Assembly: GCA_964016885.1 (NCBI GenBank)
Contig: OZ024764.1
Span: 186,001 to 250,000 of the forward strand
Direction of reading: 5' to 3'
Length of the DNA stretch: 64,000 bases
From: Eledone cirrhosa
Taxonomy: Eukaryota
The position numbers were made by a program, and so were the translations under genes. Each line of letters starts with the position of its first letter. The stretch's first letter is position 1. The notes below the pieces were generated by a model. It was not told where the DNA came from, made no database searches, and saw nothing but the letters and a program-made list of their open reading frames with translations. Shown piece after piece: positions 1 through 64,000 of the stretch.

Positions 1-3000
1 CCCCAGTTGACCTATACTAAAGGGCTTCACTGATAGGGTTATATGTTATAATTCCCCAGTTGACCTATACTAAAGGGCTTCACTGATAGGGTTATATGTT
101 ATAATTTCCCAGTTGACCTATACTAAAGGGCTTCACTGATAGGGTTATATGTTATAATTCCCCAGATGACCTATATTAAAGGGCTTCACTGATAGGGTTG
201 TGTGTGTTATAATTTCCCAGTTGACCTGTACTAAAGGGCTTCACTGATAGGGTTATATGTTATAATTCCCCAGTTGACCTATACTAAAGGGCTTCACTGA
301 TAGGGTTATATGTTATAATTCCCCAGTTGACCTATACTAAAGGACTTCACTGATAGGGTTATATGTTATAATTCCCCAGTTGACCTATACTAAAGGGCTT
401 CACTGATAGGGTTATATGTTATAATTCCCCAGTTGACCTATACTAAAGGGTTTCACTGATAGGGTTATATGTTATAATTCCCCAGTTGGCCTATACTAAA
501 GGGCTTCACTGATAGGGTTATATGTTATAATTCCCCAGTTGACCTATACTAAAGGGCTTCACTGATAGGGTTATGTGTTATAATTCCCCAGTTGACCTAT
601 ACTAAAGGGTTTCACTGATAGGGTTATATGTTATAATTTCCCAGTTGACCTATACTAAAGGGCTTCACTGATAGGGTTATATGTTATAATTCCCCAGTTG
701 ACCTATACTAAAGGGCTTCACTGATAGGATTATGTGTTATAATTCCCCAGTTGACCTATACTAAAGGGCTTCACTGATAGGGTTATATGTTATAATTCCC
801 TAGTTGACCTATACTAAAGGGCTTCACTGATAGGGTTATATGTTATAATTCCCCAGTTGACCTATACGAAAGGGCTTCACTGATAGGGTTATATGTTATA
901 ATTCCCCAGTTGACCTATACTAAAGGGCTTCACTGATAGGGTTATATGTTATAATTCCCCAGTTGACCTATACTAAAGGGCTTCACTGATAGGGTTATAT
1001 GTTATAATTCCCCAGTTGACCTATACTAAAGGGCTTCACTGATAGGGCTATATGTTATAATTCCCCAGTTGACCTATACTAAAGGGCTTCACTGATAGGG
1101 TTATATGTTATAATTCCCCAGTTGACCTATACTAAAGGGCTTCACTGATAGGGCTATATGTTATAATTCCCCAGTTGACCTATACTAAAGGGCTTCACTG
1201 ATAGGGTTATATGTTATAATTTCCCAGTTGACCTATACTAAAGGGCTTCACTGATAGGGTTATATGTTATAATTTCCCAGTTCACCTATACTAAAGGGCT
1301 TCACTGATAGGGTTATATATAATTCCCCAATTGACCTATACTAAAGGACTTCACTGATAGGGTTATATGTGTTATAATTCCCAGTTGACCTATATTAAAG
1401 GGCTTCACTGATAGGGTTATATGTTATAATTCCCCAGTTGACCTATACGAAATGCTTCACTGATAGGGTTATATGTTATAATTCCCCAGTTGACCTATAC
1501 TAAAGGGCTTGACTGATAGGGTTATATGTTATAATTCCCCAGTTGACCTATACTAATTGCTTCACTGATAGGGTTATATGTTATAATTCCCCAGTTGACC
1601 TATACTAAAGGGCTTCACTGATAGGGTTATATGTGTTATAATTCCCAGTTGACCTATATTAAAGGGCTTCACTGATAGGGTTATATGTTATAATTCCCCA
1701 GTTGACCTATACTAAATGCTTCACTGATAGGGTTATATGTTATAATTCCCCAGTTGACCTATACTAAAGGGCTTCACTGATAGGGTTATATGTTATAATT
1801 TCCCAGTTGACCTATACTAAAGGGCTCCACTGATAGGGTTATATGTTATAATTTCCCAGTTGGCCTATACTAAAGGGCTTCACTGATAGGGATATATGTG
1901 TTATAATTCCCCAGTTGACCTATACTAAAGGACTTCACTGATAGGGTTATATGTTATAATTCCCCAGTTGACCTATACTAAAGGGCTTCACTGATAGGGT
2001 TATATGTTATAATTCCCCAGTTGGCCTATACTAAAGGGCTTCACTGATAGGGTTATATGTTATAATTCCCCAGTTGACCTATACTAAAGGGTTTCACTGA
2101 TAGGGTTATATGTTATAATTCCCCAGTTGACCTATACTAAAGGGGTTCACTGATAGGGTTATATGTTATAATTTCCCAGTTGGCCTATACTAAAGTGCTT
2201 CACTGATAGGGTTATATGTTATAATTCCCCAGTTGACCTATATTAAAGGGCTTCACTGATAGGGTTATATGTTATAATTCCCCAGTTGACCTATACTAAA
2301 GGGCTTCACTGATAGGGTTATATGTTATAATTCCCCAGTTGACCTATACTAAAGGGTTTCACTGATAGGGTTATATGTTATAATTCCCCAGTTGACCTAT
2401 ACTAAAGGGTTTCACTGATAGGGTTATATGTTATAATTCCCCAGTTGACCTATACTAAAGGGCTTCACTGATAGGGTTATATGTTATAATTTCCCAGTTG
2501 ACCTATACTAAAGGGCTTCACTGATAGGGTTATATGTTATAATTTCCCAGTTCACCTATACTAAAGGGCTTCACTGATAGGGTTATATATAATTCCCCAG
2601 TTGACCTATACTAAAGGACTTCACTGATAGGGTTATATGTTATAATTCCCCAGTTGACCTATACTAAAGGACTTCACTGATAGGGTTATATGTTATAATT
2701 TCCCAGTTCACCTATACTAAAGGGCTTCACTGATAGGGTTATATATAATTCCCCAATTGACCTATACTAAAGGACTTCACTGATAGGGTTATATGTGTTA
2801 TAATTCCCAGTTGACCTATATTAAAGGGCTTCACTGATAGGGTTATATGTTATAATTCCCCAGTTGACCTATACTAAATGCTTCACTGATAGGGTTATAT
2901 GTTATAATTCCCCAGTTGACCTATACTAAAGGGCTTCACTGATAGCGTTATATGTTATAATTTCCCAGTTGACCTATACTAAAGGGCTTCACTGATAGGT

Positions 3001-3978
3001 TTATATGTTATAATTCCCCAGTTGACCTATACTAAATGCTTCACTGATAGGGTTATATGTTATAATTCCCCAGTTGACCTATACTAAAGGGCTTCACTGA
3101 TAGGGTTATATGTGTTATAATTCCCAGTTGACCTATATTAAAGGGCTTCACTGATAGGGTTATATGTTATAATTCCCCAGTTGACCTATACTAAATGCTT
3201 CACTGATAGGGTTATATGTTATAATTCCCCAGTTGACCTATACTAAAGGGCTTCACTGATAGGGTTATATGTTATAATTTCCCAGTTGACCTATACTAAA
3301 GGGCTCCACTGATAGGGTTATATGTTATAATTTCCCAGTTGGCCTATACTAAAGGGCTTCACTGATAGGGATATATGTGTTATAATTCCCCAGTTGACCT
3401 ATACTAAAGGACTTCACTGATAGGGTTATATGTTATAATTCCCCAGTTGACCTATACTAAAGGGCTTCACTGATAGGGTTATATGTTATAATTCCCCAGT
3501 TGGCCTATACTAAAGGGCTTCACTGATAGGGTTATATGTTATAATTCCCCAGTTGACCTATACTAAAGGGTTTCACTGATAGGGTTATATGTTATAATTC
3601 CCCAGTTGACCTATACTAAAGGGGTTCACTGATAGGGTTATATGTTATAATTTCCCAGTTGGCCTATACTAAAGGGCTTCACTGATAGGGTTATATGTTA
3701 TAATTCCCCAGTTGACCTATATTAAAGGGCTTCACTGATAGGGTTATATGTTATAATTCCCCAGTTGACCTATATTAAAGGGCTTCACTGATAGGGTTAT
3801 ATGTTATAATTCCCCAGTTGACCTATATTAAAGGGCTTCACTGATAGGGTTATATGTTATAATTCCCCAGTTGACCTATACTCAAGGGCTTCACTGATAG
3901 GGTTATATGTTATAATTTCCCAGTTGACCTATACTAAAGGGCTTCACTGATAGGGTCATATGTTATAATTCCCCAGTT
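1..3978. repeat. 53-bp minisatellite array (~75 copies in window, runs off the left edge), probably intronic
   Basis: Consensus CCCCAGTTGACCTATACTAAAGGGCTTCACTGATAGGGTTATATGTTATAATT recurs at 1, 54, ... with substitutions and small indels. It ends at ccccagtt ~3978, about 185 bp upstream of a splice acceptor. Confidence 0.97.
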
Positions 3979-4163
3979 CCATATTATGTAAAGAATTTGT
4001 GGTGAATCTTTGGAATAGTGCTTAATAAATATTAATGGCCCTAATAGTTGTTCCAATGTTTAAAAGTCCCCCTCCTCCCAATGGAATATGTTGCAGACCC
4101 CTGGTTTAGTATAGAAAATATACATACATGATAAAGTCTTACCTATATGTGTTTCCATTGCAG

Positions 4164-4292
4164 GTGTTCCTGTTTTGCGGAGAACTGGTTATCACGTTTA
4201 CTGTATCGTATGTGTTGTCGATGGCATTTGAAGCTCCAATGATGGGGCTGGAGAAAGTCCTCAGGGAATCATTGAAAAATAAACGGAAATAA
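4164..4292 (+). CDS. Terminal coding exon of a nose-resistant-to-fluoxetine-6 / O-acyltransferase-like (acyltransferase-3 family) membrane protein; upstream exons lie outside the window
   Basis: Acceptor tttccattgcAG ends at 4163. The phase-0 frame reads VFLFCGELVITFTVSYVLSMAFEAPMMGLEKVLRESLKNKRK* (TAA 4290-4292). A hydrophobic helix followed by FE(A/S)PxxxLEK matches the C-terminal motif of NRF-6/OACYL proteins, recognised from family knowledge. Too short for the ORF track. Confidence 0.85.
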   Translation: MFLFCGELVITFTVSYVLSMAFEAPMMGLEKVLRESLKNKRK

Positions 4293-4342
4293 AATATATT
4301 TTTGAATTTATAATGTTGTTGTCGTTGTATGTATGTGGGTGT
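4278..4342 (+). promoter_or_regulatory. Putative polyadenylation signals plus GU-rich downstream element
   Basis: AATAAA at 4278-4283 and at 4288-4293 (overlapping the stop codon), followed by the GT-rich tract tgttgttgtcgttgtatgtatgtgggtgt at ~4314-4342. Confidence 0.5.
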
Positions 4343-4347
4343 ATATA

Positions 4348-4942
4348 TCTATATAAAGTTGTATTCCTGTCTGTTTGTTCAAAAACTCCTCCTATGGTTT
4401 TGGAGATAGACCTCCATAACTATATATATTCTGAAACTACATTGCCCAGGGTACTTGGATAAGTATATTTCATTTTAATCAAAGGGTTCCCAGGGGCACA
4501 AACCCCTGCTGAAAATTGTTACCCTTCGATTTATATGAAATTTAAACCGTAGGTAAATGACAAGATATGATGCCTATTCACAAAATTTCAGCAAATTTAA
4601 ATATTAAGACACCCTAATGGGTGTTAAACCCCTTATTAGGGTTCCCCGGGGGCACAAACCCCGTAAATAACAAGATATGATGCCTATTCACAAAAGTTTT
4701 GAATTGATATATTGAAAACAATTATTTACAAGAAACAAAATAAGAATAAGATTTAATAATGTAATTTTAATTTGATATATTACAAAAAATAATGTTTTCC
4801 AATTTTTCATGCATTACATTTTACATTGAGTAATGTTGAAATGCAGAGTTTTCCTCCATAAATTATATCACTGATTTAAAATCAATCATTTTCTTACAAA
4901 AAAAATATGTGAAACGCAGCAAGTCGCGGGTAATTCGGCTAG
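4348..4942 (+). mobile_element. Non-autonomous Helitron-like element
   Basis: 5' end a|TCTATATAAAG...GTCTGTTTGTT. 3' end has a GC-rich imperfect hairpin (CGCAGCAAGTCGCG) ~10 nt before CTAG (4939-4942). No TSD. Internal direct repeats at ~4483/4638 and ~4553/4663. The base after CTAG is A rather than the canonical T. Confidence 0.6.
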
Positions 4943-5100
4943 AATGAGTGTGTGTGTGGAATGTAGAAAAGTAACACACGAGTTGATATATATATAAACA
5001 AATAGTAAAAAGGAAAGAAAGTAGAAAATGCTGGAGGGGTTTCTTCAAGTATAATATCAAAACATTTATGTATTTATAAAGTGGATATTTCCACATTTAA

Positions 5101-5237
5101 TAATTGTTTCTACGTTAGGCACAAGGCCAGCAATTACCCAGTGCATTACTGGTACTTTATTTTATCGACCCCATAAGGATGAAAGGCAAAGTTAACCTCG
5201 GCGCAATTTGAACTCAGAATGGCAAGGGCCGTAACTC
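5101..5237 (-). mobile_element. tRNA-derived SINE (octopus-type), 5'-truncated at the satellite junction
   Basis: GGCACAAGGCCAGCAATT...ACTGGTACTTTATTTTATCGACCCC..AAGGATGAAAGGCAAAGTTAACCTCGGCGCAATTTGAACTCAGAA. Related copies lie at 60544-60878 and 62271-62440. The minus strand has a B-box-like GAGTTCAAATT. Confidence 0.8.
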
Positions 5238-5240
5238 TAT

Positions 5241-8200
5241 GTTATGAAATGTGGGAAAGGAGTTCATAACTTTGAAGTTAAGAACTGTTGGAAAGGAGTT
5301 CATAACTTTGAAGTTATGAACTGTTGGAAAGGAGTTCATAACTTTGAAGTTATGAACTGTTGGAAAGGAGTTCACAACTTTGGAGTTCAGAACTGTTGGA
5401 AAGGAGTTCATAACTTTGGAGTTAAGAACTGTTGGAAAGGAGTTCATAACTTTGGAGTTAAGAACGGTTGGAAAGGAGTTCATAACTTTGGAGTTAAGAA
5501 CTGTTGGAAAGGAGTTCATAACTTTGGAGTTAAGAACTGTTGGAAAGGAGTTCATAACTTTGGAGTTAAGAACTGTTGGAAAGGAGTTCATAACTTTGAA
5601 GTTAAGAACTGTTGGAAAGGAGTTCATAACTTTGGAGTTATGAACTGTTGGAAAGGAGTTCATAACTTTGGAGTTATGAACTGTTGGAAAGGAGTTCATA
5701 ACTTTGAAGTTATGGACTGTTGGAAAGGAGTTCATAACTTTGAAGTTATGGACTGTTCGAAAGGAGTTCATAACTTTGGAGTTAAGAACTGTTGGAAAGG
5801 AGTTCATAACTTTGAAATTAAGAACTGTTGGAAAGGAGTTCATAACTTTGGAGTTAAGAACTGTTGGAAAGGAGTTCATAACTTTGGAGTTAAGAACTGT
5901 TGGAAAGGAGTTCATAACTTTGGAGTTAAGAACTGTTGGAAAGGAGTTCATAACTTTGGAGTTAAGAACTGTTGGAAAGGAGTTCATAACTTTGGAGTTA
6001 AGAACTGTTGGAAAGGAGTTCATAACTTTGGAGTTAAGAACTGTTGGAAAAGAGTTCATAACTTTGGAGTTAAGAACTGTTGGAAAGGAGTTCATAACTT
6101 TGAAGTTAAGAACTGTTGGAAAGGAGTTCATAACTTTGGAGTTATGAACTGTTGGAAAGGAGTTCATAACTTTGGAGTTATGAACTGTTGGAAAGGAGTT
6201 CATAACTTTGAAGTTATGGACTGTTGGAAAGGAGTTCATAACTTTGAAGTTATGGACTGTTGGAAAGGAGTTCATAACTTTGAAGTTATGAACTGTTGGA
6301 AAGGAGTTAATTACTTTGGAGTTAAGAACTGTTGGAAAGGAGTTCATAACTTTGAAGTTATGGACTGTTGGAAAGGAGTTAATTACTTTGAAGTTAAGAA
6401 CTGTTGGAAAGGAGTTAATTACTTTGAAGTTATGAACTGTTGGAAAGGAGTTAATTACTTTGAAGTTATGAACTGTTGGAAAGGAGTTCATAACTTTGAA
6501 GTTATGAACTGTTGGAAAGGAGTTAATTACTTTGAAGTTAAGAACTGTTGGAAAGGAGTTAATTACTTTGAAGTTATGGACTGTTGGAAAGGAGTTAATT
6601 ACTTTGAAGTTATGGACTGTTGGAAAGGAGTTAATTACTTTGAAGTTATGAACTGTTGGAAAGTATATAACTTTGAAGTTATGAACTGTTGGAAAGGAGT
6701 GTATAGCTTTGAAGTTATGAACTGTTGGAAAGGAGTTCATAACTTTGAAGTTATGAACTGTTGGAAAGTGTATAACTTTGAAGTTATGAACTGTTGGAAA
6801 GGAGTTCATAACTTTGAAGTTATGAACTGTTGGAAAGGAGTTAATTACTTTGAAGTTATGAACTGTTAGAAAGGAGTTAATTACTTTGAAGTTATGAACT
6901 GTTGGAAAGGAGTTAATTACTTTGAAGTTATGAACTGTTGGAAAGGAGTTAATTACTTTGAAGTTATGAACTGTTGGAAAGGAGTTAATTACTTTGAAGT
7001 TATGAACTGTTGGAAAGGAGTTTATAACTTTGAAGTTATGAACTGTTGGAAAGGAGTTAATTACTTTGAAGTTATGAACTGTTAGAAAGGAGTTAATTAC
7101 TTTGAAGTTATGAACTGTTGGAAAGGAGTTAATTACTTTGAAGTTATGAACTGTTGGAAAGGAGTTCATAACTTTGAAGTTATGAACTGTTGGAAAGGAG
7201 TTTATAACTTTGAAGTTATGAACTGTTGGAAAGGAGTTCATAACTTTGAAGTTATGAACTGTTGGAAAGGAGTGTATAGCTTTGAAGTTATGAACTGTTG
7301 CAAAGGAGTTCATAACTTTGAAGTTATGAACTGTTGGAAAGGAGTTCATAACTTTGAAGTTAAGAACTGTTGGAAAGGAGTTAATTACTTTGAAGTTATG
7401 AACTGTTGGAAAGGAGTTCATAACTTTGAAGTTAAGAACTGTTGGAAAGGAGTTAATTACTTTGAAGTTATGAACTGTTGGAAAGGAGTTAATTACTTTG
7501 AAGTTAAGAACTGTTGGAAAGGAGTTAATTACTTTGAAGGTATGAACTGTTGGAAAGGAGATTATAACTTTGGAGTTAAGAACTGTTGGAAAGGAGTTCA
7601 TTACTTTGAAGTTATGAACTGTTGGAAAGGAGTTCATAACTTTGAAGTTAAGAACTGTTGGAAAGGAGTTAATTACTTTGAAGTTATGAACTGTTGGAAA
7701 GGAGTTCATAACTTTGAAGTTAAGAACGGTTGGAAAGGAGTTGACAACTTTGAAGTTATGAACTGTTGGAAAGGAGTTCATAACTTTGAAGTTATGAACT
7801 GTTGGAAAGGATTTCATAACTTTGAAGTTATGAACTGTTGGAAAGGAGTTTATAACTTTGAAGTTATGAACTGTTGGAAAGGAGTTCATAACTTTGGAGT
7901 TATGAACTGTTGGAAAGGAGTTCATAACTTTGGAGTTAAGAACTGTTGGAAAGTAGTTCATAACTTTGAAGTTATGAAATGTTGGAAAGGAGTTTATAAC
8001 TTTGAAGTTATGAACTGTTGGAAAGGAGTTTATAACTTTGAAGTTATGAACAGTTGGAAAGGAGTTTATAACTTTGAAGTTATGAACTGTTGGAAAGGAG
8101 TTCATAACTTTGAAGTTATGAACTGTTGGAAAGGAGTTTATAACTTTGAAGTTATGAACTGTTGGAAAGGAGTTCATAACTTTGAAGTTATGAACTGTTG

Positions 8201-11200
8201 GAAAGGAGTTCATAACTTTGAAGTTATGAACTGTTGGAAAGGATTTCATAACTTTGAAGTTATGAACTGTTGGAAAGGAGTTCATAACTTTGGAGTTATG
8301 AACTGTTGGAAAGGAGTTCATAACTTTGGAGTTATGAACTGTTGGAAAGGAGTTCATAACTTTGGAGTTAATAACTGTTGGAAAGGAGTTCATTACTTTG
8401 AAGTTATGAACTGTTGGAAAGGAGTTAATAACTTTGAAGTTAAGAACTGTTGGAAAGGAGTTAATTACTTTGAAGTTATGAACTGTTGGAAAGGAGTTGA
8501 CAACTTTGAAGTTATGAACTGTTGGAAAGGAGTTCATAACTTTGAAGTTATGAACTGTTGGAAAGGATTTCATAACTTTGAAGTTATGAACTGTTGGAAA
8601 GGAGTTTATAACTTTGAAGTTATGAACTATTGGAAAGGAGTTCATAACTTTGAAGTTATGAACTGTTGGAAAGGAGTTCATAACTTTGGAGTTATGAACT
8701 GTTGGAAAGGAGTTCATAACTTTGGAGTTAAGAACTGTTGGAAAGGAGTTCATAACTTTGAAGTTATGAAATGTTGGAAAGGAGTTTATAACTTTGAAGT
8801 TATGAACTGTTGGAAAGGAGTTTATAACTTTGAAGTTATGAACTGTTGGAAAGGAGTTTATAACTTTGAAGTTATGAACTGTTGGAAAGGAGTTCATAAC
8901 TTTGAAGTTATGAACTGTTGGAAAGGAGTTTATAACTTTGAAGTTATGAACTGTTGGAAAGCAGTTCATAACTTTGAAGTTATTAACTGTTGGAAAGGAG
9001 TTCATAACTTTGAAGTTATGAACTGTTGGAAAGGATTTCATAACTTTGAAGTTATGAACTGTTGGAAAGGAGTTCATAACTTTGGAGTTATGAACTGTTG
9101 GAAAGGAGTTCATAACTTTGGAGTTAAGAACTGTTGGAAAGGAGTTTATAACTTTGGAGTTATGAACTGTTGGAAAGGAGTTCATAACTTTGAAGTTAAG
9201 AACTGTTGGAAAGGAGTTCATAACTTTGGAGTTATGAACTGTTGGAAAGGAGTTCATAACTTTGAAGTTATGGACTGTTGGAAAGGAGTTAATTACTTTG
9301 GAGTTATGAACTGTTGGAAAGGAGTTTATAACTTTGGAGTTATGAACTGTTGGAAAGGAGTTTATAACTTTGGAGTTAAGAACTGTTGGAAAGGAGTTCA
9401 TAACTTTGAAGTTATGAACTGTTGGAAAGGAGTTCATAACTTTGAAGTTAAGAACTGTTGGAAAGGAGTTAATTACTTTGAAGTTATGAACTGTTGGAAA
9501 GGAGTTCATAACTTTGAAGTTATGGACTGTTGGAAAGGAGTTCATAACTTTGAAGTTATGAACTGTTGGAAAGGAGTTCATAACTTTGAAGTTATGAACT
9601 GTTGGAAAGGAGTTCATAACTTTGAAGTTATGAACTGTTGGAAAGGAGTTTATAACTTTGAAGTTATGAACTTTTGGAAAGCAGTTCATAACCTTGAAGT
9701 TAAGAACTGTTGGAAAGGAGTTCATTACTTTGAAGTTATGAACTGTTGGAAAGGAGTTTATAACTTTGAAGTTATGAACTGTTGGAAAGGAGTTTATAAC
9801 TTTGAAGTTATGAACTGTTCGAAAGGAGTTCATAACTTTGAAGTTATGAACTGTTGGAAAGGAGTTTATAACTTTGAAGTTATGAACTGTTGGAAAGCAG
9901 TTCATAACTTTGAAGTTATTAACTGTTGGAAAGGAGTTCATAACTTTGAAGTTATGAACTGTTGGAAAGGATTTCATAACTTTGAAGTTATGAACTGTTG
10001 GAAAGGAGTTCATAACTTTGGAGTTATGAACTGTTGGAAAGGAGTTCATAACTTTGGAGTTAAGAACTGTTGGAAAGGAGTTTATAACTTTGGAGTTATG
10101 AACTGTTGGAAAGGAGTTCATAACTTTGAAGTTAAGAACTGTTGGAAAGGAGTTCATAACTTTGAAGTTATAAACTGTTGGAAAGGAGTTCATAACTTTG
10201 GAGTTATGAACTGTTGGAAAGGAGTTCATAACTTTGAAGTTATGAACTGTTGGAAAGGAGTTAATTACTTTGGAGTTATGAACTGTTGGAAAGGAGTTTA
10301 TAACTTTGGAGTTATGAACTGTTGGAAAGGAGTTTATAACTTTGGAGTTAAGAACTGTTGGAAAGGAGTTCATAACTTTGAAGTTATGAACTGTTGGAAA
10401 GGAGTTCATAACTTTGAAGTTAAGAACTGTTGGAAAGGAGTTAATTACTTTGAAGTTATGAACTGTTGGAAAGGAGTTCATAACTTTGAAGTTATGGACT
10501 GTTGGAAAGGAGTTCATAACTTTGAAGTTATGAACTGTTGGAAAGGAGTTCATAACTTTGAAGTTATGAACTGTTGGAAAGGAGTTCATAACTTTGAAGT
10601 TATGAACTGTTGGAAAGGAGTTTATAACTTTGAAGTTATGAACTGTTGGAAAGCAGTTCATAACTTTGAAGTTAAGAACTGTTGGAAAGGAGTTCATAAC
10701 TTTGGAGTTAAGAACTGTTGGAAAGGAGTTCATAACTTTGGAGTTAAGAACTGTTGGAAAGGAGTTCATAACTTTGGAGTTAAGAACTGTTGGAAAAGAG
10801 TTCATAACTTTGGAGTTAAGAACTGTTGGAAAGGAGTTCATAACTTTGAAGTTAAGAACTGTTGGAAAGGAGTTCATAACTTTGGAGTTATGAACTGTTG
10901 GAAAGGAGTTCATAACTTTGGAGTTATGAACTGTTGGAAAGGAGTTCATAACTTTGAAGTTATGGACTGTTGGAAAGGAGTTCATAACTTTGAAGTTATG
11001 GACTGTTGGAAAGGAGTTCATAACTTTGAAGTTATGAACTGTTGGAAAGGAGTTAATTACTTTGGAGTTAAGAACTGTTGGAAAGGAGTTCATAACTTTG
11101 AAGTTATGGACTGTTGGAAAGGAGTTAATTACTTTGAAGTTAAGAACTGTTGGAAAGGAGTTAATTACTTTGAAGTTATGAACTGTTGGAAAGGAGTTAA

Positions 11201-14200
11201 TTACTTTGAAGTTATGAACTGTTGGAAAGGAGTTAATTACTTTGAAGTTAAGAACCGTTGGAAAGGAGTTAATTACTTTGAAGTTATGGACTGTTGGAAA
11301 GGAGTTAATTACTTTGAAGTTATGGACTGTTGGAAAGGAGTTAATTACTTTGAAGTTATGAACTGTTGGAAAGGAGTTAATTACTTTGAAGTTATGAACT
11401 GTTGGAAAGTGTATAACTTTGAAGTTATGAACTGTTGGAAAGGAGTGTATAGCTTTGAAGTTATGAACTGTTGGAAAGGAGTTCATAACTTTGAAGTTAT
11501 GAACTGTTGGAAAGTGTATAACTTTGAAGTTATGAACTGTTGGAAAGGAGTTCATAACTTTGAAGTTATGAACTGTTGGAAAGGAGTTAATTACTTTGAA
11601 GTTATGAACTGTTAGAAAGGAGTTAATTACTTTGAAGTTATGAACTGTTGGAAAGGAGTTAATTACTTTGAAGTTATGAACTGTTGGAAAGGAGTTAATT
11701 ACTTTGAAGTTATGAACTGTTGGAAAGGAGTTAATTACTTTGAAGTTATGAACTGTTGGAAAGGAGTTTATAACTTTGAAGTTATGAACTGTTGGAAAGG
11801 AGTTAATTACTTTGAAGTTATGAACTGTTAGAAAGGAGTTAATTACTTTGAAGTTATGAACTGTTGGAAAGGAGTTAATTACTTTGAAGTTATGAACTGT
11901 TGGAAAGGAGTTCATAACTTTGAAGTTATGAACTGTTGGAAAGGAGTTTATAACTTTGAAGTTATGAACTGTTGGAAAGGAGTTCATAACTTTGAAGTTA
12001 TGAACTGTTGGAAAGGAGTTTATAACTTTGAAGTTACGAACTGTTGGAAAGGAGTTTATAGCTTTGAAGTTATGAACTGTTGGAAAGGAGTTTATAGCTT
12101 TGAAGTTATGAACTGTTGGAAAGGAGTGTATAGCTTTGAAGTTATGAACTGTTGGAAAAGAGTTCATAACTTTGAAGTTATGAACTGTTGGAAAGGAGTG
12201 TATAGCTTTGAAGTTATGAACTGTTGGAAAAGAGTTCATAACTTTGAAGTTATGAACTGTTGGAAAGGAGTGTATAGCTTTGAAGTTATGAACTGTTGCA
12301 AAGGAGTTCATAACTTTGAAGTTAAGAACTGTTGGAAAGGAGTTCATAACTTTGAAGTTAAGAACTGTTGGAAAGGAGTTAATTACTTTGAAGTTATGAA
12401 CTGTTGGAAAGGAGTTCATAACTTTGAAGTTAAGAACTGTTGGAAAGGAGTTAATTACTTTGAAGTTATGAACTGTTGGAAAGGAGTTAATTACTTTGAA
12501 GTTAAGAACTGTTGGAAAGGAGTTAATTACTTTGAAGTTATGAACTGTTGGAAAGGAGATTATAACTTTGGAGTTAAGAACTGTTGGAAAGGAGTTCATT
12601 ACTTTGAAGTTATGAACTGTTGGAAAGGAGTTCATAACTTTGAAGTTAAGAACTGTTGGAAAGGAGTTAATTACTTTGAAGTTATGAACTGTTGGAAAGG
12701 AGTTCATAACTTTGAAGTTAAGAACGGTTGGAAAGGAGTTGACAACTTTGAAGTTATGAACTGTTGGAAAGGAGTTCATAACTTTGAAGTTATGAACTGT
12801 TGGAAAGGATTTCATAACTTTGAAGTTATGAACTGTTGGAAAGGAGTTTATAACTTTGAAGTTATGAACTGTTGGAAAGGAGTTCATAACTTTGAAGTTA
12901 TGAACTGTTGGAAAGGATTTCATAACTTTGAAGTTATGAACTGTTGGAAAGGAGTTTATAACTTTGAAGTTATGAACTGTTGGAAAGGAGTTCATTACTT
13001 TGAAGTTATGAACTGTTGGAAAGGAGTTCATAACTTTGGAGTTAAGAACTGTTGGAAAGGAGTTCATAACTTTGAAGTTATGAAATGTTGGAAAGGAGTT
13101 TATAACTTTGAAGTTATGAACTGTTGGAAAGGATTTCATAACTTTGAAGTTATGAACTGTTGGAAAGGAGTTCATAACTTTGGAGTTATGAACTGTTGGA
13201 AAGGAGTTCATAACTTTGGAGTTATGAACTGTTGGAAAGGAGTTCATAACTTTGGAGTTAAGAACTGTTGGAAAGGAGTTCATTACTTTGAAGTTATGAA
13301 CTGTTGGAAAGGAGTTAATAACTTTGAAGTTAAGAACTGTTGGAAAGGAGTTAATTACTTTGAAGTTATGAACTGTTGGAAAGGAGTTCATAACTTTGAA
13401 GTTAAGAACTGTTGGAAAGGAGTTGACAACTTTGAAGTTATGAACTGTTGGAAAGGAGTTCATAACTTTGAAGTTATGAACTGTTGGAAAGGATTTCATA
13501 ACTTTGAAGTTATGAACTGTTGGAAAGGAGTTTATAACTTTGAAGTTATGAACTATTGGAAAGGAGTTCATAACTTTGAAGTTATGAACTGTTGGAAAGG
13601 AGTTCATAACTTTGGAGTTATGAACTGTTGGAAAGGAGTTCATAACTTTGGAGTTAAGAACTGTTGGAAAGGAGTTCATAACTTTGAAGTCATGAAATGT
13701 TGGAAAGGAGTTTATAACTTTGAAGTTATGAACTGTTGGAAAGGAGTTTATAACTTTGAAGTTATGAACTGTTGGAAAGGAGTTTATAACTTTGAAGTTA
13801 TGAACTGTTGGAAAGGAGTTCATAACTTTGAAGTTATGAACTGTTGGAAAGGAGTTTATAACTTTGAAGTTATGAACTGTTGGAAAGCAGTTCATAACTT
13901 TGAAGTTATGAACTGTTGGAAAGGAGTTCATAACTTTGAAGTTAAGAACTGTTGGAAAGGAGTTCATAACTTTGAAGTTATAAACTGTTGGAAAGGAGTT
14001 CATAACTTTGGAGTTATGAACTGTTGGAAAGGAGTTCATAACTTTGAAGTTATGAACTGTTGGAAAGGAGTTAATTACTTTGGAGTTATGAACTGTTGGA
14101 AAGGAGTTTATAACTTTGGAGTTATGAACTGTTGGAAAGGAGTTTATAACTTTGGAGTTAAGAACTGTTGGAAAGGAGTTCATAACTTTGAAGTTATGAA

Positions 14201-17200
14201 CTGTTGGAAAGGAGTTCATAACTTTGAAGTTAAGAACTGTTGGAAAGGAGTTAATTACTTTGAAGTTATGAACTGTTGGAAAGGAGTTCATAACTTTGAA
14301 GTTATGGACTGTTGGAAAGGAGTTCATAACTTTGAAGTTATGAACTGTTGGAAAGGAGTTCATAACTTTGAAGTTATGAACTGTTGGAAAGGAGTTAATT
14401 ACTTTGAAGTTATGAACTGTTGGAAAGGAGTTCATAACTTTGAAGTTAAGAACTGTCGGAAAGGATTTCATAACTTTGGAGTTATGAACTGTTGGAAAGG
14501 AGTGTATAGCTTTGAAGTTATGAACTGTTGGAAAAGAGTTCATAACTTTGAAGTTATGAACTGTTGGATAGGAGTTAATTACTTTGAAGTTATGAACTGT
14601 TGGAAAGGAGTTCATAACTTTGAAGTTAAGAACTGTTGGAAAGGAGTTAATTACTTTGAAGTTATGAACTGTTGGAAAGGAGTTAATTACTTTGAAGTTA
14701 AGAACTGTTGGAAAGGAGTTAATTACTTTGAAGTTATGAACTGTTGGAAAGGAGATTATAACTTTGGAGTTAAGAACTGTTGGAAAGGAGTTCATTACTT
14801 TGAAGTTATGAACTGTTGGAAAGGAGTTTATAACTTTGGAGTTATGAACTGTTGGAAAGGAGTTCATTACTTTGAAGTTATGAACTGTTGGAAAGGAGTT
14901 CATAACTTTGAAGTTAAGAACTGTTGGAAAGGAGTTCATTACGTTGAAGTTATGAACTGTTGGAAAGGAGTTCATAACTTTGAAGTTAAGAACTGTTGGA
15001 AAGGAGTTAATTACTTTGAAGTTATGAACTGTTGGAAAGGAGTTCATAACTTTGAAGTTATGAACTGTTGGAAAGGATTTCATAACTTTGAAGTTATGAA
15101 CTGTTGGAAACGAGTTTATAACTTTGAAGTTATGAACTGTTGGAAAGGAGTTCATAACTTTGAAGTTATGAACTGTTGGAAAGGAGTTCATAACTTTGGA
15201 GTTATGAACTGTTGGAAAGGAGTTCATAACTTTGGAGTTAAGAACTGTTGGAAAGGAGTTCATAACTTTGAAGTTATGAAATGTTGGAAAGGAGTTTATA
15301 ACTTTGAAGTTATGAAATGTTGGAAAGGAGTTTATAACTTTGAAGTTATGAACTGTTGGAAAGGAGTTTATAACTTTGAAGTTATGAACTGTTGGAAAGG
15401 AGTTCATAACTTTGAAGTTATGAACTGTTGGAAAGGAGTTTATAACTTTGAAGTTATGAACTGTTGGAAAGGAGTTCATAACTTTGCAGTTATGAACTGT
15501 TGTAAAGGAGTTCATAACTTTGAAGTTATGAACTGTTGGAAAGGATTTCATAACTTTGAAGTTATGAACTGTTGGAAAGGAGTTCATAACTTTGGAGTTA
15601 TGAACTGTTGGAAAGGAGTTCATAACTTTGAAGTTATGAAATGTTGGAAAGGAGTTTATAACTTTGAAGTTATGAACTGTTGGAAAGGAGATAATAACTT
15701 TGAAGTTATGAACTGTTGGAAAGGAGTTCATAACTTTGAAGTTATGAACTGTTGGAAAGGAGTTTATAACTTTGAAGTTATGAACTGTTGGAAAGCAGTT
15801 CATAACTTTGAAGTTATTAACTGTTGGAAAGGAGTTCATAACTTTGAAGTTATGAACTGTTGGAAAGGATTTCATAACTTTGAAGTTATGAACTGTTGGA
15901 AAGGAGTTCATAACTTTGGAGTTATGAACTGTTGGAAAGGAGTTCATAACTTTGGAGTTAAGAACTGTTGGAAAGGAGTTTATAACTTTGGAGTTATGAA
16001 CTGTTGGAAAGGAGTTCATAACTTTGAAGTTAAGAACTGTTGGAAAGGAGTTCATAACTTTGAAGTTATAAACTGTTGGAAAGGAGTTCATAACTTTGGA
16101 GTTATGAACTGTTGGAAAGGAGTTCATAACTTTGAAGTTATGAACTGTTGGAAAGGAGTTAATTACTTTGGAGTTATGAACTGTTGGAAAGGAGTTTATA
16201 ACTTTGGAGTTATGAACTGTTGGAAAGGAGTTTATAACTTTGGAGTTAAGAACTGTTGGAAAGGAGTTCATAACTTTGAAGTTATGAACTGTTGGAAAGG
16301 AGTTCATAACTTTGAAGTTAAGAACTGTTGGAAAGGAGTTAATTACTTTGAAGTTATGAACTGTTGGAAAGGAGTTCATAACTTTGAAGTTATGGACTGT
16401 TGGAAAGGAGTTCATAACTTTGAAGTTATGAACTGTTGGAAAGGAGTTCATAACTTTGAAGTTATGAACTGTTGGAAAGGAGTTAATTACTTTGAAGTTA
16501 TGAACTGTTGGAAAGGAGTTCATAACTTTGAAGTTAAGAACTGTCGGAAAGGATTTCATAACTTTGGAGTTATGAACTGTTGGAAAGGAGTTTATAACTT
16601 TGAAGTTATGAACTGTTGGAAAGGAGTTTATAACTTTGAAGTTATGAACTGTTGGAAAGGAGTTCATTACTTTGAAGTTATGAACTGTTGGAAAGGAGTT
16701 CATAACTTTGGAGTTAAGAACTGTTGGAAAGGAGTTCATAACTTTGAAGTTATGAAATGTTGGAAAGGAGTTTATAACTTTGAAGTTATGAACTGTTGGA
16801 TAGGATTTCATAACTTTGAAGTTATGAACTGTTGGAAAGGAGTTCATAACTTTGGAGTTATGAACTGTTGGAAAGGAGTTCATAACTTTGGAGTTATGAA
16901 CTGTTGGAAAGGAGTTCATAACTTTGGAGTTAAGAACTGTTGGAAAGGAGTTCATTACTTTGAAGTTATGAACTGTTGGAAAGGAGTTAATAACTTTGAA
17001 GTTAAGAACTGTTGGAAAGGAGTTAATTACTTTGAAGTTATGAACTGTTGGAAAGGAGTTCATAACTTTGAAGTTAAGAACTGTTGGAAAGGAGTTGACA
17101 ACTTTGAAGTTATGAACTGTTGGAAAGGAGTTCATAACTTTGAAGTTATGAACTGTTGGAAAGGATTTCATAACTTTGAAGTTATGAACTGTTGGAAAGG

Positions 17201-20200
17201 AGTTTATAACTTTGAAGTTATGAACTATTGGAAAGGAGTTCATAACTTTGAAGTTATGAACTGTTGGAAAGGAGTTCATAACTTTGGAGTTATGAACTGT
17301 TGGAAAGGAGTTCATAACTTTGGAGTTAAGAACTGTTGGAAAGGAGTTCATAACTTTGGAGTTAAGAACTGTTGGAAAGGAGTTTATAACTTTGGAGTTA
17401 TGAACTGTTGGAAAGGAGTTCATAACTTTGAAGTTAAGAACTGTTGGAAAGGAGTTCATAACTTTGAAGTTATAAACTGTTGGAAAGGAGTTCATAACTT
17501 TGGAGTTATGAACTGTTGGAAAGGAGTTCATAACTTTGAAGTTATGAACTGTTGGAAAGGAGTTAATTACTTTGGAGTTATGAACTGTTGGAAAGGAGTT
17601 TATAACTTTGGAGTTATGAACTGTTGGAAAGGAGTTTATAACTTTGGAGTTAAGAACTGTTGGAAAGGAGTTCATAACTTTGAAGTTATGAACTGTTGGA
17701 AAGGAGTTCATAACTTTGAAGTTAAGAACTGTTGGAAAGGAGTTAATTACTTTGAAGTTATGAACTGTTGGAAAGGAGTTCATAACTTTGAAGTTATGGA
17801 CTGTTGGAAAGGAGTTCATAACTTTGAAGTTATGAACTGTTGGAAAGGAGTTCATAACTTTGAAGTTATGAACTGTTGGAAAGGAGTTAATTACTTTGAA
17901 GTTATGAACTGTTGGAAAGGAGTTCATAACTTTGAAGTTAAGAACTGTCGGAAAGGATTTCATAACTTTGGAGTTATGAACTGTTGGAAAGGAGTGTATA
18001 GCTTTGAAGTTATGAACTGTTGGAAAAGAGTTCATAACTTTGAAGTTATGAACTGTTGGAAAGGAGTTAATTACTTTGAAGTTATGAACTGTTGGAAAGG
18101 AGTTCATAACTTTGAAGTTAAGAACTGTTGGAAAGGAGTTAATTACTTTGAAGTTATGAACTGTTGGAAAGGAGTTAATTACTTTGAAGTTAAGAACTGT
18201 TGGAAAGGAGTTAATTACTTTGAAGTTATGAACTGTTGGAAAGGAGATTATAACTTTGGAGTTAAGAACTGTTGGAAAGGAGTTCATTACTTTGAAGTTA
18301 TGAACTGTTGAAAAGGAGTTTATAACTTTGGAGTTATGAACTGTTGGAAAGGAGTTCATTACTTTGAAGTTATGAACTGTTGGAAAGGAGTTCATAACTT
18401 TGAAGTTAAGAACTGTTGGAAAGGAGTTCATTACGTTGAAGTTATGAACTGTTGGAAAGGAGTTCATAACTTTGAAGTTAAGAACTGTTGGAAAGGAGTT
18501 AATTACTTTGAAGTTATGAACTGTTGGAAAGGAGTTCATAACTTTGAAGTTATGAACTGTTGGAAAGGATTTCATAACTTTGAAGTTATGAACTGTTGGA
18601 AACGAGTTTATAACTTTGAAGTTATGAACTGTTGGAAAGGAGTTTATAACTTTGGAGTTATGAACTGTTGGAAAGGAGTTTATAACTTTGGAGTTAAGAA
18701 CTGTTGGAAAGGAGTTCATAACTTTGAAGTTATGAACTGTTGGAAAGGAGTTCATAACTTTGAAGTTAAGAACTGTTGGAAAGGAGTTAATTACTTTGAA
18801 GTTATGAACTGTTGGAAAGGAGTTCATAACTTTGAAGTTATGGACTGTTGGAAAGGAGTTCATAACTTTGAAGTTATGAACTGTTGGAAAGGAGTTCATA
18901 ACTTTGAAGTTATGAACTGTTGGAAAGGAGTTAATTACTTTGAAGTTATGAACTGTTGGAAAGGAGTTCATAACTTTGAAGTTAAGAACTGTCGGAAAGG
19001 ATTTCATAACTTTGGAGTTATGAACTGTTGGAAAGGAGTTTATAACTTTGAAGTTATGAACTGTTGGAAAGGAGTTTATAACTTTGAAGTTATGAACTGT
19101 TGGAAAGGAGTTCATTACTTTGAAGTTATGAACTGTTGGAAAGGAGTTCATAACTTTGGAGTTAAGAACTGTTGGAAAGGAGTTCATAACTTTGAAGTTA
19201 TGAAATGTTGGAAAGGAGTTTATAACTTTGAAGTTATGAACTGTTGGATAGGATTTCATAACTTTGAAGTTATGAACTGTTGGAAAGGAGTTCATAACTT
19301 TGGAGTTATGAACTGTTGGAAAGGAGTTCATAACTTTGGAGTTATGAACTGTTGGAAAGGAGTTCATAACTTTGGAGTTAAGAACTGTTGGAAAGGAGTT
19401 CATTACTTTGAAGTTATGAACTGTTGGAAAGGAGTTAATAACTTTGAAGTTAAGAACTGTTGGAAAGGAGTTAATTACTTTGAAGTTATGAACTGTTGGA
19501 AAGGAGTTCATAACTTTGAAGTTAAGAACTGTTGGAAAGGAGTTGACAACTTTGAAGTTATGAACTGTTGGAAAGGAGTTCATAACTTTGAAGTTATGAA
19601 CTGTTGGAAAGGATTTCATAACTTTGAAGTTATGAACTGTTGGAAAGGAGTTTATAACTTTGAAGTTATGAACTATTGGAAAGGAGTTCATAACTTTGAA
19701 GTTATGAACTGTTGGAAAGGAGTTCATAACTTTGGAGTTATGAACTGTTGGAAAGGAGTTCATAACTTTGGAGTTAAGAACTGTTGGAAAGGAGTTCATA
19801 ACTTTGGAGTTAAGAACTGTTGGAAAGGAGTTTATAACTTTGGAGTTATGAACTGTTGGAAAGGAGTTCATAACTTTGAAGTTAAGAACTGTTGGAAAGG
19901 AGTTCATAACTTTGAAGTTATAAACTGTTGGAAAGGAGTTCATAACTTTGGAGTTATGAACTGTTGGAAAGGAGTTCATAACTTTGAAGTTATGAACTGT
20001 TGGAAAGGAGTTAATTACTTTGGAGTTATGAACTGTTGGAAAGGAGTTTATAACTTTGGAGTTATGAACTGTTGGAAAGGAGTTTATAACTTTGGAGTTA
20101 AGAACTGTTGGAAAGGAGTTCATAACTTTGAAGTTATGAACTGTTGGAAAGGAGTTCATAACTTTGAAGTTAAGAACTGTTGGAAAGGAGTTAATTACTT

Positions 20201-23200
20201 TGAAGTTATGAACTGTTGGAAAGGAGTTCATAACTTTGAAGTTATGGACTGTTGGAAAGGAGTTCATAACTTTGAAGTTATGAACTGTTGGAAAGGAGTT
20301 CATAACTTTGAAGTTATGAACTGTTGGAAAGGAGTTAATTACTTTGAAGTTATGAACTGTTGGAAAGGAGTTCATAACTTTGAAGTTAAGAACTGTCGGA
20401 AAGGATTTCATAACTTTGGAGTTATGAACTGTTGGAAAGGAGTGTATAGCTTTGAAGTTATGAACTGTTGGAAAAGAGTTCATAACTTTGAAGTTATGAA
20501 CTGTTGGAAAGGAGTTAATTACTTTGAAGTTATGAACTGTTGGAAAGGAGTTCATAACTTTGAAGTTAAGAACTGTTGGAAAGGAGTTAATTACTTTGAA
20601 GTTATGAACTGTTGGAAAGGAGTTAATTACTTTGAAGTTAAGAACTGTTGGAAAGGAGTTAATTACTTTGAAGTTATGAACTGTTGGAAAGGAGATTATA
20701 ACTTTGGAGTTAAGAACTGTTGGAAAGGAGTTCATTACTTTGAAGTTATGAACTGTTGAAAAGGAGTTTATAACTTTGGAGTTATGAACTGTTGGAAAGG
20801 AGTTCATTACTTTGAAGTTATGAACTGTTGGAAAGGAGTTCATAACTTTGAAGTTAAGAACTGTTGGAAAGGAGTTCATTACGTTGAAGTTATGAACTGT
20901 TGGAAAGGAGTTCATAACTTTGAAGTTAAGAACTGTTGGAAAGGAGTTAATTACTTTGAAGTTATGAACTGTTGGAAAGGAGTTCATAACTTTGAAGTTA
21001 TGAACTGTTGGAAAGGATTTCATAACTTTGAAGTTATGAACTGTTGGAAACGAGTTTATAACTTTGAAGTTATGAACTGTTGGAAAGGAGTTCATAACTT
21101 TGAAGTTATGAACTGTTGGAAAGGAGTTCATAACTTTGGAGTTATGAACTGTTGGAAAGGAGTTCATAACTTTGGAGTTAAGAACTGTTGGAAAGGAGTT
21201 CATAACTTTGAAGTTATGAAATGTTGGAAAGGAGTTTATAACTTTGAAGTTATGAAATGTTGGAAAGGAGTTTATAACTTTGAAGTTATGAACTGTTGGA
21301 AAGGAGTTTATAACTTTGAAGTTATGAACTGTTGGAAAGGAGTTCATAACTTTGAAGTTATGAACTGTTGGAAAGGAGTTTATAACTTTGAAGTTATGAA
21401 CTGTTGGAAAGGAGTTCATAACTTTGAAGTTATGAACTGTTGTAAAGGAGTTCATAACTTTGAAGTTATGAACTGTTGGAAAGGATTTCATAACTTTGAA
21501 GTTATGAACTGTTGGAAAGGAGTTCATAACTTTGGAGTTATGAACTGTTGGAAAGGAGTTCATAACTTTGAAGTTATGAAATGTTGGAAAGGAGTTTATA
21601 ACTTTGAAGTTATGAACTGTTGGAAAGGAGTTTATAACTTTGAAGTTATGAACTGTTGGAAAGGAGTTCATAACTTTGAAGTTATGAACTGTTGGAAAGG
21701 AGTTTATAACTTTGAAGTTATGAACTGTTGGAAAGCAGTTCATAACTTTGAAGTTATTAACTGTTGGAAAGGAGTTCATAACTTTGAAGTTATGAACTGT
21801 TGGAAAGGATTTCATAACTTTGAAGTTATGAACTGTTGGAAAGGAGTTCATAACTTTGGAGTTATGAACTGTTGGAAAGGAGTTCATAACTTTGGAGTTA
21901 AGAACTGTTGGAAAGGAGTTTATAACTTTGGAGTTATGAACTGTTGGAAAGGAGTTCATAACTTTGAAGTTAAGAACTGTTGGAAAGGAGTTCATAACTT
22001 TGAAGTTATAAACTGTTGGAAAGGAGTTCATAACTTTGGAGTTATGAACTGTTGGAAAGGAGTTCATAACTTTGAAGTTATGAACTGTTGGAAAGGAGTT
22101 AATTACTTTGGAGTTATGAACTGTTGGAAAGGAGTTTATAACTTTGGAGTTATGAACTGTTGGAAAGGAGTTTATAACTTTGGAGTTAAGAACTGTTGGA
22201 AAGGAGTTCATAACTTTGAAGTTATGAACTGTTGGAAAGGAGTTCATAACTTTGAAGTTAAGAACTGTTGGAAAGGAGTTAATTACTTTGAAGTTATGAA
22301 CTGTTGGAAAGGAGTTCATAACTTTGAAGTTATGGACTGTTGGAAAGGAGTTCATAACTTTGAAGTTATGAACTGTTGGAAAGGAGTTCATAACTTTGAA
22401 GTTATGAACTGTTGGAAAGGAGTTAATTACTTTGAAGTTATGAACTGTTGGAAAGGAGTTCATAACTTTGAAGTTAAGAACTGTCGGAAAGGATTTCATA
22501 ACTTTGGAGTTATGAACTGTTGGAAAGGAGTTTATAACTTTGAAGTTATGAACTGTTGGAAAGGAGTTTATAACTTTGAAGTTATGAACTGTTAGAAAGG
22601 AGTTCATTACTTTGAAGTTATGAACTGTTGGAAAGGAGTTCATAACTTTGGAGTTAAGAACTGTTGGAAAGGAGTTCATAACTTTGAAGTTATGAAATGT
22701 TGGAAAGGAGTTTATAACTTTGAAGTTATGAACTGTTGGAAAGGATTTCATAACTTTGAAGTTATGAACTGTTGGAAAGGAGTTCATAACTTTGGAGTTA
22801 TGAACTGTTGGAAAGGAGTTCATAACTTTGGAGTTATGAACTGTTGGAAAGGAGTTCATAACTTTGGAGGTAAGAACTGTTGGAAAGGAGTTCATTACTT
22901 TGAAGTTATGAACTGTTGGAAAGGAGTTAATAACTTTGAAGTTAAGAACTGTTGGAAAGGAGTTAATTACTTTGAAGTTATGAACTGTTGGAAAGGAGTT
23001 CATAACTTTGAAGTTAAGAACTGTTGGAAAGGAGTTGACAACTTTGAAGTTATGAACTGTTGGAAAGGAGTTCATAACTTTGAAGTTATGAACTGTTGGA
23101 AAGGATTTCATAACTTTTAAGTTATGAACTGTTGGAAAGGAGTTTATAACTTTGAAGTTATGAACTATTGGAAAGGAGTTCATAACTTTGAAGTTATGAA

Positions 23201-26200
23201 CTGTTGGAAAGGAGTTCATAACTTTGGAGTTATGAACTGTTGGAAAGGAGTTCATAACTTTGGAGTTAAGAACTGTTGGAAAGGAGTTCATAACTTTGAA
23301 GTTATGAAATGTTGGAAAGGAGTTTATAACTTTGAAGTTATGAACTGTTGGAAAGGAGTTTATAACTTTGAAGTTATGAACTGTTGGAAAGGAGTTTATA
23401 ACTTTGAAGTTATGAACTGTTGGAAAGGAGTTCATAACTTTGAAGTTATGAACTGTTGGAAAGGAGTTTATAACTTTGAAGTTATGAACTGTTGGAAAGC
23501 AGTTCATAACTTTGAAGTTATTAACTGTTGGAAAGGAGTTCATAACTTTGAAGTTATGAACTGTTGGAAAGGATTTCATAACTTTGAAGTTATGAACTGT
23601 TGGAAAGGAGTTCATAACTTTGGAGTTATGAACTGTTGGAAAGGAGTTCATAACTTTGGAGTTAAGAACTGTTGGAAAGGAGTTTATAACTTTGGAGTTA
23701 TGAACTGTTGGAAAGGAGTTCATAACTTTGAAGTTAAGAACTGTTGGAAAGGAGTTCATAACTTTGAAGTTATAAACTGTTGGAAAGGAGTTCATAACTT
23801 TGGAGTTATGAACTGTTGGAAAGGAGTTCATAACTTTGAAGTTATGAACTGTTGGAAAGGAGTTAATTACTTTGGAGTTATGAACTGTTGGAAAGGAGTT
23901 TATAACTTTGGAGTTATGAACTGTTGGAAAGGAGTTTATAACTTTGGAGTTAAGAACTGTTGGAAAGGAGTTCATAACTTTGAAGTTAAGAACTGTTGGA
24001 AAGGAGTTAATTACTTTGAAGTTATGAACTGTTGGAAAGGAGTTCATAACTTTGAAGTTATGGACTGTTGGAAAGGAGTTCATAACTTTGAAGTTATGAA
24101 CTGTTGGAAAGGAGTGTATAGCTTTGAAGTTATGAACTGTTGGAAAAGAGTTCATAACTTTGAAGTTATGAACTGTTGGAAAGGAGTTAATTACTTTGAA
24201 GTTATGAACTGTTGGAAAGGAGTTCATAACTTTGAAGTTATGAACTGTTGGAAAGGAGTTTATAACTTTGGAGTTATGAACTGTTGGAAAGGAGTTCATT
24301 ACTTTGAAGATATGAACTGTTGGAAAGGAGTTCATAACTTTGAAGTTAAGAACTGTTGGAAAGGAGTTCATTACGTTGAAGTTATGAACTGTTGGAAAGG
24401 AGTTCATAACTTTGAAGTTAAGAACTGTTGGAAAGGAGTTAATTACTTTGAAGTTATGAACTGTTGGAAAGGAGTTCATAACTTTGAAGTTATGAACTGT
24501 TGGAAAGGATTTCATAACTTTGAAGTTATGAACTGTTGGAAACGAGTTTATAACTTTGAAGTTATGAACTGTTGGAAAGGAGTTCATAACTTTGAAGTTA
24601 TGAACTGTTGGAAAGGAGTTCATAACTTTGGAGTTATGAACTGTTGGAAAGGAGTTCATAACTTTGGAGTTAAGAACTGTTGGAAAGGAGTTCATAACTT
24701 TGAAGTTATGAAATGTTGGAAAGGAGTTTATAACTTTGAAGTTATGAAATGTTGGAAAGGAGTTTATAACTTTGAAGTTATGAACTGTTGGAAAGGAGTT
24801 CATAACTTTGAAGTTATGAACTGTTGGAAAGGAGTTTATAACTTTGAAGTTATGAACTGTTGGAAAGCAGTTCATAACTTTGAAGTTATTAACTGTTGGA
24901 AAGGAGTTCATAACTTTGAAGTTATGAACTGTTGGAAAGGATTTCATAACTTTGAAGTTATGAACTGTTGGAAAGGAGTTCATAACTTTGGAGTTATGAA
25001 CTGTTGGAAAGGAGTTCATAACTTTGGAGTTAAGAACTGTTGGAAAGGAGTTTATAACTTTGGAGTTATGAACTGTTGGAAAGGAGTTCATAACTTTGTA
25101 GTTATAAACTGTTGGAAAGGAGTTCATAACTTTGGAGTTATGAACTGTTGGAAAGGAGTTCATAACTTTGAAGTTATGAACTGTTGGAAAGGAGTTAATT
25201 ACTTTGGAGTTATGAACTGTTGGAAAGGAGTTTATAACTTTGGAGTTATGAACTGTTGGAAAGGAGTTTATAACTTTGGAGTTAAGAACTGTTGGAAAGG
25301 AGTTCATAACTTTGAAGTTATGAACTGTTGGAAAGGAGTTCATAACTTTGAAGTTAAGAACTGTTGGAAAGGAGTTAATTACTTTGAAGTTATGAACTGT
25401 TGGAAAGGAGTTCATAACTTTGAAGTTATGGACTGTTGGAAAGGAGTTCATAACTTTAAAGTTATGAACTGTTGGAAAGGAGTTCATAACTTTGAAGTTA
25501 TGAACTGTTGGAAAGGAGTTAATTACTTTGAAGTTATGAACTGTTGGAAAGGAGTTCATAACTTTGAAGTTAAGAACTGTCGGAAAGGATTTCATAACTT
25601 TGGAGTTATGAACTGTTGGAAAGGAGTTTATAACTTTGAAGTTATGAACTGTTGGAAAGGAGTGTATAGCTTTGAAGTTATGAACTGTTGGAAAGGAGTT
25701 CATAACTTTGAAGTTATGAACTGTTGGAAAGGAGTTCATAACTTTGAAGTTATGAACTGTTGGAAAGGAGTGTATAGCTTTGAAGTTATGAACTGTTGGA
25801 AAGGATTTCATAGCTTTGAAGTTATGAACTGTTGGAAAAGAGTTCTTAACTTTGAAGTTATGAACTGTTGGAAAGGAGTTCATAACTTTGAAGTTAAGAA
25901 CTGTTGGAAAGGAGTTAATTACTTTGTAGTTATGAACTGTTGGAAAGGAGTTCATAACTTTGAAGTTAAGAACTGTTGGAAAGGAGTTAATTACTTTGAA
26001 GTTATGAACTGTTGGAAAGGAGTTCATAACTTTGAAGTTATGAACTGTTGGAAAGGAGATTATAACTTTGGAGTTAAGAACTGTTGGAAAGGAGTTCATT
26101 ACTTTGAAGTTATGAACTGTTGGAAAGGAGTTTATAACTTTGGAGTTATGAACTGTTGGAAAGGAGTTAATTACTTTGAAGTTATGAACTGTTGGAAAGG

Positions 26201-29200
26201 AGTTCATAACTTTGAAGTTAAGAACTGTTGGAAAGGAGTTCATAACTTTGAAGTTATGAACTGTTGGAAAGGAGTTAATTACTTTGAAGTTAAGAACTGT
26301 TGGAAAGGAGTTAATTACTTTGAAGTTATGAACTGTTGGAAAGGAGATTATAACTTTGGAGTTAAGAACTGTTGGAAAGGAGTTCATTACTTTGAAGTTA
26401 TGAACTGTTGGAAAGGAGTTTATAACTTTGGAGTTATGAACTGTTGGAAAGGAGTTCATTACTTTGAAGTTATGAACTGTTGGAAAGGAGTTCATAACTT
26501 TGGAGTTATGAACTGTTGGAAAGGAGTTCATAACTTTGGAGTTAAGAACTGTTGGAAAGGAGTTTATAACTTTGGAGTTATGAACTGTTGGAAAGGAGTT
26601 CATAACTTTGTAGTTATAAACTGTTGGAAAGGAGTTCATAACTTTGGAGTTATGAACTGTTGGAAAGGAGTTCATAACTTTGAAGTTATGAACTGTTGGA
26701 AAGGAGTTAATTACTTTGGAGTTATGAACTGTTGGAAAGGAGTTTATAACTTTGGAGTTATGAACTGTTGGAAAGGAGTTTATAACTTTGGAGTTAAGAA
26801 CTGTTGGAAAGGAGTTCATAACTTTGAAGTTATGAACTGTTGGAAAGGAGTTCATAACTTTGAAGTTAAGAACTGTTGGAAAGGAGTTAATTACTTTGAA
26901 GTTATGAACTGTTGGAAAGGAGTTCATAACTTTGAAGTTATGGACTGTTGGAAAGGAGTTCATAACTTTAAAGTTATGAACTGTTGGAAAGGAGTTCATA
27001 ACTTTGAAGTTATGAACTGTTGGAAAGGAGTTAATTACTTTGAAGTTATGAACTGTTGGAAAGGAGTTCATAACTTTGAAGTTAAGAACTGTCGGAAAGG
27101 ATTTCATAACTTTGGAGTTATGAACTGTTGGAAAGGAGTTTATAACTTTGAAGTTATGAACTGTTGGAAAGGAGTGTATAGCTTTGAAGTTATGAACTGT
27201 TGGAAAGGAGTTCATAACTTTGAAGTTATGAACTGTTGGAAAGGAGTTCATAACTTTGAAGTTATGAACTGTTGGAAAGGAGTGTATAGCTTTGAAGTTA
27301 TGAACTGTTGGAAAGGATTTCATAGCTTTGAAGTTATGAACTGTTGGAAAAGAGTTCTTAACTTTGAAGTTATGAACTGTTGGAAAGGAGTTCATAACTT
27401 TGAAGTTAAGAACTGTTGGAAAGGAGTTAATTACTTTGTAGTTATGAACTGTTGGAAAGGAGTTCATAACTTTGAAGTTAAGAACTGTTGGAAAGGAGTT
27501 AATTACTTTGAAGTTATGAACTGTTGGAAAGGAGTTCATAACTTTGAAGTTATGAACTGTTGGAAAGGAGATTATAACTTTGGAGTTAAGAACTGTTGGA
27601 AAGGAGTTCATTACTTTGAAGTTATGAACTGTTGGAAAGGAGTTTATAACTTTGGAGTTATGAACTGTTGGAAAGGAGTTAATTACTTTGAAGTTATGAA
27701 CTGTTGGAAAGGAGTTCATAACTTTGAAGTTAAGAACTGTTGGAAAGGAGTTCATAACTTTGAAGTTATGAACTGTTGGAAAGGAGTTAATTACTTTGAA
27801 GTTAAGAACTGTTGGAAAGGAGTTAATTACTTTGAAGTTATGAACTGTTGGAAAGGAGATTATAACTTTGGAGTTAAGAACTGTTGGAAAGGAGTTCATT
27901 ACTTTGAAGTTATGAACTGTTGGAAAGGAGTTTATAACTTTGGAGTTATGAACTGTTGGAAAGGAGTTCATTACTTTGAAGTTATGAACTGTTGGAAAGG
28001 AGTTCATAACTTTGAAGTTAAGAACTGTTGGAAAGGAGTTCATTACGTTGAAGTTATGAACTGTTGGAAAGGAGTTCATAACTTTGAAGTTAAGAACTGT
28101 TGGAAAGGAGTTAATTACTTTGAAGTTATGAACTGTTGGAAAGGAGTTCATAACTTTGAAGTTATGAACTGTTGGAAAGGATTTCATAACTTTGAAGTTA
28201 TGAACTGTTGGAAAGGAGTTTATAACTTTGAAGTTATGAACTGTTGGAAAGGAGTTCATAACTTTGAAGTTATGAACTGTTGGAAAGGAGTTCATAACTT
28301 TGAAGTTATGAACTGTTGGAAAGGAGTTTATAACTTTGAAGTTATGAACTGTTGGAAAGGAGTTTATAACTTTGAAGTTATGAACTGTTGGAAAGGAGTT
28401 CATAACTTTGAAGTTATGAACTGTTGGAAAGGAGTTTATAACTTTGAAGTTATGAACTGTTGGAAAGCAGTTCATAACTTTGAAGTTATTAACTGTTGGA
28501 AAGGAGTTCATAACTTTGAAGTTATGAACTGTTGGAAAGGATTTCATAACTTTGAAGTTATGAACTGTTGGAAAGGAGTTCATAACTTTGGAGTTATGAA
28601 CTGTTGGAAAGGAGTTCATAACTTTGGAGTTAAGAACTGTTGGAAAGGAGTTTATAACTTTGGAGTTATGAACTGTTGGAAAGGAGTTCATAACTTTGAA
28701 GTTAAGAACTGTTGGAAAGGAGTTCATAACTTTGAAGTTATAAACTGTTGGAAAGGAGTTCATAACTTTGGAGTTATGAACTGTTGGAAAGGAGTTCATA
28801 ACTTTGAAGTTATGAACTGTTGGAAAGGAGTTAATTACTTTGGAGTTATGAACTGTTGGAAAGGAGTTTATAACTTTGGAGTTATGAACTGTTGGAAAGG
28901 AGTTTATAACTTTGGAGTTAAGAACTGTTGGAAAGGAGTTCATAACTTTGAAGTTATGAACTGTTGGAAAGGAGTGTATAGCTTTGAAGTTATGAACTGT
29001 TGGAAAAGAGTTCATAACTTTGAAGTTATGAACTGTTGGAAAGGAGTTAATTACTTTGAAGTTATGAACTGTTGGAAAGGAGTTCATAACTTTGAAGTTA
29101 AGAACTGTTGGAAAGGAGTTAATTACTTTGAAGTTATGAACTGTTGGAAAGGAGTTAATTACTTTGAAGTTAAGAACTGTTGGAAAGGAGTTAATTACTT

Positions 29201-32200
29201 TGAAGTTATGAACTGTTGGAAAGAAGATTATAACTTTGGAGTTAAGAACTGTTGGAAAGGAGTTCATTACTTTGAAGTTATGAACTGTTGGAAAGGAGTT
29301 TATAACTTTGGAGTTATGAACTGTTGGAAAGGAGTTCATTACTTTGAAGTTATGAACTGTTGGAAAGGAGTTCATAACTTTGAAGTTAAGAACTGTTGGA
29401 AAGGAGTTCATTACGTTGAAGTTATGAACTGTTGGAAAGGAGTTCATAACTTTGAAGTTAAGAACTGTTGGAAAGGAGTTAATTACTTTGAAGTTATGAA
29501 CTGTTGGAAAGGAGTTCATAACTTTGAAGTTATGAACTGTTGGAAAGGATTTCATAACTTTGAAGTTATGAACTGTTGGAAACGAGTTTATAACTTTGAA
29601 GTTATGAACTGTTGGAAAGGAGTTCATAACTTTGAAGTTATGAACTGTTGGAAAGGAGTTCATAACTTTGGAGTTATGAACTGTTGGAAAGGAGTTCATA
29701 ACTTTGGAGTTAAGAACTGTTGGAAAGGAGTTCATAACTTTGAAGTTATGAAATGTTGGAAAGGAGTTTATAACTTTGAAGTTATGAAATGTTGGAAAGG
29801 AGTTTATAACTTTGAAGTTATGAACTGTTGGAAAGGAGTTTATAACTTTGAAGTTATGAACTGTTGGAAAGGAGTTCATAACTTTGAAGTTATGAACTGT
29901 TGGAAAGGAGTTTATAACTTTGAAGTTATGAACTGTTGGAAAGCAGTTCATAACTTTGAAGTTATTAACTGTTGGAAAGGAGTTCATAACTTTGAAGTTA
30001 TGAACTGTTGGAAAGGATTTCATAACTTTGAAGTTATGAACTGTTGGAAAGGAGTTCATAACTTTGGAGTTATGAACTGTTGGAAAGGAGTTCATAACTT
30101 TGGAGTTAAGAACTGTTGGAAAGGAGTTTATAACTTTGGAGTTATGAACTGTTGGAAAGGAGTTCATAACTTTGAAGTTAAGAACTGTTGGAAAGGAGTT
30201 CATAACTTTGAAGTTATAAACTGTTGGAAAGGAGTTCATAACTTTGGAGTTATGAACTGTTGGAAAGGAGTTCATAACTTTGAAGTTATGAACTGTTGGA
30301 AAGGAGTTAATTACTTTGGAGTTATGAACTGTTGGAAAGGAGTTTATAACTTTGGAGTTATGAACTGTTGGAAAGGAGTTTATAACTTTGGAGTTAAGAA
30401 CTGTTGGAAAGGAGTTCATAACTTTGAAGTTATGAACTGTTGGAAAGGAGTTCATAACTTTGAAGTTAAGAACTGTTGGAAAGGAGTTAATTACTTTGAA
30501 GTTATGAACTGTTGGAAAGGAGTTCATAACTTTGAAGTTATGGACTGTTGGAAAGGAGTTCATAACTTTAAAGTTATGAACTGTTGGAAAGGAGTTCATA
30601 ACTTTGAAGTTATGAACTGTTGGAAAGGAGTTAATTACTTTGAAGTTATGAACTGTTGGAAAGGAGTTCATAACTTTGAAGTTAAGAACTGTCGGAAAGG
30701 ATTTCATAACTTTGGAGTTATGAACTGTTGGAAAGGAGTTTATAACTTTGAAGTTATGAATTGTTGGAAAGGAGTGTATAGCTTTGAAGTTATGAACTGT
30801 TGGAAAGGAGTTCATAACTTTGAAGTTAAGAACTGTTGGAAAGGAGTTCATAACTTTGAAGTTATGAACTGTTGGAAAGGAGTGTATAGCTTTGAAGTTA
30901 TGAACTGTTGGAAAGGATTTCATAGCTTTGAAGTTATGAACTGTTGGAAAAGAGTTCATAACTTTGAAGTTATGAACTGTTGGAAAGGAGTTCATAACTT
31001 TGAAGTTAAGAACTGTTGGAAAGGAGTTAATTACTTTGTAGTTATGAACTGTTGGAAAGGAGTTCATAACTTTGAAGTTAAGAACTGTTGGAAAGGAGTT
31101 AATTACTTTGAAGTTATGAACTGTTGGAAAGGAGTTCATAACTTTGAAGTTATGAACTGTTGGAAAGGAGATTATAACTTTGGAGTTAAGAACTGTTGGA
31201 AAGGAGTTCATTACTTTGAAGTTATGAACTGTTGGAAAGGAGTTTATAACTTTGGAGTTATGAACTGTTGGAAAGGAGTTAATTACTTTGAAGTTATGAA
31301 CTGTTGGAAAGGAGTTCATAACTTTGAAGTTAAGAACTGTTGGAAAGGAGTTCATAACTTTGAAGTTAAGAACTGTTGGAAAGGAGTTAATTACTTTGAA
31401 GTTATGAACTGTTGGAAAGGAGATTATAACTTTGGAGTTAAGAACTGTTGGAAAGGAGTTCATTACTTTGAAGTTATGAACTGTTGGAAAGGAGTTTATA
31501 ACTTTGGAGTTATGAACTGTTGGAAAGGAGTTCATTACTTTGAAGTTATGAACTGTTGGAAAGGAGTTCATAACTTTGAAGTTAAGAACTGTTGGAAAGG
31601 AGTTCATTACGTTGAAGTTATGAACTGTTGGAAAGGAGTTCATAACTTTGAAGTTAAGAACTGTTGGAAAGGAGTTAATTACTTTGAAGTTATGAACTGT
31701 TGGAAAGGAGTTCATAACTTTGAAGTTATGAACTGTTGGAAAGGATTTCATAACTTTGAAGTTATGAACTGTTGGAAAGGAGTTTATAACTTTGAAGTTA
31801 TGAACTGTTGGAAAGGAGTTCATAACTTTGAAGTTATGAACTGTTGGAAAGGAGTTCATAACTTTGGAGTTATGAACTGTTGGAAAGGAGTTCATAACTT
31901 TGGAGTTAAGAACTGTTGGAAAGGAGTTCATAACTTTGAAGTTATGAAATGTTGGAAAGGAGTTTATAACTTTGAAGTTATGAAATGTTGGAAAGGAGTT
32001 TATAACTTTGAAGTTATGAACTGTTGGAAAGGAGTTTATAACTTTGAAGTTATGAACTGTTGGAAAGGAGTTCATAACTTTGAAGTTATGAACTGTTGGA
32101 AAGGAGTTTATAACTTTGAAGTTATGAACTGTTGGAAAGGAGTTCATAACTTTGCAGTTATGAACTGTTGGAAAGGAGTTCATAACTTTGAAGTTATGAA

Positions 32201-35200
32201 CTGTTGGAAAGGATTTCATAACTTTGAAGTTATGAACTGTTGGAAAGGAGTTCATAACTTTGGAGTTATGAACTGTTGGAAAGGAGTTCATAACCTTGGA
32301 GTTATGAACTGTTGGAAAGGAGTTCATAACTTTGGAGTTAAGAACTGTTGGAAAGGATTTCATAACTTTGAAGTTATGAACTGTTGGAAAGGAGTTTATA
32401 ACTTTGAAGTTATGAACTGTTGGAAAGGAGTTCATAACTTTGAAGTTATGAACTGTTGGAAAGGAGTTCATAACTTTGGAGTTATGAACTGTTGGAAAGG
32501 AGTTCATAACTTTGGAGTTAAGAACTGTTGGAAAGGAGTTCATAACTTTGAAGTTATGAAATGTTGGAAAGGAGTTTATAACTTTGAAGTTATGAACTGT
32601 TGGAAAGGAGTTTATAACTTTGAAGTTATGAACTGTTGGAAAGGAGTTTATAACTTTGAAGTTATGAACTGTTGGAAAGGAGTTCATAACTTTGAAGTTA
32701 TGAACTGTTGGAAAGGAGTTTATAACTTTGAAGTTATGAACTGTTGGAAAGGAGTTCATAACTTTGAAGTTATGAACTGTTGGAAAGGAGTTCATAACTT
32801 TGAAGTTATGAACTGTTGGAAAGGATTTCATAACTTTGAAGTTATGAACTGTTGGAAAGGAGTTCATAACTTTGGAGTTATGAACTGTTGGAAAGGAGTT
32901 CATAACTTTGGAGTTATGAACTGTTGGAAAGGAGTTCATAACTTTGGAGTTAAGAACTGTTGGAAAGGAGTTCATTACTTTGAAGTTATGAACTGTTGGA
33001 AAGGAGTTAATAACTTTGAAGTTAAGAACTGTTGGAAAGGAGTTAATTACTTTGAAGTTATGAACTGTTGGAAAGGAGTTCATAACTTTGAAGTTAAGAA
33101 CTGTTGGAAAGGAGTTGACAACTTTGAAGTTATGAACTGTTGGAAAGGAGTTCATAACTTTGAAGTTATGAACTGTTGGAAAGGATTTCATAACTTTGAA
33201 GTTATGAACTGTTGGAAAGGAGTTTATAACTTTGAAGTTATGAACTATTGGAAAGGAGTTCATAACTTTGAAGTTATGAACTGTTGGAAAGGAGTTCATA
33301 ACTTTGGAGTTATGAACTGTTGGAAAGGAGTTCATAACTTTGGAGTTAAGAACTGTTGGAAAGGAGTTCATAACTTTGAAGTTATGAAATGTTGGAAAGG
33401 AGTTTATAACTTTGAAGTTATGAACTGTTGGAAAGGAGTTTATAACTTTGAAGTTATGAACTGTTGGAAAGGAGTTTATAACTTTGAAGTTATGAACTGT
33501 TGGAAAGGAGTTTATAACTTTGGAGTTATGAACTGTTGGAAAGGAGTTCATAACTTTGAAGTTAAGAACTGTTGGAAAGGAGTTCATAACTTTGAAGTTA
33601 TAAACTGTTGGAAAGGAGTTCATAACTTTGGAGTTATGAACTGTTGGAAAGGAGTTCATAACTTTGAAGTTATGAACTGTTGGAAAGGAGTTAATTACTT
33701 TGGAGTTATGAACTGTTGGAAAGGAGTTTATAACTTTGGAGTTATGAACTGTTGGAAAGGAGTTTATAACTTTGGAGTTAAGAACTGTTGGAAAGGAGTT
33801 CATAACTTTGAAGTTATGAACTGTTGGAAAGGAGTTCATAACTTTGAAGTTAAGAACTGTTGGAAAGGAGTTCATAACTTTGAAGTTATGAACTGTTGGA
33901 AAGGAGTTCATAACTTTGAAGTTATGGACTGTTGGAAAGGAGTTCATAACTTTGAAGTTATGAACTGTTGGAAAGGAGTTCATAACTTTGAAGTTATAAA
34001 CTGTTGGAAAGGAGTTCATAACTTTGAAGTTATGAACTGTTGGAAAGGAGTTCATTACTTTGAAGTTAAGAACTGTTGGAAAGGAGTTAATTACTTTGAA
34101 GTTATGAACTGTTGGAAAGGAGTTCATAACTTTGAAGTTATGGACTGTTGGAAAGGAGTTCATAACTTTGAAGTTATGAACTGTTGGAAAGGAGTTCATA
34201 ACTTTGAAGTTATGAACTGTTGGAAAGGAGTTCATAACTTTGAAGTTTAGAACTGTCGGAAAGGATTTCATAACTTTGGAGTTATGAACTGTTGGAAAGG
34301 AGTGTATAGCTTTGAAGTTATGAACTGTTGGAAAAGAGTTCATAACTTTGAAGTTAAGAACTGTTGGAAAGGAGTTTATAACTTTGAAGTTATGAACTGT
34401 TGGAAAGGAGTTAATTACTTTGAAGTTATGAACTGTTGGAAAGGAGTTCATAACTTTGAAGTTAAGAACTGTCGGAAAGGATTTCATAACTTTGGAGTTA
34501 TGAACTGTTGGAAAGGAGTTTATAACTTTGAAGTTATGAACTGTTGGAAAGGAGTTTATAACTTTGAAGTTATGAACTGTTAGAAAGGAGTTCATTACTT
34601 TGAAGTTATGAACTGTTGGAAAGGAGTTCATAACTTTGGAGTTAAGAACTGTTGGAAAGGAGTTCATAACTTTGAAGTTATGAAATGTTGGAAAGGAGTT
34701 TATAACTTTGAAGTTATGAACTGTTGGAAAGGATTTCATAACTTTGAAGTTATGAACTGTTGGAAAGGAGTTCATAACTTTGGAGTTATGAACTGTTGGA
34801 AAGGAGTTCATAACTTTGGAGTTATGAACTGTTGGAAAGGAGTTCATAACTTTGGAGGTAAGAACTGTTGGAAAGGAGTTCATTACTTTGAAGTTATGAA
34901 CTGTTGGAAAGGAGTTAATAACTTTGAAGTTAAGAACTGTTGGAAAGGAGTTAATTACTTTGAAGTTATGAACTGTTGGAAAGGAGTTCATAACTTTGAA
35001 GTTAAGAACTGTTGGAAAGGAGTTGACAACTTTGAAGTTATGAACTGTTGGAAAGGAGTTCATAACTTTGAAGTTATGAACTGTTGGAAAGGATTTCATA
35101 ACTTTGAAGTTATGAACTGTTGGAAAGGAGTTTATAACTTTGAAGTTATGAACTATTGGAAAGGAGTTCATAACTTTGAAGTTATGAACTGTTGGAAAGG

Positions 35201-38200
35201 AGTTCATAACTTTGGAGTTATGAACTGTTGGAAAGGAGTTCATAACTTTGGAGTTAAGAACTGTTGGAAAGGAGTTCATAACTTTGAAGTTATGAAATGT
35301 TGGAAAGGAGTTTATAACTTTGAAGTTATGAACTGTTGGAAAGGAGTTTATAACTTTGAAGTTATGAACTGTTGGAAAGGAGTTTATAACTTTGAAGTTA
35401 TGAACTGTTGGAAAGGAGTTCATAACTTTGAAGTTATGAACTGTTGGAAAGGAGTTTATAACTTTGAAGTTATGAACTGTTGGAAAGCAGTTCATAACTT
35501 TGAAGTTATTAACTGTTGGAAAGGAGTTCATAACTTTGAAGTTATGAACTGTTGGAAAGGATTTCATAACTTTGAAGTTATGAACTGTTGGAAAGGAGTT
35601 CATAACTTTGGAGTTATGAACTGTTGGAAAGGAGTTCATAACTTTGGAGTTAAGAACTGTTGGAAAGGAGTTTATAACTTTGGAGTTATGAACTGTTGGA
35701 AAGGAGTTCATAACTTTGAAGTTAAGAACTGTTGGAAAGGAGTTCATAACTTTGAAGTTATAAACTGTTGGAAAGGAGTTCATAACTTTGGAGTTATGAA
35801 CTGTTGGAAAGGAGTTCATAACTTTGAAGTTATGAACTGTTGGAAAGGAGTTAATTACTTTGGAGTTATGAACTGTTGGAAAGGAGTTTATAACTTTGGA
35901 GTTATGAACTGTTGGAAAGGAGTTTATAACTTTGGAGTTAAGAACTGTTGGAAAGGAGTTCATAACTTTGAAGTTATGAACTGTTGGAAAGGAGTTCATA
36001 ACTTTGAAGTTAAGAACTGTTGGAAAGGAGTTAATTACTTTGAAGTTATGAACTGTTGGAAAGGAGTTCATAACTTTGAAGTTATGGACTGTTGGAAAGG
36101 AGTTCATAACTTTAAAGTTATGAACTGTTGGAAAGGAGTTCATAACTTTGAAGTTATGAACTGTTGGAAAGGAGTTAATTACTTTGAAGTTATGAACTGT
36201 TGGAAAGGAGTTCATAACTTTGAAGTTAAGAACTGTCGGAAAGGATTTCATAACTTTGGAGTTATGAACTGTTGGAAAGGAGTTTATAACTTTGAAGTTA
36301 TGAATTGTTGGAAAGGAGTGTATAGCTTTGAAGTTATGAACTGTTGGAAAGGAGTTCATAACTTTGAAGTTATGAACTGTTGGAAAGGAGTTCATAACTT
36401 TGAAGTTATGAACTGTTGGAAAGGAGTGTATAGCTTTGAAGTTATGAACTGTTGGAAAGGATTTCATAGCTTTGAAGTTATGAACTGTTGGAAAAGAGTT
36501 CATAACTTTGAAGTTATGAACTGTTGGAAAGGAGTTCATAACTTTGAAGTTAAGAACTGTTGGAAAGGAGTTAATTACTTTGTAGTTATGAACTGTTGGA
36601 AAGGAGTTCATAACTTTGAAGTTAAGAACTGTTGGAAAGGAGTTAATTACTTTGAAGTTATGAACTGTTGGAAAAGAGTTCATAACTTTGAAGTTATGAA
36701 CTGTTGGAAAGGAGTTCATAACTTTGAAGTTAAGAACTGTTGGAAAGGAGTTAATTACTTTGTAGTTATGAACTGTTGGAAAGGAGTTCATAACTTTGAA
36801 GTTAAGAACTGTTGGAAAGGAGTTAATTACTTTGAAGTTATGAACTGTTGGAAAGGAGTTTATAACTTTGGAGTTATGAACTGTTGGAAAGGAGTTAATT
36901 ACTTTGAAGTTATGAACTGTTGGAAAGGAGTTCATAACTTTGAAGTTAAGAACTGTTGGAAAGGAGTTCATAACTTTGAAGTTAAGAACTGTTGGAAAGG
37001 AGTTAATTACTTTGAAGTTATGAACTGTTGGAAAGGAGATTATAACTTTGGAGTTAAGAACTGTTGGAAAGGAGTTCATTACTTTGAAGTTATGAACTGT
37101 TGGAAAGGAGTTTATAACTTTGGAGTTATGAACTGTTGGAAAGGAGTTCATTACTTTGAAGTTATGAACTGTTGGAAAGGAGTTCATAACTTTGAAGTTA
37201 AGAACTGTTGGAAAGGAGTTCATTACGTTGAAGTTATGAACTGTTGGAAAGGAGTTCATAACTTTGAAGTTAAGAACTGTTGGAAAGGAGTTAATTACTT
37301 TGAAGTTATGAACTGTTGGAAAGGAGTTCATAACTTTGAAGTTATGAACTGTTGGAAAGGATTTCATAACTTTGAAGTTATGAACTGTTGGAAAGGAGTT
37401 TATAACTTTGAAGTTATGAACTGTTGGAAAGGAGTTCATAACTTTGAAGTTATGAACTGTTGGAAAGGAGTTCATAACTTTGGAGTTATGAACTGTTGGA
37501 AAGGAGTTCATAACTTTGGAGTTAAGAACTGTTGGAAAGGAGTTCATAACTTTGAAGTTATGAAATGTTGGAAAGGAGTTTATAACTTTGAAGTTATGAA
37601 ATGTTGGAAAGGAGTTTATAACTTTGAAGTTATGAACTGTTGGAAAGGAGTTTATAACTTTGAAGTTATGAACTGTTGGAAAGGAGTTCATAACTTTGAA
37701 GTTATGAACTGTTGGAAAGGAGTTTATAACTTTGAAGTTATGAACTGTTGGAAAGGAGTTCATAACTTTGCAGTTATGAACTGTTGGAAAGGAGTTCATA
37801 ACTTTGAAGTTATGAACTGTTGGAAAGGATTTCATAACTTTGAAGTTATGAACTGTTGGAAAGGAGTTCATAACTTTGGAGTTATGAACTGTTGGAAAGG
37901 AGTTCATAACCTTGGAGTTATGAACTGTTGGAAAGGAGTTCATAACTTTGGAGTTAAGAACTGTTGGAAAGGATTTCATAACTTTGAAGTTATGAACTGT
38001 TGGAAAGGAGTTTATAACTTTGAAGTTATGAACTGTTGGAAAGGAGTTCATAACTTTGAAGTTATGAACTGTTGGAAAGGAGTTCATAACTTTGGAGTTA
38101 TGAACTGTTGGAAAGGAGTTCATAACTTTGGAGTTAAGAACTGTTGGAAAGGAGTTCATAACTTTGAAGTTATGAAATGTTGGAAAGGAGTTTATAACTT

Positions 38201-41200
38201 TGAAGTTATGAACTGTTGGAAAGGAGTTTATAACTTTGAAGTTATGAACTGTTGGAAAGGAGTTTATAACTTTGAAGTTATGAACTGTTGGAAAGGAGTT
38301 CATAACTTTGAAGTTATGAACTGTTGGAAAGGAGTTTATAACTTTGAAGTTATGAACTGTTGGAAAGGAGTTCATAACTTTGAAGTTATGAACTGTTGGA
38401 AAGGAGTTCATAACTTTGAAGTTATGAACTGTTGGAAAGGATTTCATAACTTTGAAGTTATGAACTGTTGGAAAGGAGTTCATAACTTTGGAGTTATGAA
38501 CTGTTGGAAAGGAGTTCATAACTTTGGAGTTATGAACTGTTGGAAAGGAGTTCATAACTTTGGAGTTAAGAACTGTTGGAAAGGAGTTCATTACTTTGAA
38601 GTTATGAACTGTTGGAAAGGAGTTAATAACTTTGAAGTTAAGAACTGTTGGAAAGGAGTTAATTACTTTGAAGTTATGAACTGTTGGAAAGGAGTTCATA
38701 ACTTTGAAGTTAAGAACTGTTGGAAAGGAGTTGACAACTTTGAAGTTATGAACTGTTGGAAAGGAGTTCATAACTTTGAAGTTATGAACTGTTGGAAAGG
38801 ATTTCATAACTTTGAAGTTATGAACTGTTGGAAAGGAGTTTATAACTTTGAAGTTATGAACTATTGGAAAGGAGTTCATAACTTTGAAGTTATGAACTGT
38901 TGGAAAGGAGTTCATAACTTTGGAGTTATGAACTGTTGGAAAGGAGTTCATAACTTTGGAGTTAAGAACTGTTGGAAAGGAGTTCATAACTTTGAAGTTA
39001 TGAAATGTTGGAAAGGAGTTTATAACTTTGAAGTTATGAACTGTTGGAAAGGAGTTTATAACTTTGAAGTTATGAACTGTTGGAAAGGAGTTTATAACTT
39101 TGAAGTTATGAACTGTTGGAAAGGAGTTTATAACTTTGGAGTTATGAACTGTTGGAAAGGAGTTCATAACTTTGAAGTTAAGAACTGTTGGAAAGGAGTT
39201 CATAACTTTGAAGTTATAAACTGTTGGAAAGGAGTTCATAACTTTGGAGTTATGAACTGTTGGAAAGGAGTTCATAACTTTGAAGTTATGAACTGTTGGA
39301 AAGGAGTTAATTACTTTGGAGTTATGAACTGTTGGAAAGGAGTTTATAACTTTGGAGTTATGAACTGTTGGAAAGGAGTTTATAACTTTGGAGTTAAGAA
39401 CTGTTGGAAAGGAGTTCATAACTTTGAAGTTATGAACTGTTGGAAAGGAGTTCATAACTTTGAAGTTAAGAACTGTTGGAAAGGAGTTCATAACTTTGAA
39501 GTTATGAACTGTTGGAAAGGAGTTCATAACTTTGAAGTTATGGACTGTTGGAAAGGAGTTCATAACTTTGAAGTTATGAACTGTTGGAAAGGAGTTCATA
39601 ACTTTGAAGTTATAAACTGTTGGAAAGGAGTTCATAACTTTGAAGTTATGAACTGTTGGAAAGGAGTTCATTACTTTGAAGTTAAGAACTGTTGGAAAGG
39701 AGTTAATTACTTTGAAGTTATGAACTGTTGGAAAGGAGTTCATAACTTTGAAGTTATGGACTGTTGGAAAGGAGTTCATAACTTTGAAGTTATGAACTGT
39801 TGGAAAGGAGTTCATAACTTTGAAGTTATGAACTGTTGGAAAGGAGTTCATAACTTTGAAGTTTAGAACTGTCGGAAAGGATTTCATAACTTTGGAGTTA
39901 TGAACTGTTGGAAAGGAGTGTATAGCTTTGAAGTTATGAACTGTTGGAAAAGAGTTCATAACTTTGAAGTTAAGAACTGTTGGAAAGGAGTTTATAACTT
40001 TGAAGTTATGAACTGTTGGAAAGGAGTTAATTACTTTGAAGTTATGAACTGTTGGAAAGGAGTTCATAACTTTGAAGTTAAGAACTGTCGGAAAGGATTT
40101 CATAACTTTGGAGTTATGAACTGTTGGAAAGGAGTTTATAACTTTGAAGTTATGAACTGTTGGAAAGGAGTTTATAACTTTGAAGTTATGAACTGTTAGA
40201 AAGGAGTTCATTACTTTGAAGTTATGAACTGTTGGAAAGGAGTTCATAACTTTGGAGTTAAGAACTGTTGGAAAGGAGTTCATAACTTTGAAGTTATGAA
40301 ATGTTGGAAAGGAGTTTATAACTTTGAAGTTATGAACTGTTGGAAAGGATTTCATAACTTTGAAGTTATGAACTGTTGGAAAGGAGTTCATAACTTTGGA
40401 GTTATGAACTGTTGGAAAGGAGTTCATAACTTTGGAGTTATGAACTGTTGGAAAGGAGTTCATAACTTTGGAGGTAAGAACTGTTGGAAAGGAGTTCATT
40501 ACTTTGAAGTTATGAACTGTTGGAAAGGAGTTAATAACTTTGAAGTTAAGAACTGTTGGAAAGGAGTTAATTACTTTGAAGTTATGAACTGTTGGAAAGG
40601 AGTTCATAACTTTGAAGTTAAGAACTGTTGGAAAGGAGTTGACAACTTTGAAGTTATGAACTGTTGGAAAGGAGTTCATAACTTTGAAGTTATGAACTGT
40701 TGGAAAGGATTTCATAACTTTGAAGTTATGAACTGTTGGAAAGGAGTTTATAACTTTGAAGTTATGAACTATTGGAAAGGAGTTCATAACTTTGAAGTTA
40801 TGAACTGTTGGAAAGGAGTTCATAACTTTGGAGTTATGAACTGTTGGAAAGGAGTTCATAACTTTGGAGTTAAGAACTGTTGGAAAGGAGTTCATAACTT
40901 TGAAGTTATGAAATGTTGGAAAGGAGTTTATAACTTTGAAGTTATGAACTGTTGGAAAGGAGTTTATAACTTTGAAGTTATGAACTGTTGGAAAGGAGTT
41001 TATAACTTTGAAGTTATGAACTGTTGGAAAGGAGTTCATAACTTTGAAGTTATGAACTGTTGGAAAGGAGTTTATAACTTTGAAGTTATGAACTGTTGGA
41101 AAGCAGTTCATAACTTTGAAGTTATTAACTGTTGGAAAGGAGTTCATAACTTTGAAGTTATGAACTGTTGGAAAGGATTTCATAACTTTGAAGTTATGAA

Positions 41201-44200
41201 CTGTTGGAAAGGAGTTCATAACTTTGGAGTTATGAACTGTTGGAAAGGAGTTCATAACTTTGGAGTTAAGAACTGTTGGAAAGGAGTTTATAACTTTGGA
41301 GTTATGAACTGTTGGAAAGGAGTTCATAACTTTGAAGTTAAGAACTGTTGGAAAGGAGTTCATAACTTTGAAGTTATAAACTGTTGGAAAGGAGTTCATA
41401 ACTTTGGAGTTATGAACTGTTGGAAAGGAGTTCATAACTTTGAAGTTATGAACTGTTGGAAAGGAGTTAATTACTTTGGAGTTATGAACTGTTGGAAAGG
41501 AGTTTATAACTTTGGAGTTATGAACTGTTGGAAAGGAGTTTATAACTTTGGAGTTAAGAACTGTTGGAAAGGAGTTCATAACTTTGAAGTTATGAACTGT
41601 TGGAAAGGAGTTCATAACTTTGAAGTTAAGAACTGTTGGAAAGGAGTTAATTACTTTGAAGTTATGAACTGTTGGAAAGGAGTTCATAACTTTGAAGTTA
41701 TGGACTGTTGGAAAGGAGTTCATAACTTTAAAGTTATGAACTGTTGGAAAGGAGTTCATAACTTTGAAGTTATGAACTGTTGGAAAGGAGTTAATTACTT
41801 TGAAGTTATGAACTGTTGGAAAGGAGTTCATAACTTTGAAGTTAAGAACTGTCGGAAAGGATTTCATAACTTTGGAGTTATGAACTGTTGGAAAGGAGTT
41901 TATAACTTTGAAGTTATGAATTGTTGGAAAGGAGTGTATAGCTTTGAAGTTATGAACTGTTGGAAAGGAGTTCATAACTTTGAAGTTATGAACTGTTGGA
42001 AAGGAGTTCATAACTTTGAAGTTATGAACTGTTGGAAAGGAGTGTATAGCTTTGAAGTTATGAACTGTTGGAAAGGATTTCATAGCTTTGAAGTTATGAA
42101 CTGTTGGAAAAGAGTTCATAACTTTGAAGTTATGAACTGTTGGAAAGGAGTTCATAACTTTGAAGTTAAGAACTGTTGGAAAGGAGTTAATTACTTTGTA
42201 GTTATGAACTGTTGGAAAGGAGTTCATAACTTTGAAGTTAAGAACTGTTGGAAAGGAGTTAATTACTTTGAAGTTATGAACTGTTGGAAAGGAGTTCATA
42301 ACTTTGAAGTTATGAACTGTTGGAAAGGAGATTATAACTTTGGAGTTAAGAACTGTTGGAAAGGAGTTCATTACTTTGAAGTTATGAACTGTTGGAAAGG
42401 AGTTTATAACTTTGGAGTTATGAACTGTTGGAAAGGAGTTAATTACTTTGAAGTTATGAACTGTTGGAAAGGAGTTCATAACTTTGAAGTTAAGAACTGT
42501 TGGAAAGGAGTTCATAACTTTGAAGTTAAGAACTGTTGGAAAGGAGTTAATTACTTTGAAGTTATGAACTGTTGGAAAGGAGATTATAACTTTGGAGTTA
42601 AGAACTGTTGGAAAGGAGTTCATTACTTTGAAGTTATGAACTGTTGGAAAGGAGTTTATAACTTTGGAGTTATGAACTGTTGGAAAGGAGTTCATTACTT
42701 TGAAGTTATGAACTGTTGGAAAGGAGTTCATAACTTTGAAGTTAAGAACTGTTGGAAAGGAGTTCATTACGTTGAAGTTATGAACTGTTGGAAAGGAGTT
42801 CATAACTTTGAAGTTAAGAACTGTTGGAAAGGAGTTAATTACTTTGAAGTTATGAACTGTTGGAAAGGAGTTCATAACTTTGAAGTTATGAACTGTTGGA
42901 AAGGATTTCATAACTTTGAAGTTATGAACTGTTGGAAAGGAGTTTATAACTTTGAAGTTATGAACTGTTGGAAAGGAGTTCATAACTTTGAAGTTATGAA
43001 CTGTTGGAAAGGAGTTCATAACTTTGGAGTTATGAACTGTTGGAAAGGAGTTCATAACTTTGGAGTTAAGAACTGTTGGAAAGGAGTTCATAACTTTGAA
43101 GTTATGAAATGTTGGAAAGGAGTTTATAACTTTGAAGTTATGAAATGTTGGAAAGGAGTTTATAACTTTGAAGTTATGAACTGTTGGAAAGGAGTTTATA
43201 ACTTTGAAGTTATGAACTGTTGGAAAGGAGTTCATAACTTTGAAGTTATGAACTGTTGGAAAGGAGTTTATAACTTTGAAGTTATGAACTGTTGGAAAGG
43301 AGTTCATAACTTTGCAGTTATGAACTGTTGGAAAGGAGTTCATAACTTTGAAGTTATGAACTGTTGGAAAGGATTTCATAACTTTGAAGTTATGAACTGT
43401 TGGAAAGGAGTTCATAACTTTGGAGTTATGAACTGTTGGAAAGGAGTTCATAACCTTGGAGTTATGAACTGTTGGAAAGGAGTTCATAACTTTGGAGTTA
43501 AGAACTGTTGGAAAGGATTTCATAACTTTGAAGTTATGAACTGTTGGAAAGGAGTTTATAACTTTGAAGTTATGAACTGTTGGAAAGGAGTTCATAACTT
43601 TGAAGTTATGAACTGTTGGAAAGGAGTTCATAACTTTGGAGTTATGAACTGTTGGAAAGGAGTTCATAACTTTGGAGTTAAGAACTGTTGGAAAGGAGTT
43701 CATAACTTTGAAGTTATGAAATGTTGGAAAGGAGTTTATAACTTTGAAGTTATGAACTGTTGGAAAGGAGTTTATAACTTTGAAGTTATGAACTGTTGGA
43801 AAGGAGTTTATAACTTTGAAGTTATGAACTGTTGGAAAGGAGTTCATAACTTTGAAGTTATGAACTGTTGGAAAGGAGTTTATAACTTTGAAGTTATGAA
43901 CTGTTGGAAAGGAGTTCATAACTTTGAAGTTATGAACTGTTGGAAAGGAGTTCATAACTTTGAAGTTATGAACTGTTGGAAAGGATTTCATAACTTTGAA
44001 GTTATGAACTGTTGGAAAGGAGTTCATAACTTTGGAGTTATGAACTGTTGGAAAGGAGTTCATAACTTTGGAGTTATGAACTGTTGGAAAGGAGTTCATA
44101 ACTTTGGAGTTAAGAACTGTTGGAAAGGAGTTCATTACTTTGAAGTTATGAACTGTTGGAAAGGAGTTAATAACTTTGAAGTTAAGAACTGTTGGAAAGG

Positions 44201-47200
44201 AGTTAATTACTTTGAAGTTATGAACTGTTGGAAAGGAGTTCATAACTTTGAAGTTAAGAACTGTTGGAAAGGAGTTGACAACTTTGAAGTTATGAACTGT
44301 TGGAAAGGAGTTCATAACTTTGAAGTTATGAACTGTTGGAAAGGATTTCATAACTTTGAAGTTATGAACTGTTGGAAAGGAGTTTATAACTTTGAAGTTA
44401 TGAACTATTGGAAAGGAGTTCATAACTTTGAAGTTATGAACTGTTGGAAAGGAGTTCATAACTTTGGAGTTATGAACTGTTGGAAAGGAGTTCATAACTT
44501 TGGAGTTAAGAACTGTTGGAAAGGAGTTCATAACTTTGAAGTTATGAAATGTTGGAAAGGAGTTTATAACTTTGAAGTTATGAACTGTTGGAAAGGAGTT
44601 TATAACTTTGAAGTTATGAACTGTTGGAAAGGAGTTTATAACTTTGAAGTTATGAACTGTTGGAAAGGAGTTTATAACTTTGGAGTTATGAACTGTTGGA
44701 AAGGAGTTCATAACTTTGAAGTTAAGAACTGTTGGAAAGGAGTTCATAACTTTGAAGTTATAAACTGTTGGAAAGGAGTTCATAACTTTGGAGTTATGAA
44801 CTGTTGGAAAGGAGTTCATAACTTTGAAGTTATGAACTGTTGGAAAGGAGTTAATTACTTTGGAGTTATGAACTGTTGGAAAGGAGTTTATAACTTTGGA
44901 GTTATGAACTGTTGGAAAGGAGTTTATAACTTTGGAGTTAAGAACTGTTGGAAAGGAGTTCATAACTTTGAAGTTATGAACTGTTGGAAAGGAGTTCATA
45001 ACTTTGAAGTTAAGAACTGTTGGAAAGGAGTTCATAACTTTGAAGTTATGAACTGTTGGAAAGGAGTTCATAACTTTGAAGTTATGGACTGTTGGAAAGG
45101 AGTTCATAACTTTGAAGTTATGAACTGTTGGAAAGGAGTTCATAACTTTGAAGTTATAAACTGTTGGAAAGGAGTTCATAACTTTGAAGTTATGAACTGT
45201 TGGAAAGGAGTTCATTACTTTGAAGTTAAGAACTGTTGGAAAGGAGTTAATTACTTTGAAGTTATGAACTGTTGGAAAGGAGTTCATAACTTTGAAGTTA
45301 TGGACTGTTGGAAAGGAGTTCATAACTTTGAAGTTATGAACTGTTGGAAAGGAGTTCATAACTTTGAAGTTATGAACTGTTGGAAAGGAGTTCATAACTT
45401 TGAAGTTTAGAACTGTCGGAAAGGATTTCATAACTTTGGAGTTATGAACTGTTGGAAAGGAGTGTATAGCTTTGAAGTTATGAACTGTTGGAAAAGAGTT
45501 CATAACTTTGAAGTTAAGAACTGTTGGAAAGGAGTTAATTACTTTGAAGTTATGAACTGTTGGAAAGGAGTTCATAACTTTGAAGTTAAGAACTGTTGGA
45601 AAGGAGTTAATTACTTTGAAGTTATGAACTGTTGGAAAGGAGTTAATTACTTTGAAGTTAAGAACTGTTGGAAAGGAGTTAATTACTTTGAAGTTATGAA
45701 CTGTTGGAAAGGAGATTATAACTTTGGAGTTATGAACTGTTGGAAAGGAGTTCACAACTTTGAAGTTATGAACTGTTGGAAAGGAGTTCATAACTTTGAA
45801 GTTATGAACTGTTGGAAAGGAGTTCATAACTTTGGAGTTATGAACTGTTGGAAAGGAGTTCATAACTTTGGAGTTAAGAACTGTTGGAAAGGAGTTCATA
45901 ACTTTGAAGTTATGAAATGTTGGAAAGGAGTTTATAACTTTGAAGTTATGAACTGTTGGAAAGGAGTTTATAACTTTGAAGTTATGAACTGTTGGAAAGG
46001 AGTTTATAACTTTGAAGTTATGAACTGTTGGAAAGGAGTTCATAACTTTGAAGTTATGAACTGTTGGAAAGGAGTTTATAACTTTGAAGTTATGAACTGT
46101 TGGAAAGGAGTTCATAACTTTGAAGTTATGAACTGTTGGAAAGGAGTTCATAACTTTGAAGTTATGAACTGTTGGAAAGGATTTCATAACTTTGAAGTTA
46201 TGAACTGTTGGAAAGGAGTTCATAACTTTGGAGTTATGAACTGTTGGAAAGGAGTTCATAACTTTGGAGTTATGAACTGTTGGAAAGGAGTTCATAACTT
46301 TGGAGTTAAGAACTGTTGGAAAGGAGTTCATAACTTTGAAGTTATGAACTGTTGGAAAGGAGTTCATTACTTTGAAGTTAAGAACTGTTGGAAAGGAGTT
46401 AATTACTTTGAAGTTATGAACTGTTGGAAAGGAGTTCATAACTTTGAAGTTAAGAACTGTTGGAAAGGAGTTGACAACTTTGAAGTTATGAACTGTTGGA
46501 AAGGAGTTCATAACTTTGAAGTTATGAACTGTTGGAAAGGATTTCATAACTTTGAAGTTATGAACTGTTGGAAAGGAGTTTATAACTTTGAAGTTATGAA
46601 CTATTGGAAAGGAGTTCATAACTTTGAAGTTATGAACTGTTGGAAAGGAGTTCATAACTTTGGAGTTATGAACTGTTGGAAAGGAGTTCATAACTTTGGA
46701 GTTAAGAACTGTTGGAAAGGAGTTCATAACTTTGAAGTTATGAAATGTTGGAAAGGAGTTTATAACTTTGAAGTTATGAACTGTTGGAAAGGAGTTTATA
46801 ACTTTGAAGTTATGAACTGTTGGAAAGGAGTTTATAACTTTGAAGTTATGAACTGTTGGAAAGGAGTTTATAACTTTGGAGTTATGAACTGTTGGAAAGG
46901 AGTTCATAACTTTGAAGTTAAGAACTGTTGGAAAGGAGTTCATAACTTTGAAGTTATAAACTGTTGGAAAGGAGTTCATAACTTTGGAGTTATGAACTGT
47001 TGGAAAGGAGTTCATAACTTTGAAGTTATGAACTGTTGGAAAGGAGTTAATTACTTTGGAGTTATGAACTGTTGGAAAGGAGTTTATAACTTTGGAGTTA
47101 TGAACTGTTGGAAAGGAGTTTATAACTTTGGAGTTAAGAACTGTTGGAAAGGAGTTCATAACTTTGAAGTTATGAACTGTTGGAAAGGAGTTCATAACTT

Positions 47201-50200
47201 TGAAGTTAAGAACTGTTGGAAAGGAGTTCATAACTTTGAAGTTATGAACTGTTGGAAAGGAGTTCATAACTTTGAAGTTATGGACTGTTGGAAAGGAGTT
47301 CATAACTTTGAAGTTATGAACTGTTGGAAAGGAGTTCATAACTTTGAAGTTATAAACTGTTGGAAAGGAGTTCATAACTTTGAAGTTATGAACTGTTGGA
47401 AAGGAGTTCATTACTTTGAAGTTAAGAACTGTTGGAAAGGAGTTAATTACTTTGAAGTTATGAACTGTTGGAAAGGAGTTCATAACTTTGAAGTTATGGA
47501 CTGTTGGAAAGGAGTTCATAACTTTGAAGTTATGAACTGTTGGAAAGGAGTTCATAACTTTGAAGTTATGAACTGTTGGAAAGGAGTTCATAACTTTGAA
47601 GTTTAGAACTGTCGGAAAGGATTTCATAACTTTGGAGTTATGAACTGTTGGAAAGGAGTGTATAGCTTTGAAGTTATGAACTGTTGGAAAAGAGTTCATA
47701 ACTTTAAAGTTAAGAACTGTTGGAAAGGAGTTAATTACTTTGAAGTTATGAACTGTTGGAAAGGAGTTCATAACTTTGAAGTTAAGAACTGTTGGAAAGG
47801 AGTTAATTACTTTGAAGTTATGAACTGTTGGAAAGGAGTTAATTACTTTGAAGTTAAGAACTGTTGGAAAGGAGTTAATTACTTTGAAGTTATGAACTGT
47901 TGGAAAGGAGATTATAACTTTGGAGTTATGAACTGTTGGAAAGGAGTTCACAACTTTGAAGTTATGAACTGTTGGAAAGGAGTTCATAACTTTGAAGTTA
48001 TGAACTGTTGGAAAGGAGTTCATAACTTTGGAGTTATGAACTGTTGGAAAGGAGTTCATAACTTTGGAGTTAAGAACTGTTGGAAAGGAGTTCATAACTT
48101 TGAAGTTATGAAATGTTGGAAAGGAGTTTATAACTTTGAAGTTATGAACTGTTGGAAAGGAGTTTATAACTTTGAAGTTATGAACTGTTGGAAAGGAGTT
48201 CATAACTTTGAAGTTATGAACTGTTGGAAAGGAGTTTATAACTTTGAAGTTATGAACTGTTGGAAAGGAGTTCATAACTTTGAAGTTATGAACTGTTGGA
48301 AAGGAGTTCATAACTTTGAAGTTATGAACTGTTGGAAAGGATTTCATAACTTTGAAGTTATGAACTGTTGGAAAGGAGTTCATAACTTTGGAGTTATGAA
48401 CTGTTGGAAAGGAGTTCATAACTTTGGAGTTATGAACTGTTGGAAAGGAGTTCATAACTTTGGAGTTAAGAACTGTTGGAAAGGAGTTCATTACTTTGAA
48501 GTTATGAACTGTTGGAAAGGAGTTAATAACTTTGAAGTTATGAACTGTTGGAAAGGAGTTCATAACTTTGAAGTTAAGAACTGTTGGAAAGGAGTTGACA
48601 ACTTTGAAGTTATGAACTGTTGGAAAGGAGTTAATTACTTTGAAGTTATGAACTGTTGGAAAGGAGTTCATAACTTTGAAGTTAAGAACTGTTGGAAAGG
48701 AGTTGACAACTTTGAAGTTATGAACTGTTGGAAAGGAGTTCATAACTTTGAAGTTATGAACTGTTGGAAAGGATTTCATAACTTTGAAGTTATGAACTGT
48801 TGGAAAGGAGTTTATAACTTTGAAGTTATGAACTATTGGAAAGGAGTTCATAACTTTGAAGTTATGAACTGTTGGAAAGGAGTTCATAACTTTGGAGTTA
48901 TGAACTGTTGGAAAGGAGTTCATAACTTTGGAGTTAAGAACTGTTGGAAAGGAGTTCATAACTTTGAAGTTATGAAATGTTGGAAAGGAGTTTATAACTT
49001 TGAAGTTATGAACTGTTGGAAAGGAGTTTATAACTTTGAAGTTATGAACTGTTGGAAAGGAGTTTATAACTTTGAAGTTATGAACTGTTGGAAAGGAGTT
49101 CATAACTTTGAAGTTAAGAACTGTTGGAAAGGAGTTGACAACTTTGAAGTTATGAACTGTTGGAAAGGAGTTCATAACTTTGAAGTTATGAACTGTTGGA
49201 AAGGAGTTTATAACTTTGAAGTTATGAACTGTTGGAAAGCAGTTCATAACTTTGAAGTTATTAACTGTTGGAAAGGAGTTCATAACTTTGAAGTTATGAA
49301 CTGTTGGAAAGGATTTCATAACTTTGAAGTTATGAACTGTTGGAAAGGAGTTCATAACTTTGGAGTTATGAACTGTTGGAAAGGAGTTCATAACTTTGGA
49401 GTTAAGAACTGTTGGAAAGGAGTTTATAACTTTGGAGTTATGAACTGTTGGAAAGGAGTTCATAACTTTGAAGTTAAGAACTGTTGGAAAGGAGTTCATA
49501 ACTTTGAAGTTATAAACTGTTGGAAAGGAGTTCATAACTTTGGAGTTATGAACTGTTGGAAAGGAGTTCATAACTTTGAAGTTATGAACTGTTGGAAAGG
49601 AGTTAATTACTTTGGAGTTATGAACTGTTGGAAAGGAGTTTATAACTTTGGAGTTAAGAACTGTTGGAAAGGAGTTTATAACTTTGGAGTTAAGAACTGT
49701 TGGAAAGGAGTTCATAACTTTGAAGTTATGAACTGTTGGAAAGGAGTTCATAGCTTTGAAGTTAAGAACTGTTGGAAAGGAGTTCATAACTTTGAAGTTA
49801 TGAACTGTTGGAAAGGAGTTCATAACTTTGAAGTTATGGACTGTTGGAAAGGAGTTCATAACTTTGAAGTTATGAACTGTTGGAAAGGAGTTCATAACTT
49901 TGAAGTTATAAACTGTTGGAAAGGAGTTCATAACTTTGAAGTTATGAACTGTTGGAAAGGAGTTCATTACTTTGAAGTTAAGAACTGTTGGAAAGGAGTT
50001 AATTACTTTGAAGTTATGAACTGTTGGAAAGGAGTTCATAACTTTGAAGTTATGGACTGTTGGAAAGGAGTTCATAACTTTGAAGTTATGAACTGTTGGA
50101 AAGGAGTTCATAACTTTGAAGTTATGAACTGTTGGAAAGGAGTTCATAACTTTGAAGTTAAGAACTGTCGGAAAGGATTTCATAACTTTGGAGTTATGAA

Positions 50201-53200
50201 CTGTTGGAAAGGAGTGTATAGCTTTGAAGTTATGAACTGTTGGAAAAGAGTTCATAACTTTGAAGTTATGAACTGTTGGAAAGGAGTTCATAACTTTGGA
50301 GTTAAGAACTGTTGGAAAGGAGTTAATTACTTTGAAGTTATGAACTGTTGGAAAGGAGTTCATAACTTTGAAGTTAAGAACTGTTGGAAAGGAGTTAATT
50401 ACTTTGAAGTTATGAACTGTTGGAAAGGAGTTCATAACTTTGAAGTTAAGAACTGTTGGAAAGGAGTTAATTACTTTGAAGTTATGAACTGTTGGAAAGG
50501 AGTTCATAACTTTGAAGTTAAGAACTGTTGGAAAGGAGTTAATTACTTTGAAGTTATGAACTGTTGGAAAGGAGTTAATTACTTTGAAGTTATGAACTGT
50601 TGGAAAGGAGATTATAACTTTGGAGTTAAGAACTGTTGGAAAGGAGTTCATTACTTTGAAGTTATGAACTGTTGGAAAGGAGTTTATAACTTTGGAGTTA
50701 TGAACTGTTGGAAAGGATTTCATAACTTTGGAGTTATGAACTGTTGGAAAGGAGTTCATAACTTTGAAGTTAAGAACTGTTGGAAAGGAGTTCATTACGT
50801 TGAAGTTATGAACTGTTGGAAAGGAGTTCATAACTTTGAAGTTAAGAACTGTTGGAAAGGAGTTAATTACTTTGAAGTTATGAACTGTTGGAAAGGATTT
50901 CATAGCTTTGAAGTTATGAACTGTTGGAAAGGATTTCATAGCTTTGAAGTTATGAACTGTTGGAAAGGAGTGTATAGCTTTGAAGTTATGAACTGTTGGA
51001 AAGGAGTTCATAACTTTGAAGTTAAGAACTGTTGGAAAGGAGTTCATTACGTTGAAGTTATGAACTGTTGGAAAGGAGTTCATAACTTTGAAGTTAAGAA
51101 CTGTTGGAAAGGAGTTAATTACTTTGAAGTTATGGACTGTTGGAAAGGATTTCATAACTTTGAAGTTATGAACTGTTGGAAAGGATTTCATAACTTTGAA
51201 GTTATGAACTGTTGGAAAGGAGTTTATAACTTTGAAGTTATGAACTGTTGGAAAGGAGTTCATAACTTTGGAGTTATGAACTGTTGGAAAGGAGTTCATA
51301 ACTTTGGAGTTAAGAACTGTTGGAAAGGAGTTCATAACTTTGAAGTTATGAAATGTTGGAAAGGAGTTTATAACTTTGAAGTTATGAAATGTTGGAAAAG
51401 AGTTTATAACTTTGAAGTTATGAACTGTTGGAAAGGAGTTTATAACTTTGAAGTTATGAACTGTTGGAAAGGAGTTCATAACTTTGAAGTTATGAACTGT
51501 TGGAAAGGAGTTTATAACTTTGAAGTTATGAACTGTTGGAAAGGAGTTCATAACTTTGCAGTTATGAACTGTTGGAAAGGAGTTCATAACTTTGAAGTTA
51601 TGAACTGTTGGAAAGGATTTCATAACTTTGAAGTTATGAACTGTTGGAAAGGAGTTCATAACTTTGGAGTTATGAACTGTTGGAAAGGAGTTCATAACTT
51701 TGGAGTTATGAACTGTTGGAAAGGAGTTCATAACTTTAGAGTTAAGAACTGTTGGAAAGGAGTTTATAACTTTGGAGTTATGAACTGTTGGAAAGGAGTT
51801 CATAACTTTGAAGTTAAGAACTGTTGGAAAGGAGTTCATAACTTTGAAGTTATGAACTGTTGGAAAGGAGTTCATAACTTTGGAGTTATGAACTGTTGGA
51901 AAGGAGTTCATAACTTTGAAGTTATGAACTGTTGGAAAGGAGTTAATTACTTTGGAGTTATGAACTGTTGGAAAGGAGTTTATAACTTTGGAGTTATGAA
52001 CTGTTGGAAAGGAGTTTATAACTTTGGAGTTAAGAACTGTTGGAAAGGAGTTCATAACTTTGAAGTTATGAACTGTTGGAAAGGAGTTCATAACTTTGAA
52101 GTTAAGAACTGTTGGAAAGGAGTTAATTACTTTGAAGTTATGAACTGTTGGAAAGGAGTTCATAACTTTGAAGTTATGGACTGTTGGAAAGGAGTTCATA
52201 ACTTTGAAGTTATGAACTGTTGGAAAGGAGTTCATAACTTTGAAGTTATGAACTGTTGGAAAGGAGTTAATTACTTTGAAGTTATGAACTGTTGGAAAGG
52301 AGTTCATAACTATGAAGTTAAGAACTGTCGGAAAGGATTTCATAACTTTGGAGTTATGAACTGTTGGAAAGGAGTTAATTACTTTGAAGTTATGAACTGT
52401 TGGAAAGGAGTTCATAACTTTGAAGTTATGAACTGTTGGAAAGGAGTTCATAACTTTGAAGTTATGAACTGTTGGAAAGGAGTTCATAACTTTGAAGTTA
52501 TGAACTGTTGGAAAGGAGTTCATAACTTTGAAGTTAAGAACTGTTGGAAAGGAGTTCATAACTTTGAAGTTATGAACTGTTGGAAAGGAGTTCATAACTT
52601 TGAAGTTATGAACTGTTGGAAAGGAGTTCATAACTTTGAAGTTATGAACTGTTGGAAAGGAGTTAATTACTTTGAAGTTATGAACTGTTGGAAAGGAGTT
52701 CATAACTTTGAAGTTATGGACTGTTGGAAAGGAGTTCATAACTTTGGAGTTATGAACTGTTGGAAAGGAGTTAATTACTTTGAAGTTATGAACTGTTGGA
52801 AAGGAGTTAATTACTTTGAAGTTACGAACTGTTGGAAAGGAGTTCATAACTTTGAAGTTATGAACTGTTGGAAAGGAGTTAATTACTTTGAAGTTATGAA
52901 CTGTTGGAAAGGAGTTAATTACTTTGAAGTTACGAACTGTTGGAAAGGAGTTCATAACTTTGGATTTATGAACTGTTGGAAAGGAGTTGATAACTTTGAA
53001 GTTATGAATTGTTGGAAAGGAGTTCATAACTTTGGAGTTAAGAACTGTTGGAAAGGAGTTCATAACTTTGAAGTTAAGAACTGTTGGAAAGGAGTTCATA
53101 ACTTTGAAGTTATGAACTGTTGGAAAGGAGTTCATAGCTTTGGAGTTATGAACTGTTGGAAAGGAGTTCATAACTTTGAAGTTATGAACTGTTGGAAAGG

Positions 53201-56200
53201 AGTTCATAACTTTGAAGTTAAGAACTGTTGGAAAGGAGTTAATTACTTTGAAGTTATGAACTGTTGGAAAGGAGTTCATAACTTTGGAGTTATGAACTGT
53301 TGGAAAGGAGTTCACAACTTTGAAGTTATGAACTGTTGGAAAGGAGTTCATAACTTTGAAGTTAAGAACTTTTGGAAAGGAGTTCATAACTTTGGAGTTA
53401 AGAACTGTTGGAAAGGAGTTCACAACTTTGAAGTTATGAACTGTTGGAAAGGAGTTCATAACTTTGGAGTTATGAACTGTTGGAAAGGAGTTCATAACTT
53501 TGGAGTTATGAACTGTTGGAAAGGAGTTCATAACTTTGAAGTTAAGAACTGTTGGAAAGGAGTTCACAACTTTGAAGTTATGAACTGTTGGAAAGGAGTT
53601 CATAACTTTGGAGTTATGAACTGTTGGAAAGGAGTTCATAACTTTGAAGTTAAGAACTGTTGGAAAGGAGTTCACAACTTTGAAGTTATGAACTGTTGGA
53701 AAGGAGTTCATAACTTTGGAGTTATGAACTGTTGGAAAGGAGTTCATAACTTTGGAGTTATGAACTGTTGGAAAGTAGTTCATAACTTTGAATTTATGAA
53801 CTGTTGGAAAGGAGTTCATAACTTTGAAGTTATGAACTGTTGGAAAGGAGTTCATAACTTTGGAGTTATGAACTGTTGGAAAGGAGTTCATAACTTTGGA
53901 GTTATGAACTGTGGGAAAGGAGTTCATAACTTTGGAGTTAAGAACTGTTGGAAATGAGTTCATAACTTTGAAGTTATGAACTGTTGGAAAGGACTTCATA
54001 ACTTTGAAGTTAAGAACTGTTGGAAAGGAGTTCATAACTTTGGAGTTATAACTTGGAGTTATGAACTGTTGGAAAGGAGTTCATAACTTTGGAGTTATGA
54101 ACTGTTGGAAAGGAGTTCATAACTTTGAAGTTATGAACTGTTGGAAAGGAGTTCATAACTTTGAAGTTATGAACTGTTGGAAAGGAGTTCATAACTTTGG
54201 AGTTATGAACTGTTGGAAAGGAGTTCATAACTTTGAAGTTATGAACTGTTGGAAAGGAGTTAATTACTTTGGAGTTATGAACTGTTGGAAAGGAGTTTAT
54301 AACTTTGGAGTTATGAACTGTTGGAAAGGAGTTTATAACTTTGGAGTTAAGAACTGTTGGAAAGGAGTTCATAACTTTGAAGTTATGAACTGTTGGAAAG
54401 GAGTTCATAACTTTGAAGTTAAGAACTGTTGGAAAGGAGTTAATTACTTTGAAGTTATGAACTGTTGGAAAGGAGTTCATAACTTTGAAGTTATGGACTG
54501 TTGGAAAGGAGTTCATAACTTTGAAGTTATGAACTGTTGGAAAGGAGTTCATAACTTTGAAGTTATGAACTGTTGGAAAGGAGTTAATTACTTTGAAGTT
54601 ATGAACTGTTGGAAAGGAGTTCATAACTATGAAGTTAAGAACTGTCGGAAAGGATTTCATAACTTTGGAGTTATGAACTGTTGGAAAGGAGTTAATTACT
54701 TTGAAGTTATGAACTGTTGGAAAGGAGTTCATAACTTTGAAGTTATGAACTGTTGGAAAGGAGTTCATAACTTTGAAGTTATGAACTGTTGGAAAGGAGT
54801 TCATAACTTTGAAGTTATGAACTGTTGGAAAGGAGTTCATAACTTTGAAGTTAAGAACTGTTGGAAAGGAGTTCATAACTTTGAAGTTATGAACTGTTGG
54901 AAAGGAGTTCATAACTTTGAAGTTATGAACTGTTGGAAAGGAGTTCATAACTTTGAAGTTATGAACTGTTGGAAAGGAGTTAATTACTTTGAAGTTATGA
55001 ACTGTTGGAAAGGAGTTCATAACTTTGAAGTTATGGACTGTTGGAAAGGAGTTCATAACTTTGGAGTTATGAACTGTTGGAAAGGAGTTAATTACTTTGA
55101 AGTTATGAACTGTTGGAAAGGAGTTAATTACTTTGAAGTTACGAACTGTTGGAAAGGAGTTCATAACTTTGAAGTTATGAACTGTTGGAAAGGAGTTAAT
55201 TACTTTGAAGTTATGAACTGTTGGAAAGGAGTTAATTACTTTGAAGTTACGAACTGTTGGAAAGGAGTTCATAACTTTGGATTTATGAACTGTTGGAAAG
55301 GAGTTGATAACTTTGAAGTTATGAATTGTTGGAAAGGAGTTCATAACTTTGGAGTTAAGAACTGTTGGAAAGGAGTTCATAACTTTGAAGTTAAGAACTG
55401 TTGGAAAGGAGTTCATAACTTTGAAGTTATGAACTGTTGGAAAGGAGTTCATAGCTTTGGAGTTATGAACTGTTGGAAAGGAGTTCATAACTTTGAAGTT
55501 ATGAACTGTTGGAAAGGAGTTCATAACTTTGAAGTTAAGAACTGTTGGAAAGGAGTTAATTACTTTGAAGTTATGAACTGTTGGAAAGGAGTTCATAACT
55601 TTGGAGTTATGAACTGTTGGAAAGGAGTTCACAACTCTGAAGTTATGAACTGTTGGAAAGGAGTTCATAACTTTGAAGTTAAGAACTTTTGGAAAGGAGT
55701 TCATAACTTTGGAGTTAAGAACTGTTGGAAAGGAGTTCACAACTTTGAAGTTATGAACTGTTGGAAAGGAGTTCATAACTTTGGAGTTATGAACTGTTGG
55801 AAAGGAGTTCATAACTTTGGAGTTATGAACTGTTGGAAAGGAGTTCATAACTTTGAAGTTAAGAACTGTTGGAAAGGAGTTCACAACTTTGAAGTTATGA
55901 ACTGTTGGAAAGGAGTTCATAACTTTGGAGTTATGAACTGTTGGAAAGGAGTTCATAACTTTGGAGTTATGAACTGTTGGAAAGTAGTTCATAACTTTGA
56001 ATTTATGAACTGTTGGAAAGGAGTTCATAACTTTGAAGTTATGAACTGTTGGAAAGGAGTTCATAACTTTGGAGTTATGAACTGTTGGAAAGGAGTTCAT
56101 AACTTTGGAGTTATGAACTGTGGGAAAGGAGTTCATAACTTTGGAGTTAAGAACTGTTGGAAATGAGTTCATAACTTTGAAGTTATGAACTGTTGGAAAG

Positions 56201-58362
56201 GACTTCATAACTTTGAAGTTAAGAACTGTTGGAAAGGAGTTCATAACTTTGGAGTTATGAACTGTTGGAAAGGAGTTCATAACTTTGGAGTTATGAACTG
56301 TTGGAAAGGAGTTCATAACTTTGAAGTTATGAACTGTTGGAAAGGAGTTCATAACTTTGAAGTTATGAACTGTTGGAAAGGAGTTCATAACTTTGGAGTT
56401 ATGAACTGTTGGAAAGGAGTTCATAACTTTGGAGTTATGAACTGTGGGAAAGGAGTTCATAACTTTGGAGTTAAGAACTGTTGGAAAGGAGTTCATAACT
56501 TTGAAGTTATGAACTGTTGGAAAGGACTTCATAACTTTGAAGTTAAGAACTGTTGGAAAGGAGTTGATAACTTTGGAGTTATGAACTGTTGGAAAGGAGT
56601 TCATAACTTTGGAGTTATGAACTGTTGGAAAGGAGTTCATAACTTTGAAGTTATGAACTGTTGGAAAGGAGTTCATAACTTTGAAGTTATGAACTGTTGG
56701 AAAGGACTTCATAACTTTGAAGTTAAGAACTGTTGGAAAGGAGTTCATAACTTTGGAGTTAGGAACTGTTGGAAAGGAGTTCATAACTTTGGAGTTATGA
56801 ACTGTTGGAAAGGAGTTCATAACTTTGAAGTTATGAACTGTTGGAAAGGAGTTCATAACTTTGAAGTTATGAACTGTTGGAAAGGAGTTCATAACTTTGA
56901 AGTTATGAACTGTTGGAAAGGAGTTTATAACTTTGGAGTTATGAACTGTTGGAAAGGAGTTCATAACTTTGGAGTTATGAACTGTTGGAAAGGAGTTCAT
57001 AACTTTGAAGTTATGAACTGTTAGAAAGGAGTTCATAACTTTGGAGTTATGAACTGTTGGAAAGGAGTTCATAACTTTGAAGTTATGAACTGTTGGAAAG
57101 GAGTTCATAACTTTGAAGTTATGAACTGTTGGAAAGGAGTTCATAACTTTGAAGTTAAGAACTGTTGGAAAGGAGTTCATAACTTTGGAGTTATGAACTG
57201 TTGGAAAGGAGTTCATAACTTTGGAGTTATGAACTGTTGGAAAGGAGTTCATAACTTTGGAGTTATGAACTGTTGGAAAGGAGTTCATAACTTTGAAGTT
57301 ATGAACTGTTGGAAAGGAGTTCATAACTTTGGAGTTATGAACTGTTGGAAAGGAGTTCATAACTTTGAAGTTATGAACTGTTGGAAAGGAGTTCATAACT
57401 TTGAAGTTATGAACTGTTGGAAAGGAGTTCATAACTTTGAAGTTAAGAACTGTTGGAAAGGAGTTCATAACTTTGGAGTTATGAACTGTTGGAAAGGAGT
57501 TCATAACTTTGGAGTTATGAACTGTTGGAAAGGAGTTCATAACTTTGAAGTTATGAACTGTTGGAAAGGATTTCATAACTTTGAAGTTAAGAACTGTTGG
57601 AAAGGAGTTCATAACTTTGGAGTTATGAACTGTGGGAAAGGACTTCATAACTTTGAAGTTAAGAACTGTTGGAAAGGAGTTGATAACTTTGGAGTTATGA
57701 ACTGTTGGAAAGGAGTTCATAACTTTGGAGTTATGAACTGTGGGAAAGGAGTTCATAACTTTGGAGTTAAGAACTGTTGGAAAGGAGTTCATAACTTTGA
57801 AGTTATGAACTGTTGGAAAGGATTTCATAACTTTGAAGTTAAGAACTGTTGGAAAGGAGTTCATAACTTTGGAGTTATGAACTGTGGGAAAGGACTTCAT
57901 AACTTTGAAGTTAAGAACTGTTGGAAAGGAGTTCATAACTTTGGAGTTATGAACTGTTGGAAAGGAGTTCATAACTTTGGAGTTATGAACTGTGGGAAAG
58001 GACTTCATAACTTTGAAGTTAAGAACTGTTGGAAAGGAGTTCATAACTTTGGAGTTATGAACTGTTGGAAAGGAGTTCATAACTTTGGAGTTATGAACTG
58101 TTGGAAAGGAGTTCACAACTTTGAAGTTATGAACTGTTGGAAAGGAGTTCATAACTTTGGAGTTAAGAACTGTTGGAAAGGAGTTCATAACTTTGAAGTT
58201 AAGAACTGTTGGAAAGGAGTTCAGAACTTTGGAGTTATAAACTGTTGGAAAGGAGTTCATAACTTTGAAGTTATGAACTGTTGGAAAGGAGTTCATAACT
58301 TTGAAGTTAAGAACTGTTGGAAAGGAGTTCACAACTTTGAAGTTATGAACTGTTGGAAAGGA
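5241..58362. repeat. Giant 36-bp palindromic satellite array (~53.1 kb, ~1,475 monomers) with higher-order repeats
   Basis: Consensus AAGTTATGAACT-GTTGGAAAGG-AGTTCATAACTT-TG, where the two 12-mers are exact reverse complements. Head-to-tail, uninterrupted, no spacers. Recurrent variants include gaa/gga, atg/aag, cat/tat, aattac, ggattt and tgtatagc. Confidence 0.99.
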
Positions 58363-58557
58363 AAAGAAGGAAAAGAAGAACAAGAAGGAGGAGAAGGAGG
58401 AGGAGAAGAAGAAGAAGAAGGCAAAAAATAATAAGAAGAACAAGAAAGGGGAGGAGGAGAAGAAAAAGAAAAATAAGGAGAAGAAGAAGAAGGCAAAAAA
58501 GAAGAAAAAGGCGAAGGAAAAAAGAAAAAGCAGGAGGAGAAGAAGAAAAACAGAAAG
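58363..58557. repeat. Purine-rich (GAA/GGA/AAG) low-complexity tract abutting the satellite end
   Basis: Nearly pure A/G on the + strand. It grades out of the last monomer through GGAAAGGA. Confidence 0.9.
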
Positions 58558-58719
58558 ACACTTTGAGATTTAAATTTTAAAAAAAAAGAAAGTTATTTTA
58601 TTTACCAAAGAAATATTTAAAAGAAATTCTTAAGATTTTACAACAATTTTTTTTCTATTTACAAAGTCTTGTCGAGACAACTTCTCTCTCTTGTTTTCTC
58701 TTCCTCTCACTGTATATTC

Positions 58720-59022
58720 CAGTTAAGCTCAGCCCAATTTAGTTAAGCTCAGCTCAATTTAGTTCAGTTAAACTCAGCTCAATTTCGTTCAGCCCAATTT
58801 AGTTAGGCTCAGCCCAATTTAGTTAAGCTCAGCCCAATTTAGTTAAGCTCAGCTCAATTTAGTTCAGTTAAGCTCAGCTCAATTTAGTTCAGTTAAGCTC
58901 AGCTCAATTTAGTTCAGTTAATTCATCTGAATTTAGTTCAGTTAAGTTCAGCTGAATTTAGTTCAGCCCAATTTTGTTCAGCTCTGTTCAGCTTAGCTTG
59001 ATTTACTTCAGCTCAGTTCAGT
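58720..59022. repeat. Pentamer-based minisatellite (AGTTA/AGCTC/AGCCC/AATTT/AGTTC; 20-25-bp higher unit)
   Basis: For example AGTTAAGCTCAGCCCAATTT repeated, with 5-bp periodicity that decays to the right. Confidence 0.85.
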
Positions 59023-59127
59023 TTACATGTTTTATAGATTTGTAAACCTTTCAAACCCACCACCTTCACTCTCACATTCAGCGTCTTTCTGTCTACTATA
59101 TCTACAGTCACAGAATCTCTCTATATG

Positions 59128-59303
59128 ACAACAACAACAACAACAACTACTACAGACAAACACTTGTTTTGTAGAGGGTTTTTTTTTCTTTTGAAAATTT
59201 ATATTTATATTTACATAGAATATACCACATTATATATATTGCTTTAATAATAATAATAATATACCAATATTATTATTATTATTATTATTATTGTTATTGT
59301 TAA
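59128..59303. repeat. Trinucleotide microsatellites: (ACA)n/(CTA)n, and (AAT)n facing (ATT)n
   Basis: acaacaaca... at ~59128-59153; aataataat... at ~59246-59260 followed by attattatt... at ~59269-59292. Confidence 0.85.
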
Positions 59304-59367
59304 TATTCAGACAAGGAGGAAGGGAGGGAGGGCGGGAGGGACTCTCTCTCTCTCTCTACATAGTGTT

Positions 59368-59574
59368 AATATATATATATATATTATTTGTGTGTATCTA
59401 TGTATGTATGTATGCATTTATGTGTGTGTATATGTCTGTGTGTGCGTGTGTATATATATATATATATATATATGTATATGAGCCAATGCCGGAGTTAGTT
59501 ACATAATATTTAGTACTGATAGAAATAGCAGCCAAATCTCCTTCAAATCAGGCCTTACTGTGTATTTAAGCGTG

Positions 59575-59621
<47 letters not shown>

Positions 59622-59801
59622 ATATAATATATATAATACACACACACACACAATATAAACATATATATATATAGACACACACATACATAATATAAACATA
59701 TATATATACACACACACACATACACAATATAAACACACATATAAACATATAAACATATATATATATATATAGATACACACACACACATACATAATATAAA
59801 C

Positions 59802-59836
<35 letters not shown>

Positions 59837-59892
59837 TACATAATATAAACATAAACATATATATATATATACACACACACATACATAATATA

Positions 59893-59934
<42 letters not shown>

Positions 59935-59970
59935 TACATAATATAAACATATATATATATATACACATGC
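59368..59970. repeat. Compound (TA)n/(TG)n/(CA)n microsatellite with a repeated CACATACATAATATAAACATATA module
   Basis: Dinucleotide runs. The module recurs about 7-8 times between 59630 and 59965. Confidence 0.9.
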
Positions 59971-60402
59971 ATATTTTTTTAAAATATGTATTGTTTTACT
60001 GTTCCAGTAAAAATACACAGAAATGTCATCACCTTCACCCTCACTACACCAAACCCTACACCCCCATTGTTGTAGAGGCGTGATATAGGGTCAGGGGGGA
60101 GAGCAAGAGAGGGGGGGGACAGGGAATCTGTCTGTCTGTCTGATTGTCAACTTTTTACAGTGTCATTGTTGTAAGGAGACAATAAGAGATTTAAAAAAAA
60201 AAAAAAAACCTTCTCTCATTCACCTATCACCCCAGCCCTTTCTGACTCCCTCCACCCCTACAACCCCCACCCAGGCACCAGAAACTCAAGAAACCCCCTC
60301 TCACACACACACACCTTGTCTCTTCTTCAAAATTTGACCAACCATCACCCCTCTCCCTCTCCCCCACGAAATTTTGACCAGGTTCGAAATTATCTTTTTT
60401 AA

Positions 60403-60959
60403 CCCTTTAACATTTAAACCGGCCACATCCGGCCAGAATTCTCTCACCTCTTTATGTTCAAACCAGCTGTAACCAGCCTCTCATACTGATGTTAAGGTAT
60501 TGTTCTCAAAATAAATAACATCAAAATCTCATAGATTACATACAATTGTTTCTACTTTTGGCACAAGGCCAGCAATTACCTCAGTGTATTACTGGTACTT
60601 TATTTTATCGACCCCCGTAATAATTGTTTCTAATTTTAGCACAAGGCCAGCAATTACCCCAGTGTATTACTGGTACTTTATTTTATCAACCCTGTAATAA
60701 TTGTTTCTACTTTTAGCACAAGGCCAGCAATTACCCCAGTGTATTACTGGTACTTTATTTTATCGACCCGGTAAGGATGAAAGGCAAAGTTAACCTGGGC
60801 AGGATTCGAAATCAGAATGTAAAGGGCCGCAACTGTGTGCTACAAAGCATGGTGTCCGGCCCTCTACCGATACTGCCAAAGTGTGAGATAATTATGTGAG
60901 GTAAAGTGTTTACCCCCAAAATACAATAGTATATATGGAGTAATGTAAATGTTAAAGGG
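60403..60959. mobile_element. piggyBac-like MITE (TTAA TSD, 14-bp perfect TIRs) carrying a nested SINE
   Basis: TTAA (60399-60402) + CCCTTTAACATTTA (60403-60416) ... TAAATGTTAAAGGG (60946-60959) + TTAA (60960-60963). CCC...GGG ends with a TTAA target are piggyBac hallmarks. No transposase ORF. Confidence 0.85.
60544..60878 (-). mobile_element. tRNA-derived SINE with its ~77-bp 3' segment present three times in tandem
   Basis: AATTGTTTCTA...GCACAAGGCCAGCAATTACC..AGTGTATTACTGGTACTTTATTTTATC starts at 60544, 60622 and 60699. It continues into AAGGATGAAAGGCAAAGTTAACC...GGATTCGAAATCAGAA (minus-strand B box TTCGAATCC). Confidence 0.85.
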
Positions 60960-61106
60960 TTAACCTGTTTTATTTTTATCTTCCCATTAACCCCTCCTTA
61001 AAATTCTACCCTCCACCATCCACCCCCCATATTGGGAGGGACGGTGGTGGCAGATGTGAAGGAGGAGGGGGAGTAGAGCGTTTCTATTCATCCTCCACCC
61101 CCTCCT

Positions 61107-61154
<48 letters not shown>

Positions 61155-61156
<2 letters not shown>

Positions 61157-61231
61157 GGGTGTCCCTAAAAATGTATACATACTTTAATAACATTCTAATC
61201 AAAGTGTGCATACATATTTGGGGACACCTTG
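61155..61231. mobile_element. Miniature inverted-repeat element (Tc1/mariner-like TIR CAGGGTGTCCC), copy 1
   Basis: CAGGGTGTCCCTAAAAATGTATACATACTTT ... AAAGTGTGCATACATATTTGGGGACACCTTG: imperfect ~31-bp inverted arms around a short spacer, embedded in TA repeat. Confidence 0.65.
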
Positions 61232-61249
61232 TCCACATACATATAGGTA

Positions 61250-61323
<74 letters not shown>

Positions 61324-61478
61324 TATATACATATATGTATATATATATATACACATATATATATATACATATATGTATATATATACACATATATATATAC
61401 ATATTTGTATATATATATATATATATATACATATATGTATATATATGTATATACATATATATATACATATATATATAT

Positions 61479-61540
61479 GTCATCATCATCATCATCATCG
61501 TTTAACGTCCATTTTCCACACGAGCATGGGTTAGACGGAT
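61479..61540 (-). mobile_element. 3' tail fragment of an RTE-like LINE or its partner SINE, ending in (GAT)n
   Basis: Minus strand reads CCGTCTAACCCATGCTCGTGTGGAAAATGGACGTTAAACGATGATGATG... A short tandem-repeat tail is typical of RTE-clade 3' ends. Family assignment is from memory. Confidence 0.55.
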
Positions 61541-61541
61541 G

Positions 61542-61575
<34 letters not shown>

Positions 61576-61912
61576 TATACATACATATATAATATATATG
61601 TATATATATATATATATACATATATAATATATATGTATATATATATATACATATATAATATATATGTATATATATATATACATATATGTATATATACATA
61701 TATATACATATATGTATATATATATATATACATATATGTATATATACATACATATATGTATATATACATATACATATATGTATATATATGTATATATATA
61801 TATACATATATGTATATATATGTATATATATATACATATATATACATATATATACATATATATATGTATATATATGTATATACATATATATACATATATA
61901 TATGTATATATA

Positions 61913-61943
<31 letters not shown>

Positions 61944-61948
61944 GTATA

Positions 61949-61992
<44 letters not shown>

Positions 61993-62013
61993 TATATATT
62001 TATGTCCATGTAA

Positions 62014-62046
<33 letters not shown>

Positions 62047-62114
62047 TATATATACATATATATATATATATATAGATATATATATATATATTTATGTATA
62101 TACACATGCACACT

Positions 62115-62192
62115 CAGGGTGTCCCAAAAAATGTATACACACTTCAAAAGCATTCTGATCAGAGTATGTATACATTATTTTGGAACACCCTA
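62115..62192. mobile_element. Miniature inverted-repeat element (Tc1/mariner-like), copy 2
   Basis: CAGGGTGTCCCAAAAAATGTATACACACTTC ... AGAGTATGTATACATTATTTTGGAACACCCTA. Homologous to 61155-61231, including the spacer CATTCT(A/G)ATC. Confidence 0.65.
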
Positions 62193-62270
62193 TATATATG
62201 TTATAGTGTTTGTTCCAACCTCCAGTCAGTACAGAGTTCAAATCCCAGGAAAGGAAAGATATGATGGTAA

Positions 62271-62440
62271 AGGTTTCTACTTTAGACACAAGGGGGGGGG
62301 GGGGGGGGGTCGATTAAATTGACCCTTAGTGTATTACTGGTACTTTATTTTATCAAGCCCTGTAAGGATGAACGGCAAAGCTAACCTCAGCGGGATTTGA
62401 ACTCGGAACGTAAAGGGACGTAACTATGCGATAAAGCATT
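62271..62440 (-). mobile_element. tRNA-derived SINE, same family as 5101 and 60544, retaining the poly-G/GTCGATT segment
   Basis: GTTTCTACTTTAGACACAAG(G)nTCGATTAAATTGACCCTTAGTGTATTACTGGTACTTTATTTTATC...AAGGATGAACGGCAAAGCTAACCTCAGCGGGATTTGAACTCGGAACG. Minus-strand B box GAGTTCAAATCCC. Confidence 0.8.
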
Positions 62441-62461
62441 GATATATGATAATAGTTTTGT

Positions 62462-63715
62462 CAAGGAGGTTTCTAGGGGTTCTTTAATGACAGGGACCCC
62501 AGTCCTATGTTGTTACAGTTCACACCTATGTAGGTCTAGCTGGTCTCCTATAAGGTTGTATCTCATACGAGGTTTCTAGGGGTGTTTTAATGACAGGGGC
62601 CCCAGTCCTATGTAGGTTTAGCTGGTCTCCTACAAGGTTGTATCTGATAGAAGGTTTCTAGGGGTGTTTTAATGATAGGGGCCCCAGTCCTATCATGTTA
62701 CAGCTCACACCTATGTAGGTTTAGCTGGTCTCCTATAAGGTTGTATCTCATAGGAAGTTCCTTGGATATTTTAATGATAGGGGCCCCAGTCCTCCTGTGA
62801 AGTATCTCATAGGAGGTTTCTTGGGTATTTTAATGATAGGGGCCCCAGTCCTCGTGTGAAGTTGTATCTCATAGGAGGTTTCTTGGCTATTTTAATGATA
62901 GGGGCCCCAGTCCTCCTGTGAAGTTGTATCTAATAGGAGGTTTCTTGGCTATTTTAATGATAGGGGCCCCAGTCCTCCTGTGAAGTTGTATCTCATAGGA
63001 GGTTTCTTGGATATTTTAATGATAGGGGCCCCAGTCTTCCTGTGAAGTTGTATCTCATAGGAGGTTTCTTGGGTATTTTAATGATAGGGGCCCCAGTCCT
63101 CCTGTGAAGTTGTATCTCATAGGAGGTTTCTTGGCTATTTTAATGATAGGGGCCCCAGTCTTCCTGTGAAGTTGTATCTCATAGGAGGTTTCTTGGGTAT
63201 TTTAATGATAGGGGCCCCAGTCCTCCTGTGAAGTTGTATCTCATAGGAGGTTCCTTGGGTATTTTAATGATAGGGGCCCCAGTCCTCCTGTGAAGTTGTA
63301 TCTCATAGGAGGTTTCTTGGGTATTTTAATGATAGGGGCCCCAGTCTTCCTGTGAAGTTGTATCTCATAGGAGGTTTCTTGGGTATTTTAATGATAGGGG
63401 CCCCAGTTGTATCATGTTACAGCTCACACCTATGTAGGTTTATCTGGCTTCCTACAAGGTTGTATCTCAGGAGGTTCCTTGAGTATTTTAATAATAGTGA
63501 CCCTATTCCTATCATGTTGCTGTTGTTACAACTGTCACCTATGTAGGGTTTATCTGGCCTCATATGCTGTTGTATCTCATAAGAGGTTTCTTGGGTGTTT
63601 TAATGATAGGGACCCCAGTCCTTCTAAGAAGTTGTATCTCATAGGAGGTTCCTTGGGTATTTTAATGATGGGGACCCCAGTGTTCCTATGAACTTGTATC
63701 TCATAGGAGGTTTCT
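62462..63715. repeat. 62-bp minisatellite core (~62740-63407) flanked by longer, more diverged variant units
   Basis: GTTGTATCTCATAGGAGGTTTCTTGGGTATTTTAATGATAGGGGCCCCAGTCCTCCTGTGAA recurs at 62861, 62923, ... Flanking units carry an extra ATCATGTTACAGCTCACACCTATGTAGGTTTAGCTGG segment. Confidence 0.92.
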
Positions 63716-63749
63716 CGAATATGTTTCCTTATAAAAGGGGACTGACGCA

Positions 63750-63899
63750 TGGCCAATGGTGGATTCAAACAAACGTGAAATGAAGTGTCTTGCTGAAGGA
63801 GACAACCCAGCACAATGTGCTGCTCAGTCCCGGGAATTGAACCCACACATTGCTAATCCAATCACCATAACTACTAAACACTAGGCCATGCATCCTTCA
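63750..63899 (-). mobile_element. Second tRNA-derived SINE family (5' head and central domain)
   Basis: Minus strand: A-box-like TGGCCTAGTGTTTAG, B box GGGTTCAATTCCCGG, then TCTCCTTCAGCAAGACACTTCATTTCAC, resembling the conserved 'GTGTCCTTGAGCAAGACACTT' SINE central domain. Confidence 0.7.
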
Positions 63900-63952
63900 T
63901 GATTTAGGATGAAGGGAGAGGACTGAGGTGTAGGGGTAACAGAGACCCACCC

Positions 63953-63986
63953 GAGAGAGAGAGAGACAGAGAGAGCGAGAGAGAGA
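63953..63986. repeat. (GA)n microsatellite
   Basis: gagagagagagagacagagagagcgagagagaga. Confidence 0.85.
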
Positions 63987-64000
63987 AAGAAAGCAATGTA

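Follow-up and report, generated by a model that had tools for sequence, protein, structure and literature searches.

The array and its neighbourhood

The window analysed here is a stretch of 64,000 nucleotides from Eledone cirrhosa (contig OZ024764.1, positions 186,001 to 250,000); its features are listed in Table 1. The last coding exon of the gene upstream of the array ends at position 4292; judging by its motifs, the gene is presumably acyltransferase-3 / NRF-6-like. A Pfam search with the last exon gave no match, and four upstream exon candidates gave one weak match (E 0.006), below the cut-off. A preliminary description of this DNA placed the start of the array about 1 kb past the last exon; the exon ends 949 bp upstream, on the same strand. 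The dispersed repeat at the left junction, which we take to be SINE-like, has loose contig ends at 5098/5099 and 5241 in the read-contig depth. An Rfam search of positions 3900-7500 returned 11 miRNA-precursor matches, all far under the gathering score; these are generic hairpins.

Tandem repeats make up 196 kb of the contig's first 250 kb, including the 96.8-kb dyad-free array. No run of three telomeric hexamers is present in the 186 kb upstream of the window; a subtelomeric position of the array is therefore unproven.

Table 1. Features of the window, in window coordinates
Feature	Position	Strand	Remarks
End of unrelated 53-bp satellite	1..3978	.	Whole satellite 96.8 kb; without dyad; control for the need of a dyad in expansion
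Last coding exon of upstream gene	4164..4292	+	Context only
Dispersed repeat, very abundant	5099..5241	+	Cut off at left junction; joined to array at expected position of MITE internal segment
Tandem array, about 1,475 units of 36 bp	5241..58362	+	piggyBac 5' subterminal origin (very probable); without either MITE end
Higher-order duplication	31219..42270	+	151 monomers (5,436 bp) from 31219 recur identically at 36835; period 156 monomers
Aberrant monomer, single, 49 bp (+13 bp)	54007..54055	+	Shifts phase, interrupts stop-free frames
AAG-rich microsatellite	58363..58547	+	Joined to right end of array at expected position of MITE terminus

The 53-kb extent and the count of about 1,475 monomers given in the preliminary description are confirmed by TRF and by tiling. 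TRF finds period 36 with 1,356 copies at 5241-54053 and 120 copies at 54042-58362; tiling yields 1,474 complete monomers (1,469 of 36 bp, four of 33 bp and one of 49 bp). The monomers sort into 103 distinct types with a mean pairwise difference of 6.1%, and the most frequent type (359 copies) is the monomer of the preliminary description. Array-specific variants and higher-order blocks are present; one change at position 30 occurs in 252 of 1,469 window units and in none of 713 units outside. The core 19-mer of the unit has 1,658 exact matches in the genome, 1,127 of them inside the window.

Assembly error could have inflated the length of the array, as the large block is repeated identically and parts of it occur a third time. 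This is unlikely: the 103 monomer types are arranged in nested, partly diverged higher-order blocks over the whole length of the array, and genuine arrays bounded by MITE ends reach 135 units.

The minus strand has a frame of 16,288 stop-free codons, from 54080 to 5217, and each of the four short monomers is shorter by 3 bp, as might be expected of a repetitive protein. Such a protein is extremely improbable. Of 108 possible single changes only one introduces a stop here, which leaves an open frame with roughly even odds. Alleles occupy 13 of 21 possible synonymous changes versus 42 of 87 non-synonymous ones (p 0.33; weighted by copy number, 366 versus 1,609). A protein-coding tandem repeat is rejected, as there is no synonymous excess and the frame is broken by the 13-bp insertion.

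The unit in a piggyBac transposon and a MITE family

The 36-bp unit is not confined to the window. One copy lies in the 5' end of a piggyBac element, L060, 158 bp upstream of the intact transposase start codon. This locus is the top match to PF13843 (E 1.5e-88), with an intact 589-aa ORF, a PF13842 finger and a match to piggyBat (1.3e-69); its 5' end also carries the internal segment of a MITE family and 43-bp end repeats. The MITE ends are common to transposase-coding piggyBac copies: the 5' end is found on L060, the matching 3' end on L081 and L082, and both are joined in L083, together with 102 bp of ORF. A deletion derivative of 515 bp has both TTAA ends and a single unit. No complete autonomous copy was found among these loci: L060 is without the 3' terminus and its 5' terminus has diverged, while L081 is without the 5' end. 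Other piggyBac families with intact ORFs were considered as the source (19 of 20 loci fetched); their ends are unrelated.

Forty loci outside the window were drawn from the first 100 listed matches of one unit variant and are thus not a random sample. Among them the MITE internal junction is present in 34, the left terminus in 30 (TTAA outside in 23) and the right terminus in 35 (TTAA outside in 27). Both termini are present in 26, with TTAA on both sides in 15. Genome-wide, the left terminus with TTAA has 604 exact matches, versus none for a control.

MITEs of piggyBac type have a 12-19-bp terminal inverted repeat with a CC[C/T]T motif, according to the summary in PMC2872659. The Eledone termini start with CCTG and CCTC, sharing three of the four letters of this motif, and L060 starts with CCTC; the terminal inverted repeat is imperfect (10 of 14 in L046). 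Membership of Kolobok or T2-MITE is rejected, as the terminal AGGRR is absent and the termini read CC...GG. The unit was also considered as a decayed 43-bp end repeat; this is rejected, as 561 of 2,000 shuffles score equally well. Lacking significant similarity to that repeat, the unit gives no support for binding of the transposase to the array.

Proposed path from single unit to orphan array

The number of units varies between loci, from 1 to 48 in the 40 outside loci and from 15 to 135 in 18 further long arrays. Every one of the 18 long arrays keeps one or more MITE ends or junctions, and seven keep both termini with TTAA. In some, one MITE end has been replaced; in the window array, both have been. 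No match to the MITE arms is found in the first 250,000 bp of the contig, and the next 20 kb contain only a 15-bp match, which is at chance level. As no element ends flank it, the window array is a derivative of the MITE and not itself a MITE.

The preliminary description suggested a self-amplifying or structural element and gave it no origin; the unit is part of the 5' end of a piggyBac and is carried by a family of MITEs. Because the unit is also found in the transposon and its MITE offshoots, the array was probably born by runaway copying, and we regard neutral expansion of a unit from the piggyBac 5' end and TTAA-flanked MITE as very probable. An internal deletion of the piggyBac would have produced the MITE, which transposase would have dispersed. 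Slippage and unequal exchange would then have lengthened the run of units in place, and the MITE flanks would have been lost through rearrangement with neighbouring repeats; kilobase-scale duplications would have given the array its present length. Hairpins may have aided slippage without being maintained.

From the series of copies we infer that the change probably ran from transposon to repeat. An older repeat may instead have been captured, as proposed for miDNA4. At the locus itself, either the MITE ends may have been deleted in place or a fragment of an array may have been inserted.

Hairpin symmetry

The dyad of the monomer is beyond chance: none of 3,000 shuffled monomers has an arm longer than 9 bp, compared with 12 bp in the real monomer. 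The preliminary description presented the array as alternating inverted arms that pair in two registers. The symmetry is real, but perfect stems are a minority: a perfect 12-bp stem with a 10-nt loop occurs in 405 of 1,469 monomers (72% of stems are imperfect), and a perfect 11-bp stem with a 4-nt loop at 427 of 1,463 monomer junctions. Mean pairing is 10.7 of 12. The two registers are mutually exclusive, since the same arms serve both; from the geometry, the second should arise automatically whenever a unit that holds one inverted pair is repeated.

There is no sign that the symmetry of the array is kept up by selection; stems mutate as freely as loops. Substitution alleles occupy 37 of the 72 changes possible in stems, and in loops they occupy 18 of 36 (p=1); of 1,859 stem changes 1,858 are one-sided and one is compensatory. 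The six most common variants all lie within stems, and per-site variation weighted by copy number is 0.0065 in loops versus 0.053 in stems. This location of the common variants and the uniformity of the loops could be due to drift or to a bias toward weakened stems. Longer arrays have neither significantly weaker nor significantly stronger stems (rho -0.26, p 0.16, n=32).

Six single-unit copies have arms of 4-6 bp flanking the loop and of 2-6 bp flanking the spacer. As the arms of single copies are this short, the 12-bp arms form at the tandem junction, from the outer halves of two abutting short hairpins.

The preliminary description also raised the possibility of a structural chromosomal or centromeric element working through cruciforms. 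Dyad density is high in the array, PMC5889037 reports an enrichment of short dyads at many centromeres, and the contig end could be the region of a telocentric centromere. We consider such a role very improbable. The stems are unconserved and mostly imperfect, and the array lies 1 kb from a gene, amid unrelated arrays. It is the single giant array found, the next longest having 135 units; none of the best 38 of 1,348 candidates scored is comparable, which argues against a centromeric role, with the proviso that assemblies can omit centromeres. In the model outlined in PMC10783518, a cruciform whose arms are 12 bp long and whose loop is 4 nt is not competitive, and lengthening the loop or adding imperfections raises the cost further; by that model, extrusion from 11-12-bp, mostly imperfect arms would be energetically weak.

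If transcribed, the array was proposed to give a large duplex RNA, and folding predictions bear this out: eight units are predicted to form a single rod, with helices of 20-26 bp and a folding energy of -124.8 kcal/mol (z -17.5, matched by 0 of 200 shuffles), a fold that is not predicted for the neighbouring 53-bp satellite (z +3.2). Read-through from the upstream gene might thus yield a rod RNA that is edited by ADAR or cut by Dicer, with small RNAs directed against the parent piggyBac and MITEs. The match of the unit to the transposon 5' region would suit such a hairpin-RNA locus, as would a contig of run X4 that joins precisely at exon start 4164, like a spliced transcript, although X4 is not recorded as RNA. 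However, the stems are not conserved, and four common transversions abolish pairing on both strands. Alleles arising from wobble-making transitions occupy 5 of 12 possible changes on the sense strand, which is not above the 8 of 12 on the other, and the placeable unit-bearing contigs of X4 sit in MITE context. We consider a hairpin-RNA locus improbable.

A role for the hairpin in the birth and growth of the array is a tentative refinement, compatible with neutral expansion. The strand being synthesised would fold back at the 6-bp hairpin and copy its own next six bases; it would then re-anneal to a similar hexamer one unit upstream, which would give exactly the observed duplication of 36 bp and its 12-bp arms. 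On their outer sides, the two short hairpins end at the unit boundaries. TAGCTT stands as the leading hexamer in 33 of 34 MITEs, while inner units have the exact arm complement instead; A occupies position 31 in 174 of 192 and in 649 of 713 units outside the window, and in 15 of 20 first inner units. A second unit of the same MITE, of 40 bp, also expands and has a hairpin (8-bp arm, z -4.1). Against this, L060 has the A form at the leading position, so that A may be ancestral and the single-unit MITEs contractions; the G form makes up more than 10% of units in five of 18 long arrays; and neighbouring arrays grow without dyads. That the hairpin-rich piggyBac ends act as a satellite generator, with fold-back priming turning two short hairpins into a self-extending dyad, and that the array is also read through into rod RNA, edited or diced against the parent transposon, is improbable when both are taken together.

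Comparison with known transposon-derived satellites

The array is a MITE-derived satellite that probably arose by a known route, as in miDNA4 and Xstir; what is unusual is the completeness of its birth series. Previous cases of the transposon-to-satellite route usually rest on partial series. The transposase-coding parent, an intermediate with a deletion, MITEs holding 1-135 units, arrays that keep a single end and the 1,475-unit orphan all occur here in a single genome, so that rates of growth and end loss are measurable.

The miDNA4 family of Xenopus tropicalis (Scalvenzi and Pollet 2014) is described in PMC12628747 as a MITE with one monomer or a variable array, whose long arrays are proposed to give rise to satellites without element ends. 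The window array shares these features: its unit lies in a dispersed element in variable number, and the array itself is long, head-to-tail, locally homogenised and without ends. The same account assigns miDNA4 to Tc1/mariner and holds that it captured an existing repeat. In contrast, the Eledone unit is traced to a piggyBac that codes for a transposase, in whose 5' end it lies, with all stages up to the 53-kb orphan in one genome.

Xstir, in the Xmix / T2-MITE elements of Xenopus (Hikosaka and Kawahara 2004), is likewise an internal segment of a TTAA-targeting MITE that became a tandem family, and a stem-loop mechanism has been proposed for it (passages in PMC12628747, PMC6004289, PMC2872659). 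PMC6004289 places T2-MITEs in Kolobok and gives their terminal motif as AGGRR. The Eledone family differs in its CC...GG termini and its piggyBac parent.

ENSAT1 and TIR-220 have monomers longer than 36 bp, and we know of no junction-made dyad in either. Like the array here, each is a satellite built from the 5' or terminal part of a DNA transposon (Atenspm in Arabidopsis and Tetris in Drosophila virilis, respectively); they belong to other superfamilies, En/Spm and foldback, as outlined in PMC9659126. The CMITEs of Acropora corals, too, come from a marine invertebrate, are TTAA MITEs of piggyBac type and lie in tandem arrays; according to PMC2872659 it is whole elements that are repeated there, whereas the Eledone array repeats a 36-bp internal piece. 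The three reviews of transposon-derived satellites searched contain no occurrence of the word piggyBac; PMC2872659 already terms Xstir a piggyBac-MITE array.

The literature search found no published account of the monomer, in line with the earlier suggestion that it is undescribed; Dfam, Repbase or the octopus repeat library (PMC13282606 supplements) may already contain the MITE. Among contigs of relatives, one organism has a 102-bp contig with about 2.5 units and another has two matching contigs, which is too thin for a claim about distribution.

The case shows that duplication junctions can leave a satellite with a striking dyad as a by-product; dyad content by itself should therefore be read with caution as a sign of centromere or cruciform function. 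In Trichoplusia ni, a dimer of the piggyBac CRD binds a 19-bp palindromic internal repeat, as stated in PMC7351741. By analogy, the C-terminal zinc finger of the Eledone parent and the palindromic 43-bp end repeats adjoining the unit are the likely counterpart of that arrangement.

Array structure

The 36-bp inverted-arm array reported in the preliminary description is present as claimed: TRF finds period 36 in two stretches, and tiling gives 1,474 complete monomers of 103 types (1,469 of 36 bp, four of 33 bp, one of 49 bp). The 12-bp arm exceeds that of all 3,000 shuffled monomers, the best of which reached 9 bp. Both of the pairing registers described exist, but most stems contain mismatches: all 12 bp pair in just 405 of 1,469 monomers, and the cross-monomer stem is intact at 427 of 1,463 junctions. 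The registers use common arms and are mutually exclusive. Higher-order blocks occur, and the largest (151 monomers) is repeated exactly. A minus-strand coding frame of 16,288 stop-free codons was rejected, having no synonymous excess and being interrupted by a 13-bp insertion; such a frame is expected by chance because only 1 in 108 changes gives a stop.

Coordinates of features in the window and elsewhere (G000, genome; C19 to C25, its contigs)
Feature	Window position	Genome position
Period-36 repeat, first stretch	5241-54053	
Period-36 repeat, second stretch	54042-58362	
151-monomer block, two copies	31219 and 36835	
53-bp-unit array, 96.8 kb	end at 3978	G000:C25:93169-189978
C-rich array, 21.6 kb		within first 250 kb of C25
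Exon	4164-4292	
Candidate upstream exons		C25:44-91 kb
Candidate preceding exon		C25:91282-91497
Dispersed repeat, ~600 bp	4342-4945	
Segment resembling left flank of L092	5001-5070	
72-bp-unit arrays		G000:C25:40293-91154 and 253833-257274
72-bp unit, apparent single copy	60880-60960	
62/82-bp repeat family	62525-63712	
Locus L087		G000:C20:11891800-11896800
40-bp-unit arrays		G000:C19:25644494-25645098

A dispersed family carrying the monomer

The array monomer also occurs within a dispersed element. Its 19-mer core is matched exactly at 1,658 places in the genome, 1,127 of which are inside the window. Forty loci outside the window, fetched from the first 100 matches listed, hold 1-48 units between common flanks, with an identical internal junction in 34. 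Thirty have a recognisable left terminus, bordered by TTAA in 23; 35 have the right terminus, with TTAA next to 27 of them; 26 have both, and 15 of these are flanked by TTAA on the two sides. These termini of the MITE, CC...GG, form an imperfect inverted repeat (10/14 in locus L046). The left terminus plus TTAA has 604 exact matches against none for the control, a count of termini irrespective of unit presence. The other MITE end supplies a further unit, of 40 bp, which forms tandem arrays of its own and likewise contains a hairpin (L096, L100).

Twenty loci were fetched by way of the piggyBac transposase family PF13843; of these, L060 alone resembles the MITE. Its unbroken 589-codon frame contains DDE_Tnp_1_7 (E 1.5e-88) and, C-terminally, a zinc finger; piggyBat transposase is its best solved relative (E 1.3e-69), and aspartates align at three positions which we take to be catalytic. 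The 5' end runs from TTAA through the terminus, three to four palindrome-bearing 43-bp repeats, one 36-bp unit and the MITE internal segment to the start codon, which follows the unit by 158 bp; the 3' terminus has been lost. A decayed second parent copy on C24 (86% and 82% identity) has a 3' end matching the other MITE arm, and a 515-bp element (L083), bounded by TTAA on both sides, contains a single unit plus 102 bp of coding frame. From these matches we infer that the MITE is an internal-deletion derivative of the L060 family, of which no complete autonomous copy was found among the fetched loci. Loci L061-L079 belong to other piggyBac families, for which recent activity is suggested by full-length copies of ~2.5 kb, terminal repeats that are nearly perfect and several open frames of 561 codons.

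Probable route from MITE-borne arrays to the orphan array

The window array is very probably a satellite derived from piggyBac, and its birth series is unusually complete. With a 45-unit MITE as query, the best 38 of 1,348 candidates were scored and 18 of the longer ones fetched. These contain 15-135 units; seven, including the 135-unit copy, keep both termini and TTAA, and all 18 keep at least one MITE end or junction. One side has been swapped for another repeat in L086, L088, L091, L092 and L099. Neither MITE end is found at the window array, and a MITE arm search of C25:1-250,000 gave no match; the left edge joins a truncated SINE-like repeat and the right edge an AAG tract. The array may have lost its ends by deletion at this locus, or the locus may have received a piece of an array by insertion. 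The commonest window variants are rare or absent outside (e.g. position 30: 252/1,469 vs 0/713), which points to growth in isolation.

At L087, a 45-unit array adjoins an opposite-orientation MITE end, head-to-head. To the eye, the L088 right flank that replaces the MITE end is similar to the 62/82-bp repeat family, and the L092 left flank to another window segment. Among the matches listed, long MITE-borne arrays seem to lie mostly on small contigs (C19-C27) in preference to the four largest.

Origin and role of the dyad

In six single-unit copies the arms are short: pairing spans 4-6 bp around the 10-nt loop and 2-6 bp around the 2-nt spacer. A single unit comprises two adjoining short hairpins, and tandem repetition unites their outer halves into the second 12-bp arm. 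Of 34 MITEs, 33 have G at unit position 31 in the leading hexamer (G form), and inner units carry the exact arm complement (174/192 and 649/713), the outcome expected if fold-back priming and then slippage made the dyad; this origin is doubtful, however, since the alternative A form leads in L060 and the G form exceeds one-tenth of units in 5 of 18 long arrays. The window array's dyad was made at the unit junction and not maintained.

Stems show 37 of the 72 possible distinct substitution alleles and loops 18 of the 36 (p=1), and array changes are 1,858 one-sided vs one compensatory; neither result gives any sign of selection on pairing. Weighted by copy number, per-site difference is higher in stems (0.053) than in loops (0.0065), for which six common variants are responsible; 16 of 20 alleles with at least ten copies lie in stems (13 expected). 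Array size has no significant relation to pairing across 32 arrays (rho -0.26, p 0.16). No comparable dyad exists in any of seven tandem units nearby, and predicted folding of the 53-bp array is no better than shuffles; the dyad is therefore unnecessary for large arrays in this region.

The cruciform potential proposed earlier is unlikely to extend to stable extrusion. The mean predicted energies of the DNA hairpins are -5.8 and -5.4 kcal/mol, compared with -39 and -28 for duplex. In the part of a cruciform model consulted (PMC10783518), 12-bp arms cannot compete when the loop is 4 nt, and larger loops or mismatches raise the cost further; stable cruciforms are therefore improbable in the array, but hairpins on transiently single strands are plausible. 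If transcribed, eight units would, by prediction, fold into a single rod with 20-26-bp helices (z -17.5), in agreement with the structural part of the suggested dsRNA substrate.

Comparison with known systems

The transposon-to-satellite route is already known, and the window array is a further case. In the miDNA4 model, as excerpted from PMC12628747, arrays inside MITEs expand and then shed their ends, which the window series fits; it also resembles Xstir in the TTAA-targeting Xmix, in the portions consulted of PMC12628747, PMC6004289 and PMC2872659. The superfamilies differ: piggyBac here, Tc1/mariner for miDNA4 and Kolobok for Xstir/Xmix. A text search of three reviews of transposon-derived satellites (PMC12628747 among them) found no mention of piggyBac. 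The monomer may be previously undescribed: neither it nor a like cephalopod satellite is described in the literature listings searched. The octopus text consulted (PMC13282606) counts piggyBac among recently active elements and leaves satellites unmentioned.

Genomic setting

The window (G000:C25:186001-250000) lies on the 29.35-Mb contig C25, and tandem repeats occupy 196 kb of the initial 250 kb of this contig; a check of the start region for telomeric repeats found no run of them. The exon in the window presumably belongs to an acyltransferase-3 / NRF-6-like gene, judging by appearance; one of four upstream exon candidates has a sub-threshold Pfam match to PF01757 (E 0.006). A contig of sequencing run X4, which is not recorded as RNA, joins exactly at the exon start with zero mismatches, as expected of a spliced transcript. 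The 53-bp array apparently occupies the last intron of this gene, leaving the final exon isolated with a giant satellite on either side. Between its stop codon and the 36-bp array lies the dispersed repeat, with many 82-87% copies. Several 72-bp-unit arrays occur in the same region, and the apparent single copy of this unit in the window ends in TTAA.
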